A stretch of 64,000 bases of DNA from positions 64,001 through 128,000 of the forward strand of contig JAYZQJ010000033.1 in assembly GCA_036149055.1 (NCBI GenBank). The letters are read 5' to 3'. Below the pieces are notes generated by a model, which searched no databases, was not told the DNA's origin, and saw only the letters and a program-made list of their open reading frames with translations. Made by a program: the position numbers and the translations under genes. Positions 1 through 64,000 of this stretch are shown here, piece after piece (position 1 is the stretch's first letter; every line of letters starts with the position of its first letter). The DNA is from Myxococcota bacterium. GTDB lineage: Bacteria > Myxococcota_A > Polyangia > Polyangiales > Sandaracinaceae.

Positions 1-366
1 CTCGCGTCGGAGACGGCGGCGCGGGACACGGGGCCGGCGCAGGCGGTGCGCCTGACGAGCTTGACCCTCGACATCACGCCGACGGCCGAGGGGGCCGGGG
101 ACACCGACGACTTCGACTTCGTCGACTCCGTCGACATCTTCGTCGAGAGCCGGGAGAGCGGGAGCGATCTGCCGCGGGTGCGCGTGGCGACGGTGAGCGG
201 CATCCCGGACGGCGCGCGCCAGATCGTCTTCGAGACCGACACGACGGTGAACCTGCGCCCCTACGTGAACGAGGGAGCCCGCCTGACGAGCTCGGCCGAG
301 GGCACGGTGCCCCCGGACGACGTGACCTTCGACGGTGACATCGTGCTCACCGTCGAGGTTCTGTGA
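1..366 (+). CDS. Hypothetical protein, 5'-truncated by the window edge
   Basis: Frame is open from base 1 to TGA at 364-366, with GC3-rich codons and a normal beta-rich composition (RLTSLTLDITP...FDFVDSVDIFVE). Confidence 0.75.
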   Translation, partial: LASETAARDTGPAQAVRLTSLTLDITPTAEGAGDTDDFDFVDSVDIFVESRESGSDLPRVRVATVSGIPDGARQIVFETDTTVNLRPYVNEGARLTSSAEGTVPPDDVTFDGDIVLTVEVL

Positions 367-369
367 CCC

Positions 370-3300
370 TCACTCGATGATGAAGAAGAGCTCCTCGGCC
401 TTGTCGGCGTCGAGCTTCTTCAGCGCCTCGTACTGCGCGCGCGCGGCGGCGCCCTGGCCGAGGTTCGCGTAGCAGACGCCGAGGCCGTAGCGCAGGCCCG
501 GGTCGTCGGGCGCGCTGAGCAGCGCCTGCTGGTAGGGCTCCACCGCCTCCTGGAAGCGGTGGAGCTCGATCAGGTTGTCGGCCAGGCGGTGCATCGCCTC
601 GCTGTGGTCGGGGTCGACCTCGCCGATGCGTGTGTAGGCTCGCACGGCGTCTTCACGGCGATCGAGGCGCTCGAAGAGCTTGCCGAAGCTCATCAGCGTG
701 TCGACGTCGCCGAGGCCGAGCTCCATCGCCTCGGCGCAGGCGGCGGCCGCGTCCTCCTTGCGGCCGACCTTGAGGTAGCCGAAGCCGAGGGCCGCCTTGA
801 GGCTCGGGTCGTGCGGCGCGTTCTTGCAGGCGCCCTCCCAGGCCGCGATGGCCTCCTCGCCCCGGCCGAGGCGCATGAGCGAGGCGCCGAGCGCGTACTG
901 CGCGGTGGCGTGGGTCGGATCCATGCGGAGCGCCCGAGACAGGGCCGCGGCGCTCTCGTCGAAGCGCTCGAGCCGCTGGAGCACCGCGCCCATGCGGAAG
1001 TAGCCCTCCGCGCTCTGGACCTCGCGCACGAGCGCGTTGAGCGCCTTCAGCGCCTCGTCGAGCTTGCCGGCCCGCTCGTAGGCGCTGGCGCGCGCGAGCT
1101 CCAGCCGCGCCGAGCCGCCGGACGCCGCCGCCGCCTCGAGCACGGAGATGGCCTCCTCGCCCTTGCCGGCCGCGGTGAGGGCCTCGCCGAGCGCGAGCAA
1201 CACCGCGGGGTCGTCCCCGTCGAGCTCCCGGGCGCGCTCGAGGCTCTTCAGCGCCTCGGCGGGCGCGGACTCCACGAGCAGCTCGCCGAGGGCCCGGTGG
1301 GCGAGCGCGCTCTCTTCGTCGAGCCGCACCGCCCGGCGCGCCGCGTCGAGCGCCCGATCGGGCTGACCGTCGTCGCGGTAGCACCACGCGAGCTGCACCC
1401 AGTCGTCGGCGTGATGACCGCCGAGCGACGCCGCCTGCCGGAGCGCCTCGAGCGCCTCCTGCACCCGGCCCGCCTCGCGGTGGAGCCGCCCGAGGAGCGC
1501 CTGCGCCTCGCGCGAGCTGGCGTCGGCCTCCGCGGCCGCCTTCGCCTCGGCGTAGGCCTTGTCCGCCTCGCCCGCGTCCGCGAACGCGCGCGCCAGCGCC
1601 ACCCGCACGCCGGCGTCCTCGGGGCGCCGATCGCGCGCCTCCACCAGCGCGTCGAGCAGATCGAAGCCGCGGTCGGCGTGACGGCAGGCCTCGGCGAGCT
1701 CCGCGGCGATCGGCGCCGGCGCCTCGGCCACGTGCATCGCCTGCTTGAGCGCGTCGACCGCCGCGTCCCAGCGACCGGCCGCGCCGAGGGCCCGCGCGAG
1801 CCGGCGCTGGATGTCCGCGTCGTCGGGCCGGAGAGACGCGGCGCGCTCGAGCGGCGCGACCGCCTCCTCCGGCGCGCTGCGATCCTCCCGCGCCTTCGCC
1901 AGGCCGAGCAGCACCTCCACGTCGTCGGAGAGCGCGGCGAGCTTGCCGTAGTGCGCCTCGGCCTCGCTCGGCATGCCCAGCGCGAGGTAGACCCGCGCCG
2001 CGTGCTCGTGCGCGTCCGCGCGGGTCGGGTCCAGCTCCGCCGCCTTGGCGTACTGCTGAACCGCCTGCTTGGAGCGCTTCTCCGCCTCCAGCACCTGCCC
2101 GAAGCCGACCAGGTAACGTGCGTCCTCGGGGCGCGCCGTGACCGCCGCCTCGCTCTCCTCCCGCGCCTTCGCCACGTCGCCGAGGGCGAGCATGGTCACG
2201 CCGAGGTAGTAGCGGGCCTCGGGGTCGTCGGGCGCCCGGTGCCGGGCGGCGTTGAGCCAGTCGCGGGCCTCGGAGTAGCGCGCGAGGCGACAGAGCGAGG
2301 CGCCCATGCCGACGGCGACCGGGCCGTCCTGCACGCCGAGGTTCACGGTCTTCGACAGCGCGTCGAGCGCCTCCTGCCAGCGCTCGGCGGCCAGCAGCGC
2401 GAGGCCGTGCGCGCGGTGCGAGGCCGCGTCCTGCGGGGCGAGCGTCGCCGCCTCGGCGAGGGCCTTCACCGCCTCGTCCACCCGGTCCATCGAGAGGGCG
2501 AGCTCCCCGAGCGCGCGGTGGAACCACGCCACCTTGGGCTTCAGCTCGGCGGCGCGGCGGAGCTCCTGGAGCGCCTCGTCCTTCCGGTCCACCGCGGCGA
2601 GCGCCTCGCCGTAGCCGGCGTGCCCGGCCGCGTCCTGGGGCGCCTTGGAGAGCGCCGCCTCGAAGACGCCGATCGCCGCGGCGTGCTTGCCGAGCGCGTT
2701 GAGCGCGCGCCCGACCTCGAACGCGGTGTCCGCGTCGTCCGGCCGGAGCTGCAGCGCCTTGCCGAACGCCTTGGCCGCGTCCGCGTGCTGCCCGGCGGCC
2801 GCGTGGGCCTTGCCGAGCCCGCGCTGCGCGTCGAAGTCCTCGGGCGACTCGGACGCCGCCTCGCCGAACACGCTCGCCGCGCCGGTCACGTCACCGGAGG
2901 CGAGCAGGAGGTCTCCGAGCTTCACCTTGCCGGGCGCGCCCGGGGCGAGCTCGACCGCGCTCCGCTGCGCCGCGATGGCGTCGTCCATCCGGCCGATCGC
3001 CGCCAGCTTGGCCGCCACCTGCTCCTGCATCGCGGCGTCCCCGGGCGCGGCCGCGCGCGCCTTGGCCAGCGCCGCCGCCGCGTCGTCCACCCGGCCCTCG
3101 CGGGCGCAGGCGTCGGCGAGCGCGAGCAGCGTGTCGACGCCGCCCTCTCCGACCTCGCTCGCCTTCGCCAGCGCGCGCGCGGCGTCGGCGTCGCGCCCGA
3201 GCGCCTGGTAGCTGCGCCCGAGGGCGGCCCAGGCCGCGCCGTCGTCGGACCGGGCGCGGACGGCCACCTCGAGCGCCGCCGCCGCCGGCTCGTGCCGGCC

Positions 3301-6300
3301 GAGGCGCGCGAGCGCGTGGCCGTACGACCGCTGGGCCTCGCCGTGATCGGGCCGCAGCCCCACCGCGGCCCGCAAGGCCTCCTCCGCCCCGGCGTCCTCG
3401 TTCCGCGCGGCGCGCACCTGGCCGAGGCCGAGCCACGCCTCGAAGCCGGTCGCGTCCGCCGCGGCCGAGGCCGCGAACGCCGCCTCCGCCGCGCCGAGGT
3501 CACCGAGCGCGCGCCGCGCGCGCCCCAGCCCGAGCTGGCTCTCCGCGTCCGGCGCGATCCGGACGGCGCGCTGGTAGGCCTCGGCCGAGGCCTCCCACCG
3601 GCCGGCCGCCGCGCACGCCGCCCCGAGCCGCGCCGCGATCCGAGGATCGTCGGGCGAGAGGGTCGCCGCCTGCGCGAGGGGCGCCGCCGCGTCCGCCGGC
3701 CGCTCCAGGCGCTCGAGCACCCCGGCGAGCGAGAGCTGCGTCGTGAGGTCCTCTTGCGCCATCGCGGCCGCCTGCTCGAGCGGCGAGAGCGCCTCGGCGT
3801 CGCGGCCCAGCTTGCCGTAGAGCCGGCCGAGCGAGACGAGGGCCTCCGCCCAGCCGGGGGCGAGCTCCACCGCCTTGCGGTAAGAGGCGATGGCCGCGTC
3901 GGGCTGACCGAGCTTGGCCTGCGCGTCGCCGAGCGCGTGATGCGCGTCGGCGGAGCCGGGCAGCAGGGTGACGGCGCGGGAGAGCGCCCGCAGGGCCGCG
4001 TCGGCCTGCTTCTTCGCGAGGAGCGTGCGGCCGTAGCCGAACAGCACGTCGCCGTCCATCGCGGCGTCGACCCCGCCCTCGAGCTGCACCGCCCGCTCGT
4101 AGCAAGCGAGGGCGCGATCGAGCTCGCCGCGCCGCTCCTGCACGTCGGCGAGCGCCGCGAAGAGCGCGCGGTCCTCGGCGTGATCGGCGGCCGCCGCCTC
4201 GAGCGCCTCGGCGGCCTCGTCGTCCCGGAAGTCCTCGGCGAGCAGCACGCCGAGCCCGCGGCGGGCCTTCTCCCAGCCGAGCCCGATCGCCTTGCGGTAG
4301 GCCTCCTCCGCGGCGGTGGGCGCCCCGTTCGCGTGGCGGGCGTCGCCGAGCGCGGCCCAGCCCTCCCCGCTCGACGGCAGCGCGGTCACCGCGCGCTCGA
4401 GGGCGGCCACCGCGTCGCCCGGGCGCTCGTCCCCCAGGTACGCCATGCCGAGGTGCAGGCGCGCCTCGGGCTGGTCCGGGTAGAGCGCGAGGCTCGCCTC
4501 GAGGTGCGTCACCGCCGCCTCGAAGCCGCCGCGACGGAGCTCCGCGGCCCCGAGCGCGCTCTTGACGCCCGCGTCGCCCGGGGCGCCCTCGTGCGCGGTG
4601 GTGAGCGCGGCGACCGCCTCGTCGTGCCGGCCGAGCCGGCTCAGGACGCGGCCGAGCTTGGCGTGCGCGCCTTCGGGCGTCTCGCCGCTGGCGTCGATCG
4701 CGGACTGGTAGGCCGCGGCCGCCTCGCCGGTCCGCCCGAGGGCCGCGAGCGCGTCGCCCTTCCCGACCAGCGCGGTCGCGTGCGCGCCGTCGAGGCGGAG
4801 CGAGTCGTCGAAGGCGGCGATCGCGCGATCGACCTGACCGGCGGCGAGCCGCGCGCGCCCCACGTCGGCCCAGCCTCGCGCCTCCTCGAGCCCGAGCGAC
4901 GCGGCCCGCTCGAGCGCCTCGAGCGCGGCCTCGGGCGCGCCCGTGGCCAGGAGCGCCGCGCCGAGCCGCGCGTTCGCCATCGCGTCGCCGGGCGCCAGCG
5001 CCACCGCGCGCTTCAGCGGATCGACCGCCGCCTCCTCGAACCCGAGCGAGAGGCGAAGATCCCCGAGGGCCGCCTGCCCTTCGGCGTCGTCGGGATCGAG
5101 CGCGAGCGCGCGGCTCCAGGCGTCGACCGCCTCGTCGTCCGCGCCGATCGCGCGCTTGGCCCGAGCCAGCTCCACCCAGGCGCCGCGGAGCTGCGGGGCG
5201 AGCTCGGTGGCCTTCTCGAAGCTGGCGCGCGCGTCGTCTGCGAGCCCGCGCGCCTTCTGGGCCCGACCGAGCCGGGCGTGGAGCGCGCCGTCGTCCTCCG
5301 CCAGCCCGACCGCGCTCCGGTAGCTCGCCTCCGCGTCCGCCGGACGCTCGGCCGTCATCCAGAGGTCGCCGAGCTCCGCGTGGAGCGCGGCGTCGTCCGG
5401 CCGGAGCCCGATCGCCTTCTTCAGCGCGTCGGCCGCCCGGGCCTGGTCGCCGAGCCCGCCGCGCGCCCGCCCGAGCGCGAGCCACGCGTCGGCGTCCTCG
5501 GCCTCGCGCTGGGTCACGCGCTCGAACGCCATCACCGCGAGCTCGTGCTGCCCGCTCTCGGACGCGCTCCGCCCGAGGGCCCGCTGCGCGTCGAGGCGGT
5601 CGGGCTCTCGATCGGTGGCGCGCTTCAAGGCGGCGACCGCGTCGGCGTGCCGGCCTCGCTCGGCGAGCGCGCGCCCGTAGGCGATCCACGCCTCGACGTC
5701 GAGCGGCGCGAGCTCGGTGGCCTTCTCGAGCGCCGGCAGCGCTCGCTCCACCCGCCCGAGCGCGAGCAGCGTCGCCCCGAGCTGGCTCTGCAGCGCCGCG
5801 TCGTCCGGCTTGGCCTCGACCGCCTTCTCGAGCGGCTCCACCGCGTCGGCGTCGCGATCGAGCGCCGAGTACGCCGCGCCGAGGCCGCCGAGGGCCTCGA
5901 CGTCCTGGGCCGCGCGCGCGAGCACCGCCCGCCACGCCTCGACCGCCTCCTCCTGGGCGCCCGCCTTCACCGCCGCGCGGGCGTGCTGACGGTGCGCGTC
6001 GAGCCGATCCGGGTCGAGCTTCGCCGCGCGCCGGTAGGCCTCGCGCGCCTCGTCCCACTTCTGGGCGTCGGTGTGGGCGCGGCCGAGGGCCATGAGCGCG
6101 TCGGGGTCGTCGGCGCTCAGCTGCGACAACGCCGAGAGCACCTCGGCCTCGTCGCTCGGCCGCTCGAGGCGCTTGAAGAGATCGGCGAGCGATCGCAAGA
6201 CGCCTTCGTTCTGCGGGTCGACCTCGCGGGCCTTGCGGTAGGCGCGCACCGCCTTCTCGAGCTCGCCGCCCGCCTCGTAGAGGGCGGCGAGGCTCTGGTG

Positions 6301-9300
6301 CGGCGCGGCGGACGCGCCGTCGAGCTGGGCGCTCTTCTCGAGCGCGGCCAGCGCCTCGTCGTTCATCTTCAGCGCCGCGCAGCTCTGCCCGAGCAGGAGC
6401 TGAGCCTCGGCGACGTCGGGCGCGATGCGCGTGCTCTGCCGCAAGGACTGGCGCGCCTCCTCCCACTTCTCCTGACCCGCCTCCGCCCGGCCGCGGCCGA
6501 GGTAGAGGCTCGCGTCGTCGGGCTCCACCTCGAGCGCCGCCGCGTACGCCCGCTCCGCGCCGCCGAGCTTGCCGAGCGCGAAGAGCACCGCGCCGTGGGC
6601 CGCGTGGACCTCCGCCCGCTCCGGCAGCAAGGAAACCGCCTTCGCCAGCGCGAGCTCGGCCTCCTCGTCCTGCTCGAGGGCGCGGTGCGCGAGGCCGAGC
6701 GCGTGCCAGCTCTCGCCCCGGCCCTCGTCGATCTCGACCGCCCGCGCGAAGGCCTTCACCGCCGCGCCGCGCTTGTCGAGCTTCGCCGCCGCGACGCCGA
6801 GCGCGTGGTGGGCGTCCGCCGATCGCGGATCGAAGCCCACGCTGTGATCGAGGGCGTCGTAGCTCCGCTCCCACCGCCCGGCCGCCGCCGCGGCGACGCC
6901 GAGCCGGCAGAGCAGCGCGGCGTCCTGAGGCGCGAGCTCCACCGCCTTCTCGAGCTCGTCGGCCGCCTCCTCGTCGCGACCGAGGTCGCGGAGCACCGCG
7001 GCGAGCGCCGCGTGCAGCTCGGGCTCCGGGGGCAGCGCCTCGATGGCGTCGCGGTAGGTGTCGACCGCCTGCTCCTTCTTGCCGAGCCGCGCGCGCACCT
7101 CGGCGAGGGCGCGCTTGGCCCGCCCCCGCCCCGGCTCCGCGCCGAGCGCCTGGTCGTAGGCCCGCTCCGCCTCGGGGAGCGCGTCGAGCCGGGAGAGCGC
7201 GAGGCCCAGGCTCTCCCACACCTCGGCGTTGCCGGGCGAGAGCGCCGCGCACTTCTCGAGCGCGTCGCGCGCCCGCTCCCACTGCTCGGCGCGCACGTAG
7301 CCGAGGCCGAGATCGATCAGCAGCTGGGTGCTGTCCCCGCCGCCGAGCTCCACCGCCTTCGCGTAGGCGTCCGCGCTCTCCTCGTGCCGACCGAGCTTCT
7401 GGAGCACGCCGCCCTGGCCCGACCACAGAGTCGACTCCTCGGGGTGCGCCTCGAGCGCCTGGGCGTAGACCTTCGACGCCTCCTCCCAGCGCTCGAGCTC
7501 CGCGAGCAGCGCCGCGCGAGGGCCGAGCCACTCGGTGCGCGCGGGCGCGAGCCGGCTCGCCTCCTCGTAGGCCGCGATCGCCTCCTCGCGCTCCTCCGCC
7601 TTCGCCGCCGCCTCGCCGCGCAGCGCGTGCGCCTCCGCCTCCTCGGGCAGGCGCTCCACCGCCGCCCGCAGCGCCTCGAGGCCCTCGCCGCCGCTCCGCA
7701 GCTGCGCCTTGCCGAGCGCGAGGCGCAGGGCGCCGTCGTCGGGGCGCGCCTTCACCGCGGCGGTGAGCGGGGGCACCGCGTCGCCCCACTTCTCGAGCTT
7801 CACCCGCACCTGCCCGAGCAGCGCCTTCAGCGACGCGTCCTCCGGGTCGAGCTCCACCGCCTTGGTCAGCCGCTCCTCGGCGACCTTCAGCTCGCCCTTC
7901 TCCTCGTGCAGCCGACCGCTCAGCGCGAAGCCCTCGGCCCACGACGAGTCGATCTCGAGCGCGCTGGTCAGGTGATCCTTCGCGGCGTCGAGGTCCTTCA
8001 GCTCGAGGCACGCCTTGCCGAGCCACTTGAACGCCTCGCCGATGTCGGGGCGGATCTTCACCGCCCGGGTGAGCGACTTGCGCGCGTCGTCCCACGCCGC
8101 CGTCCGAGCGAGGCTCACGCCGAGCCGGGTCAGGCTCTTCGGGTCCTCTTCGTCGAGCTTCACCGCGCGCTGCCACGCCTCGGCCGCCTCCGCGTGCTTG
8201 CCGAGGCGCTCGAGCAAGGCGCCGTGCGTGCGGTGCACCTCCACCGCGTCGGGCTTCCGCTCGGCCGCGCGCCCGTAGGCTCGCGCCGCGTCCTCCCACT
8301 TCTCGAGCTTCTCGCTGAGCTGCCCCGCCTCGAGGAAGCCCTCGACGAACTCGGGGTCGTGCTCGGCCGCCTTGAGGTAGGCGCCGATCGCCTCGCGGTC
8401 GTCCTCCAGCGCCCGGCATCCCTCCGCGAGCTCCTTGTAGGCGCGGGCCCGGACCAGCGGCTCCGGCTGGGCGCCGCCCTCGTCCCAGGTCCGCAGCGCC
8501 TTCTCGGCCGCCTGCTGCGCCTGCTGCCAGCGCTCGACCGCGTTGTAGGCGATGGCGAGCTGGAGCGCGGCCTGCGCGTCCTCGGGCGCGACCTTCACCG
8601 CCTTCTGCAGGATCGGCACCGCCTCGTCCGAGCGCTCCTGCCGGTTGAGCGACGTGCCGCGGATCACGAGCATCTCCGCGTTCTCGTCCTCGGCGCGCAG
8701 CACCGCGATCGCCGCCTTCTCGGCGTCGGCCCAGCGCTCGGCCTCGAAGTAGAGCCGCGCGAGCGCGGTCCACGCCTCGGTGTTGCCGTCGTCGAGCGCG
8801 ACGACCTTCTCGTAGCTCTTCACGACCTCGTCGGTCTTGCCGAGCTTCGCGCGCACCTGGGCGAGGGCCTCCTGCGTCTCGAAGTGCTCCGGGCGCATCT
8901 CGGCCGCGGTGACGAAGGACTTCTCCGCCGGCTCGTGCTGGCCGAGCGCGACCTGCGTCTGGCCGAGGAGGAAGAAGACGTCCGGGTCGTCCCGGAGCAG
9001 GGTCGAGGCCTTCTCGAGCCGCTCGAGCGCCTCCTCGTTCTTCTCCAGCCGCCGCAGGCAGCGGCCGAGCTTGAAGTAGATGCCGCCGTCGTCGGGGAGG
9101 AAGCGCAGCGCGATCTTGTAGGAGTTGTGCGCCTCCTGATCCTGGCCGACGTGCTCGTAGACGCCGCCGATGGCGATGTATCCGTCGAGGAAGTCCGGGT
9201 CGAGATCGAGCGCGCGCCGATAGGCCTCGATGGCGCGATCGTCCTCTCCGAGGTGTTTGCACGCCTCGCCGAGGAGCTTGTGCCCCTCGACGTGATCCTT

Positions 9301-9891
9301 CTCGGCGGCGACCAGCGCCTGGAGCACGCGGCCCGCGTCCTCCCACTTCTCGAAGCGCACGTAGGCGCGGCCGAGCGGGAGGAGCAGCGTCGGGTCGTTC
9401 GGCTCGAGCTTCAGCGCGCGCTCCAGGCACGCGATCGCGAGCTCCCACTTCTCGGCCTCGACGCAGGTCTCGCCGCCCTTGCGCGGCGCGTCGGCGTGCT
9501 CGGGCGGATCGGCCTCCGCCTCGAGCTGGCTCACCGCGTGGTAGGCGTCGGCGGCGGTGCTCACGTCGCCGACCTTCACCGCGACCTCGCCCAGCACGTA
9601 CTGGCAGTCGGCGTGCTCGGGCTTGATGGCCGCCGCCTCCTTCAGCGGGGCGACCGCCTCCTCGGTCTGTCCGTCCTCGAGGTAGGCGCGCCCGAGCCCG
9701 TACCGGCAGCCGAAGTGGTCGGCCTTCGAGCGGCGCGCGCTCTCGTACTCCTTGATGGCTCTGTCGAGCTCCCCGAGCTTGTGATACGCGGCCGCGAGCT
9801 GGTAGCGCTTCCGCGTGTCCTTGGGGTTCACGAGCAGACCCTGCTTGTACAGGGTCACCATCTCTCTGAGCTTCTCGGGGTCGTCCGACAT
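370..9891 (-). CDS. Giant tetratricopeptide-repeat protein (~3173 aa)
   Basis: Continuous ~34-aa TPR periodicity (A..LG......G...EA...Y..AL.L.P). Likely start is MSDDPEKLREM at 9891; the upstream extension of the ORF looks non-coding. Confidence 0.92.
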   Translation of the reverse strand: MSDDPEKLREMVTLYKQGLLVNPKDTRKRYQLAAAYHKLGELDRAIKEYESARRSKADHFGCRYGLGRAYLEDGQTEEAVAPLKEAAAIKPEHADCQYVLGEVAVKVGDVSTAADAYHAVSQLEAEADPPEHADAPRKGGETCVEAEKWELAIACLERALKLEPNDPTLLLPLGRAYVRFEKWEDAGRVLQALVAAEKDHVEGHKLLGEACKHLGEDDRAIEAYRRALDLDPDFLDGYIAIGGVYEHVGQDQEAHNSYKIALRFLPDDGGIYFKLGRCLRRLEKNEEALERLEKASTLLRDDPDVFFLLGQTQVALGQHEPAEKSFVTAAEMRPEHFETQEALAQVRAKLGKTDEVVKSYEKVVALDDGNTEAWTALARLYFEAERWADAEKAAIAVLRAEDENAEMLVIRGTSLNRQERSDEAVPILQKAVKVAPEDAQAALQLAIAYNAVERWQQAQQAAEKALRTWDEGGAQPEPLVRARAYKELAEGCRALEDDREAIGAYLKAAEHDPEFVEGFLEAGQLSEKLEKWEDAARAYGRAAERKPDAVEVHRTHGALLERLGKHAEAAEAWQRAVKLDEEDPKSLTRLGVSLARTAAWDDARKSLTRAVKIRPDIGEAFKWLGKACLELKDLDAAKDHLTSALEIDSSWAEGFALSGRLHEEKGELKVAEERLTKAVELDPEDASLKALLGQVRVKLEKWGDAVPPLTAAVKARPDDGALRLALGKAQLRSGGEGLEALRAAVERLPEEAEAHALRGEAAAKAEEREEAIAAYEEASRLAPARTEWLGPRAALLAELERWEEASKVYAQALEAHPEESTLWSGQGGVLQKLGRHEESADAYAKAVELGGGDSTQLLIDLGLGYVRAEQWERARDALEKCAALSPGNAEVWESLGLALSRLDALPEAERAYDQALGAEPGRGRAKRALAEVRARLGKKEQAVDTYRDAIEALPPEPELHAALAAVLRDLGRDEEAADELEKAVELAPQDAALLCRLGVAAAAAGRWERSYDALDHSVGFDPRSADAHHALGVAAAKLDKRGAAVKAFARAVEIDEGRGESWHALGLAHRALEQDEEAELALAKAVSLLPERAEVHAAHGAVLFALGKLGGAERAYAAALEVEPDDASLYLGRGRAEAGQEKWEEARQSLRQSTRIAPDVAEAQLLLGQSCAALKMNDEALAALEKSAQLDGASAAPHQSLAALYEAGGELEKAVRAYRKAREVDPQNEGVLRSLADLFKRLERPSDEAEVLSALSQLSADDPDALMALGRAHTDAQKWDEAREAYRRAAKLDPDRLDAHRQHARAAVKAGAQEEAVEAWRAVLARAAQDVEALGGLGAAYSALDRDADAVEPLEKAVEAKPDDAALQSQLGATLLALGRVERALPALEKATELAPLDVEAWIAYGRALAERGRHADAVAALKRATDREPDRLDAQRALGRSASESGQHELAVMAFERVTQREAEDADAWLALGRARGGLGDQARAADALKKAIGLRPDDAALHAELGDLWMTAERPADAEASYRSAVGLAEDDGALHARLGRAQKARGLADDARASFEKATELAPQLRGAWVELARAKRAIGADDEAVDAWSRALALDPDDAEGQAALGDLRLSLGFEEAAVDPLKRAVALAPGDAMANARLGAALLATGAPEAALEALERAASLGLEEARGWADVGRARLAAGQVDRAIAAFDDSLRLDGAHATALVGKGDALAALGRTGEAAAAYQSAIDASGETPEGAHAKLGRVLSRLGRHDEAVAALTTAHEGAPGDAGVKSALGAAELRRGGFEAAVTHLEASLALYPDQPEARLHLGMAYLGDERPGDAVAALERAVTALPSSGEGWAALGDARHANGAPTAAEEAYRKAIGLGWEKARRGLGVLLAEDFRDDEAAEALEAAAADHAEDRALFAALADVQERRGELDRALACYERAVQLEGGVDAAMDGDVLFGYGRTLLAKKQADAALRALSRAVTLLPGSADAHHALGDAQAKLGQPDAAIASYRKAVELAPGWAEALVSLGRLYGKLGRDAEALSPLEQAAAMAQEDLTTQLSLAGVLERLERPADAAAPLAQAATLSPDDPRIAARLGAACAAAGRWEASAEAYQRAVRIAPDAESQLGLGRARRALGDLGAAEAAFAASAAADATGFEAWLGLGQVRAARNEDAGAEEALRAAVGLRPDHGEAQRSYGHALARLGRHEPAAAALEVAVRARSDDGAAWAALGRSYQALGRDADAARALAKASEVGEGGVDTLLALADACAREGRVDDAAAALAKARAAAPGDAAMQEQVAAKLAAIGRMDDAIAAQRSAVELAPGAPGKVKLGDLLLASGDVTGAASVFGEAASESPEDFDAQRGLGKAHAAAGQHADAAKAFGKALQLRPDDADTAFEVGRALNALGKHAAAIGVFEAALSKAPQDAAGHAGYGEALAAVDRKDEALQELRRAAELKPKVAWFHRALGELALSMDRVDEAVKALAEAATLAPQDAASHRAHGLALLAAERWQEALDALSKTVNLGVQDGPVAVGMGASLCRLARYSEARDWLNAARHRAPDDPEARYYLGVTMLALGDVAKAREESEAAVTARPEDARYLVGFGQVLEAEKRSKQAVQQYAKAAELDPTRADAHEHAARVYLALGMPSEAEAHYGKLAALSDDVEVLLGLAKAREDRSAPEEAVAPLERAASLRPDDADIQRRLARALGAAGRWDAAVDALKQAMHVAEAPAPIAAELAEACRHADRGFDLLDALVEARDRRPEDAGVRVALARAFADAGEADKAYAEAKAAAEADASSREAQALLGRLHREAGRVQEALEALRQAASLGGHHADDWVQLAWCYRDDGQPDRALDAARRAVRLDEESALAHRALGELLVESAPAEALKSLERARELDGDDPAVLLALGEALTAAGKGEEAISVLEAAAASGGSARLELARASAYERAGKLDEALKALNALVREVQSAEGYFRMGAVLQRLERFDESAAALSRALRMDPTHATAQYALGASLMRLGRGEEAIAAWEGACKNAPHDPSLKAALGFGYLKVGRKEDAAAACAEAMELGLGDVDTLMSFGKLFERLDRREDAVRAYTRIGEVDPDHSEAMHRLADNLIELHRFQEAVEPYQQALLSAPDDPGLRYGLGVCYANLGQGAAARAQYEALKKLDADKAEELFFIIE

Positions 9892-9902
9892 GAGGGAGGG
9901 CG

Positions 9903-9931
9903 ACGATACCGAAGCGGGCTGCGCGATTGAA
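9903..9931 (-). promoter_or_regulatory. Putative sigma70 promoter of the TPR gene
   Basis: Minus strand TTCAAT-N17-TATCGT, ending 11 nt before the ATG. Confidence 0.4.
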
Positions 9932-10066
9932 GAGCGGATCGCGGCCCCGTAACCCGAGTTGCGCGGCGCTCCCGACGCCGCCCGCGGCGATACCCTCGTT
10001 TGGGGATGTAGCCCTCGAGAAGAGGGCGAGAGGAAACCAGGTCGCGCGGCGCGCGATGAGCCGGCC

Positions 10067-10318
10067 ATGCCTGCTCGACGCCCGCGCTACGCGCCCCGCG
10101 ATCGCTACCGGACCCGCCCCTCGGCGCGCGAGGTCCCGGCCCTGCACGACCTGGCCGCGACGGCCCTCGATCGGCCGCTGGTGGATCTCCCCGCGGCGCG
10201 GAGACGCGAGCGGGCCCGGACGCGCTGCCTGCCCTCTCTCGTGCCCCTCGTGCTGGTGGTGCTCGGCCGCTCGCTGACCCTCGGCTCGGTCGTCGGCGCG
10301 ACCCTGGCGTGCCTGTGA
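10067..10318 (+). CDS. Possible small membrane protein
   Basis: 83-aa ORF filling an intergenic gap, with a hydrophobic C-terminus (LVPLVLVVLGRSLTLGSVVGATLACL). No family recognised. Confidence 0.35.
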   Translation: MPARRPRYAPRDRYRTRPSAREVPALHDLAATALDRPLVDLPAARRRERARTRCLPSLVPLVLVVLGRSLTLGSVVGATLACL

Positions 10319-10330
10319 GGCTGTTGCCTC

Positions 10331-11575
10331 CTACTCGGCGACCCGCGGGGCGACGTAGTCCCGAGCGGGGTCGATGGGCGCGGCGTACTCGCTGGACCAG
10401 GTGCCGTCGAAGAACGCCTCGAGGTCCCGGGCGAAGGCCTCGCTCTCGACGACGAAGCCCGCGTTGCGGCTGTGGAGGAAGTAGTCGCCGGCCGCGTTGC
10501 TGGTGCCGACCCAGGAGGCGGCGCCGTCGACGCTCAGGTACTTCGCGTGCACCGTGCGGGAGAACGGGACGAAGCCCCGGGAGGCCTCCGGGATGGTCAC
10601 GATCCGGACCTCGATCCCCTCGACCGCGTGCAGCGCCTTCAGGTCCTCGATCCGGCCGGGTCGGGTCTCCCAGTGGCTGACCATCACGCGCACGTCGACC
10701 CCGCGGGCCGCCGCCTCGCGCAGCGCGTCGTCGAGCGCGGTCCAGCGATCCCCTCCGTGCCCGACGAGGTGGTAGCCCATCACCTGTAGCCGCAGGGTCC
10801 GCCGGGCGCCGGCGATCATCGCCTCGAGGCGCGGCCAGTCCCAGGCCGCCCCCTCGGGGAGCGCGGGCTCGGGGCTGAACGTCGGCCACACCCGCGCGGG
10901 CGCTCCGCCGTAGTCGACCACCGCCGGGAATTCGCGCGCCTCGCCGACCGCCCTCGCCTCCTCGAGCGACGCGCCGCCGGCCAGCGCCCAGTCCATCGCG
11001 AACACGTCGGCCACCGCCCCGACGAGCGAGGGCTCGCGGACCAGCAGGCCGAGCTCCTGGATCTGGGTGAGCGAGCGCCAGTCGAAGTTCTGGCTGCCCA
11101 CGAAGGCGGCGCGCCCGTCGACGACGAAGAGCTTGGCGTGCTGCACGCCGCCGCCGGCGTGGGGGCCGAAGTCGAGGATGCGCACCTCGACGCCTTCGAT
11201 CGCGCCGAGCGCGTCGGGCACCTCGGGCATGCGGGCGTGGAACATCGCGTCGAAGACCATGCGCACCCGCACCCCGCGCGCCGCCGCCGCCTCGATCGCC
11301 GCGATCACCGGCTCGAGCGCCTCCCCCTCCTCCGTGACGCCGTAGAAGAAGAGCATGTCCAGCGAGCTGGACGCCTCGCCGATCAGCTGCGGCCAGAGCG
11401 CGGGCGCGTCGGGGATGCCCGGGTGGTCGAGGGAGGTCTCCACCGGCCAGGACTCGACGAGGGTCAGCGCCGGCGGGGACGGGCTGGCGACCGCGGGCTC
11501 CGGCGTCACCGGCTCCGGGGCCGCGCCGCCGCAGCCGAGGGTCAGACAGCAGAGCCCGAGCAGCGCGCCTCGCAT
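10331..11575 (-). CDS. Phospholipase D family lipoprotein (PLD3/PLD4-like)
   Basis: Two HKD motifs (HAKLFVVD, HAKYLSVD), GSQNFDWRSLTQ and GTSN. N-terminal signal with lipobox LTLGC. Confidence 0.9.
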   Translation of the reverse strand: MRGALLGLCCLTLGCGGAAPEPVTPEPAVASPSPPALTLVESWPVETSLDHPGIPDAPALWPQLIGEASSSLDMLFFYGVTEEGEALEPVIAAIEAAAARGVRVRMVFDAMFHARMPEVPDALGAIEGVEVRILDFGPHAGGGVQHAKLFVVDGRAAFVGSQNFDWRSLTQIQELGLLVREPSLVGAVADVFAMDWALAGGASLEEARAVGEAREFPAVVDYGGAPARVWPTFSPEPALPEGAAWDWPRLEAMIAGARRTLRLQVMGYHLVGHGGDRWTALDDALREAAARGVDVRVMVSHWETRPGRIEDLKALHAVEGIEVRIVTIPEASRGFVPFSRTVHAKYLSVDGAASWVGTSNAAGDYFLHSRNAGFVVESEAFARDLEAFFDGTWSSEYAAPIDPARDYVAPRVAE

Positions 11576-11586
11576 GGCGGCGGACG

Positions 11587-12258
11587 CTACAGCTTCGCGT
11601 CGAGCCCGTCCACGAGAACGACCGGCTGCAGCACCGTGTCGACGCGCAGCTCGGCCGGCACGAGCCGCCGCGGATCGTCGATCAGCAGACGCAGGCCGAG
11701 GTCGGCTCGCAGCTCCTCGTGCTCCATCAGCGCGCGCTTGAAGCGGTCGACGAAGGTGTCGGGCATGGTCGCTCGGGCGGTGCCGCTCTCGGCCATCGAG
11801 GGCACGTCCCGCTCCCGCCACACCACCGCGCCATCGACGGTGATGACGAGGCTGCGCACGTGCTCGAGGCGCAGGGGCTCGCCGTCCTGATCCTCGAGCA
11901 CGAGGGTGGTGAGCACGAGATCCAGCGCCCTCACCGCCCCGATGTCTCCCCGCCGCGACAGGCGCTCGGCCCGGTCGACCACCCGCTCGCGGGTGAGCAG
12001 GCGCGCGCCCTCCAGCCGCACGTCCACCATGCAGCCATCGTCCATCGGCGCGAAGCTCACCAGCGCCCGATCCGCGTCCGACGGGAAGGACTCCGCGGAC
12101 CCGAACGGGCACTCGGTCCGCGCCCGCTCGGAGAGGGAGAACGTGCGCTCGAAACGAAAGGGTTTCACCGACCCCTCGCCGAGCTCCACCAGGATGAGGT
12201 TCGCGCAGCCCGTCAGGACCAGGGCGGAGGCGAGCGCGGCGTAGGAGCGAGGCGGCAT
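11587..12258 (-). CDS. Hypothetical lipoprotein
   Basis: MPPRSYAALASALVLTGC lipobox; ends 11 nt upstream of the PLD gene on the same strand. Confidence 0.7.
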   Translation of the reverse strand: MPPRSYAALASALVLTGCANLILVELGEGSVKPFRFERTFSLSERARTECPFGSAESFPSDADRALVSFAPMDDGCMVDVRLEGARLLTRERVVDRAERLSRRGDIGAVRALDLVLTTLVLEDQDGEPLRLEHVRSLVITVDGAVVWRERDVPSMAESGTARATMPDTFVDRFKRALMEHEELRADLGLRLLIDDPRRLVPAELRVDTVLQPVVLVDGLDAKL

Positions 12259-12407
12259 GGCCGCGACCGCTGCAGCGCGCGTGCCGCGGCCTCGGTGCGC
12301 AGGGTTCGTACGCGGCCGACGCCGGGACGCCACGGCGCGGTGCGCTGCGGGGCGGATCGCATCATCTCCGGCGGCCGCGTCGCCATCGACGGACTAGAGT
12401 GCGCCTC

Positions 12408-13112
12408 ATGGCGCGCGGGAGATCGCAGCACAGCCGGGCGGTGATCGCCCTCGTCGTCGTCATGACGGCGGCGTTCGCGGTCCAGCTCGCCGGCGTGGTC
12501 GAGGGCGGGGACTGGGCCCTGCACGCCAACGCGTTCGTGGCCGCGTGGGGCGAGGTGACGGGCGGAGGCGGCGGGCCGGAGAGCTGGCGCACGCTCTCGA
12601 CGCTCTGGGCCTACGCGCTCGTCCATGGAGGGGTCGAGCACCTCGGCTACAACCTCGTCTTCCTCTGGCTCTTCGGCAGCCTCGTGCAAGACGCGGTCGG
12701 GGAGCGGGGCGTGGTGGTGTCGGCCCTGGTCACGACGGCCACCGCCGGGCTGCTCTTCACCTTCCGGCACCTGGGCGAGACGCCGGACGGCGTGATCGGC
12801 TGCTCGGGGCTGGGGAGCGGGCTGGCCGGGGTCTACGTGCTGCTCGCGTTCCGCTGGAGCGAGATGCCGCGGGCCCACGCCTGGCCGCTCGCCCGGCCGG
12901 TGCCCCCGATGCAGGCGGCGGCGTTCGCGATCCTCTTCGTGATCGGCGACCTCTTCCTGCTGCGGTCCAACGACGGCACCGCCCACGACGCCCACCTCGG
13001 GGGCTTCGGCGGCGGCTTGCTCCTCGCGATGAGCCTGACCACCTTCTTCCCGACGTGGAGGTCCTTCCTCGGCTCGAAGATCGCCCCCGAGGGTCTGGCG
13101 GAGCGCCGATGA
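12408..13112 (+). CDS. Rhomboid family intramembrane serine protease
   Basis: Several TM segments, HLGYN, catalytic GCSG and AHLGG motifs. Confidence 0.88.
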   Translation: MARGRSQHSRAVIALVVVMTAAFAVQLAGVVEGGDWALHANAFVAAWGEVTGGGGGPESWRTLSTLWAYALVHGGVEHLGYNLVFLWLFGSLVQDAVGERGVVVSALVTTATAGLLFTFRHLGETPDGVIGCSGLGSGLAGVYVLLAFRWSEMPRAHAWPLARPVPPMQAAAFAILFVIGDLFLLRSNDGTAHDAHLGGFGGGLLLAMSLTTFFPTWRSFLGSKIAPEGLAERR

Positions 13113-13882
13113 GGATCGCGCTCGCGCTGCTGCTCGCGATGACCGCGCTCCCGGCCGCGGCCTCTGCTCAGGACGAGGGGGAGGCGCCGCCCCCCACGCT
13201 GCCGCCGCCGACCCTGTCGCCGGAGGAGATGGACCCGCCCCCCGAGCCGCTCGAGGGCGAGGAGGTCCCGGAGCCCCCCGAAGAGGAGGGCGAGACCGAG
13301 ATCCTCATGCACATCGGGACCGGCGATCACCCGGAGTGGGAGGAGGAGAACGCGCGCGAGGTGCCGCGGGACGTCGCCTTCGAGGTCCCGGACGACGCGC
13401 GGACCGGCCAGGGCGTCGGGGCCTCTTCGGTCAGCATCGACGAGGAGCGGTTCGGGGAGCCCCGCGAGTTCGCGCTCGGGGCCGGGGTGAGCTGGGCGCG
13501 GCTCATCAGCGCGACGGAGATCGACTTCCTGCGGGTCGACCAGCGCTTCGACTGGCGGGTGCCGGACTTCCCGGCGCTGCGCCTCGGGATCGGCGCGTCC
13601 CAGAGCTTCGCCGCCAACCAGTGGCTCGTCGGGGGCGGGCTCCGGGCGGGGCTCGGCACCTACTTCTGCGAGTCGCGCCTCGTCCGTTGCGAGATCGTCG
13701 CCGTCGTGCAGCCGGGGGTCCTCGGCGGGGACGTGCTCGGCCCCCGCTTCGATCTGCACGCCGCCCTCGAGGCGCACTTCGACTTCGCCGGCGTCTTCGG
13801 CGCCTGGGTCACCGGCGGCTTCTCGCAGCTCGGCACCGAGTCGATGGTCCACCTGGGCGGCGTGGCGGCCTTCCTGTTCTGA
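13109..13882 (+). CDS. Secreted protein with acidic/Pro-rich linker and probable outer-membrane beta-barrel C-terminus
   Basis: ATGA overlap with the rhomboid gene, signal peptide ending ASA-Q, amphipathic beta strands and terminal Phe. Confidence 0.7.
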   Translation: MRIALALLLAMTALPAAASAQDEGEAPPPTLPPPTLSPEEMDPPPEPLEGEEVPEPPEEEGETEILMHIGTGDHPEWEEENAREVPRDVAFEVPDDARTGQGVGASSVSIDEERFGEPREFALGAGVSWARLISATEIDFLRVDQRFDWRVPDFPALRLGIGASQSFAANQWLVGGGLRAGLGTYFCESRLVRCEIVAVVQPGVLGGDVLGPRFDLHAALEAHFDFAGVFGAWVTGGFSQLGTESMVHLGGVAAFLF

Positions 13883-14064
13883 AAGGACTCCTTGACGCCG
13901 TGGGGCCGGCCCTGGTGTATTTCCGCGGCCGGGAAAAACCTGGCGACGGATAGAATGCACGCTCCGGCGCGCCGTCTCATCCGCACCTTTCGAAGGCTCT
14001 CGTCGTGGGGGGACGAGCGACATCGGGCTCTCCTTCCACGATCGCACTGATCCCTGGAGGCGTC

Positions 14065-14934
14065 GTGAGCTCACCCCCGATTCGAATCTCCCACCTCGCG
14101 GCGGGCCTGGCGGCCGTCCTGGCCATCGCGCTCGCCGCTCCCACGCAGGCCCAGATCGGCCCGGCGCGCCGCATCACCGGCGCCCCCGTCGCCAACGAGG
14201 CCGTGCGCGCCCGGTTCGCCTGGGGCGGCACCGGCAACCGCATCATCTGGGTCAACCAGGCCGACGAGGTCTACTACCAGCGCGTGCACTCCAACCGCGT
14301 CGACCGCCACATCCGCATGCGCGGACACACGGTCGGGGTCCGCGGCGATCAGACCGAGTACGTGATCCCGTGGGACAACAACACGATCCTCGTCGTGACC
14401 CAGCGCGGCAGCCTCTACCGGCACCAGATCCGGAACGAGAGCGTCGGGCCGCCCGAGCAGATCCAGGGCGCCCCGGTCGGCACCCAGGGCCAGGACCCGG
14501 TCTTCATGTTCCGGGTCGCCAACCGGCTGATCAACGTCACCCAGCAGGGTGAGGTCTGGGCCCACCAGGTCGGCAACGTGGTCTCCCCGCCGCAGCGCCT
14601 CGGCCGCGTGGCCATCGCCTCGCCGCGCCAGGTGCGCCACGTGTTCAACGTCGGCCGCGCGGTCTACATCGTCAGCGACCAGGGCGAGGTCTACCGCCAC
14701 GACGTGCACCCGGACTTCGGTCAGGGTCGGCTCGTGCAGACCCGCGCCAACTGGTTCGCGCAGCCCAACACCCGGTTCGCGTTCGTGATGAACAACGGCC
14801 TGTACGTGGTGGGTCCCCAGGGCGAGCTCTGGGTCCACGACGTCAGCCGGCTGATGCAGAACCGCCGCGGGGTCCGCGGTCAGCGCGCGGCGCCGCAGCC
14901 CGCGCAGCCCGCGCAGCCGCCCACCGGGGGTTGA
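14065..14934 (+). CDS. Secreted protein with five ~47-aa repeats (probable five-bladed beta-propeller)
   Basis: GGAGG SD before GTG, signal peptide ending TQA-Q, five repeats of the form hhhV-x-Q-GEhY/W-x-H-x-V. Confidence 0.8.
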   Translation: MSSPPIRISHLAAGLAAVLAIALAAPTQAQIGPARRITGAPVANEAVRARFAWGGTGNRIIWVNQADEVYYQRVHSNRVDRHIRMRGHTVGVRGDQTEYVIPWDNNTILVVTQRGSLYRHQIRNESVGPPEQIQGAPVGTQGQDPVFMFRVANRLINVTQQGEVWAHQVGNVVSPPQRLGRVAIASPRQVRHVFNVGRAVYIVSDQGEVYRHDVHPDFGQGRLVQTRANWFAQPNTRFAFVMNNGLYVVGPQGELWVHDVSRLMQNRRGVRGQRAAPQPAQPAQPPTGG

Positions 14935-14961
14935 GCGCGCGTCGACGGACTGCACGTCCGA

Positions 14962-15013
14962 GGAACGCAGAGACGGCCGCTCCCCTCGCGGGGACGCGGC
15001 CGTTCTTCGTTCC
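14962..15013. terminator. Long inverted repeat, probable terminator after the propeller gene
   Basis: GGAACG..ACGGCCGC-TCCCC-tcgc-GGGGA-c-GCGGCCGT..CGTTCC, between convergent genes. Confidence 0.6.
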
Positions 15014-15025
15014 GGGGGGACGCGC

Positions 15026-15214
15026 TCAGCGGCCGTGCAGATAGCGCCGGATCGCCTCCTCGAGGGGCGTCTCCGCGAGCATTTCGCCGCCGCCCCGGGA
15101 GGGGCGCTCGTAGCTCGCGGTGGTGAGCACGCGGGGGCGCGCGGGCTGACGGGGCTCACCGCTCTGAGGGGCGATGAAGAAGGGGCGGAGGGTCGCTCGC
15201 ATGCCCCCGGTCAA
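15026..15214 (-). CDS. Possible small protein downstream of the YeeE pair
   Basis: Up to 62 aa, fills the gap before the hairpin and ends in a helical-looking PLEEAIRRYLHGR. Start uncertain. Confidence 0.3.
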   Translation of the reverse strand: MTGGMRATLRPFFIAPQSGEPRQPARPRVLTTASYERPSRGGGEMLAETPLEEAIRRYLHGR

Positions 15215-15242
15215 CGGCGCGCCGGGGGCGGACTTGAGGCCC

Positions 15243-15662
15243 TCAGCGCCGCTGCGCCTCGAAGAGACGGTAGGCGAGCATGCCGAGCGCCATGGTGCCG
15301 ACGAAGACGGCCGCCTCCGCGCCGAATGAGGCCAGCGACGCGATGCCCGGGCCCGGGCAGAAGCCGCCGAGGCCCCAGCCGATCCCGAACAGCGCGCTGC
15401 CGCCGAGGAGCGCCGGCGTGAGGTCCTTGCGGGTGGGCACCTCGAAGCGACCTCCGAAGACGGGGGTGCCCCGCTTCAGGATGAGGCGGAAGAGCACGAA
15501 GTGGACGCCGATCGCGCCGACCATGACGAACGCGAGGCTGGGATCCCACTGGCCGAAGAAGTCGAGGAACCCGACGACCTTGGACGGCTGGGTCATGCCC
15601 GCGATGGCGAGGCCGACGGCGAAGATCAGACCGGCGACGAACGCGGCGAGGGGCTTCTTCAC
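15243..15662 (-). CDS. YeeE/YedE family sulfur-compound transporter, second subunit
   Basis: GMTQPSKVVGFLD..WDPSLAFVM and GWGLGGFCPGP motifs. GTG start overlaps the partner's TGA. Confidence 0.9.
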   Translation of the reverse strand: MKKPLAAFVAGLIFAVGLAIAGMTQPSKVVGFLDFFGQWDPSLAFVMVGAIGVHFVLFRLILKRGTPVFGGRFEVPTRKDLTPALLGGSALFGIGWGLGGFCPGPGIASLASFGAEAAVFVGTMALGMLAYRLFEAQRR

Positions 15663-16105
15663 GACACGCCTCCGAGCAGCCGCACCGCGAGCACGGTCAG
15701 GGCGCCGGTCGCGATGAAGGTCACGGTGGCCACGATCGAGCGGCGGGAGAAGCGGCTGATGCCGCAGACCCCGTGGCCGCTGGTGCACCCGCTGCCGAGC
15801 CGCACACCGAAGCCGACGACGAGGCCGGCGACGGCGATGGTGAGCAGCGACCGGTCGTAGGTGACGGCGAAGAGCTGGGGCTGCAGCGCGAACATCACCG
15901 CGCCGCCCACCACCAGGCCGCCGACGAAGGCGGCCCGCCAGCCGAGCTCCTGCGCGTCGGCGCGGTCGGCCGGCCGGGGGAGGAGCAGGCCGGAGAAGAT
16001 GCCGCTGATGCCGGCGATGCGGCCGTTGAAGAGGAGGAGCAGCGACGCGCTGATCCCGATGAGGACGCCTCCGAGCGTGGAGGCGAGGGGGGTGAAGTGT
16101 TCCAT
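15659..16105 (-). CDS. YeeE/YedE family sulfur-compound transporter, first subunit
   Basis: GRIAGISG and GSGCTSGHGVCG motifs; about 4 TM segments. Confidence 0.92.
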   Translation of the reverse strand: MEHFTPLASTLGGVLIGISASLLLLFNGRIAGISGIFSGLLLPRPADRADAQELGWRAAFVGGLVVGGAVMFALQPQLFAVTYDRSLLTIAVAGLVVGFGVRLGSGCTSGHGVCGISRFSRRSIVATVTFIATGALTVLAVRLLGGVS

Positions 16106-16194
16106 GAGGGTGGCTCCGAGAACGGCGAACGGGCCGGGTCTTTGCTGATCTCTCGAGTCGGGATGCGCTCGACGCAACCCGTGGTCACCACACC

Positions 16195-16268
16195 ACCAGG
16201 AAGCGTACCAACGTCGGCGCGCACCGCCCACGCGAGCCTCTGCAACGCGGCGAAACGAGCGGTGCAAC
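16195..16268 (-). promoter_or_regulatory. Putative sigma54 promoter plus upstream activator motif for the YeeE pair
   Basis: Minus strand GTTGCA-N6-GTTTCG-N4-GTTGCA, then 30 bp, then TGGTACGCTTCCTGGT. The -24 box is good; -12 is the variant GG. Confidence 0.55.
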
Positions 16269-16310
16269 GGCGAGATACGGATCGCCCGGCCGACGCCCCA
16301 CGGCGAGGGC

Positions 16311-16326
16311 TGGCGCGGTTCTCGCT
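16311..16326 (+). promoter_or_regulatory. Putative sigma54 -24/-12 promoter for rhodanese-CA and porin
   Basis: TGGCGCGGTTCTCGCT = GG-N10-GC, 14 nt before the ATG. Confidence 0.45.
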
Positions 16327-16340
16327 GACCGCGGTCGGCC

Positions 16341-17711
16341 ATGACCCGCTCGCTGCCCCTCGCCCTCCTGCTCGTCGCCTGCCAGGCGCCCTCCCCGGCC
16401 CCGCGCGCGTGCTCGCCGGACGGTCCCCCCGCGCGCTTCGACCGCTCGCCGGGCGGCGTGCCCGAGGTGGCTCCGTCCTGGGTGCTCGCCCACCACTGCC
16501 AGGTGCGCCTGGTCGACGTGCGTTCGGAAGAGGAGCTGACGGGCCCGCTCGGCCGCATCCCCTGGGCCAGGCACGTCCCGCTCGACCGGCTCGAGGACGA
16601 GGCGGAGGCCTGGGACCGGGACGCCCCGGTGGTCCTGGTGTGTCGCTCGGGGCGGCGGTCGGCGCGGGCCACCCGCGCGCTCGAGGACCTGGGCTTCGGC
16701 GCGGTGGCGTCGATGACCGGCGGCATGCTCGCCTGGCGCGACGGCGACCGGCCGGTGGTGCGGCACCGCGCCTCGCCCGCCCCTCCCCCGCCGGCGGAGC
16801 CGCACGCGGGGCCGCTCCGCGCGGTCGACATCGAGGCCCACCTGGGCGACCCGCGCCGGATCCGATGGGTCAAGGTCGCGGCGCTCCTGATGCAAGGCAC
16901 GCAGTCTTGCGTGGACGGACGCGATCCGAGGCCGGTGCTCGGCACGCCGGGCGGAGACGCCGGCGAGATCCTGCTCTCGCTCGCCGCGGCGGAGCGGGTG
17001 CGCGGCGCGCCCTTCCCCGCCTCGCGGGTCGGCCCCTTCCTGGACGCGTACCTCGACGCCTTCGGGCGCGTCTACGTGCACACCGACACCCACGCGCTCG
17101 AGGCGCTGGAGGCCTCGCTCCGGGACGACCCGCGCTTCGCCCCCGCGCTCGCCCGCGGCGTCGAGCGCCTGGTGCGGCGCCCGCCGCGCGCCCTCGAGGG
17201 GCCGCTGCTCGACGCGCTGACCCGCCCGGCCCACGTGGGCTGCGGCCACCTGCGCCTGATGCGCGAGCACCCGGACGAGTACGGCGTGCGCCCGGCGCTG
17301 AGCGAGGCGGTGCTGCGCGCGATCTTCGTGCGGCTCTGGCGCGGCGACGCGATCGACTTCGTGGTGCTCGAGGGCGGCCACGCCGAAGGCGCGGTGCTCG
17401 ACGTGGTGCTCGATGGGGAAGTGCACAGCTACACGCGTGTGCCGATGATCGCGCCGCACCTCGGAGACCGAGAGCTGTTCGTGCACCACCCCCAGGTCAG
17501 CGCCTGGCTGCGCGAGCAGAACGCGAGCTTCGTGTTCGAGCACGATCCCGCGCTCCGCGCCGAGCCCGGGCGCAGGGAGGCGCTCCACGCGGAGCTCGAG
17601 CGGCTCGGCGCGGCCCAGCTCCAGGCCACCCTCTCGCACCTCGCCGCGGACCTCCCGCGCTACCGAGCCCACGTCTCCGAGCGGCGGGTGTCGATCGAGG
17701 CGGCGCGATGA
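16341..17711 (+). CDS. Lipoprotein: rhodanese domain fused to a carbonic-anhydrase-like (zeta/CDCA-like) domain
   Basis: Lipobox LLVAC; rhodanese LVDVR..E, CRSGRRS and MTGGMLAW; C-terminal SCVDGR, PGG, VHTD, GCGHLRL and GGHAE. Confidence 0.8.
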   Translation: MTRSLPLALLLVACQAPSPAPRACSPDGPPARFDRSPGGVPEVAPSWVLAHHCQVRLVDVRSEEELTGPLGRIPWARHVPLDRLEDEAEAWDRDAPVVLVCRSGRRSARATRALEDLGFGAVASMTGGMLAWRDGDRPVVRHRASPAPPPPAEPHAGPLRAVDIEAHLGDPRRIRWVKVAALLMQGTQSCVDGRDPRPVLGTPGGDAGEILLSLAAAERVRGAPFPASRVGPFLDAYLDAFGRVYVHTDTHALEALEASLRDDPRFAPALARGVERLVRRPPRALEGPLLDALTRPAHVGCGHLRLMREHPDEYGVRPALSEAVLRAIFVRLWRGDAIDFVVLEGGHAEGAVLDVVLDGEVHSYTRVPMIAPHLGDRELFVHHPQVSAWLREQNASFVFEHDPALRAEPGRREALHAELERLGAAQLQATLSHLAADLPRYRAHVSERRVSIEAAR

Positions 17712-18889
17712 GGCGGCTCGCGCTGATCACGCTGCTGCTCTGGCCCGCGCCCGCGGCGGCGGACTGGCCGGACGCGATCGGCCCCTTCACGGTCGGGGAC
17801 GATGCGGCCTCGCTGCGGCTCTCGGGCATGGCGCAGCTCCAGCTCGACGTCGAGCGCCCGGGCGAGCCCGCGCTGCGGGTCCGGCGGCTGCGGCCGATCG
17901 CCCGGGCGAGCTTCGCCGGCGGCCTCCTCGGCGCGACCGCGCACCTCGAGCTCGCGCCGGGCCAGGCCGAGCTGATCGACCTCTTCGTCGAGGCGCGGCT
18001 GGATCCGGCCCTCCACCTCCGGGCCGGGCAGCTCAAGGTGCCGTACACGGTGTACCGGCAGCAGTCGCCCACCCGCCTCGCCCTCGTCGACTGGCCGGTC
18101 ACGAGCCGCTGGTTCGGGGCCGAGCGGCAGCTGGGTGTGACGGCGACGGGGGCGCTGGGCCCGGTGGGCTACGCCTTCGGCGCGTTCGCGGGCGAGAACC
18201 GACGGGCGGCGCACGCGCGCGAGCTGCCGGCCTTCTACGGCGAGGACGCGACGAACCCCTCGCGCCTGAGCGACCTGGGCGCCCCGGAGTCTCCGCACCT
18301 GGAGCTCTTCGCCCGGCTCGAGCACGCCCACCCGGACCTCGACCCGACCTCGCAGATGGACGCCCGGGGCGGCGAGCTGCGTCACCTCGTGGCGGCGAGC
18401 GTGGCCTGGGACACCGCGCCGACGGCGCGCCGCGATCTGCTGCTGCGCGTCGCGCCCGAGCTGTGGGTGCAGGCGCACGGGCTGAGCCTCACGCTCGTGG
18501 GTCACCTCGCGCTCTTCGAGGACGCGACCGGCGCGCCCCGGCCGGCGGGCATGGGCGCGCTCGCCGAGCTCGGCTGGCACGCGCACCGTCACGTGGAGCT
18601 GACGCTGCGGGTGGCCCGGGTGGACCTGACGGCCGCGCTCCGGGGAGACGCGGCCCGGCACGCCGCCCGCCTCGAGCCGCGCGACGCCGACGCGCACGCG
18701 GCCTGGGAGGCGCAGTACGGCGACGCCGGCACCCTGCGCGCGACCCAGGAGGTGGCGCTCGGCGTGAACGTGCTCGTGATCGGCCGCAGCCTCGCGTGGC
18801 GCTCCGACGTCGCGTGGCTCCGCGTCGAGCGGACCGACGGCGCCCGCGACGCGCTCCGCTTCCGCACCCAGCTCAGCCTGGCGTTCTGA
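17708..18889 (+). CDS. Porin (OprO/OprP-like anion-selective beta-barrel)
   Basis: Signal peptide, RVRRLR, LIDLFVE, LRAGQLKVPY, ERQLGV, C-terminal FRTQLSLAF. ATGA overlap with the upstream gene. Confidence 0.75.
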   Translation: MRRLALITLLLWPAPAAADWPDAIGPFTVGDDAASLRLSGMAQLQLDVERPGEPALRVRRLRPIARASFAGGLLGATAHLELAPGQAELIDLFVEARLDPALHLRAGQLKVPYTVYRQQSPTRLALVDWPVTSRWFGAERQLGVTATGALGPVGYAFGAFAGENRRAAHARELPAFYGEDATNPSRLSDLGAPESPHLELFARLEHAHPDLDPTSQMDARGGELRHLVAASVAWDTAPTARRDLLLRVAPELWVQAHGLSLTLVGHLALFEDATGAPRPAGMGALAELGWHAHRHVELTLRVARVDLTAALRGDAARHAARLEPRDADAHAAWEAQYGDAGTLRATQEVALGVNVLVIGRSLAWRSDVAWLRVERTDGARDALRFRTQLSLAF

Positions 18890-18893
18890 CCCC

Positions 18894-18966
18894 GTTCCAG
18901 GGAGCGTTCCACCCCGTTGCGGCGCGCACGTCGGGGGCGCGCGCGAGGCGCGGCACGCGGCGTGCT
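18894..18966 (+). promoter_or_regulatory. Putative sigma54 promoter plus upstream activator motif for sulP
   Basis: GTTCCA-N6-GTTCCA-N4-GTTGCG, then 29 bp, then CGGCACGCGGCGTGCT (GG-N10-GC). Confidence 0.65.
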
Positions 18967-20655
18967 CTGGAGGACGGTCATGTCGACTCGCTTCACCCGC
19001 TGGATCCCCGCCCTCTCCTGGCTGCGCGACTACGAGCTCCGCCGCGACCTCCCGGGGGACCTCTCCGCCGGGCTCACGGTGGCGGTGATGCTGATCCCGC
19101 AGGGCATGGCCTACGCGATGCTGGCCGGCCTGCCGCCGGTGGTGGGGCTCTACGCGTCGGTGGTCCCGCTGCTGGTCTACGCGTTCCTCGGCACGAGCCG
19201 GCAGCTCGCGGTCGGCCCGGTCGCGATGGTCTCGCTCCTGGTGGCGACCGGCGTCGGCGCGATCGCGGAGCTGGGCTCGGCCGCGTACGTGGCCCTCGCG
19301 GTGGTGCTCGCCGGCATGGTCGGCGTCATCCAGCTCGCGATGGGTCTGCTCCGGCTGGGCAAGCTCGTCACCCTGCTCAGCCACCCGGTGATCAGCGGCT
19401 TCACCTCGGCGGCCGCGATCATCATCGGGCTCAGCCAGCTGAAGCACCTGCTGGGCGCGCCCATCCCCCGCAGCGCGCGCCTCCACGAGCTGCTGGCGAG
19501 CGCCGCGCAGGCCCTGCCGGAGACGAGCCTCGTCACCCTCGGCATCGGCGCGGCGTCGATCGCGATCCTGCTCGGCCTCAAGCGATGGGCGCCGCGGTTC
19601 CCGGGCGCGCTGACGGTGGTCGGGCTCGGCACGCTGGCGACCTGGGGCCTCGGCCTGCACGAGGCGGGGGTCGCGATCGTCGGCGAGGTGCCCGCCGGGC
19701 TCCCGCGTCCCGGGCTGCCGTCCTTCGACCTCGAGCAGATCTCCGCGCTCCTGCCGACCGCGCTGGTGATCTCGCTGGTCGGCTTCATGGAGTCCATCAG
19801 CGTCGCCAAGGCCTTCGCCCGGAAGCACCGCTACGAGGTCGACGCGAGCCAGGAGCTCACCGCGCTGGGCCTCGCGAACGTGGCCGGCACCCTCTTCGGC
19901 GCCTACCCGGTGACGGGCGGCTTCAGCCGCACCGCGGTCAACGGGCAGGCGGGCGCGCGCACCGGGCTGGCGAGCGCGATCACCGCGGTGGTCATCGGCG
20001 TCGCCCTGCTCTTCTTCACGCCGCTCTTCCACTTCCTGCCGAACGCGGTGCTCGCGGCGATCGTGATGACGGCGGTGTTCGGGCTCGTCGACCTGAAGGA
20101 GGCCCGGCACCTCTGGCACGTGAAGCGCACCGACGCGGGGCTGCTCGCGCTCACCTTCGCGGTCACGCTCTTCGTCGGCATCGAGGAGGGCATCGGCGCC
20201 GGCGTGCTCGGCTCGCTCGCGCTCTTCGTGCACCGGAGCACCCGCCCTCACCACGCCATCCTCGGGCGGCTCCCGGGCACCACGAGCTACCGGAACGTCA
20301 CCCGCTTCCCCGAGGCCGAGCGTGTGCCCGGGGTCACGATCTGGCGCTTCGACGCGAGCTTCTACTTCGCCAACGCGGACTACTTCCGCGACCAGGTCGA
20401 CCGCCTGCTGCTCGGCGGCGGCGCGCGCGCGCTGGTGCTCGACGCGAGCGGCATCAACGACCTCGACGCCAGCGCGGTCACGACCCTCGAGGAGGTGCAC
20501 GCGCGCCTCGACGCGGCCGGCGTGCAGCTCTTCGTGGCCCACGCCAAGGGCCCGGTGCGCGACGTCCTGGAGCGCGGCGGCTTCACCGCGCGCCTCGGGG
20601 CGGACCGCTTCTACCTGGATCTGCACGAGGCGGTGACGGCGGCGGCCGCCGCGCC

Positions 20656-25356
<4,701 letters not shown>

Positions 25357-25474
25357 GTCCTCCCCAAGAACGGAACTACCATGGGTCTGGGAAACCGGGT
25401 GCGCCACGCTGCCATTTCAGGTGCGCACGACCCGGTTCTTCGCCGGAAAATCGCCGTCGCGGCCAGCCGTGGAC

Positions 25475-26551
25475 CTAACGAGGGTATCTGGGGTAGCTGC
25501 CGAGGAGGTGGACGCGATCGCAGCGCGCCTCGAGCGCCTCGATCGCGGCCGCCACCGACGCGTCCTCGCGGTGGCCTTGCACGTCGATCACGAACACGTA
25601 GCGCCACGCGTCGCCGCGCCGCGGCCGGCTCTCGATGCGCGTCATGTTCACCCCCGCGTCCTCGATCACGCCGAGCACCCGCCGCAGCGCGCCGCGGCTC
25701 TCGTCGTCCCGGATCGCGAACGCCAGGGTGGTCTTGTCGTCGCCGGTCGGCTTCGCGTCCCGCGCGCCGATCATCACGAAGCGGGTCTCGTTCTCGGGGT
25801 GGTCCTGGATGCGCGCGGCGAGCGTCGGCAGCCCGTGGATCTCGCCGGCCAGCGCGCTCCCGATCGCGGCGCCTCCGGGATCGCGCCGCGCCTCCTGCAC
25901 CGCCGCCGCCGTCGACGCGGTCTGGACGAGCTGCGCGTGCGGCACGTTCCGGTGCAGCCAGTCGCGGCACTGAGCGAGCCCCTGCGGGTGCGAGTAGACC
26001 CGCTCCACCGCGGGCAGCGCGGCCACCCGGCCCATCAGGCAGTGCTCGATCGGGAGCACGACCTCGCGCCGGATCTGGACGCCGCCCGCGAGCAGCGCCT
26101 CGATGGCGCTGGCCACCGATCCTTCGCTCGAGTTCTCGAGCGGGACCACCCCGAACTCGGCCCGCTTCGCGCGCACCGCGTCGAACACGCCCTCGATCGT
26201 CGCCGCCTCGACGTAGCGCGGCGCGTAGCCGAAGAGGGTGCGCGCGGCGAGGTGGCTGAAGGTGCCGGCCGGGCCGAGGTAGCTGACGGTGACCGTCGAC
26301 TGGAGCGAGACGCTCGCGCTCATGATCTCGCGAAAGACCGCGACGATCGCCTCCTTCGGGAAGCGGCCCGCGCCCTTGTCGATCACGCGGCGGAGCAGCG
26401 CGTTCTCGCGCTCGGGGTCGACCGTGCCGAGGCCGCTCGCGCGCTTGGCCTCCGCGATCTCGGCCACCAGATCGGCGCGCTCGGCGAGGAGGGCGAGGAG
26501 CCGCTCGTCGACCGAGTCGATGCGCTCGCGCAGCGCCGGCAGATCAGTCAC
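25475..26551 (-). CDS. pheA: Chorismate mutase / prephenate dehydratase (P-protein)
   Basis: LRERIDSVD, YLGPAGTFS, PLENSSEG, SHPQG.AQC, NETRF and ACT-domain MTRIESRP. Confidence 0.96.
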   Translation of the reverse strand: MTDLPALRERIDSVDERLLALLAERADLVAEIAEAKRASGLGTVDPERENALLRRVIDKGAGRFPKEAIVAVFREIMSASVSLQSTVTVSYLGPAGTFSHLAARTLFGYAPRYVEAATIEGVFDAVRAKRAEFGVVPLENSSEGSVASAIEALLAGGVQIRREVVLPIEHCLMGRVAALPAVERVYSHPQGLAQCRDWLHRNVPHAQLVQTASTAAAVQEARRDPGGAAIGSALAGEIHGLPTLAARIQDHPENETRFVMIGARDAKPTGDDKTTLAFAIRDDESRGALRRVLGVIEDAGVNMTRIESRPRRGDAWRYVFVIDVQGHREDASVAAAIEALEARCDRVHLLGSYPRYPR

Positions 26552-28205
26552 GGGCGGCCTCGTGCACGCCGCGCACCGCGCGCCCGCTGGGGTCGGCGTT
26601 CTCGGCGAACGCGGCGTCCCACGCGAGCGCCGCCTCGGTGCTGCAGGCGATGGACTTGCCGCCGGGCACCTGACGCGCCGCGTCCGGGTGATCGAAGAGC
26701 TCCTCGAAGATCATGCGGTACATGTACCCCTCTTTGGTCGACGGCGGGGCATGTTCGAAGCGGGCGGCGGCCTCCGCGAGCTCGGCGTCGCTCACCCGCG
26801 CCTCGGCCTCGGCCTTCAGCCCGTCGATCCAGCCGTAGCCGACGCCGTCGGAGAACTGCTCCTTCTGTCGCCAGAGCACCGACGCCGGGAGCAGGCCCGC
26901 GCACGCCTCGCGCAGGAGCTGCTTCTCCATCTTGCCGGGGCGCACCATCTTGGCCGCCGGGTCGGTGCGCATCGCGACCTCGAGGAAGGCGACGTCGAGG
27001 AAGGGCACGCGCGCCTCGACCCCCCAGGCGGCCATCGACTTGTTCGCGCGGAGGCAATCGTACTTGTGGAGCTGCGCGAGCTTGCGGACGGTCTCCTCGT
27101 GGAACGCGCGCGGGTCGGGCGCCTTGTGGAAGTAGAGGTAGCCGCCGAAGATCTCGTCGGCGCCCTCGCCGCTGAGCACCATCTTGATGCCCATCGCCTT
27201 GATCCGGCGCGCGAGCAGGTACATCGGCGTCGAGGCGCGGATGGTGGTGACGTCGAAGGTCTCGAGGTGCCAGATCACGTCGCGCAGGGCGTCCAGTCCC
27301 TCCGCGAAGGTGTAGGTCATGCCGTGATGCACGGTCCCGATCGCGTCGGCGGCCACCTGCGCCGCCTCGAGGTCGGGAGAGCCCTCGAGGCCGATCGCGA
27401 AGCTGTGGAGCCGCGGCCACCACGCCTCCTCGCGCTCGTCCGTCTCGACGCGACGGCGCGCGTGGCGCTGGGCGAGGGCCGCCACCACCGACGAGTCCAG
27501 GCCGCCCGAGAGCAGCACGCCGTAGGGCACGTCGGTCATCAGCTGGCGAGCCACCGCGTCCTCGAGCGCGCCGCGGATGCGCTCGCGGTTGACCGGCCCC
27601 CCGTCGACCACCGCGAAGTCGCGCCAGGTCGGGCGGTAGTAGGCCCGCGCGGCGCCGGTCGCGCTGTCGAGCACGTGGCCGGGCGGCAGCTCCTCGATCG
27701 ACACGCAGTCGGGCACGAGGGCCTTCATCTCCGAGGCGACGCGCAGCCGGCCCTCCCGGTCGCGGCCCGTGTAGAGCGGGATGACCCCGATGGGGTCGCG
27801 CGCGATCACGTAGCGGTCGCTGGGCTCGTCGTAGAGCACGAAGGCGAAGATGCCGTCGAGCTGGTGCACGAAGTCGGCGCCCTTGGCGCGGTAGAGCGCG
27901 AGGATCACCTCGCAGTCGGACTGCGTCCTCCAGGGGTAGGCGGCGTGGGCCTCCCGCACCGCGCGGTGCCCGTAGATCTCTCCGTTGACCGCGAGCACCG
28001 TCCCGCCGGGACCGAGGAGCGGTTGGCCTCCGCTGGCCGGGTCGACGATGGCCAATCGCTCGTGGGCGAGGATCGCCGATCCGCCGGCCCAGACGCCGCT
28101 CCAGTCCGGCCCCCGGTGCCTCATCGTCTTGCTCCGCTCGAGCGCCTCTGCGCGGAGCGTGGCCGGGTCGCCCCGGACCTCGAGCACGGCATAGATGGAG
28201 CACAT
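26544..28205 (-). CDS. asnB: Asparagine synthetase B (glutamine-hydrolysing)
   Basis: N-terminal MC, RHRGPDWSG, NGEIY, LLSGGLDSS, SGEGADEIFGGYLYF; strong SD. Confidence 0.97.
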   Translation of the reverse strand: MCSIYAVLEVRGDPATLRAEALERSKTMRHRGPDWSGVWAGGSAILAHERLAIVDPASGGQPLLGPGGTVLAVNGEIYGHRAVREAHAAYPWRTQSDCEVILALYRAKGADFVHQLDGIFAFVLYDEPSDRYVIARDPIGVIPLYTGRDREGRLRVASEMKALVPDCVSIEELPPGHVLDSATGAARAYYRPTWRDFAVVDGGPVNRERIRGALEDAVARQLMTDVPYGVLLSGGLDSSVVAALAQRHARRRVETDEREEAWWPRLHSFAIGLEGSPDLEAAQVAADAIGTVHHGMTYTFAEGLDALRDVIWHLETFDVTTIRASTPMYLLARRIKAMGIKMVLSGEGADEIFGGYLYFHKAPDPRAFHEETVRKLAQLHKYDCLRANKSMAAWGVEARVPFLDVAFLEVAMRTDPAAKMVRPGKMEKQLLREACAGLLPASVLWRQKEQFSDGVGYGWIDGLKAEAEARVSDAELAEAAARFEHAPPSTKEGYMYRMIFEELFDHPDAARQVPGGKSIACSTEAALAWDAAFAENADPSGRAVRGVHEAARD

Positions 28206-28220
28206 TTCCTTTCCTCCCGT

Positions 28221-28302
28221 GTCGGGGAACGCCCCACGACGCAGCGCGTCAGAGACGCCCTTCAGAGTGAGAGGACTCACTGGTACTCCTGACGCGCCGC
28301 GT
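28221..28302 (-). promoter_or_regulatory. Structured 5' region of asnB (candidate cis-regulatory RNA)
   Basis: 14-bp inverted repeat (28239-28252 / 28289-28302) enclosing AGUA...AGUGAG-uccu-CUCACU...GAA. A competing hairpin at 28221-28240 lies near the SD. Confidence 0.4.
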
Positions 28303-28360
28303 TGTCCAGACGCCCGAAACGTCCTGATTTGCGGGCCCTACGAAAATCGGCCGGGTGGCC

Positions 28361-28389
28361 TTGACACGCCGCGTCGTAGCGATCATCGT
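28361..28389 (+). promoter_or_regulatory. Putative sigma70 promoter of the ilv-leu operon
   Basis: TTGACA-N17-CATCGT; GTG follows 7 nt later. Confidence 0.6.
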
Positions 28390-28396
28390 CCTCGCC

Positions 28397-28591
28397 GTGA
28401 CGCAGCTCACGTCCCAGCCCACCGCTCAGACCGCGACCGCTTCGGCGGCCAGCGCGAGCGATCGCGGCACCGACGTGCTCCCGACCGACGCCCTCCTCCG
28501 GGGTGTCGGCCGCCTCTCCGTCGTCCTCGTACTCGTCGTCCTCCTCGCCCTCGTCGTCCTCATTACGGGCGGTGGGGCGCTCCTCGGATAG
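28397..28591 (+). CDS. ilv-leu attenuator leader peptide (64 aa if started at GTG 28397)
   Basis: Contains LSVVLVLVVLLALVVLIT with the rare codons GTA and ATT; stops just before the terminator of a branched-chain amino acid operon. Confidence 0.8.
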   Translation: MTQLTSQPTAQTATASAASASDRGTDVLPTDALLRGVGRLSVVLVLVVLLALVVLITGGGALLG

Positions 28592-28613
28592 TCGACACGA
28601 CTTTCTTCGATGT

Positions 28614-28655
28614 GAGCCCCCGCCGCCGAGAGGCAGCGGGGGCTCTTCGCGTTTC
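28614..28655 (+). terminator. Attenuator terminator hairpin
   Basis: GAGCCCCCGC-cGCC-gaga-GGCa-GCGGGGGCTC then TTCGCGTTTC. The 5' arm can pair instead with GGCGGTGGGGCGCTC (28568-28582). Confidence 0.8.
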
Positions 28656-28679
28656 TGGACCCCAACCCACGCAAGCACC

Positions 28680-30470
28680 ATGACCCACGTACGACGCCGA
28701 TGGTTCGTCCCCGCCGACCGCTACCAGGTCCGGTCCACCGTCGCGACCGCGGCGGAGAGGAGGCCCCCGCGCCCGATCCCCTCGCCGCGCTCCGGCCGGA
28801 TCAAGCACGGGGTCGAGCGCGCGCCGCACCGGGCGCTGCTGCGGGCGACCGGCGTGAGAGACGACGACCTCGACCGGCCCTTCGTGGCCATTGTCAACTC
28901 CCACGCCGACATCGTGCCGGGTCACGCCCACCTCGCCGAGCTCGGCCGGACGGTGAAGGAGGCGGTGCGCGCCGCGGGCATGGTGCCCTTCGAGTTCCAC
29001 ACCATCGCGGTCGACGACGGGATCGCGATGGGCCACGAGGGCATGCGCTTCTCGCTGCCGAGCCGGGAGCTCATCGCCGACTCGGTCGAGACGATGATCC
29101 GCGCCCACTGCTTCGACGCGATGGTGTGCATCCCCAACTGCGACAAGATCGTGCCCGGGATGCTGATGGCGGCCGCGCGCCTCGACATCCCCACCGTCTT
29201 CGTCAGCGGCGGGCCGATGCCGGCCGGCAAGCTCCCGGACGGCACGGCGGTGGATCTGGCGAGCGTGTTCGAGGGGGTCGGCCAGCTCCGCGCCGGCAAG
29301 ATCGCGCTCCGGCAGCTCGACACCCTCGAGAAGAGCGCGTGCCCCGCCTGCGGCAGCTGCAGCGGGCTGTTCACCGCCAACAGCATGAACTGCCTGACCG
29401 AGGTGCTCGGCCTCTCGCTCCCGCTCTCGGGCACCATCCAGGCGCGCACGCCCGAGCGGGAGGCCCTCGCCCGGCGCGCGGCCGCGCGGGTCGCCGATCT
29501 CATCGAGCAGGACCTCACGGCGCGGCAGGTCCTCACCGACGCGGCGTTCGAGGACGCGTTCACCGTCGACGTCGCGCTCGGAGGCAGCACCAACACCGTG
29601 CTCCACCTCCTCGCCATCGCCCGGGAGGCGGGCGTCGACTTCCCGCTCGAGCGGGTCGACGCGATCAGCGCGCGCACGCCCTACCTCTGCAAGCTCAGCC
29701 CGGCCGGTCGGCATCACATGGAGGACCTGCACCGCGCGGGCGGCGTCCCGGCGGTGATGCGGGAGCTGGCGGACCTGCTGCACCTCGACCGCCCCACGGT
29801 CTCCGGCGAGACGATGGGCGACCTGGTCGGCCGGGCGGAGAACCGCGACCCCGAGGTGGTGCGCCCCCGCCGCGATCCCTGGTCCGAGACCGGCGGGCTC
29901 GCGCTCCTCTTCGGCAACCTCGCGCCCGAGGGAGCCGTGGTGAAGGTGGGCGCGGTCGACCCCGAGATGCGGCGCCACGAGGGGCCGGCCCGGGTCTTCG
30001 AGGGTCACGACGCCGCGGTCGCCGCCATCCGGGAGCGGCGCATCCACCCGGGCGACGTGGTGGTGATCCGCTACGAGGGCCCGGCCGGGGGCCCCGGCAT
30101 GCAGGAGATGCTCGAGCCCACCAGCGCGCTGACCGGCATGGGGCTCGGGGCCCAGGTGGCGCTGGTCACGGACGGCCGCTTCAGCGGCGCGACCCGCGGG
30201 GCGGCGATCGGCCACGTGAGCCCGGAGGCGGCGGCGCGCGGCCCGATCGCGGCGGTCCAGGAGGGAGACCGGATCGCGATCGACCTCGACGCCAAGCGCC
30301 TCGACGTGCGGCTGACCGACGCCGAGCTCGAGGCGCGCCTGGCCGCGCTGCCCCCGTTCCGCAGCCGGGTGAAGAGCCGCTGGCTCCGCCGCTACGCCCA
30401 CCTCGTGACCAGCGCCAGCACCGGCGCCGTCCTGAACGACCGCTTCGGAGGAGAAGATGATGACGGCTGA
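28680..30470 (+). CDS. ilvD: Dihydroxy-acid dehydratase
   Basis: VDDGIAMGH, SRELIADS, NCDKIVPG, GGSTN, YEGP.GGPGMQEM, TDGRFSG. Confidence 0.97.
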   Translation: MTHVRRRWFVPADRYQVRSTVATAAERRPPRPIPSPRSGRIKHGVERAPHRALLRATGVRDDDLDRPFVAIVNSHADIVPGHAHLAELGRTVKEAVRAAGMVPFEFHTIAVDDGIAMGHEGMRFSLPSRELIADSVETMIRAHCFDAMVCIPNCDKIVPGMLMAAARLDIPTVFVSGGPMPAGKLPDGTAVDLASVFEGVGQLRAGKIALRQLDTLEKSACPACGSCSGLFTANSMNCLTEVLGLSLPLSGTIQARTPEREALARRAAARVADLIEQDLTARQVLTDAAFEDAFTVDVALGGSTNTVLHLLAIAREAGVDFPLERVDAISARTPYLCKLSPAGRHHMEDLHRAGGVPAVMRELADLLHLDRPTVSGETMGDLVGRAENRDPEVVRPRRDPWSETGGLALLFGNLAPEGAVVKVGAVDPEMRRHEGPARVFEGHDAAVAAIRERRIHPGDVVVIRYEGPAGGPGMQEMLEPTSALTGMGLGAQVALVTDGRFSGATRGAAIGHVSPEAAARGPIAAVQEGDRIAIDLDAKRLDVRLTDAELEARLAALPPFRSRVKSRWLRRYAHLVTSASTGAVLNDRFGGEDDDG

Positions 30471-32160
30471 GATCACGGGCGCGCGCGCGCTCTGGGAGGC
30501 GCTGGTCGCCGAGGGCGTCGACGTCGTCTTCGGCTACCCGGGGGGCGCCATCATGCCCACCTACGACGCGCTGCCGGGCTACCCGATCCGGCACGTGCTC
30601 TGCCGCCACGAGCAGAACGCCGCGCACATGGCCGACGGCTACGCGCGGGCCTCCGGGCGGGTCGGCGTCGCCATCGCGACCTCGGGCCCCGGGGCCACCA
30701 ACCTCGTGACCGGCATCGCCACCGCGATGCTCGACTCGAGCCCCATCGTCTGCATCACCGGGCAGGTCCCCTCGACCCTGATCGGCAGCGACGCGTTCCA
30801 GGAGACCGACATCACCGGGGTCACGCTCCCGATCACCAAGCACAACTACCTGGTCACCCGCGCGGAGGACGTCGCGCCGATCCTGCGCGAGGCCTTCTAC
30901 GTCGCCCGGAGCGGCCGGCCGGGCCCGGTGGTGGTCGACATCACCAAGGACGCGCAGCTCGGCCTCTGCCGCCCGGACCACGGCGCGCCGGTGCGGCTGC
31001 CCGGCTACCGGCCGCGGCGACGGGTGGAGGCGGCCGAGCTCGACGAGGCGGCGCGGCTCATCGACGCGGCCGAGCGGCCGCTCGTGTTCTGCGGGCACGG
31101 CGTGGTGAAGGCCGAGGCGACCGCGCTGCTGCGGGAGCTGGTCGACAAGGGCGACCTCCCGGTGGCCTGCACCCTGCTCGGGCTCGGCGGCTTCCCGGCG
31201 AGCGATCCGCGGCACCTCGGCATGATGGGCATGCACGGCGAGGCGTGGGTCAACGAGGCGGTGCAGCGCGCGGACCTGCTCGTCGCGCTCGGCATGCGCT
31301 TCGACGACCGGGTGACCGGCAACCTCGCCAGCTACGCCCGCGGCGCGAAGAAGATCCACGTCGAGCTCGATCCGGCCGAGGTCGGCAAGAACGTCGCGTG
31401 CGACGTCGCGATCGTCGGCGACGTGAAGGACGCCCTGCGCGGGCTGGTGCCCCGGATCGCGTGGCGGCGCCGCGAGGGCTGGCGCGCGGAGATCGCCGCG
31501 CTGCGCGAGGACGCCGAGGCCCACGACGTCCAGCGCCTCCCGGACGACGGCCGGCTGCTCGCCGCCCACGTGATGGCGGACCTGCACCGGCTGACCGGGG
31601 GCGAGGCCCTCGTGGTGACCGACGTGGGCCAGCACCAGATGTGGGAGGCGCAGTACTACCGCCACGAGGCGCCCCGCAGCCTGATCACCTCGGGCGGGCT
31701 CGGCACGATGGGGTTCGCGCTCCCGGCGGCGATCGGGGCGCGGTTCGCGCGGCCCGGCGACGAGATCTGGGTGATCGCGGGCGACGGCGGCTTCCAGATG
31801 AGCGCGGCCGAGCTCTCGACCTGCATGCAGGAGGGCGTGCAGGTGAACGTGGCCATCATCAACAACGGCTACCTCGGCATGGTCCGGCAGTGGCAGGACC
31901 TCTTCTACGAGAAGCGCTACGTGGCGACGCCGATCGTCAGCCCCGACTTCGTGAAGCTCGCCGAGGCCCACGGCCTGAGCGCGCGGCGGGTCACGCGGCG
32001 GGACGAGATCGAGGACGCGGTGGGCTTCGCCCGCATGCAGCGACGGACCTGCGTGATCGAGTTCCAGGTCGCGCAGGAGGACACCGTCTACCCGATGGTT
32101 CCGGCGGGGAACGACCTCGCCGACATGATCCGCAGGCCGCGGATGAAGGGAGTCAGCTGA
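30457..32160 (+). CDS. ilvB: Acetolactate synthase large subunit
   Basis: FGYPGGA, RHEQ, TSGPGATN, GMRFDDRVTG, DVGQHQMW, GDGGFQM...NNGYLGMVRQWQ. Confidence 0.97.
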   Translation: MMTAEITGARALWEALVAEGVDVVFGYPGGAIMPTYDALPGYPIRHVLCRHEQNAAHMADGYARASGRVGVAIATSGPGATNLVTGIATAMLDSSPIVCITGQVPSTLIGSDAFQETDITGVTLPITKHNYLVTRAEDVAPILREAFYVARSGRPGPVVVDITKDAQLGLCRPDHGAPVRLPGYRPRRRVEAAELDEAARLIDAAERPLVFCGHGVVKAEATALLRELVDKGDLPVACTLLGLGGFPASDPRHLGMMGMHGEAWVNEAVQRADLLVALGMRFDDRVTGNLASYARGAKKIHVELDPAEVGKNVACDVAIVGDVKDALRGLVPRIAWRRREGWRAEIAALREDAEAHDVQRLPDDGRLLAAHVMADLHRLTGGEALVVTDVGQHQMWEAQYYRHEAPRSLITSGGLGTMGFALPAAIGARFARPGDEIWVIAGDGGFQMSAAELSTCMQEGVQVNVAIINNGYLGMVRQWQDLFYEKRYVATPIVSPDFVKLAEAHGLSARRVTRRDEIEDAVGFARMQRRTCVIEFQVAQEDTVYPMVPAGNDLADMIRRPRMKGVS

Positions 32161-32161
32161 G

Positions 32162-32707
32162 ATGACCGAGCTCCGGACCTTCGCCGTCCTCGTCGAGGAC
32201 GTCCCGGGGGTGCTCAACCGCGTCGCGTCGCTCTTCCGGCGCCGCAACTTCAACATCGTCTCGCTCAACGTCGGCCGGACCCACGAGCGGGGGATCTCTC
32301 GCATGACGGTCGTGGTCGAGGCCGACGCGCGCACCGCGCGGCTGGTGGAGGCCAACCTCTACAAGCTGGTGAACGTGCTCGCGGTCGAGGACATCTCCGA
32401 GCGCGCCACCGTCACCCGCGACCTCGCGCTCATCCGGGTGTCCGCCGGGGCCGAGGAGCGCGCGGCCATCCTGCAGATCTGCGAGGTGTTCCGCGCGCGG
32501 GTCGTCGACGTCGCGCCCAGCTCGCTCGTCGTCGAGATCACCGGCGCCCAGGACAAGATCGAGGGGCTGGCGAAGCTGCTCGAGCCCTTCGGCATCACCG
32601 AGATGGTCCAGACCGGCGCCATCGCCCTGACCCGCGGCGCCGACACCGGCGCGACCGCGCTGCACCGACTCGCCACCGAAGACGCCGCCGCCGATCGCGC
32701 GGCCTGA
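32162..32707 (+). CDS. ilvN: Acetolactate synthase small (regulatory) subunit
   Basis: ACT domain VEDVPGVLNRVASLFRRRNFNI; operon position. Confidence 0.96.
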   Translation: MTELRTFAVLVEDVPGVLNRVASLFRRRNFNIVSLNVGRTHERGISRMTVVVEADARTARLVEANLYKLVNVLAVEDISERATVTRDLALIRVSAGAEERAAILQICEVFRARVVDVAPSSLVVEITGAQDKIEGLAKLLEPFGITEMVQTGAIALTRGADTGATALHRLATEDAAADRAA

Positions 32708-35304
<2,597 letters not shown>

Positions 35305-35306
35305 CG

Positions 35307-36683
35307 ATGAAGACCCTCTTCGACAAGGTGTGGGACGCCCACGCGGTGCACGAGGCGCCGCATCACCCGAGCGTGCTCTACGTGGATCTCCACCTGGTGC
35401 ACGAGGTCACCTCGCCGCAGGCCTTCAGCGGCCTCGAGACGCGCGGGCTCCCGGTGCGGCGGCCCGAGCGGACGCTGGCCACCATGGATCACTCGACGCC
35501 GACCCGGCCGGGAGGCCTCGCGGTGGTCGACGACGCGGGGCGCGCGCAGCTCGAGACGCTGGCCCGGCGCTGCGCCGAGCACGGCATCGAGCTGTTCGAT
35601 CTGAGCTCGCCGCACAACGGGATCGTGCACGTGGTCGCGCCCGAGCAGGGGCGCACGCACCCGGGCATGACGGTGGTGTGCGGCGACAGCCACACCTCGA
35701 CCCACGGCGCGTTCGGGGCGCTCGCCTTCGGCATCGGGACCAGCGAGGTCGAGCAGGTGCTCGCGACCCAGTGCCTGCTCGCCTGGCGGCCGCTCCCCTA
35801 CGAGGTGCGCTTCGAGGGCACCGCGCCCGAGGGGGTGAGCGCGAAGGATCTGATCCTGGCGCTGATCGCCGAGATCGGGGTCGGCGGCGGCACCGGTCAC
35901 GTCTTCGAGTACCGGGGCGACGCGGTGCGCGCGCTCTCGATGGAGGGCCGCATGACGCTCTGCAACATGTCGATCGAGGCCGGCGCCCGGGCCGGCATGG
36001 TCGCGCCCGACGACACCACCTTCGCCTACCTCGCCGGGAGACCGGGGGCGCCGGCCGACTTCGACGGGGCGGTCGCGCGGTGGCGGGCGCTCCGGACCGA
36101 CGACGGCGCCTACTTCGCCCGGACGGTGAGCCTCGACGCCTCGCGGGTGTCGCCGCGGATCACCTGGGGCACCACGCCGGCGATGAGCGTGGGCGTCGAC
36201 GAGCCGGTCCCGCAGCCGACCGACGCCGCCGCTCGCTCGGCGCTCGACTACATGCGCCTCGAGGCGGGCAAGCCGCTGCTCGGTCAGCCGATCGACGTGG
36301 CCTTCATCGGCTCCTGCACCAACTCGCGCCTCGAGGATCTGCGCGAGGCGGCGAGGGTGCTCCGCGGGCGCCGGGTCGCGGCGCGCACGCTGGTGGTGCC
36401 CGGCTCCCGAGCGGTGAAGAGGGAGGCCGAGGCGGAGGGCCTGGACCGGATCTTCGAGGCGGCGGGCGCGGAGTGGCGCGAGCCGGGCTGCTCGATGTGC
36501 CTGGCGATGAACGGCGACCGGCTCGAGCCGGGGCAGCTCTCGGTCAGCACGTCGAATCGCAACTTCGAGGGCCGGCAGGGGCCGGGGGGTCGCACCCTGC
36601 TCGCCTCTCCGCTCACCGCGGCCGCGAGCGCGGTGGCCGGCGCGGTCGCCGACGCGCGGCGCACGCTCTCGGAGGCGGCGTGA
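35307..36683 (+). CDS. leuC: 3-isopropylmalate dehydratase large subunit
   Basis: [48 protein letters not shown]. Confidence 0.97.
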
Positions 36684-37249
36684 CCCCCTTCGACACGCTC
36701 ACCTCCCGGGTCGCGCCGCTCCTCCGCGACGACGTCGACACCGACCAGATCATCCCGGCGCGCTACCTCAAGGTCGTCGATCGCTCCGGGCTCGCCGAGG
36801 GGCTCTTCGCCGGCTGGAAGTCCGATCCCTCGTTCCCGCTGCACGAGCCGGCGACCGAAGACGCGCGCGTCCTTCTCACCGGCGCGAACTTCGGCTGCGG
36901 CTCCTCCCGGGAGCACGCGCCGTGGGCCCTGATCGCCGCCGGCTTCCGGTGCGTGATCGCGCGCTCGTTCGCGGACATCTTTCGCGGCAACGCGCTCCGG
37001 AACGGGCTGCTGACGGTGGCGCTCGACGAGGCGGATCACGCGCGGCTGGTCGCCGACGTCTCGGCGGATCCGTGGCGGGTGGTGACGGTCGCGCTCGAGC
37101 CGCAGCGCGTCCGGTGGGGCGCGGCCGAGGCTGCGTTCTCGCTCGATCCCTTCTCGAAGACCTGCCTGCTCGAGGGGCTCGACCCGCTCGGCTACCTGCT
37201 CGCCCACGACGCGGCGATCGACGCCTACGAGCGGAGGGAGGCGCCGTGA
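36680..37249 (+). CDS. leuD: 3-isopropylmalate dehydratase small subunit
   Basis: [34 protein letters not shown]. Confidence 0.97.
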
Positions 37250-38850
37250 CCGAGCCCGCGGTGAAGCTCTACGACACCACCCTCCGCGACGGCACGCAGC
37301 GGGAGGGTCTCAGCCTGTCGGTGGGGGAGAAGCTCCGGATCCTCACCCTGCTCGACCGGCTCGGCGTCGCCTACGTCGAGGGCGGCTGGCCGGGCTCGAA
37401 CCCGAAGGACGCCGAGCTCTTCGCGCGGGCCCGGGCGCTGCCGCTCCGGCACGCGAGGCTCGCCGCGTTCGGCGCCACCCGCCGGCGGGATCTGCGGGCC
37501 GAGGACGATCCGAGCCTGCGCGCGCTGCTCGAGGCGGAGACGCCGGTGTGCACGATCTTCGGCAAGAGCTCGATCGCGCACGTGCGGGAGGTGCTCCGGG
37601 TCACGCCGGACGAGAACCTCGCGATGATCGAGGAGAGCTGCGCCCTGCTCCGCGCGGCCGGGCGCGAGGTGGTCTACGACGCCGAGCACTTCTTCGACGG
37701 CTGGGCGCTCGACCCGCGCTACGCCCTGGCCACCCTCGTGGCCGCGGCCCGCGGCGGCGCGAGCACGATCGTGCTCTGCGACACCAACGGCGGCAGCTTC
37801 CCGTGGGACGTGGAGGAGGCGACGCGCGAGGTGGTGCGCCTCGTCGGCACCCCGGTCGGGATCCACGCCCACGACGACACCGGGTGCGCGGTCGCCAACA
37901 GCCTCGCCGCGGTCCGGGCCGGCGCGCGCCACGTGCAAGGCACCATGCACGGCTGGGGGGAGCGCTGCGGCAACGCGAGCCTCTGCACCCTCGCGCCGGC
38001 CCTCGAGCTCGCGCTCGGGCTCCCGGCCCTGCCGGACGGAGCGCTCCGCACGCTCACCTCGATCGCGGCGCAGATCGGCGGCGTGGCCGGCCTCGAGGGC
38101 GACCCGCACGCGCCCTACGTCGGCCGGAGCGCCTTCGCGCACAAGGGCGGGGTGCACGTCGCCGCGACCCGGCGCTGGGCCGAGGCCTACCAGCACGTCA
38201 TGCCCGAGCTCGTCGGCAACCGGACCCGGGTGGTCGTGAGCGAGCTGAGCGGCCGGAGCAACGTGCTCTCCTTCGCCGAGGAGCGCGGGGTGGCGGTCGA
38301 GGAGTCGGTGGCGCGCGAGGTGCTGGCCGAGATCGAGCGCGAGGAGGCGGAGGGCTACAGCTTCGATCGCGCCGAGGGCTCGGTCGCGCTCCGGCTCGAG
38401 CGGCGGGCGCCGTCCTACCGCGCGCCCTTCGAGGTGGAGCGCTACCGGGTGCAGCTCGGGCGCGGCAAGGGGGAGCGCCCCTACGCCGAGGTGACGGTGT
38501 GGACGCGGATCGGCGACCGGGTGCTGCACACCGCGGGCGCGGGCCGGGGGCCGGTGGAGGCCTTCGACCGGGCGCTCCGCGAGGCCCTCGCGCCGTCCTA
38601 TCCCGAGATCGCGCGCATCCGCCTGACCGACTTCGCGGTGCGCATCCTCGACGGCGCGGCGGGCACGTCGGCCACGACGCGGGTGTGGATCGAGCATCGC
38701 CTCCAGGGCCCGAGCGCGACCGAGCAGGCCTGGGGTACGGTGGGGGCGTCGGACAACGTCATCGAGGCCGCGCGGCGCGCCCTGGTGGACGGTCTCGAGT
38801 ACGGGCTGTCGCTCGAAAGGAACGAACATGATCGTGCTGTTGCCGGGTGA
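37246..38850 (+). CDS. cimA: Citramalate synthase (LeuA paralogue)
   Basis: YDTTLRDGTQRE, EGGWPGSNPKD, DAEHFFDG, CDTNGG, FAHKGGVH, VSELSGRSN. Confidence 0.9.
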   Translation: MTEPAVKLYDTTLRDGTQREGLSLSVGEKLRILTLLDRLGVAYVEGGWPGSNPKDAELFARARALPLRHARLAAFGATRRRDLRAEDDPSLRALLEAETPVCTIFGKSSIAHVREVLRVTPDENLAMIEESCALLRAAGREVVYDAEHFFDGWALDPRYALATLVAAARGGASTIVLCDTNGGSFPWDVEEATREVVRLVGTPVGIHAHDDTGCAVANSLAAVRAGARHVQGTMHGWGERCGNASLCTLAPALELALGLPALPDGALRTLTSIAAQIGGVAGLEGDPHAPYVGRSAFAHKGGVHVAATRRWAEAYQHVMPELVGNRTRVVVSELSGRSNVLSFAEERGVAVEESVAREVLAEIEREEAEGYSFDRAEGSVALRLERRAPSYRAPFEVERYRVQLGRGKGERPYAEVTVWTRIGDRVLHTAGAGRGPVEAFDRALREALAPSYPEIARIRLTDFAVRILDGAAGTSATTRVWIEHRLQGPSATEQAWGTVGASDNVIEAARRALVDGLEYGLSLERNEHDRAVAG

Positions 38851-39865
38851 CGGAATCGGTCCGGAGGTGGTGCGCGAGGCGCGCCGGGTGCTCGAGGCGG
38901 TGGCGCCCGACCTCCGCTACGAGAACGCGCGGATCGGGGGCGAGGCGATCGACGCCTCCGGGACGGCCCTTCCGGACGAGACGCTCGACGCGTGCCGCGA
39001 GGCGGACGCGGTGCTGCTCGGCGCGGTCGGCGGCCCGAAGTGGGACGACCCGCGGGCCCGCGTCCGCCCGGAGCAGGGCCTGCTCGGGCTGCGCAAGGCG
39101 CTCGGGGTCTACGCGAACCTGCGCCCGGTGCGGGTGCCCGAGGCGATCGCGGATCGCTCGCCGCTCAAGCGCGAGAAGGTGCTCGGCGTCGACTTCGTGG
39201 TCGTGCGCGAGCTGACCGGGGGCCTCTACTTCGGCGAGCCTCGCCGCCGCGAGCGGACCGATCTCGGCGAGCGGGCCATCGACACCCTCGAGTACACCGA
39301 CGCCGAGATCGCGCGGGTGATGAAGGTGGCGTTCGAGCTCGCCGCGACGCGACGCGAGAAGGTCACCAGCGTCGACAAGGCGAACGTGCTCGAGAGCTCG
39401 CGGCTCTGGCGGGAGACGGCCGAGAAGGTGGCCGCGGGCTACGCCTCGATCGCGCTCTCGCATCAGCTCGTCGACTCGATGGCGATGCGCCTCCTGACCC
39501 ACGCCGCCGACCTCGACGTGGTGGTCACCGAGAACCTCTTCGGCGACATCCTCACCGACGAGGCGGCCGCCCTGACCGGGTCGCTGGGCGTCTTGCCCAG
39601 CGCGTCGGTGGGCGACGGCCGCCGCGGCATCTACGAGCCGATCCACGGCTCCGCGCCGGACATCGCCGGCCGCGGGGTCGCCAACCCGATCGGCGCGATC
39701 CTCAGCGCGGCGATGATGCTGCGCTGGTCCCTCGAGCGCGCCGACGCCGCCGACGCCATCGAGCGCGCGGTCGACGCCGCCCTCACCCGAGGCGCCCGCA
39801 CCGCCGATCTCGGCGGACACCTCGCCACCTCCAAGATGACCGAGCGGATCCTCTCCGAGCTCTGA
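38828..39865 (+). CDS. leuB: 3-isopropylmalate dehydrogenase
   Basis: GDGIGPEV, GAVGGPKWD, VRELTGGLYFG, VDKANVL, NLFGDIL, EPIHGSAPDIAG. Confidence 0.97.
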   Translation: MIVLLPGDGIGPEVVREARRVLEAVAPDLRYENARIGGEAIDASGTALPDETLDACREADAVLLGAVGGPKWDDPRARVRPEQGLLGLRKALGVYANLRPVRVPEAIADRSPLKREKVLGVDFVVVRELTGGLYFGEPRRRERTDLGERAIDTLEYTDAEIARVMKVAFELAATRREKVTSVDKANVLESSRLWRETAEKVAAGYASIALSHQLVDSMAMRLLTHAADLDVVVTENLFGDILTDEAAALTGSLGVLPSASVGDGRRGIYEPIHGSAPDIAGRGVANPIGAILSAAMMLRWSLERADAADAIERAVDAALTRGARTADLGGHLATSKMTERILSEL

Positions 39866-39901
39866 GACTCTTGATCTCGGTGGCGAACCGGGCATCCTCA
39901 G

Positions 39902-39922
39902 ACCACCGGTCGAACCGGTGGT
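39902..39922. promoter_or_regulatory. Palindromic operator upstream of a TetR gene
   Basis: Perfect inverted repeat ACCACCGGT-cga-ACCGGTGGT just before the SD and TTG. Confidence 0.65.
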
Positions 39923-39933
39923 TTGGAGATCGG

Positions 39934-40551
39934 TTGCCGCTGCCTCGCTTCGAGAAGCTCCCGAAAGAGAAACGTCGCGCCATCCTCGCCGCGGCCACCC
40001 ACGAGTTCGCCGAGCACGGGTTCGAGGGCGCCTCGTTCAATCGCATCATCGCCGCCGCCGGGATCAGCAAGGGCGCGATGTACTACTACTTCGCCGACAA
40101 GGCGGACGCCTACGCGTCGGTGATCGAGGACGTCTTCGACCAGCTCGGCGAGGCGCTCTCGGATCTCGCGCTGCCCGACGACGCCGAGCAGTTCTGGACC
40201 TGGCTGGAGGAGGGCTCGACCCGGCTGAACGAGACCTTCGGCCAGGACGAGGAGCTCTCCAAGCTCAGCCGCGGGCTCTACTCGAGCGTGAGCGCCGACC
40301 CGACCTACCGCCGGATCCTCGCCCGCGGGCGGGAGCACGTCGAGTCCATCCTCGCGCGCGGGCAGGCCCTCGGCGCGGTGCGGGACGACCTGCCGCTCGA
40401 GCTGCTCGCCGACGCTACGCTCGGCATGATCGTGGCCGTCGACCGCTGGTTCACCGACGAGATGGAGACGCGCCCGATGGACGAGCTCCTGGCGATGGGC
40501 ACGAAGGTCCTCGGCATGGTCCGGGACATGCTCGAGCGACGCCCGCGGTAG
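39934..40551 (+). CDS. TetR/AcrR family transcriptional regulator
   Basis: RFEKLPKEKRRAILAAA..EFAEHGF..AS...I...AGISKGAMYYYF; TTG start after GGAG. Confidence 0.9.
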   Translation: MPLPRFEKLPKEKRRAILAAATHEFAEHGFEGASFNRIIAAAGISKGAMYYYFADKADAYASVIEDVFDQLGEALSDLALPDDAEQFWTWLEEGSTRLNETFGQDEELSKLSRGLYSSVSADPTYRRILARGREHVESILARGQALGAVRDDLPLELLADATLGMIVAVDRWFTDEMETRPMDELLAMGTKVLGMVRDMLERRPR

Positions 40552-40562
40552 CCCGCGCCCGG

Positions 40563-40613
40563 TTGACAGCCGACATAACAGCGTTACGTAATGTGGCATA
40601 ACGCTGTTATGTC
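40563..40613 (+). promoter_or_regulatory. Sigma70 promoter overlapped by two palindromic operators
   Basis: TTGACA at 40563 and CGTAAT 18 bp later; CATAAC-agc-GTTACG (40574-40588) and CATAAC-gct-GTTATG (40597-40611). Confidence 0.75.
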
Positions 40614-41187
40614 CGACGACTGGATCGACACCGTCTACGAGGCCCTGCGCCGGCGCGAGCTGGACGACGCGGATCTGTCCGCGCGGCGGGTGAGCGCGCT
40701 GCTCGGCAAGACGACCGGCGCCCTCTACCACCGCTGGGGGTCGCTCGACGGCTTCCTCTTCGCGGTGAGCCAGCGCGGCTTCGTCGCCCTGCGCGAGGCG
40801 CTGGAGGCGGCGTTCGCCAGTCGCGGGGACCTCGGGGACGTCGCCGAGGCGTTCGTCGACTTCGGGCTCGACCACCCGGAGCTCTACCCGCTGATGTTCG
40901 AGCGTCGCTACGACTGGGACGCGCTGCGGGCCGCCGGGGTGTTCGACCGGGAGATCGCCTCGGGCGCGCTCTGGGACGCGATGGCCTGCGTGCTCTCGGA
41001 GGCGGGCTGCGCCGACGTGGCCCGGGACGGTCGCCTGCTGTGGGCGGGGCTGCACGGCCTCGTCTCCCTCGCCGCCAGCGGACGCGCGAACGTCCGCGCC
41101 CTCGACCGGAGCGACCGCGACGTCGCCCGCGAAGCCGCGCGCGCCCTCGCGCGACGGCTGCTCGAAACCACGGAGAAGCCCGAATGA
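40609..41187 (+). CDS. TetR family regulator with WHG-type C-terminal domain
   Basis: HTH LSARRVSALLGKTTGALYHRWGS; HPELYPLMF; LWAGLHGLVSL. Confidence 0.85.
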   Translation: MSDDWIDTVYEALRRRELDDADLSARRVSALLGKTTGALYHRWGSLDGFLFAVSQRGFVALREALEAAFASRGDLGDVAEAFVDFGLDHPELYPLMFERRYDWDALRAAGVFDREIASGALWDAMACVLSEAGCADVARDGRLLWAGLHGLVSLAASGRANVRALDRSDRDVAREAARALARRLLETTEKPE

Positions 41188-42449
41188 CGATCGACCGCCC
41201 CCTCACCCTGCCCAACGGGCAGCGCCTGCCGAACCGCCTGGCCAAGAGCGCGATGAGCGAGCGCGTGGCCACCCCGGACGGCCGCCCGACGCCCGCCCAC
41301 CTGCGCCTCTACGAGCGCTGGGGCGGGGGCGGCGCCGGCCTGCTGATCACCGGCAACGTGATGGTCGACGGGCGCGCGATCGGCGAGAGCGGCAACGTGG
41401 TCGTCGAGGACCGGCGCCACCTCGCGGAGCTCTCCGCGTGGGCGCGCGCGGCGAAGGCGGGCGGCGCCAAGATGTGGGCCCAGATCAACCACCCGGGCCG
41501 TCAGTCCCCGCGGAACCTGTCGAAGCAGCCGGTCGCGCCGAGCGCGGTCGCCCTGAAGGGCGCGGGCCCGATGTTCGCCAGGCCGCGCGCGCTCGAGAGC
41601 GAGGAGATCGAGGACCTCGTGCGCCGCTTCGCCGCCACCGCCGCCATCTGCGAAGAGGCGGGCTTCGACGGGGTGCAGATCCACGGCGCGCACGGCTACC
41701 TGGTCAGCCAGTTCCTCTCGCCCCGCACCAACCTCCGCGACGACGCGTGGGGCGGGGACGCGGCCCGGCGGCGGCGCTTCCTGCTCGAGATCGTGAGGGC
41801 GGTGCGCGGCGCGGTCTCTCCCGGCTTCGCGGTCGGGCTCAAGCTGAACAGCGCCGACTTCCAGCGCGGCGGCTTCGACGAGGAGGAGTCGATGGCGGTG
41901 CTCGAGGCGGTCGACGCCGAGGGCCTCGACCTGCTCGAGATCTCGGGCGGCACCTACGAGTCGGCCAAGATGTTCGAGGAGACGGTGCCCACCCGCGAGA
42001 GCTCGCGGGCCCGGGAGGCGTTCTTCCTGGACTACGCCGAGCAGGCCCGGGCCCGGGTGAAGACGCCGCTGATGCTCACCGGGGGCTTCCGCACCCGCGA
42101 CGGCATGGAGCACGCGCTCGAGGGCGCGGTCGACGTGGTCGGCCTCGCGCGCCCCCTCGCCGCCGAGCCCGATCTCGCCCGTCGTCTGCTCGAGGGCGAG
42201 GCGACCCGGGCGCGCCCGATCCGGATCGCCACCGGGATCGCGAACCTCGACGCGCTCGTCCAGGGCGCCTGGTACCAGGTGCAGATCGACCGCATGGGCC
42301 GCGGGCTCGAGCCCGACCCGGGCACCACGCGGCTGTGGGCGTTCCTTCGCTACTTCCTGCCGCGCTACGCGCCCGCGTGGGCCGAGGCCCCGACCCTTCA
42401 GCCGCACTCGGCGGGGGACCGGGCCGCTCCGCCGCCGATCGCCGGGTAG
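41184..42449 (+). CDS. NADH:flavin oxidoreductase (old yellow enzyme family)
   Basis: NRLAKSAMSE, QINHPGRQ, GFDGVQIHGAHGYLVSQFLSP..N.R.D.WGG, KLNSADFQRGG. Confidence 0.93.
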   Translation: MTIDRPLTLPNGQRLPNRLAKSAMSERVATPDGRPTPAHLRLYERWGGGGAGLLITGNVMVDGRAIGESGNVVVEDRRHLAELSAWARAAKAGGAKMWAQINHPGRQSPRNLSKQPVAPSAVALKGAGPMFARPRALESEEIEDLVRRFAATAAICEEAGFDGVQIHGAHGYLVSQFLSPRTNLRDDAWGGDAARRRRFLLEIVRAVRGAVSPGFAVGLKLNSADFQRGGFDEEESMAVLEAVDAEGLDLLEISGGTYESAKMFEETVPTRESSRAREAFFLDYAEQARARVKTPLMLTGGFRTRDGMEHALEGAVDVVGLARPLAAEPDLARRLLEGEATRARPIRIATGIANLDALVQGAWYQVQIDRMGRGLEPDPGTTRLWAFLRYFLPRYAPAWAEAPTLQPHSAGDRAAPPPIAG

Positions 42450-43450
42450 CCGAGCGCGTTCCAGCGGGTCATGCCGCCCGCCATCGAGACGACGCGGGTG
42501 AAGCCGGCCTCGGCGAGGCGCTCCGCGGCGCGGGCCGAGCGGCCGCCGCTCCGGCAGAAGACCACCACCGTGCGCTCGTCGGGCGCGCCGAGCGCGGCGG
42601 GCAGCGTGGCGAGCGGGTGGTGCTCGGCCCCGGGCATCGCGCCGAGGGGGCCCCGGAGCTCGTCCGCCTCGCGCACGTCCACCAGGCGCAGCCCCTCGGC
42701 GTGCTCGCGCACCCACTCCTCGCTCACCTCGACCACGCCCTCGGGCGGCTGCTCGATCCCGCAGCGGAGGTTGGCGGGGACGGCGACGTGGATCTGCTTG
42801 GGCTGCGCCAGGTCGAGGTTCTCCATGATCTCCACGAACGCCGCGCGGCCGATGTCCTCGCGGAGGCGCCGGTTGAGCCGCTTCTCCTCGCCGACGGTGC
42901 TCGAGGTGAAGCCGCGGTAGTCGTGCCCCGGGTAGATCGGCGTCTCGTCGGGGAGCGAGAAGATCCGGCGGTGCACCGAGTCGTAGAGGCGCTCGGCGTC
43001 CCCCTGCTGGAAGTCGGTGCGGCCGCAGCCGCGGATCAGCATCGTGTCGCCGGTGAAGGCGGCGAGCGGCCGGCCCCCCTCGCGCACGACGTAGGTCACG
43101 TCGCCGTCGGTGTGCCCGGGCGTGTGGCGCGCCTCGATCTCGAGGCGACCGAGCCGCAGCACCTCGCCGTCCTCGACCAGCCGGTCGGGGCAGCCCGCTC
43201 CCGCGGCCGCGCTGAGCACGGTCTCGGCGCCGAGGCGCTCGCGGAGGAGCCCGCTCGCGGTCACGTGGTCGGCGTGCACGTGGGTCTCGAGGGCGTAGAC
43301 GAGGGTGAGATCGAGCTCGGCGAGGAGCTCGACGTCGCGCTCGACCTGCTCGCGGACGGCGTCGATGAGCGCCGCCTCGCGCGTCTCCTCGTCGGCGACG
43401 AGGTAGGTGTAGGTGCTGGACGCGTGGTCGAAGAGCTGTCGGAAGAGCAT
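42398..43450 (-). CDS. Persulfide dioxygenase (ETHE1-like MBL fold) fused to rhodanese
   Basis: FRQLFD..SSTYTYL, ETHVHADHVT, TPGHT, GCGRTDFQQG, PGHDY, AVPANLRCG; C-terminal rhodanese CRSGGRS. Confidence 0.93.
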   Translation of the reverse strand: MLFRQLFDHASSTYTYLVADEETREAALIDAVREQVERDVELLAELDLTLVYALETHVHADHVTASGLLRERLGAETVLSAAAGAGCPDRLVEDGEVLRLGRLEIEARHTPGHTDGDVTYVVREGGRPLAAFTGDTMLIRGCGRTDFQQGDAERLYDSVHRRIFSLPDETPIYPGHDYRGFTSSTVGEEKRLNRRLREDIGRAAFVEIMENLDLAQPKQIHVAVPANLRCGIEQPPEGVVEVSEEWVREHAEGLRLVDVREADELRGPLGAMPGAEHHPLATLPAALGAPDERTVVVFCRSGGRSARAAERLAEAGFTRVVSMAGGMTRWNALGYPAIGGGAARSPAECG

Positions 43451-43475
43451 GGCGTCTCCTTTCGACGAGGGGAAG

Positions 43476-43549
43476 TGCACGCGCCGCGCCACCCGGGCCG
43501 GGCGAGCCCGCGGGGACCGGGTGAAACGGGTTGAAACACCGCGCGGACC
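43476..43549 (-). promoter_or_regulatory. Putative sigma54 promoter plus upstream activator motif for persulfide dioxygenase
   Basis: Minus strand GGTCCG-N6-GTTTCA-N4-GTTTCA, then 30 bp, then TGGCGCGGCGCGTGCA (GG-N10-GC). Confidence 0.7.
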
Positions 43550-43574
43550 CGGTCGGCGTGCGTATGATGCGGGC

Positions 43575-44915
43575 GTGCCCGACCCCGTCCCTCATCTCCG
43601 CGCCGCCCTCCGCGAGGTCGTGGGGGCCGCCCTGGTCCTCGACGCGCAGCTCCGGATCGTCGCCTTCACCGACGAGGCGGTGGGCGTGCTCGACGTCACC
43701 CCGGAGCTCGGCGTCCCCGCGCCCAAGCTCCTCTGCGGGCACGGCGAGCAGCGCCCGCTCGCCGAGGCGCTCGCCCAGGGCCAGGCGGTCACCGCCGAGA
43801 TCCTCCGGCCGACGAAGGACGGCGCCCACCGCAGCGTGAGGGTGCGCGCGAGCCCGATCGCGGTCGGCGACGGTCAGGGCTTCCTGCTGCTGCTCGACGA
43901 CGACCTGTGGCAGGCCGAGCGCGCCGACGCGCCGATCGAGAGCTGGGGCATCGTCACCCGCGACGCCGGCATGAAGCAGCTCCTCCGCGACGTGCGCAAG
44001 GTGGCCGGCTCGAGCGCGAGCGTGCTCGTCCGGGGCGAGACCGGCAGCGGCAAGGAGCTGATCGCGCGCGCGATCCACCTCGCCTCGGCGCGCGCCGCCG
44101 GGCCCGTCCGCGCCATCAACTGCGCGGCGCTCCCGGCGAGCATCCTCGAGAGCGAGCTGTTCGGGCACGCGCGCGGCGCGTTCACCGGCGCGGTCCGGGA
44201 CGCGCCCGGGCACTTCAAGCTCGCCGACGGAGGCACCCTCTTCCTCGACGAGGTGGCGGAGCTTCCTCTCGAAGTGCAAGCGAAGCTGCTGCGCGTGCTC
44301 CAGGACAAGACCGTGATCCCGGTGGGCGGCGCCGACCCGGTCCCGGTCGACGTGCGCATCGTCTCGGCGACCCACCGGGCGCTGCGGCGCGAGGTCGAGG
44401 AGGGGCGGTTCCGCGCCGACCTGCTCTACCGCCTGCGCGTGATCCCGCTCTTCCTCCCCACGCTCCGGCAGCGGCCGGCCGACGTGGAGCTGCTCGCCTG
44501 GCACTTCCTCGAGCAGCGCGCCGCCGAGGAGGGAGGCCGCGCCATCCAGCGCATCACGCCGGGCGCGCTCGCCGCGCTGACCGACTACGACTGGCCGGGC
44601 AACGTGCGCGAGCTGCAGAACGTGATCGAGTACGCGACCGTCATGGGCGAGGGCCCGGTGCTCGCCGAGAGCGACCTGCCCCCCGAGGTGCGCGGCGAGG
44701 AGCGAGGCCCGCGGGTGACCCGCCCCGATCCCGGGCTGACCGCGCTCCGGGCCGAGCTGCCGCCGGAGGCGCGCCGCTACCTGACCGCGCTCGAGCGCTC
44801 CGGCGGGCACATGGGGCGCGCCGCGCAGTCCCTCGGCATCAGCCGCACCACGCTGTGGCGCAAGCTCAAGAAGCACGGCCTCGACCGGGACACCCTCGAG
44901 GCGGGGGAGGACTGA
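43575..44915 (+). CDS. Sigma54-dependent enhancer-binding protein (PAS-like, AAA+, Fis HTH)
   Basis: GETGSGKE, ESELFGH..GAFTGA, LFLDEV, WPGNVRELQN, LGISRTTLWRK. TATGAT ends 6 nt before the GTG (possibly leaderless). Confidence 0.95.
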   Translation: MPDPVPHLRAALREVVGAALVLDAQLRIVAFTDEAVGVLDVTPELGVPAPKLLCGHGEQRPLAEALAQGQAVTAEILRPTKDGAHRSVRVRASPIAVGDGQGFLLLLDDDLWQAERADAPIESWGIVTRDAGMKQLLRDVRKVAGSSASVLVRGETGSGKELIARAIHLASARAAGPVRAINCAALPASILESELFGHARGAFTGAVRDAPGHFKLADGGTLFLDEVAELPLEVQAKLLRVLQDKTVIPVGGADPVPVDVRIVSATHRALRREVEEGRFRADLLYRLRVIPLFLPTLRQRPADVELLAWHFLEQRAAEEGGRAIQRITPGALAALTDYDWPGNVRELQNVIEYATVMGEGPVLAESDLPPEVRGEERGPRVTRPDPGLTALRAELPPEARRYLTALERSGGHMGRAAQSLGISRTTLWRKLKKHGLDRDTLEAGED

Positions 44916-44916
44916 G

Positions 44917-46578
44917 GTGCAGATCCTCGTCACCGGCGCGACGTCGGGCATCGGCGAGCACACCGTGCGGGCCCTGGCGAAGGACGGCCACCGGGTCTTC
45001 GCCACCGGTCGCTCGCCGGAGAAGCTCGAGCGCCTGCGGAGAGACGGCCTCGAGACCCTGCGGCTCGACGTCGCCGATCCGCGCTCGGTCGAGGAGGCGG
45101 CGGAGACCGTGCGGGCGCGCTGCGGCGCCCTCGACGTGCTGGTGAACAACGCCGGCTATGGCGAGATGGGCCCGCTCGAGGCGCTGCCGCCGGAGCGGGT
45201 CGAGGCGATGTTCGAGACGAACGTGCTCGGCGCCGCCCGCACCCTCCGGGCGTTCGCCCCGGCGATGCGGGCCCGACGTCGCGGCCGGATCGTGCAGATC
45301 TCGAGCGTGCTCGGGTCGATGTCGATGCCGGGCCACGGCGCGTACGCGGCGACGAAGCACGCGCTCGAGGCCATGAGCGCGGCGCTCCGGCTGGAGCTCG
45401 CGCCGTTCGGCGTCGGCGTGCACGTCATCGCGCCCGGCTCGATCGACACGGGCTTCGGGGGCGTGGCCTTCGGCGCGCTCGAGGCCCTCGACGGCGGCGA
45501 CTACGCGCCGATGGTCCGCGCCCTCCGCGCGCTCGAGCGACCCAACACCTGGATGAGCGCGGGCCCGGCGGTGGTGGTGGACGCGATCCGCCGCGTGATC
45601 GCGGGCCGGGGCGGGGCCCATCGGCACGCCCCGTCGCTCGCCGGCGTCCAGGCCGCCCTCGGACGCCACGCCGGGCCCCTCGTCGACGCCACCCTCGCTC
45701 GCGCCGCCGGGCTGCACCGCGTGGAGCGCCGCGCGCCTGCGCCCCGGGCCGCGGTCGCGGTGGTCACCGGCGCGGCCGGCGGGATCGGGCGCGCCGCGTC
45801 CTTCCGGCTCGCGCAGGCCGGCTTCTCGGTGGTGGCCACCGACGTGAACGAGGCGGCGCTCGCCGACGTGGCCCGAGCGGCGCGGGAGCAGCGCCTCGCG
45901 ATCGAGACGCGCCCCCTCGACGTGACCGACGCCGCGGCGGCGCGCCGGCTGGCGGACGCGCTCGGCCCGGTGGAGGTGCTGGTGAACAACGCCGGCTACG
46001 CGGAGCTCGGCCCGGTCGAGCTCGCGCCCGACGAGGCGTGGCGGGCCCAGCTGCGGGTGAACGTGCACGGCCTGCTCGGCGTCACCCGCGCGTTCGCGCC
46101 GGGCATGCGCGCCCGGGGCCGCGGCCGCGTCGTCAACGTCTCGAGCGTCGCCGGGATCATCGGCTTCCCGCTCATGGGCGTCTACTGCGCGAGCAAGCAC
46201 GCGGTGGAGGCGCTCACCGACGCGCTCCGGCTCGAGCTCGGCGCGTTCGGGATCGAGGTCTCCGCCGTGCAGCCGGCGTTCATCCGGAGCGGCTTCGCCG
46301 AGACCGCGAAGAAGACGATCGCGCGCTACGACCTCGCCTCGACGCCCTACGCGCCGGTGGCCGAGGAGATGGACGCGATCCTGGCCCGCCTCGACGCGGT
46401 GGGCGGCGAGCCGGACGACGTGGCCCGGGCGATCGTACGGGCGAGCCGGGAGCCCTCCCCGGCCCGGCGCTACCGCGCGCCCGCCTCCGCCGCGATCGCC
46501 GCGTCCGTGTTCCCGTGGCTGCCGACGGCGATGACCGACGCGGCGCTCGGCCGGATGTTCGCGCTCGAGCGGCTATGA
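44917..46578 (+). CDS. Tandem double short-chain dehydrogenase/reductase
   Basis: Two complete SDR units: TGATSGIG/NNAG/YAATK and TGAAGGIG/NNAG/YCASK. Confidence 0.9.
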   Translation: MQILVTGATSGIGEHTVRALAKDGHRVFATGRSPEKLERLRRDGLETLRLDVADPRSVEEAAETVRARCGALDVLVNNAGYGEMGPLEALPPERVEAMFETNVLGAARTLRAFAPAMRARRRGRIVQISSVLGSMSMPGHGAYAATKHALEAMSAALRLELAPFGVGVHVIAPGSIDTGFGGVAFGALEALDGGDYAPMVRALRALERPNTWMSAGPAVVVDAIRRVIAGRGGAHRHAPSLAGVQAALGRHAGPLVDATLARAAGLHRVERRAPAPRAAVAVVTGAAGGIGRAASFRLAQAGFSVVATDVNEAALADVARAAREQRLAIETRPLDVTDAAAARRLADALGPVEVLVNNAGYAELGPVELAPDEAWRAQLRVNVHGLLGVTRAFAPGMRARGRGRVVNVSSVAGIIGFPLMGVYCASKHAVEALTDALRLELGAFGIEVSAVQPAFIRSGFAETAKKTIARYDLASTPYAPVAEEMDAILARLDAVGGEPDDVARAIVRASREPSPARRYRAPASAAIAASVFPWLPTAMTDAALGRMFALERL

Positions 46579-47661
46579 GCGGCGCGTCTTGTAGCGGTGC
46601 CAGCCGAGCGCGACGGCGCAGGTGACCGCGAGGAGCAAGAGCGCCACCGCGATCGCCGCCGGCAGCGACAGCGCGTGGCCGATGACGCGGTACAGCCCCA
46701 CCCCGCCCGCGTAGAGCACGACGAGGTGGAACGCGTAGAGGGTCAGCGTCTCGCCCGCGAGGATCGACAGCCGGCGCGGGAGCCGCACGATCGGGCGCTC
46801 GGCGAAGGCGAGCAGCGCCACGAACGCGAGCACGACCGCGAGCTTGACGAGGTTGAAGCCGGGCAGCGCGTTGTGGTGCACGCCCGCCGGCGCGTCGCCG
46901 AGGCGCGCGAGGACCGCGAGGCCGCAGACCAGCGCGGCGCAGGCGAGGAGGCGCGGCAGCGGCAGGCGCGCGTCGGTCCGGGTGCCGTGCGGCAGCGCCA
47001 CCGCGCCGATCACCACGCCGGCGAAGACGTAGCCGGCCCACGGCGTCAGCGGGAAGAGCGAGCCGCCGCGGTGGGTGAGGTAGTTCAGCGCGAAGCGGAG
47101 CGGGCCGGCCGGCTCGATGGCGTCGGTGAGCGGGGCGGCGGCGAAGCACACCGCGGCGAGGAACGCGCTCAGCAGCACCACCTGACGCGGGCCGCGCGAG
47201 AGCACGGTGATCGCCTCGAGGAGCACGATGCAGAGACCGATGCACTGCAGCACGTCGGCGATGAGGAACTCGCGCACGGCCGCGTCGGCGTCCCCGAAGA
47301 ACAGCCCGGCCGGGAAGTGCAGCAGGTAGCCGACGAGCATCAGGAAGCCGCCGCGGCGGAAGCGCGCGATCACCTTGGCGCGGTCGCCGACGTGGGCGTC
47401 GAAGCGCGCGAGGGTCGAGAGGTGGAAGCTGAGGCCCGCGGCCACCATGAACGAGACGCTCGTCAGCCCGCGCACCCAGGTCCAGCCGTCGTAGACCGCG
47501 CCGCTCCGCAGCTCCTCGGCCAGGAGCGCGTCGATCGAGTGGCCGACGATCATCTGGAACGACGCCACCAGCCGCAGCAGATCCACGAAGTGGATCCGGC
47601 GGCCGCGCGCGCCCGAGGCGACGGAGGCGGCGTCGGCGGAGATGGCGAGGGCGCGGGCCAC
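46573..47661 (-). CDS. Multi-pass membrane acyltransferase-like protein (DUF1624/HGSNAT-like)
   Basis: RIHFVDLLR.....MIVGH, F...AG.S, DVLQCIG, FPLTPW.GY, L.LY.FH. Start uncertain. Confidence 0.75.
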   Translation of the reverse strand: MARALAISADAASVASGARGRRIHFVDLLRLVASFQMIVGHSIDALLAEELRSGAVYDGWTWVRGLTSVSFMVAAGLSFHLSTLARFDAHVGDRAKVIARFRRGGFLMLVGYLLHFPAGLFFGDADAAVREFLIADVLQCIGLCIVLLEAITVLSRGPRQVVLLSAFLAAVCFAAAPLTDAIEPAGPLRFALNYLTHRGGSLFPLTPWAGYVFAGVVIGAVALPHGTRTDARLPLPRLLACAALVCGLAVLARLGDAPAGVHHNALPGFNLVKLAVVLAFVALLAFAERPIVRLPRRLSILAGETLTLYAFHLVVLYAGGVGLYRVIGHALSLPAAIAVALLLLAVTCAVALGWHRYKTRRS

Positions 47662-47750
47662 GGCACGCCGATCTAGCACGGGCGGGCCGGCTCGCAGCTG
47701 GCCCCGCGGCGTACTACCCTCGTGAGGTTCTTCTTGCTTGGGGGTGGACG

Positions 47751-48737
47751 ATGACCTGGACGCGATGGGGGCTGGTGCTCGGGCTGTGCGCGCTCGGAGC
47801 AGGCGCGGTCGGCTGCGGCGGAGAGTCGCCGGGGAGCGACGACGGAGGCGTGGACGCCTCGACCGGCATGGACGCGGCGCTCGCGCGCGACGCGGCCACC
47901 GAAGACGACGGCAGCCTGCCCGACGACGGCGGCCTGCCCGACGACGGCGCGACCCCGCCCGAGGACGGCGGCGGGATGGAGGACGCCTCGCGCCCCGACG
48001 ACGCCTCCGCGCCGACCGACGCGGGCGGCGCCTGCCGGACCGACGCGCAGTGCGGGGACACCGACTATTGCGCCAAGGCCGCCTGCGACGCCCGGACCGG
48101 CGCGTGCACGAGGAAGCCGACGATCTGCCCGGACGTGTTCGACCCGGTCTGCGGCTGCGACGGCCGCACCTACGGCAACGGCTGCGAGGCGGCCGCGGCC
48201 GGGGCGAACGTCGCCTCCCGCGGGGCCTGCGGGGCCCCGGACGCCGGCGCGCCCGACGGCGGCGGCGGCTGCTCGGACAACTCCGACTGCCCGCGCTCGG
48301 CGTACTGCGCGAAGGCGGCCGGGGACTGCCGCGGCGTGGGGACGTGCATGACGCGCCCCTCGATCTGCCCCAGCGTCTTCGACCCGGTGTGCGGCTGCGA
48401 CGGCATGACCTACTCGAACGCCTGCGTGGCCTCATCGAGCGGCGAGAACGTCGCGTCGCGCGGCGAGTGCGGCGGGACCATGTGCGCGCTCAGCCCGCGC
48501 ACGACCTGCTGCTTCGACGACGGCGACTGCGCCAGCCCGGGCGGCCCGTCGCGGCTGCGCTGCGAGGGCGCCGCGTGCAGCCCGGGCGGCGAGGGCACCT
48601 GCGTGGACGCCGCGCTCCCGCCGGGCCGCTGCTGGAACGACGGGGACTGCCCGGCCGGCAGCACCTGCATGAGCCCCAACCGCTGCCCCTGCGGCGCGCG
48701 CTGCCTCGTGCCCGACAGCCCGGGGACCTGTAGCTGA
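47751..48737 (+). CDS. Cys-rich lipoprotein with two Kazal-type domains
   Basis: Lipobox AVGC; Asp/Gly/Ala linker; CPDVFDPVCGCDGRTYGNGC and CPSVFDPVCGCDGMTYSNAC. Confidence 0.85.
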   Translation: MTWTRWGLVLGLCALGAGAVGCGGESPGSDDGGVDASTGMDAALARDAATEDDGSLPDDGGLPDDGATPPEDGGGMEDASRPDDASAPTDAGGACRTDAQCGDTDYCAKAACDARTGACTRKPTICPDVFDPVCGCDGRTYGNGCEAAAAGANVASRGACGAPDAGAPDGGGGCSDNSDCPRSAYCAKAAGDCRGVGTCMTRPSICPSVFDPVCGCDGMTYSNACVASSSGENVASRGECGGTMCALSPRTTCCFDDGDCASPGGPSRLRCEGAACSPGGEGTCVDAALPPGRCWNDGDCPAGSTCMSPNRCPCGARCLVPDSPGTCS

Positions 48738-48741
48738 GACC

Positions 48742-50403
48742 ATGAGACGCGCCGTCCTCGCCCTCCTGCTCGCCAGCTGCGCCGGCCCGGGGCCGTCGTC
48801 GCTCCCGGTCTCGCTCACCGGGCGGCTCACCGACGCCTACTCGGGCGCGCCGGTCCCCGGCGCCAGGGTGAGCGCGCCGCGCGAGGGCGCGGTCGCCCTC
48901 ACCGACGCGCGCGGCCGCTTCCACCTCGAGGTGGGCCCCGGGCCGCACCGGCTCCGGCTCGAGGCCGACGGCTACCTGCCGGGCGAGCGGGTCGCCGCGC
49001 GGCCGGGAGACGAGGTCGAGGCGGTCGTCTTTCCGCGCGCCCCGGACCACGCCGCGATCGCGGCTCACTTCGCGACGCTCGCGCGCCCCGAGGACGCGCC
49101 CACCGAGCGTGCGGTCACCGGCGACGCGGCGGTCGAAGACGTGGGCGCGGCGGTCTGGGCGCACCACGACGGCCCTCGCCTCCCCGAGACCATCCGGGTC
49201 TGGCGGGCGGCGGGCACCGCGCTCCAGCCCCGCTCGCCGAGCTTCGCCGACCGCTCCTGCGACCCCGACGCCGTGGTCGAGGTGCTGCCCTTCGAGGAGT
49301 ACGTGAAGGGCGTGATCCCGCACGAGTGGATCCCCTCGTGGGACCCCGAGGCCTTGCGCGCCGGGGCCATCGCGGCCCGCAGCTACGCGGCGTCGCACGC
49401 GCTCGGCGGCGGTCGCTGGGACTGCGCCGACGTCGACGACGGCACGGTGACCCAGGTCTACCGCGACGACCGCGCGGAGCCGACCAACGCGGCGGTGGAC
49501 GCGACCCGAGGTCAGGTCGTGGTGCGCGACGGCGCCGTGGTGCGGGCGGAGTACAGCGCCGAGAACGGCGGCCGCACCGAGCACGACGTCGACGATCCGA
49601 CGTGCGCAGGCACCGACCGCCACGGGCACGGGCGCGGCATGTGCCAGTGGGGCACCCAGCGCTGGGCGACCGGGGTCTGCGCCAACCCGCCGTGCGACTT
49701 CGGCGCGTTCGGCCCCGAGCCGAAGGACCACCTCTGGATGGTCGAGCACTACTTCCCCGGCGCCACCGCCTCCGGCGGGCCCCACGAGGTCGAGCCGTGC
49801 GCGGTGCTGCCGCCCGAGGGCGGGGTGCTCGAGGAGAGCGGCCCGTGCTTCGAGGCCTTCGGGCCGGGAGAGTACTGGCGCTTCGAGAGCTTCGGTCACG
49901 GCGGCTCGCTCACCTGGACCAACGCCTACGAGTCGACGAGCCCGAGCAACTGGTCACGGTTCTCGCTCTTCTTCGCCGAGCCCGGTCGCTACCGGGTGGA
50001 GGTCTACGTGGAGCCCGGCTTCGGGGGGCACACCGCCATCCCCTACACGATCACGCACGCCGGCGGCGACGAGCGGCTCCTCTTCGACCAGCGCGCGGCC
50101 TCGGGCTGGGTGACGCTCGCGGAGCTCGACTTCGACGACGCGGGCGCGCTGCGCGTCGACGACCACACGGGCGGCCCGCTCGATGACGATCGACGCATCG
50201 CGCTCGACGCGGTGCGCCTCACCCGGCTCGACGGGCCGGGCGGCCCCGACGGGGGCGCCGGGGGGGCGCGCGGGGTCGGCGGCGGCCCGCTCGAGGCACG
50301 CGGCGGACGCGGGCTCGGCGGCTGCGCCGCGTCCGGTCGGGGCCCGGGAGTCGGGTGGCTGCCGGCGCTCGCGCTGCTCGCCTTGCTCCGGCGACGACGC
50401 TGA
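48742..50403 (+). CDS. SpoIID/LytB-domain protein with N-terminal carboxypeptidase-regulatory-like domain and MYXO-CTERM
   Basis: EEYVKGVIPHE...W..EALRAGAIAARSYA, TQVY, AVDATRG, GHGRGMCQWG, HYFPG; tail GGCAASG...LALLALLRRRR. Confidence 0.85.
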   Translation: MRRAVLALLLASCAGPGPSSLPVSLTGRLTDAYSGAPVPGARVSAPREGAVALTDARGRFHLEVGPGPHRLRLEADGYLPGERVAARPGDEVEAVVFPRAPDHAAIAAHFATLARPEDAPTERAVTGDAAVEDVGAAVWAHHDGPRLPETIRVWRAAGTALQPRSPSFADRSCDPDAVVEVLPFEEYVKGVIPHEWIPSWDPEALRAGAIAARSYAASHALGGGRWDCADVDDGTVTQVYRDDRAEPTNAAVDATRGQVVVRDGAVVRAEYSAENGGRTEHDVDDPTCAGTDRHGHGRGMCQWGTQRWATGVCANPPCDFGAFGPEPKDHLWMVEHYFPGATASGGPHEVEPCAVLPPEGGVLEESGPCFEAFGPGEYWRFESFGHGGSLTWTNAYESTSPSNWSRFSLFFAEPGRYRVEVYVEPGFGGHTAIPYTITHAGGDERLLFDQRAASGWVTLAELDFDDAGALRVDDHTGGPLDDDRRIALDAVRLTRLDGPGGPDGGAGGARGVGGGPLEARGGRGLGGCAASGRGPGVGWLPALALLALLRRRR

Positions 50404-50441
50404 CCCTTCCCTCTCCGGCGTCACGACCCCATGCTCGCGCC

Positions 50442-51614
50442 ATGGTGGACGAAGAGGTGGACGGAGACGTGCTCGTGGTCGGCGCCGGCATCGGCGGTCT
50501 CGCGTTGGCGGCCGGGCTCGAGCGCGCCGGGATCCCCTACCGCGTGTTCGAGCGGGCCCCCGCGCTCGGCGAGATCGGCGCCGGGCTCGGCCTCTGGGCG
50601 AACGCGATCCGCGCGCTCGACACGCTCGGCGTGCCGCTCGGCTTCCTCGACGGAGGCGCCTCCACCGTCCAGCGCGGCGAGGCGGCCACCGCGTCGGGGT
50701 CGGTGCTCTCGGCCTTCGACGTCGCCGCGCTGAGCGCGGAGCTCGGCGCGCGCTCCCATGTCGTGCACAGGGGTGAGCTGCACGCGGCGCTCGCCGCGGC
50801 GGTGCCCGAGGCGCGCGTCACCCTCGGCGCCGAGTGCGCGGGGCTCGAGCCGGACGACGACGGCGTCACCGTGCGCTTCGCGGACGGGTCCGAGGCGCGC
50901 GGCGCGATCGTGGTCGGCGCGGACGGCCTGTGGTCCGCGGTGCGCGCCGCGGCGTTCGGCGACGCGCCCCCGGTCTACGCCGGCGAGACCTGCTACCGGG
51001 CGGTGGCCGCGCACGACGCCCCGGACCCCGACGTGCTGCGCGAGGTGCAGGGCCGCGGGCTGCGCTGCTGCGTGACGTCGCTGGGACCCGGGCGGGTCTA
51101 CTGGTGGGCCACCGAGCGCCGGGCCGAGGGCGACGTGGTGCCCGAGGCGGAGCGCAAGGCGCGCCTGACCGAGCTCTTCGCGGGCTTCGCCTTCGGCTTC
51201 CCGGAGGCGCTGGCCGCCACCGCGCCGGACGCGATCCTGCAGAACGACCTCTACGACCGACCGCCGCTGCCGCGCTGGAGCGCCGGCCGGGTCACGCTCC
51301 TCGGCGACGCCGCGCATCCCTCCACCCCGAACCTCGGCCAGGGCGCGTGCATGGCCATCGAGGACGCGGTGGTGCTCACCCGCGCGCTCGCGCGTCACGA
51401 CACGCCGCGGGACGCCTTCGCGGCCTACGAGGCGGAGCGCCGCGACCGCTGCTACGGCATCGTCAAGCAGTCGCGCACCCTCGGCCGGGTGGGGTCGTGG
51501 TCGAACCCGGCGCTGGTGGCCGTGCGCGAGGCGAGCATGCGGCTGACGCCGCGGTGGCTGATGACGCGCATGATGCGCGCGCAGATCGGCTACGACGCCG
51601 GCCCGCTCGCCTGA
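50442..51614 (+). CDS. FAD-dependent monooxygenase
   Basis: VVGAGIGGL, VGADGLWSAVR, LLGDAAH...PNLGQGACMAIEDA. Confidence 0.93.
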   Translation: MVDEEVDGDVLVVGAGIGGLALAAGLERAGIPYRVFERAPALGEIGAGLGLWANAIRALDTLGVPLGFLDGGASTVQRGEAATASGSVLSAFDVAALSAELGARSHVVHRGELHAALAAAVPEARVTLGAECAGLEPDDDGVTVRFADGSEARGAIVVGADGLWSAVRAAAFGDAPPVYAGETCYRAVAAHDAPDPDVLREVQGRGLRCCVTSLGPGRVYWWATERRAEGDVVPEAERKARLTELFAGFAFGFPEALAATAPDAILQNDLYDRPPLPRWSAGRVTLLGDAAHPSTPNLGQGACMAIEDAVVLTRALARHDTPRDAFAAYEAERRDRCYGIVKQSRTLGRVGSWSNPALVAVREASMRLTPRWLMTRMMRAQIGYDAGPLA

Positions 51615-51643
51615 ACGCGGAACGGCGTTAGGTTGAGTGGCGC

Positions 51644-52318
51644 ATGCGCAGGGCCGCCCCCATCGCCGCGCTCGTGCTCCTCGTCGCGAGCGTCGCCTCC
51701 GCCAACGCGACCGCTCCCGGCAGCCGGGGCGCGTCGCGGGTGATGGACGTGCTGGAGCACGTGCGCGAGAACCTCGAGGAGACCCGCTACTCGCATCAGC
51801 GGCGCGTGCGCGAGCACCGCGGCCAGTACTTCTTCGACTGCTCGGGCATGGTGCAGTGGGTGCTGTCGCGGGCGTCGCGCCGCAGCATGCTCGACCTCGA
51901 CGAAGGCGAGCGGCCGCTGGCGATCCACTTCGTCCGGCGCATCCGCCGCGCCCCCACCGACCGCTACCGCGCGGGCTGGCGCCGCATCGAGCGGCTGAGC
52001 GACGTGCGCCCCGGCGACGTCTTCGCCTGGCGCCGACCGGACGGCTTCCGCAGCCGGAACACCGGCCACGTCGGCTTCGTGGTCGCGCCGCCGCGCCGCT
52101 ACCAGGACACGTCGATCTACCTGCTCCGCCTCGCCGACGCCTCGCGCTACGTGCACCAGGACGACACCCGCCCGTGGCCCGGCCCCGGCGGGTTCGGACA
52201 CGGCACGATGGCGTTCCTCGCCGACGAGGAGGGCCGCCCGATCGGCTACGCCTGGGCCGGGCTCCACAGCCGCGGCTTCCGCGAGACCGAGATCGTCTTC
52301 GGCCGCCCCGGCCCGTAG
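51644..52318 (+). CDS. Secreted NlpC/P60-like cysteine amidase/peptidase
   Basis: Signal peptide; FDCSGMV.WVL, VRPGDV, TGHVGFV (Cys-His dyad). Confidence 0.72.
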   Translation: MRRAAPIAALVLLVASVASANATAPGSRGASRVMDVLEHVRENLEETRYSHQRRVREHRGQYFFDCSGMVQWVLSRASRRSMLDLDEGERPLAIHFVRRIRRAPTDRYRAGWRRIERLSDVRPGDVFAWRRPDGFRSRNTGHVGFVVAPPRRYQDTSIYLLRLADASRYVHQDDTRPWPGPGGFGHGTMAFLADEEGRPIGYAWAGLHSRGFRETEIVFGRPGP

Positions 52319-52339
52319 ACGGCCGCGAAGCAGCCGGCT

Positions 52340-52446
52340 CCCGTGCCGGTGCCCGCGTGCGCAGCACGTTCATTTCCGGCCATCGGCGCCCTCGACGACC
52401 CGCGTCTCGTAGCGGGCACGGGCACGGGCACGGGCAGGGGCACGGG
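52340..52446. repeat. GGGCAC hexamer tandem repeat with an upstream inverted copy
   Basis: About 5.5 GGGCAC units at 52412-52446; CCCGTGCCGGTGCCCGC at 52340-52356 is complementary. Lies between convergent genes. Confidence 0.7.
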
Positions 52447-52457
52447 TATCAGGGCGC

Positions 52458-52885
52458 TCACGCGCCCTGATGCCACCCCTCGATCGCGCCGAACACCCCA
52501 CGCAGCTGGTCGACCCGCGCGTCGCGCTGCTCGCCCAGGTAGGACAGCGGCGGGTGCGCGCCCCAGATCGCGCCCGGCCAGGCGTCGTCGCCCTCGAAGC
52601 GCGCGATGACGTGCACGTGGAGCTGCGGCACCGTGTTGCCGAGCGCGGCGACGTTCATCTTGTCGGCCGACAGCGCCGCCTGCATCGCCGCGGCGACCGC
52701 CGCCTGCTCCTCCATGAGGGTGGCGCGGTCCCGGACGGACAGCCCGTGGATCTCGCGCACGCCCTCGCGGCGCGGCACGAGGATCACCCAGGGATAGCGG
52801 CCGTCGAGGCAGAGCAGCACCCGACAGAGCGGCAGCTCGCCGAGGACCAGCGTGTCCGCCTCGAGGCGCGGGTGCAGCGCGAAGC

Positions 52886-52889
<4 letters not shown>
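52458..52889 (-). CDS. HIT family protein
   Basis: [42 protein letters not shown]. Confidence 0.93.
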
Positions 52890-54388
<1,499 letters not shown>

Positions 54389-54445
54389 GAGCGCTGCTTA
54401 TCCGACCCCACCCGCCTGTCAAGCCGCACCCGCCTCGAGGCCGGG

Positions 54446-54853
54446 TCAGCCTTCGAGGAAGCGCTTGGCGGACTCGGCCCCAGCCTCGATGAGCCCGAGG
54501 AGGCGGCGGACGACGCGATCCTCGTCGCGCTCGGCCTCGACCTCCGCGGACCAGATCACCGTGCAGCCCTCGCCGCGGCGGAGCACCTGGACGCGGCCGC
54601 GGTAGATCCGCAGGGGGTCCTGACCGGCGACGTGCGCGTAGGCGTAGCCGTCGTCGTGGAGGGCGGTGAGGCGCTCGACCGCCTCGGAGCCGTCGCTGAG
54701 GGTGAGCGTGCGGGTCGCGCCGACGCCCTCGCCCTCCACGTCGCAGGTGGCGACCATCGGGTGGAAGTCGTTGAGGATGCTGAAGTCGCCGACGAGGTCC
54801 AGCACGTCCTCGAAGGGCGCGTCGACGTCGAGGCGGTGCTCGAGCTCGGCCAT
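54446..54853 (-). CDS. SRPBCC (polyketide cyclase/START-like) family protein
   Basis: VGDF.....FHP....C..EGEGVGATRTL......ERL pattern. Confidence 0.82.
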   Translation of the reverse strand: MAELEHRLDVDAPFEDVLDLVGDFSILNDFHPMVATCDVEGEGVGATRTLTLSDGSEAVERLTALHDDGYAYAHVAGQDPLRIYRGRVQVLRRGEGCTVIWSAEVEAERDEDRVVRRLLGLIEAGAESAKRFLEG

Positions 54854-54869
54854 GCCCCGAGGATACGCG

Positions 54870-55823
54870 TCAACGCGGGCGCACGACCACACACACGCCG
54901 TCTTCGGCCACCTGGACCGGGCCGGCGTAGCGGGCGCGGATCTCGCCGAGGCCGCCGTCGAGCTCGGCGAGCGCGCGGCGCATGAGGTGGGAGAGCACGA
55001 GCCGGCCGACCCGGGCCTCGGCCGCGACCTCGCCGATCCGGCTGGGCGGCGCGTGCAGCTCGGCCGCGGTCCCGTCCGCGCCCTCGGGGATCGCCATGTG
55101 CGCGACCAGCACGTCGGCCTCCTCGGCGAGCGCGAGGAAGCTCGGCGTGTCGAGGCGCTGGTCCCCGGTGAAGGCCACGCTCGCGTCGCCCACCCGGACC
55201 AGGAAGCCGAGCGCGGGCACCGGGCCGTGGGGCACGCCGACCGCGCGCACGGTGAGGCGCTCGCTCTCGAAGACGTCGAGGGGCGCGCTCTCGATCGACA
55301 CGTCGCGAGGGCGGATCACGAACGGCTGCCCCTCGGCCAGGTAGCCGTCGAGGTACATGTAGCCGCCCGGCGAGAGGAGGTGCCGGACGTGCTCGGTCGT
55401 GTCGGGGAAGGCGCCCTCGCCGGTCGGCCCGAAGATGCGCAGCTCGCGCTCCCGCGCGCCGAAGCTCGATGACTTGAGGAACGCGGCGAGGTCCCCGGAG
55501 TGGTCGACGTGCAGGTGGCTGAGGAGCACCACGTCGAGGTCCGCCGGGTCCGCGCCGCTCGCCCCGTAGGCCCGCATCGTGCCCGGGCCGAGGTCGACGA
55601 GGGCCCGGACGCGGCCGTCGACCCAGACCGCGTAGCCGGTGCTCGCGCGGCCGTCCGAGTCGGCGACCGGGCCCCCCGAGCCGAGCACCTGGACCGCGAC
55701 CGACGCCTCCCGGCACGCGCGCGCGTGGTCGGCGCGCTCCACGGTGTGCACCACCGCGGCCGGCGCCTGCGGGTACGTGCAGCCGCCGAGGATCAGGAGC
55801 GCCAGCGTCGCGGCTCGCTTCAT
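54870..55823 (-). CDS. Lipoprotein MBL-fold metallo-hydrolase (RNase Z/AtsA-like)
   Basis: Lipobox LGGC; VLGSGGP, SHLHVDHSGD, VPHG, FTGD, LVLSH. Confidence 0.87.
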   Translation of the reverse strand: MKRAATLALLILGGCTYPQAPAAVVHTVERADHARACREASVAVQVLGSGGPVADSDGRASTGYAVWVDGRVRALVDLGPGTMRAYGASGADPADLDVVLLSHLHVDHSGDLAAFLKSSSFGARERELRIFGPTGEGAFPDTTEHVRHLLSPGGYMYLDGYLAEGQPFVIRPRDVSIESAPLDVFESERLTVRAVGVPHGPVPALGFLVRVGDASVAFTGDQRLDTPSFLALAEEADVLVAHMAIPEGADGTAAELHAPPSRIGEVAAEARVGRLVLSHLMRRALAELDGGLGEIRARYAGPVQVAEDGVCVVVRPR

Positions 55824-55836
55824 GCCGGCCCTCTAC

Positions 55837-56550
55837 TCACCGGAGTCGGTCGCGCAAGCCCTGCACCACGTGGTCGGCGTCGAGGGCGTTGCGGACGACG
55901 AAGCCGAGGACCTGGCGCGCGTATCCGTCGTGCGCCTCCTGGGTGGCCGACGGCTCGCTGTGGGAGTGCCACCAGCTCCCGGCGGCAGTGGCCAGCTTCA
56001 CCGCGGCCGCCGCGTCGTGCAGGAGCGCCCGGTTCGCCGGGTCCTGGTTCTTCTTGCGGTAGCGCTCGAGGTCGTGCTGGTCGTGCCCCTCTTCGGGCTC
56101 GGCGAGGTTGCGGGCGCTGGTCGCGAGCGCGTGGCACGCGTCGACCCCCTGCTGGATGGCGTTGGCGAGCACGGCGCCTTGCTGCGACTGGTGCCAGGCG
56201 CGGACCTCGCGGCGCACCTGCTCGGCGAGCTCCCAGGTGGCCCAGATCTCCTCGAACCCGGAGGCGCGCTGGCTCCACTTCACCACCGCGTTGACGATCT
56301 GCATCGGGCGCGCGTCGGTCGCGCCGCCGCTCCAGTGCTGCCACGCGTCGCTGCAGCACTTGGCCGCCGCCTGGAGCACGAGGTCGACGGGCAGCCCCGC
56401 CGCCGCGGCCATCTCGATGAGGAACGCGGGCTCCTCGCACGAGTCCCAGGCTCGCGCGTAGTCCTGGTTCAGCTCCTGGAGGAGCATCATCAGGTCCGTG
56501 TCCCGGATCCCTTCGCGCGTCGGGAGGGTCAGCCAGCGCTCCGTCGCCAT
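55837..56550 (-). CDS. Hypothetical helical protein
   Basis: 237-aa ORF with coding-like composition, 29 nt downstream of the addA-like gene. Confidence 0.75.
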   Translation of the reverse strand: MATERWLTLPTREGIRDTDLMMLLQELNQDYARAWDSCEEPAFLIEMAAAAGLPVDLVLQAAAKCCSDAWQHWSGGATDARPMQIVNAVVKWSQRASGFEEIWATWELAEQVRREVRAWHQSQQGAVLANAIQQGVDACHALATSARNLAEPEEGHDQHDLERYRKKNQDPANRALLHDAAAAVKLATAAGSWWHSHSEPSATQEAHDGYARQVLGFVVRNALDADHVVQGLRDRLR

Positions 56551-56579
56551 GGGGCCGAGACACTACCAGACGGGCCGAT

Positions 56580-59500
56580 TCAGACGTAGAGGAGAATCGT
56601 CTCGACCTCGTCGCCGGTCGCGGCGGCCACCGCCTTCGCGTAGACCTCGAGCTGCGCCGCGTGGTGCACCTTGGCCCCGGTCTCCCGGTCGGTCTTGAAG
56701 TCGACCACCACCCAGCGCCCTCCGTCGCGGTAGGCGAGGTCGACCACGCCCTCGGCGCTGGTGCCGTCGTCGAGCGGCACCGTGATCGGCGCCTCGCGGC
56801 GGCACTCGCCGCGGGTCTCGGCCTCGGCGGCGGCCCGCAGGATGGGGTGCGCGAGGGTGGCCCCGGCCACCGCCGCTGCCGCCTCGATCTCGTCGGGGGG
56901 CGCGTCGAGCAGCCGGCCCTGATGCCGCGCCATCGCCAGCACCTGGGGCGGCTCCGCGTCGAGCGCGCACTCGGCGAGCACCGCGTGCACCAGCGTGCCG
57001 AAGCGCTTGCCGCCCGGCCGGGTCGCGCGCGCGCCCTCGACCTCGACCAGCTTCGGCGCGTGGGTCGTCGCCTCGACCTCGTGGGCGACCGCGGTGACCG
57101 GCCGGACCCTCCAGCTGGCGCGGGCGCCGCGCTCGAGCGTCGCGTCGCGGGCCGCGACCCAGGCCAGGTGCGCCTCGACCCGCGCCGCGCCGCGCCCCTC
57201 GCCGTCGTCCGGCGCCAGCAGCGCGGTGCGGCGGAGGCCGCCGCGCGGGACCCGCCCGAGCTCGAGGGTCGCGGGGTCCCACCACACCACCTCGTGGTCA
57301 CCGAGGCGGTGCAGGCCCGGCCGGACCGACGCCTCCGTGCCCTTCTTCGGGTCGGGGCCCCGATCGAGCACGCTGTCCTCGCCGAAGTCGGGGCAGCCGG
57401 GGGCGGGCTCGGACGCGCGCCGCGCCTCGAACGCCGGATGCAGCGCGCGGTGCAGGGGGTCCACCCAGCCGGGCTGCGCCTCGTCGCCCACGCAGGGCAC
57501 CACCAGCAGCTCCCGCGCGCGGGTCGCGGCGACGTAGGTGAGCCGGACCTCCTCGGCCGCGTCCGCCTCGAGCACCTGCTCGGCGTGCTCGGTCAGCTCC
57601 ACCGGGGCGCAGCCCGCGAGCGGCGCGGCCCAGAGCTTGGCCGCCGAGTCCACGTACCGCGAGGGCCGCCGGTTGGTCACGCCGTGGATCGGGTCGCAGA
57701 GGATCACCACCGGGAACTCGAGGCCCTTGGCCTTGTGCACCGTCATCAGGCGCACCCCCGCCGCGCGCTCCTCGACCACCGGGGCGTCGACGCCCTCGCC
57801 GCGGGCCAGCTTGTCCTCGAGCTGCTCGGTGAAGGCGCGGAAGCTCGCCGTGCCCTGCGCCTCCGCGCTCCGGGCGAGCTCGAGCACCCGCAGCACGTTG
57901 GCGAGGGCCTGCTCGCCGTTCGGCCAGTTGGCGACCCCGGCGTGGGCGCGGGTCGCGTCGAGGAAGCGCGCGAGGGTGTCGGCGATCGGGCGGCGGTTGC
58001 GCTGCCAGTGGAGCTCGCGCAGCGTCTCGAGGGCGTCGGCGACCGGCGAGCGCTCGGCGCCCCAGAGGGCCTCCGCCGGGTGCACGAGCGGGTTGAGCGG
58101 GCCCTGCGTCTCCCGGTGCAGGAGCAGCTCCTCGTCGCTGATGCCGAAGAACGGCCCGCGCAAGGTCGCGTACACGCTGAGCCCGTCCGACGGATGCTCG
58201 ATCGCGCGGAGCGCGGCGGCGAGCGCGAGCACCTCCTCGCGGTCGTGGAAGGCGCGCCCGCCGACCAGCACGTGGGCCAGCCCGCGGGCCTCGAGCGCCT
58301 GCACGTAGGGCGCGAGGAGGCTGCGCCCCCAGCTCGTCGTGCTCCGGAACAGGAGGCAGATGTCCCGCGACTCGAGCGCGCGCGGCTCGCCGGTGATCGG
58401 ATCGTCCACCCGCCAGCCGCTCTCGTTCAGGAGCCAGTCGCAGAAGGCGCCGGTCGCGTCGGCCGCGCTGTCCGACACCGCGTATTTGTAGATCTTGCCC
58501 CAGCGCCCGTAGGGCCGCGGCACCGAGAGGGCCACGACCGAGGGGCGCCCGTCGGGGGGCGGCCGGTGCTCGCCGAGCGGCACGTAGCGGGCCTGCGCGC
58601 CGGTCTCGGAGCCCTGCATGATCGGCGCGAAGGCGGCGTTGATCGCGCGCTGGATGTCCGGGCGGGCGCGGAAGCTGGTGCTCAGCTCGAGGTGCACGAC
58701 GCCCTGCGCCACCAGGCGCTCCTTGATGCGCTCGTAGAGCGAGACGTCGGCGCGGCGGAACCGGTAGATCGACTGCTTCGGGTCGCCGACGACGAAGAGC
58801 TTGCCCGGGGCCGGCGGCGGCGCGCCCTCGGCCAGCATGCCGTCCGCGGGCACGTCTCCGTCGGTGGCGAGCATCAGCAGGATCTCGGCCTGCAGCGGGT
58901 CGGTGTCCTGGAACTCGTCGACGAAGAAGTAGGCGAAGCGGGCGCGCAGCTCGGCCCGCACCGAGGCGTCGGCCTGGATGAGGTCGCGCGCGCGGATGAG
59001 CAGGTCGAGGAAGTCGAGCGTGCCGCTCCGCGCCTTGAGCTGCTCGTAGGCGTCGACCACCGGGCGCAGGTCGCGGGCGAGCACCGGGGCGAGGTCGGCG
59101 CCGGCGCGCTCGAGGAAGCGGTCGAGCTCCTCGGCGAGCGCGTCGCGGCGGGCGAGCACGTCCTGGCGCAGCAGCCCCTCGCCGTACCACTGCCCGAACC
59201 AGCGGTGCTTCCAGATCTCGCGGTCGGTGCGGAGGTCGTAGAGCTCGGCCTCGAGGCCGTCGTGGTCGCGGGCGCGGATCTCCTCGCGCGCGTCGAGCTC
59301 GGCGAGCCAGCGGCCGAGCCGCGAGAGGTTGTGGGCGAGCTTGTCGTTCGGGGCGCTCGCGAGCTCGGCGAGGGCGGCGACGCCGCGGATCGACTCCACG
59401 CACGTGTCGATGGCGGCGTCGCGATCCCAGGGATCCCGGCGCCACTCCGCCGGGTGGTCGCGGCGCCCCACCAGATCGCGCGCCGCCTTGAGCAGCTGCG

Positions 59501-59996
59501 CGCGCGGCCCCCCTCGTCGACGGAGCACCCGGCGCACGCCCTCCGGCGGGTCGGCGAGGGTGCGCTCGAACCAGCGCGAGAAGGCCCGGCCGATGAGCCC
59601 CGCCTCCTGGTCGTCGGTGAGCAGCTCGAGCGCCGGATCGACGCCGGCCTCGACCGGGCGCTCGCGCAACAGATCGGCGCAGAACGCGTGGATGGTGCCG
59701 ATGCGCGCCGCCTCGAGCTCGGCGAGCGCGGCCTCGAAGCGCGCGCGCTCCTCCGGGTCCTCGGCCTCGGCGCGGGCGCGCTCGAGCTCGGCGCGGAGCC
59801 GCAGCTTCATCTCGCCCGACGCCTTCTCGGTGAAGGTGACGGCGACGATCTCCTCGAGCCGCGCCCTCCCGCGGCGGAGGATCGCGATCATGCGCCCGAT
59901 GAGCGCGGTGGTCTTGCCGGTCCCGGCCGCCGCCTCCACCACGAGGCTGACGTCGAGATCCTCGGCGATGCGTCGGCGCGCCTCCGCGTCTCTCAT
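56580..59996 (-). CDS. addA: UvrD-type helicase-nuclease (AddA-like)
   Basis: EAAAGTGKT, VDEFQDTD, VGDPKQSIYRFR, MTVHKAKGLEF, YVAATRA; C-terminal GVVDL..VDFKT nuclease. Confidence 0.9.
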   Translation of the reverse strand: MRDAEARRRIAEDLDVSLVVEAAAGTGKTTALIGRMIAILRRGRARLEEIVAVTFTEKASGEMKLRLRAELERARAEAEDPEERARFEAALAELEAARIGTIHAFCADLLRERPVEAGVDPALELLTDDQEAGLIGRAFSRWFERTLADPPEGVRRVLRRRGGPRAQLLKAARDLVGRRDHPAEWRRDPWDRDAAIDTCVESIRGVAALAELASAPNDKLAHNLSRLGRWLAELDAREEIRARDHDGLEAELYDLRTDREIWKHRWFGQWYGEGLLRQDVLARRDALAEELDRFLERAGADLAPVLARDLRPVVDAYEQLKARSGTLDFLDLLIRARDLIQADASVRAELRARFAYFFVDEFQDTDPLQAEILLMLATDGDVPADGMLAEGAPPPAPGKLFVVGDPKQSIYRFRRADVSLYERIKERLVAQGVVHLELSTSFRARPDIQRAINAAFAPIMQGSETGAQARYVPLGEHRPPPDGRPSVVALSVPRPYGRWGKIYKYAVSDSAADATGAFCDWLLNESGWRVDDPITGEPRALESRDICLLFRSTTSWGRSLLAPYVQALEARGLAHVLVGGRAFHDREEVLALAAALRAIEHPSDGLSVYATLRGPFFGISDEELLLHRETQGPLNPLVHPAEALWGAERSPVADALETLRELHWQRNRRPIADTLARFLDATRAHAGVANWPNGEQALANVLRVLELARSAEAQGTASFRAFTEQLEDKLARGEGVDAPVVEERAAGVRLMTVHKAKGLEFPVVILCDPIHGVTNRRPSRYVDSAAKLWAAPLAGCAPVELTEHAEQVLEADAAEEVRLTYVAATRARELLVVPCVGDEAQPGWVDPLHRALHPAFEARRASEPAPGCPDFGEDSVLDRGPDPKKGTEASVRPGLHRLGDHEVVWWDPATLELGRVPRGGLRRTALLAPDDGEGRGAARVEAHLAWVAARDATLERGARASWRVRPVTAVAHEVEATTHAPKLVEVEGARATRPGGKRFGTLVHAVLAECALDAEPPQVLAMARHQGRLLDAPPDEIEAAAAVAGATLAHPILRAAAEAETRGECRREAPITVPLDDGTSAEGVVDLAYRDGGRWVVVDFKTDRETGAKVHHAAQLEVYAKAVAAATGDEVETILLYV

Positions 59997-62900
59997 GGCT
60001 GCTTCCTCAGCTTCTTCAGCGGCCCGAGGTGTCGGTGCGCCCGGACCTTGCGCGCGGTGCGGTGCGCCTCCTTGGGCCCGCACACCGCGCGGTAGTCGCA
60101 GCGGTCGCAGGCCTTCTCCTCCGGCAGCGCCGGGAAGAAGCCCTCCTCGAAGGCGTGGCTCAGGGTCTCGACCAGCACCCCGATCGCGCGCCGCGCCCGC
60201 TCGTCGAGCGGCACCCCGCGGGACTCGAAGCGCCCCTTGGCCGTGCACCAGTAGAGGCGCCCTCCCCCCACCGTGCGACCCGGGTAGAGCTCCTCGAGCG
60301 CCCGCGCGTAGAGCACCGGCTGGAGGGTGCGGCCGCCCTCGATCACGCCGTGCAGCGCGCGGGCGGCGCCGGTCTTGTGATCGGTCGCCCGGAGCACGCC
60401 GTCGCGCTCCTCCACCAGATCGATCGCGCCCCGCAGGCGCAGCCCCTCGGCGAGCTCCACCGGCGCCTCCCGGCTCGCGGGATCGCGCTCCTCGGTCTTC
60501 GGCAGCCCGAAGCCGAGCTCGAAGCCGACCGGGACCCAGTCCGGGCGCTCGGCCGCGCGCACGAGCCACTCCGCGAGGTCGCTGCGCAGGTCGGTCACCG
60601 CGTCGCGCCACACCCGCTCGATGGCCGGCGCGTGCTCCTCGACGAAGCGAGCCTCGACCTCCTCGATCACGTCCTCGAGCACCGCGCGGGCCTGCTCGAG
60701 CCGCGCCTCGGTCACCGGGAGGAGGCCGCCATCGCGCAGCCGACCGAGGCAACGGAACTGGACCTCGTGGATGAATCGGCCCCGGGTCGCCGGGTCGAGT
60801 GACTCGATCGCCTCCGGCTCCTCGCGCGGCTCGAGGCGCATCACGGCGTCGAGGTAGAAGCGATAGGGGCAGGCGGCGAGCTGCTCGAGCGCGGTGGCGC
60901 TGAAGGCGCGGGCGGAGGGCAGGTGCTTGGCCAGCGCCGCGCGCGCCTCGTCCGACGCGTTGACGAGCCCGTCCGAACGCGACCACTTCCCTTCCCATCG
61001 CGCATAGCGCGCGCGCAGGGCTCGGCCGAGGTGCGGGTTGGCCTGCACGAGGTAGCTCGCCGCGCCGACGACCTCCTTCGGGTCGTCCTCGGCGAGGAGC
61101 TCGTGCAGCACCGCGAGGTCGTACTCCGCCGCGTCGATCGCGCGCGCCGGATCCTCGGGCGCGGGCCAGGCCATGCGCGCCCGGCCGGCGTCCTCGGCCC
61201 GGGCCGCGAGCCGCTCGAAGCTCGGCAGGGTGCCCTCGACCGCGCGCACGACCTCGAGCGCGTAGAACGAGGGGACCCGGGGCCGGCCGCGCTCGGTGTC
61301 GAGGCGCGGATAGGAGAGCACCACCGCCTCCTCGGCCGCGCCGATCGCAAGCCGCAGCGCCAGCCGCTCGGCCTGCACGCGATCCTCGCCGGTGGCCAGC
61401 TCCGGCCCGAGCGCCTCGCGCACCGCGTCGAGCGCGATGGGATCCTCCGACAGCTTCTTCGGGAAGATCTTCTCGGCGAGCCCCGGGACGAACACCCGGG
61501 CGAAGCCGAGCCCGCGCGCCTCGGCGGTGGAGGCGACGTAGAGCTTGCCGGCGGTGGCCGAGCCCGGCCGCTCGACCATCTCGGTGAGCCGCCGGGAGAG
61601 CACGAGGTGCACCTCGGTGAGCCCCACCGGGCCGATCGGCGCCATCGGCGCGAGCTCCCGCAGCACGGCGTGCACCCGCTCGGGCCGACGGATCGCGCGG
61701 GCCGCGAGCGCCTCGAGGCGCCCGATCCACTCGCCCCAGGTCGCCTGCTCGGGCAGCGCCTCGAGCGCCTCGAGCAAGGGCAGGGCGAAGTCCCGGAGGT
61801 GGCCGAGATCGCGGCGCTGCCGGCGCACCGACGCGGCGGCCGGGGCCTCCGGATCCTCGAGGCGCGCCTCGCGCTCGGCGAGGGTGCGCTCGAGGCCGTC
61901 GAGCCGGCGGCGCCAGCGGGCCGCGCCCCCGATCACCGCCGCGTCCACCAGCAGCCGCTCCCAGCGCCACGGCGCGCGCAGGGTGCCGCGCACGACCGGC
62001 GCCTCCGGGTCCCAGCCGCCATCGTCCTCGGGCTCGTCCGGCTCCTCGAAGGGGACGGGGATCACCTCGTCCTCGGGGGGACGCCAGGCCGCCTCCGCCT
62101 CCTCGGGCGGCGCGCCGTCGTCGCCCGCGTCCGGGACGACGCCGAGCGAGAGGTACTCGGAGAAGGCGCGGGCGCTCAGGCCCTCCTCGCGGCAGGCGAG
62201 CAGCGCCAGGAGCGCGCGGCCGGTGGGATCGGGCCGGACGGTGCCCCGGGAGAAGCACGCCGGGATGCGCGCGCGGCGCAGGGCCTCGACGAGGTGCGCG
62301 CGGTAGCGCTCGGGGGCGTGGGTGAGCACGGCCATCCGGTCGAAGGGCAGCCCCTCGTCCGCCGCCTCGAGCACGCGGCGAGCGATCTCGACGCACTCGC
62401 GGCTCTCCCCGGGCGCGCTGAAGAGCTCGACCGTCTCGTCCATCTCTCCGCGCGCCGCGACGTCGGCGAAGAGCTGGTCGCGCAGCCGGTCGAGCGCGCG
62501 GGCGCCGGCCGGTCGCTCGAGCGGCGCGGGCTCGCACCCGAGCGCGCGGGAGAGCCGCCGGAGCGCGGCCGCGTCACCGCTCGGGGAGATCGCCCGCACC
62601 GCGCCGCGGGCCGCGAGCGCGGCGACCAGCCGGGCCTCGAGCGCGTGGGCGAGCGGCGCGTCGAGGAGCAGGGTCGGCGCGTCGAGCAGGGGATGGCCGG
62701 CCGGGTCCTCGGCCCGGGCGACGGCGGCCCGCAGCACGTCGGCGCGGTCGGCGATGCCGGCCCGGGACAGCTCCCGGCGGAAGAGCGCGTGGAGGCGGCC
62801 GAGGTCCGCCGGCAGCGCCGCCTCGTCGATCTCGGCCAGGCCGATCTCGGTGAAGGTCCGGGCCAGCGCCCGCGGGAGCCCGGGCCGATCGGCGACCCGC

Positions 62901-63250
62901 GCGTAGCGCCCGAGCGCGCCCTCGTCGCGCGCGAGGTGGACCATGCGGGCGCACATCGCCTCGAGCACCAGCGGGGTCGCCTGGGCCAGCCCCTGGGCCG
63001 CGAGCCGGGTCGCGCCGAGCCGGGCGGCGAGCTCGGTCAGCGTCACGCGCTGCCAGCCGAACGCGGCCGGCCGCCCCTCCGCCGCCCGCCGGAGCAGGCG
63101 CGAGCCGGCCTCGAGCGTGGGCGCGACGACGAGGAGCGGCGCCGCGGGCGAGTGCCCCGCGATCCAGGCCGCGGCCGCGCGCAGCCGGGTCTCGGCGTCG
63201 GGGGCGTGAAGCAATGCGTGGCGGGGATCGTCGGTCACTTCGTCGGACAC
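59993..63250 (-). CDS. addB: PD-(D/E)XK nuclease with inactive helicase fold (AddB-like)
   Basis: FSATALE....CPYRF, GAIDLVE..DHKTG, LQPVLYA, CDRCDYRAVC (four-Cys Fe-S staple); ATGA overlap with addA. Confidence 0.88.
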   Translation of the reverse strand: MSDEVTDDPRHALLHAPDAETRLRAAAAWIAGHSPAAPLLVVAPTLEAGSRLLRRAAEGRPAAFGWQRVTLTELAARLGATRLAAQGLAQATPLVLEAMCARMVHLARDEGALGRYARVADRPGLPRALARTFTEIGLAEIDEAALPADLGRLHALFRRELSRAGIADRADVLRAAVARAEDPAGHPLLDAPTLLLDAPLAHALEARLVAALAARGAVRAISPSGDAAALRRLSRALGCEPAPLERPAGARALDRLRDQLFADVAARGEMDETVELFSAPGESRECVEIARRVLEAADEGLPFDRMAVLTHAPERYRAHLVEALRRARIPACFSRGTVRPDPTGRALLALLACREEGLSARAFSEYLSLGVVPDAGDDGAPPEEAEAAWRPPEDEVIPVPFEEPDEPEDDGGWDPEAPVVRGTLRAPWRWERLLVDAAVIGGAARWRRRLDGLERTLAEREARLEDPEAPAAASVRRQRRDLGHLRDFALPLLEALEALPEQATWGEWIGRLEALAARAIRRPERVHAVLRELAPMAPIGPVGLTEVHLVLSRRLTEMVERPGSATAGKLYVASTAEARGLGFARVFVPGLAEKIFPKKLSEDPIALDAVREALGPELATGEDRVQAERLALRLAIGAAEEAVVLSYPRLDTERGRPRVPSFYALEVVRAVEGTLPSFERLAARAEDAGRARMAWPAPEDPARAIDAAEYDLAVLHELLAEDDPKEVVGAASYLVQANPHLGRALRARYARWEGKWSRSDGLVNASDEARAALAKHLPSARAFSATALEQLAACPYRFYLDAVMRLEPREEPEAIESLDPATRGRFIHEVQFRCLGRLRDGGLLPVTEARLEQARAVLEDVIEEVEARFVEEHAPAIERVWRDAVTDLRSDLAEWLVRAAERPDWVPVGFELGFGLPKTEERDPASREAPVELAEGLRLRGAIDLVEERDGVLRATDHKTGAARALHGVIEGGRTLQPVLYARALEELYPGRTVGGGRLYWCTAKGRFESRGVPLDERARRAIGVLVETLSHAFEEGFFPALPEEKACDRCDYRAVCGPKEAHRTARKVRAHRHLGPLKKLRKQP

Positions 63251-63365
63251 CGAGGGGAAGGACGCAGGGGGGTCGTGGGTTCTGACGCCGCGGCTTGCCG
63301 AGAGGGCTGCTCCCTGTGACCATGAGGGCCATCGGGGTGGGAGCGGGGCGCCGGAAGACTCGACT

Positions 63366-64000
63366 ATGGCACTGAACGAAGGTCAAGTCCTCGCGGGCAA
63401 GTACCGCATCGAACGTCTGCTCGGCGAGGGCGGCATGGGCGCCGTCTACGTCGCGACGAACAACGTGCTCCAGCGGCGGGTCGCGCTCAAGGTCATGAAC
63501 GAGCGCTTCGCCTCGGTGCCGGCCGCGGTCGAGCGGTTCCACCGCGAGGCGATCGCGGCGTCCAAGGTCAGCCACCCGAGCATCTGCCAGGTCTTCGACG
63601 CGGGGCAGCACGAGGGCAAGCCCTGGATCGCGATGGAGATGCTCGAGGGCGAGAGCCTGGCCGAGCGCATCGAGCGCGGGCCGATGTCGGTGGACGAGGT
63701 CGTCAAGATGGCGACTGGCTCCCTCAGCGCGCTCGCCGAGGTGCACGACGAGGGCATCGTCCACCGCGACCTGAAGCCGGACAACATCTTCCTCGCCCGC
63801 TCGCGCTCCGGGGACTGGGTGCCGAAGGTGCTCGACTTCGGCGTGGCGAAGGACACGAGCGAAGGCCAGCTCAACAAGCTCACCGCCACCGGCGCGGTCG
63901 TCGGCACCGCCTACTACCTCTCGCCGGAGCAGGCGAAGGGGCTGCCCGACATCGACCCGCGCACCGACGTCTACGCCATGGGGGTCGTGCTCTACGAGTG
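63366..64000 (+). CDS. Serine/threonine protein kinase, 3'-truncated by the window edge
   Basis: Hand translation: MALNEGQVLAGKYRIERLLGEGGMGAVY, VALK, HRDLKPDN, DFG, GTAYYLSPEQ. Missing from the ORF track because there is no stop in the window. Confidence 0.95.
   Translation, partial: MALNEGQVLAGKYRIERLLGEGGMGAVYVATNNVLQRRVALKVMNERFASVPAAVERFHREAIAASKVSHPSICQVFDAGQHEGKPWIAMEMLEGESLAERIERGPMSVDEVVKMATGSLSALAEVHDEGIVHRDLKPDNIFLARSRSGDWVPKVLDFGVAKDTSEGQLNKLTATGAVVGTAYYLSPEQAKGLPDIDPRTDVYAMGVVLYE

Follow-up and report, generated by a model that had tools for sequence, protein, structure and literature searches.

Shared direct-repeat arrays and a probable FisR-family activator predict a split sigma54 sulfur regulon in a Myxococcota genome

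The window analyzed here, a 64,000-nucleotide stretch of a Myxococcota contig, carries sulfur-handling genes in two places, with yeeE 27 kb and sulP 24.6 kb away from the persulfide dioxygenase gene (pdo), and raises the question of whether they are switched on together by the sigma54 activator encoded at 43575, which adjoins pdo and is divergent from it (Table 1). The original prediction was that the yeeE, sulP and pdo promoters have a triple-hexamer layout in common, and re-reading the sequence bore this out, with three arrays and four sigma54-type boxes in the predicted positions and each array 29-30 bp before a box. The first hexamer of the pdo array, GGTCCG, is two letters from the commonest form, and this array extends into the predicted promoter of the activator itself, as far as its -35 region. 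A degenerate palindrome was considered as the unit and dropped for the three window arrays, in which every half-site has the same orientation. Inverted half-site pairs do occur close to activator genes in relatives.

Table 1. Features of the predicted regulon, in window coordinates
Feature	Position	Strand	Details
YeeE/YedE partner (DUF6691), 139 aa	15243..15662	-	PF20398 E 1.5e-42
YeeE/YedE family sulfur transporter, 148 aa	15659..16105	-	PF04143 E 2.9e-11
Sigma54-type -24/-12 box of yeeE	16210-16196	-	Predicted +1 16184; -12 non-consensus
Operator array 1 (candidate)	16268-16241	-	GTTGCA-N6-GTTTCG-N4-GTTGCA; gap to yeeE box 30 bp; matrix score 32.6, genome rank 2
Fourth sigma54-type box, facing rhodanese-CA	16311-16326	+	Predicted +1 16337; 42 bp from oppositely oriented array 1
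Rhodanese (Cys101) with zeta-carbonic-anhydrase-fold domain (rhodanese-CA)	16341..17711	+	PF00581; Cys190, His247, Cys301; Asp192/Arg194; lipoprotein-like N-terminus
OprO/P-like outer-membrane porin, likely (weak)	17708..18889	+	Porin_O_P below cut-off
Operator array 2 (candidate)	18894-18921	+	GTTCCA-N6-GTTCCA-N4-GTTGCG; gap to sulP box 29 bp; matrix score 29.3, genome rank 3
Sigma54-type box of sulP	18951-18965	+	Predicted +1 18977, 3 nt 5' of ATG
SulP anion permease with STAS domain, 595 aa	18980..20767	+	TIGR00815 526.5 bits vs cut-off 380.45
Persulfide dioxygenase-rhodanese fusion (PRF type), 350 aa	42398..43450	-	BpPRF best PDB match, E 3.5e-94, residues 1-334
Sigma54-type box of pdo	43491-43477	-	Predicted +1 43465, directly 5' of ribosome-binding site
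Operator array 3 (candidate)	43549-43522	-	GGTCCG-N6-GTTTCA-N4-GTTTCA; gap to pdo box 30 bp; matrix score 37.2, genome rank 1
TATGAT, likely -10 of the activator's near-leaderless promoter	43563..43568	+	TAnnnT 5-8 nt 5' of in-frame start in 15/22 orthologues
FisR-family sigma54 activator (likely), 446 aa	43575..44915	+	PAS-like sensor with Cys54, AAA+ with GAFTGA, Fis-type HTH (GISRTTLWR)

We found the GG-N10-GC signature in the sulP, pdo and fourth boxes. The yeeE box has TGG, not TGC, at -14 to -12 (i.e. GG-N10-GG), and a non-consensus -12 element also lies upstream of yeeE in genomes G001, G014, G010 and G002. The form of the fourth box, TGGCGCG-N4-TTG, recurs upstream of the rhodanese-CA orthologue in G001, G005 and G017 and, more weakly, in G014. 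The -13 G was found in 27 of 27 boxes, though the search pattern did not require it, and in all 30 sites the start codon follows the predicted +1; at sulP, a GGAGG sits upstream of the predicted +1. The genome contains rpoN, with a match over the cut-off. Ten RNA runs were found, of which four were examined, as contigs only and with patchy cover.

The gene labels of the original prediction stood for YeeE, SulP, rhodanese and the dioxygenase. The pdo product combines an ETHE1-type dioxygenase with a C-terminal rhodanese, whose active-Cys CRSGGRS loop aligns with that of BpPRF. The porin label is weak, with Porin_O_P matching under the cut-off both in the window gene (E 0.018) and in the four orthologues tested (E 0.0035-0.21), and the gene adjoins rhodanese-CA or sulP in G001, G005, G014 and G017. 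In G001 and G005, a gene near the activator, for which Pfam gives Pyr_redox_2 only, is one that we take from context to be SQR-like.

The carbonic anhydrase label was supported by fold, the C-terminal domain of rhodanese-CA having no sequence match in Pfam, PDB or Atlas. The domain has a zeta-carbonic-anhydrase fold: its comparison with CDCA1 of Thalassiosira weissflogii (3uk8) gave Z 11.6 and rmsd 3.3 with 179 aligned (next Z 4.3), and the top five Foldseek rows were all CDCA1 (E 0.03-0.07). In addition to the fold, the Cys-x-Asp, His and Cys-Gly ligand set and the Asp/Arg pair are found in rhodanese-CA, where these key residues are invariant across 120 aligned homologues, the metal-ligand correspondence being set by motif and not by superposed residues. 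Unlike CDCA1, to which it is 17% identical, rhodanese-CA is bacterial and fused to a rhodanese, has about 44 extra residues between the His and the second Cys, and has a putative carbonic anhydrase activity. The zeta class is described as thought to be largely limited to diatoms and protozoa (PMC13098186), and the regulon points to a bacterial family with this fold, rhodanese-CA, of at least 510 proteins in a sulfur setting.

The activator has clear AAA+ (PF00158, E 9.9e-66) and HTH (PF02954, E 1.8e-11) domains, with GAFTGA and Walker motifs and a C-terminal HTH. Among the 64 activators of the genome it is the only one with the SRTTLWR helix, which it has in common with Acinetobacter baumannii FisR, and three paralogues carry near-variant recognition helices. 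It is also the best match of A. baumannii FisR among 68 in this genome, and A. baumannii FisR was its sister group (SH-aLRT 98) in a quick tree that included one FisR, was flagged for composition and had no outgroup other than PrpR and the paralogues from this genome. The sister grouping and the identical helix suggest that FisR was the right comparison and that the activator likely belongs to this family. The sensor domain is called PAS-like because of a single weak PAS_4 match (E 0.00085); it matched none of the plasmid sequences, and its profile did not match A. baumannii FisR. Only one sensor cysteine, Cys54, is conserved, in place of the three regulatory cysteines of Cupriavidus FisR, and it is missing in the orthologue of G013.

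The motif is not scattered at random through the genome. The pattern G[GT]TNCR-N6-GTTNCR-N4-GTTNCR has three matches in 9,885,391 bases (9.9 Mb), namely the yeeE, sulP and pdo arrays, versus eight matches in total for 99 other spacing pairs of the same hexamer pattern. The N4 doublet alone has eight genome matches, and three once a -24 element is required downstream. Because the triple pattern was itself made from the three sites, a fairer test is the ranking by matrices built on 27 sites from other genomes (G000, G001 and G023 excluded), in which the three arrays top the genome and the next site scores 21.3, a ranking only partly independent since the 27 sites were retrieved with a window-derived pattern. 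That next site (C186:21940), without a good -12 or a clear gene downstream, was dropped as an additional member, as was a second PRF gene (on C57), which has no doublet.

In relatives, conservation centers on the doublet GTT(T/G/C)CR-N4-GTT(T/G/C)CR, which forms the core of the motif; the triple was dropped as the conserved unit, the third hexamer (N6) being present in 4 of 27 sites of relatives (14 nt examined). Of 32 loci that encode an orthologue of the activator, 25 have the doublet nearby, versus 8 of 75 that encode a different sigma54 activator, as counted in related genomes that are not independent. The density of the doublet is 8.4 per 100 kb at orthologue loci, compared with 0.56 for seven other spacings there and 0.62 at other-activator loci. 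A second sample of 40 loci from other families, selected by activator alone (two being contigs already examined), contained a sulfur gene in 31, the doublet in 20 and the sensor cysteine in all 40, with doublets at 4.3 versus 0.74 per 100 kb. The strict doublet is missing from 7 of the 32 orthologue loci and 20 of the 40 other-family loci, and 14 of 29 doublets in the latter are without a good box downstream. Gaps between doublet and box cluster at 29-31, 39-41 and 49-55 bp (26 of 97 at 29-30 bp and 8 of 97 at 39 bp), with roughly one turn of the helix between successive clusters. Downstream of the sites in relatives are pdo, a second pdo, sulP, yeeE, tauE, rhodaneses and thioredoxin. The regulon is contiguous in relatives and split in the window's genus, the split layout being a rearrangement seen in this genus.

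A FisR-family regulon is likely because motif conservation, co-occurrence, phased gaps, the grouping with A. baumannii FisR and the common helix and half-site all point to it. We are fairly confident, from these comparisons, that the arrays are operators of the activator at 43575. An accumulation of sulfane sulfur would lead this activator to turn on yeeE-yedE, sulP and pdo, and probably also rhodanese-CA/porin. That all six genes form one sigma54 sulfur regulon, as originally proposed, is thus supported on comparative evidence, less surely for rhodanese-CA/porin, whose control may come from the common, oppositely oriented array 1. In the proposed mechanism, the activator would be made at a low level from its near-leaderless sigma70-type promoter, partly covered by array 3, resulting in autorepression. 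A persulfide would likely modify Cys54 in the PAS-like domain and release the AAA+ domain, and the HTH domains would occupy a single face of the DNA, on GTTKCA half-sites with a 10-bp spacing. Because the operators stop at about -57, or at one or two turns more in relatives, and the DNA is GC-rich and has no IHF-like site, the oligomer may then reach sigma54 across a short bend. Judging from their families, the porin, the periplasmic rhodanese and YeeE/YedE may import thiosulfate or polysulfide sulfur, the PDO-rhodanese fusion may convert it via glutathione persulfide to sulfite, and SulP may transport an oxyanion. The uptake and detoxification role originally proposed may apply; with no SQR found in the genome (one query), the genes look better suited to handling thiosulfate or persulfide than to oxidizing sulfide.

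The activator may bind these sites but respond to another signal, such as the availability of sulfur, with thiosulfate serving as nutrient, the redox state, or COS, CS2 or CO2 through the zeta-CA domain and SulP, a reading that we consider unlikely. Neither SQR (one query) nor TauE was found in this 96% complete genome; BpPRF is reported to transfer sulfur from thiosulfate to GSH and then to sulfite (PMC9163753), and zeta-CA to hydrolyze CS2 to H2S via COS (PMC8217695). Since the sensor domain does not match that of A. baumannii FisR, we infer the inducer from gene content only. However, the targets in relatives belong to the set commonly found under persulfide sensors (pdo, tauE, yeeE, rhodaneses and, in some relatives, an SQR-like gene; list in PMC13467558), the single conserved Cys suits persulfide chemistry, both characterized FisRs are described as responding to sulfide (PMC7315123), and thiosulfate could work through persulfides, which would merge this explanation with the sulfane-sulfur model.

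It is slightly less probable still that another protein (a sigma54 activator whose helix is similar, or else a repressor or co-activator that recognizes direct repeats) binds the repeats, the divergent activator being merely a neighbor. Direct repeats of 10 bp are typical of winged-helix regulators, and E. coli PrpR, which falls outside the clade, shares both the helix and the half-site, so that the latter is not private. In addition, three genomes in which no activator was found contain doublet-plus-box sites, G008 with four matches at gaps of 29-31 bp, one of them 5' of a rhodanese, and G040 and G030 with one each, that of G040 preceding a FixG-type gene; because of the latter two, other activators may read the half-site. 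However, the G008 assembly is 89% complete, and the activator is present in two genomes from the same genus. Moreover, doublets track the activator across families, often at the ends of its own gene, they are present in none of six sulfur loci from genomes without a detected activator, and the activator at 43575 is the sole bearer of the exact helix in its genome. Chance likeness, or a pattern fitted afterwards in GC-rich DNA, is very improbable: the three sites themselves supplied the pattern, the window has many loose sigma54-like boxes (17 matches) and the doublet alone has five further genome matches, but the approximately 6- to 15-fold enrichment over other spacings in activator-selected loci, the phased gaps and the sulfur genes downstream in many genomes have already largely refuted it in both activator-locus surveys.

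The arrays would provide FisR-class persulfide sensors with a concrete candidate operator that can be put to the test. Our literature search, whose scope did not include Li et al. 2017 (which may already define a FisR site), found no paper that gave a FisR binding site or described a FisR from myxobacteria. The mechanism by which FisRs that lack the Cupriavidus cysteines detect sulfur is stated to be an open question (PMC7315123), and the window branch offers one conserved cysteine as a candidate; the natural spacings of 29, 39 and 50 bp form a ready series on the minimal enhancer-sigma54 distance. More speculatively, and with considerable doubt, there may be a FisR branch across this order with one-face tandem half-sites whole turns from the promoter, no IHF-type loop, a single PAS Cys sensing persulfide, and a zeta-CA-rhodanese target that works at the cell surface, where it would capture the sulfur of COS or CS2 as sulfane sulfur.

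Activators of this type are already known to use direct repeats, and the repeats are not unusual in themselves. The closeness to the promoter that was originally noted is real, but promoter phasing is the more telling feature. Nla28 of Myxococcus xanthus, also a myxobacterial sigma54 activator, is reported to bind tandem direct repeats (PMC9765219), although its reported 8 bp sequence is different, its spacers are highly variable and its targets developmental, whereas N4 spacing and promoter phasing are fixed in the window. The enhancer reported for PrpR of E. coli and Salmonella is CGTTTCATGAAACG (PMC4987338); PrpR resembles the window activator in its recognition helix, GISRTT(F/L)WR, and GTTTCA/TGAAAC half-site, and the E. 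coli prpB spacer has TGAAAC repeats at N4, N6 and N6. However, the PrpR signal and targets are different, it falls outside the clade of the window activator, and its array is reversed and ends 75 bp before the box.

The closest counterpart is A. baumannii, in which fisR is reported to be divergent from pdo-sqr-tauE (PMC7315123) and whose locus L239 we equated with the published system by gene order. Its FisR is likewise a sigma54 activator divergent from pdo, with 50% identity over AAA+ and HTH and the full GISRTTLWR helix, and the fisR-pdo spacer contains GTTTCA half-sites, two as a direct repeat. Unlike in the window, however, its sensor contains no Cys, its half-sites occur in both direct and inverted orientation, the gap to the box is 93 bp (29-30 bp in the window), its spacer is 79% AT with an IHF-like match (24-31% AT and no such match in the window), the locus includes sqr, and yeeE-yedE-pdo2 is described as being under BigR, whereas yeeE and pdo have the same motif in the window. 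Cupriavidus pinatubonensis FisR is similarly described as a sigma54 activator with sulfide-oxidation targets and regulatory-domain cysteines as sensor (PMC7315123, PMC12754779); compared by description and not by sequence, it has three such cysteines versus one conserved in the window branch, and the same sources describe the three as not generally conserved among FisRs. BigR/SqrR-controlled yeeE-yedE-pdo(-sulP-tauE) clusters have the same gene kit, with an ArsR-type gene in four of five plasmid loci examined with that kit, but use a repressor with sigma70, compared with an activator with sigma54 in the window. Differences from known FisRs are the other sensor domain with one conserved Cys, the close, phased sites in GC-rich DNA, the lack of a detected SQR and the rhodanese-zeta-CA fusion, and the window system is likely a variant of the known sulfur-stress (FisR) system.

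The original prediction, that the sulfur genes of the window form one sigma54 regulon, was supported by the ranks of their sites in genome scans, by doublet enrichment at activator loci and by the sulfur genes lying behind such sites. From sequence comparison, this regulon is judged to be real and conserved, and its predicted driver is most likely the FisR-family activator divergent from pdo, answering sulfane sulfur. The gene set comprises a YeeE/YedE pair, a rhodanese fusion (rhodanese-CA), SulP, a PDO-rhodanese fusion nearest to BpPRF, a PAS-AAA+-HTH activator and a porin with a weak OprO/P-like match; rpoN was found in the genome (9.9 Mb, 96% complete; GC of the window 74.5%), where searches with the SQR-like gene and tauE of relatives found neither.

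Positions and surroundings of the features discussed
Feature	Position	Strand	Remark
TPR-rich ORF	370-9891		3173 aa; TPR content by eye
yeeE array	16241-16268	-
Fourth box	16311-16326	+	faces rhodanese-CA
rhodanese-CA	16341-17711	+
rhodanese-CA, C-terminal domain	16809-17711
Porin	17708-18889
sulP array	18894-18921	+
CheB-CheR-PAS kinase	20656-25356		1566 aa; between regulon halves
Amino-acid biosynthesis genes	25475-39865		ilv, leu, others (named by eye from translations); between regulon halves
pdo	42398-43450	-
pdo array	43522-43549	-
Activator	43575-44915	+
Tandem two-domain SDR	44917-46578		starts 1 base past activator stop
Six-cysteine peptide promoter, G008	L160:4497-4740 (contig C48)
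fisR-pdo spacer, Acinetobacter baumannii	L239:3425-3620
prpR-prpB spacer, Escherichia coli	L178:1988-2045

On rereading the sequence, the three hexamer arrays and four sigma54-type boxes lay where they had been placed. The triple pattern had three matches in the genome, and 99 alternative spacing pairs together had eight; the doublet at N4 spacing (conserved core GTT(T/G/C)CR-N4-GTT(T/G/C)CR), when followed by a -24 element, returned the same three sites. With matrices built from 27 sites in other genomes, all upstream of sulfur-type genes and collected with a window-derived pattern (the gap to the box being picked by eye wherever two boxes were possible), the window sites ranked 1-3 (37.2, 32.6 and 29.3; next 21.3). 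If the first base of the box is numbered -26, the doublets cover roughly -57 to -72, and with the third hexamer the array extends to -84. At yeeE the -12 element departs from the consensus, which is also the case in four relatives; at sulP, the GGAGG is situated upstream of the predicted +1. Five identical 53-base matches to the pattern in G025, a genome lacking the activator (C13, C20, C26 and C37), are probably a repeated element.

The nearest named records for the activator were from Sandaracinaceae and related MAGs, and its sensor domain had matches in 24/31 family genomes and 86/201 order genomes (the present one counted). Of the 32 orthologue loci, 25 contained the doublet, with 43 copies over 510 kb (three loci had been fetched on account of a motif match, and related genomes are non-independent samples); seven other spacings gave 0.56 per 100 kb. 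It was found in 8/75 loci of other sigma54 activators and in 0/6 sulfur loci of genomes without the activator. Sulfur genes clustered with the activator as anticipated: 40 loci of other families were chosen by the activator only, from the places listed in the order-wide scan (two being contigs already examined), and 31 of them had a sulfur gene. Doublets were present in 20, at a density of 4.3 versus 0.74 per 100 kb. Genes behind doublets include pdo, sulP, yeeE, tauE, rhodaneses and thioredoxin. The strict doublet is absent from many activator loci, several of these having looser half-site clusters; the activator was not found in G008 (89% complete; four matches at gaps of 29-31) or in G030 and G040 (single doublet-plus-box sites each). 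Unpublished data from G023 contributed 1/32 loci, 1/22 orthologues and 3/97 matches (none at 29-31), and no conclusion depends on them.

In G017 and G014, a stretch of about 10 kb holds the activator, a second pdo, sulP, porin and the yeeE pair, and doublets precede most units. G001, of the same genus as the present genome, shares the split layout and has a fourth site upstream of a second pdo. The split layout is thus likely to be a secondary state. At the place of the tandem SDR, G001 carries a DUF1641 gene and an SQR-like gene, so the SDR is possibly a replacement in this lineage. In G019 and G003 (L144 and L145), doublets flank the activator with SpoIIAA-like and OsmC-like genes downstream and no pdo or yeeE. 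Clusters at L146, L148, L158 and L196 include TsdA/SoxA-type cytochrome c genes, and L146 also SoxB-like 5'-nucleotidase-family genes, a hint that some relatives may oxidise thiosulfate. In G008, a 48-aa peptide containing six cysteines has a doublet and a good box upstream; the peptide had no match in the present genome.

Among 97 doublet-plus-box matches outside the present genome (gaps of 24-54 permitted), the gap was 29-30 in 26 and 39 in eight, with a looser group at 49-53. Fifteen doublets with a good box in other families had gaps of 28, 29, 29, 30, 39, 39, 40, 41, 41, 50, 52, 54, 55, 74 and 87, and a further 14 lacked a good box. The gaps step by about 10 bp, so which face of the helix the sites occupy may matter. 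The predicted +1 was upstream of the start codon in 30/30 promoters; by eye, it was ≤6 nt from the start in 10, shortly 5' of the ribosome-binding site in 14, and followed by longer leaders in six. The sites had been called unusually close to the promoter; they are at the short end but inside the range, since published enhancer distances, described as usually 80-150 bp (PMC4987338), 100-250 bp in Clostridiales (PMC6615313) and mostly <100 nt in Desulfovibrio (PMC4641369), span those values.

For the rhodanese-CA/porin pair, control by the regulon is reasonably probable from sequence. TGGCGCG-N4-TTG occurs upstream of rhodanese-CA in G001, G005 and G017, and in weaker form in G014. The G017 gene is preceded by a separate forward doublet (gap 39); in the window the array is shared with yeeE, opposite in orientation to the fourth box and 42 bp away. 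In remoter homologues, at about 43% identity, box and motif are mostly absent. At least 510 proteins are related to the C-terminal domain of rhodanese-CA, which belongs to no Pfam family. When a model of this domain (pLDDT 95.7) was compared with 48,161 chains, CDCA1 was the sole match (Z 11.6, the next score being 4.3). Cys190, Asp192, Arg194, His247, Cys301 and Gly302 are invariant in 120 sequences, a pattern like that of Cys473, Asp475, His525, Cys535 and Gly536 in CDCA1 (PMC8217695). CDCA1 is also reported to hydrolyse CS2 slowly (PMC8217695); candidate substrates of rhodanese-CA are CO2, together with SulP, or COS/CS2. This large bacterial family, stand-alone or rhodanese-fused, with zeta-carbonic-anhydrase fold and metal ligands (P0022-P0140), may merit separate study.

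A TAnnnT element lies 5-8 nt upstream of the activator start in 15/22 orthologues, and in many orthologues half-sites lie right upstream of, or across, the first codons, which suggests that the activator may repress itself.

The activator is probably a FisR member by AAA+/HTH descent. The A. baumannii activator at L239, taken as FisR because its locus has the published order fisR-pdo-sqr-tauE (PMC7315123), is 50% identical to it across AAA+ and HTH, and matched it best among 68 proteins of the genome (282 vs 254 bits); of the 64 activators in the genome, this one alone has the helix GISRTTLWR in common with FisR, three others having near variants. In a quick tree (single FisR, composition flagged, G023 omitted), FisR was sister to 21 orthologues (SH-aLRT 98). 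The A. baumannii fisR-pdo spacer contains four GTTTCA/TGAAAC half-sites, the last 93 bp from the box, and is AT-rich with an IHF-like match between half-sites and box, making it a candidate FisR operator; the three window promoters had no such IHF-like match. The recognition helix of E. coli PrpR is almost identical, its published site is made of the same half-site (PMC4987338), and the prpR-prpB spacer has four TGAAAC repeats (N4, N6, N6), which mirror the window layout on the opposite strand; Nla28 is also reported to bind direct repeats (PMC9765219). From these comparisons, the half-site is predicted to fit this helix, and the direct repeats, though present as described, are not new in kind. 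Cys54 is conserved in 21/22 orthologues and 40/40 additional orthologues from other-family loci, whereas Cupriavidus FisR is described as using three cysteines (PMC12754779); the sensor profile did not match A. baumannii FisR, which lacks a cysteine there. The regulon is predicted to work like that of FisR; its sensor, operator geometry and targets differ.
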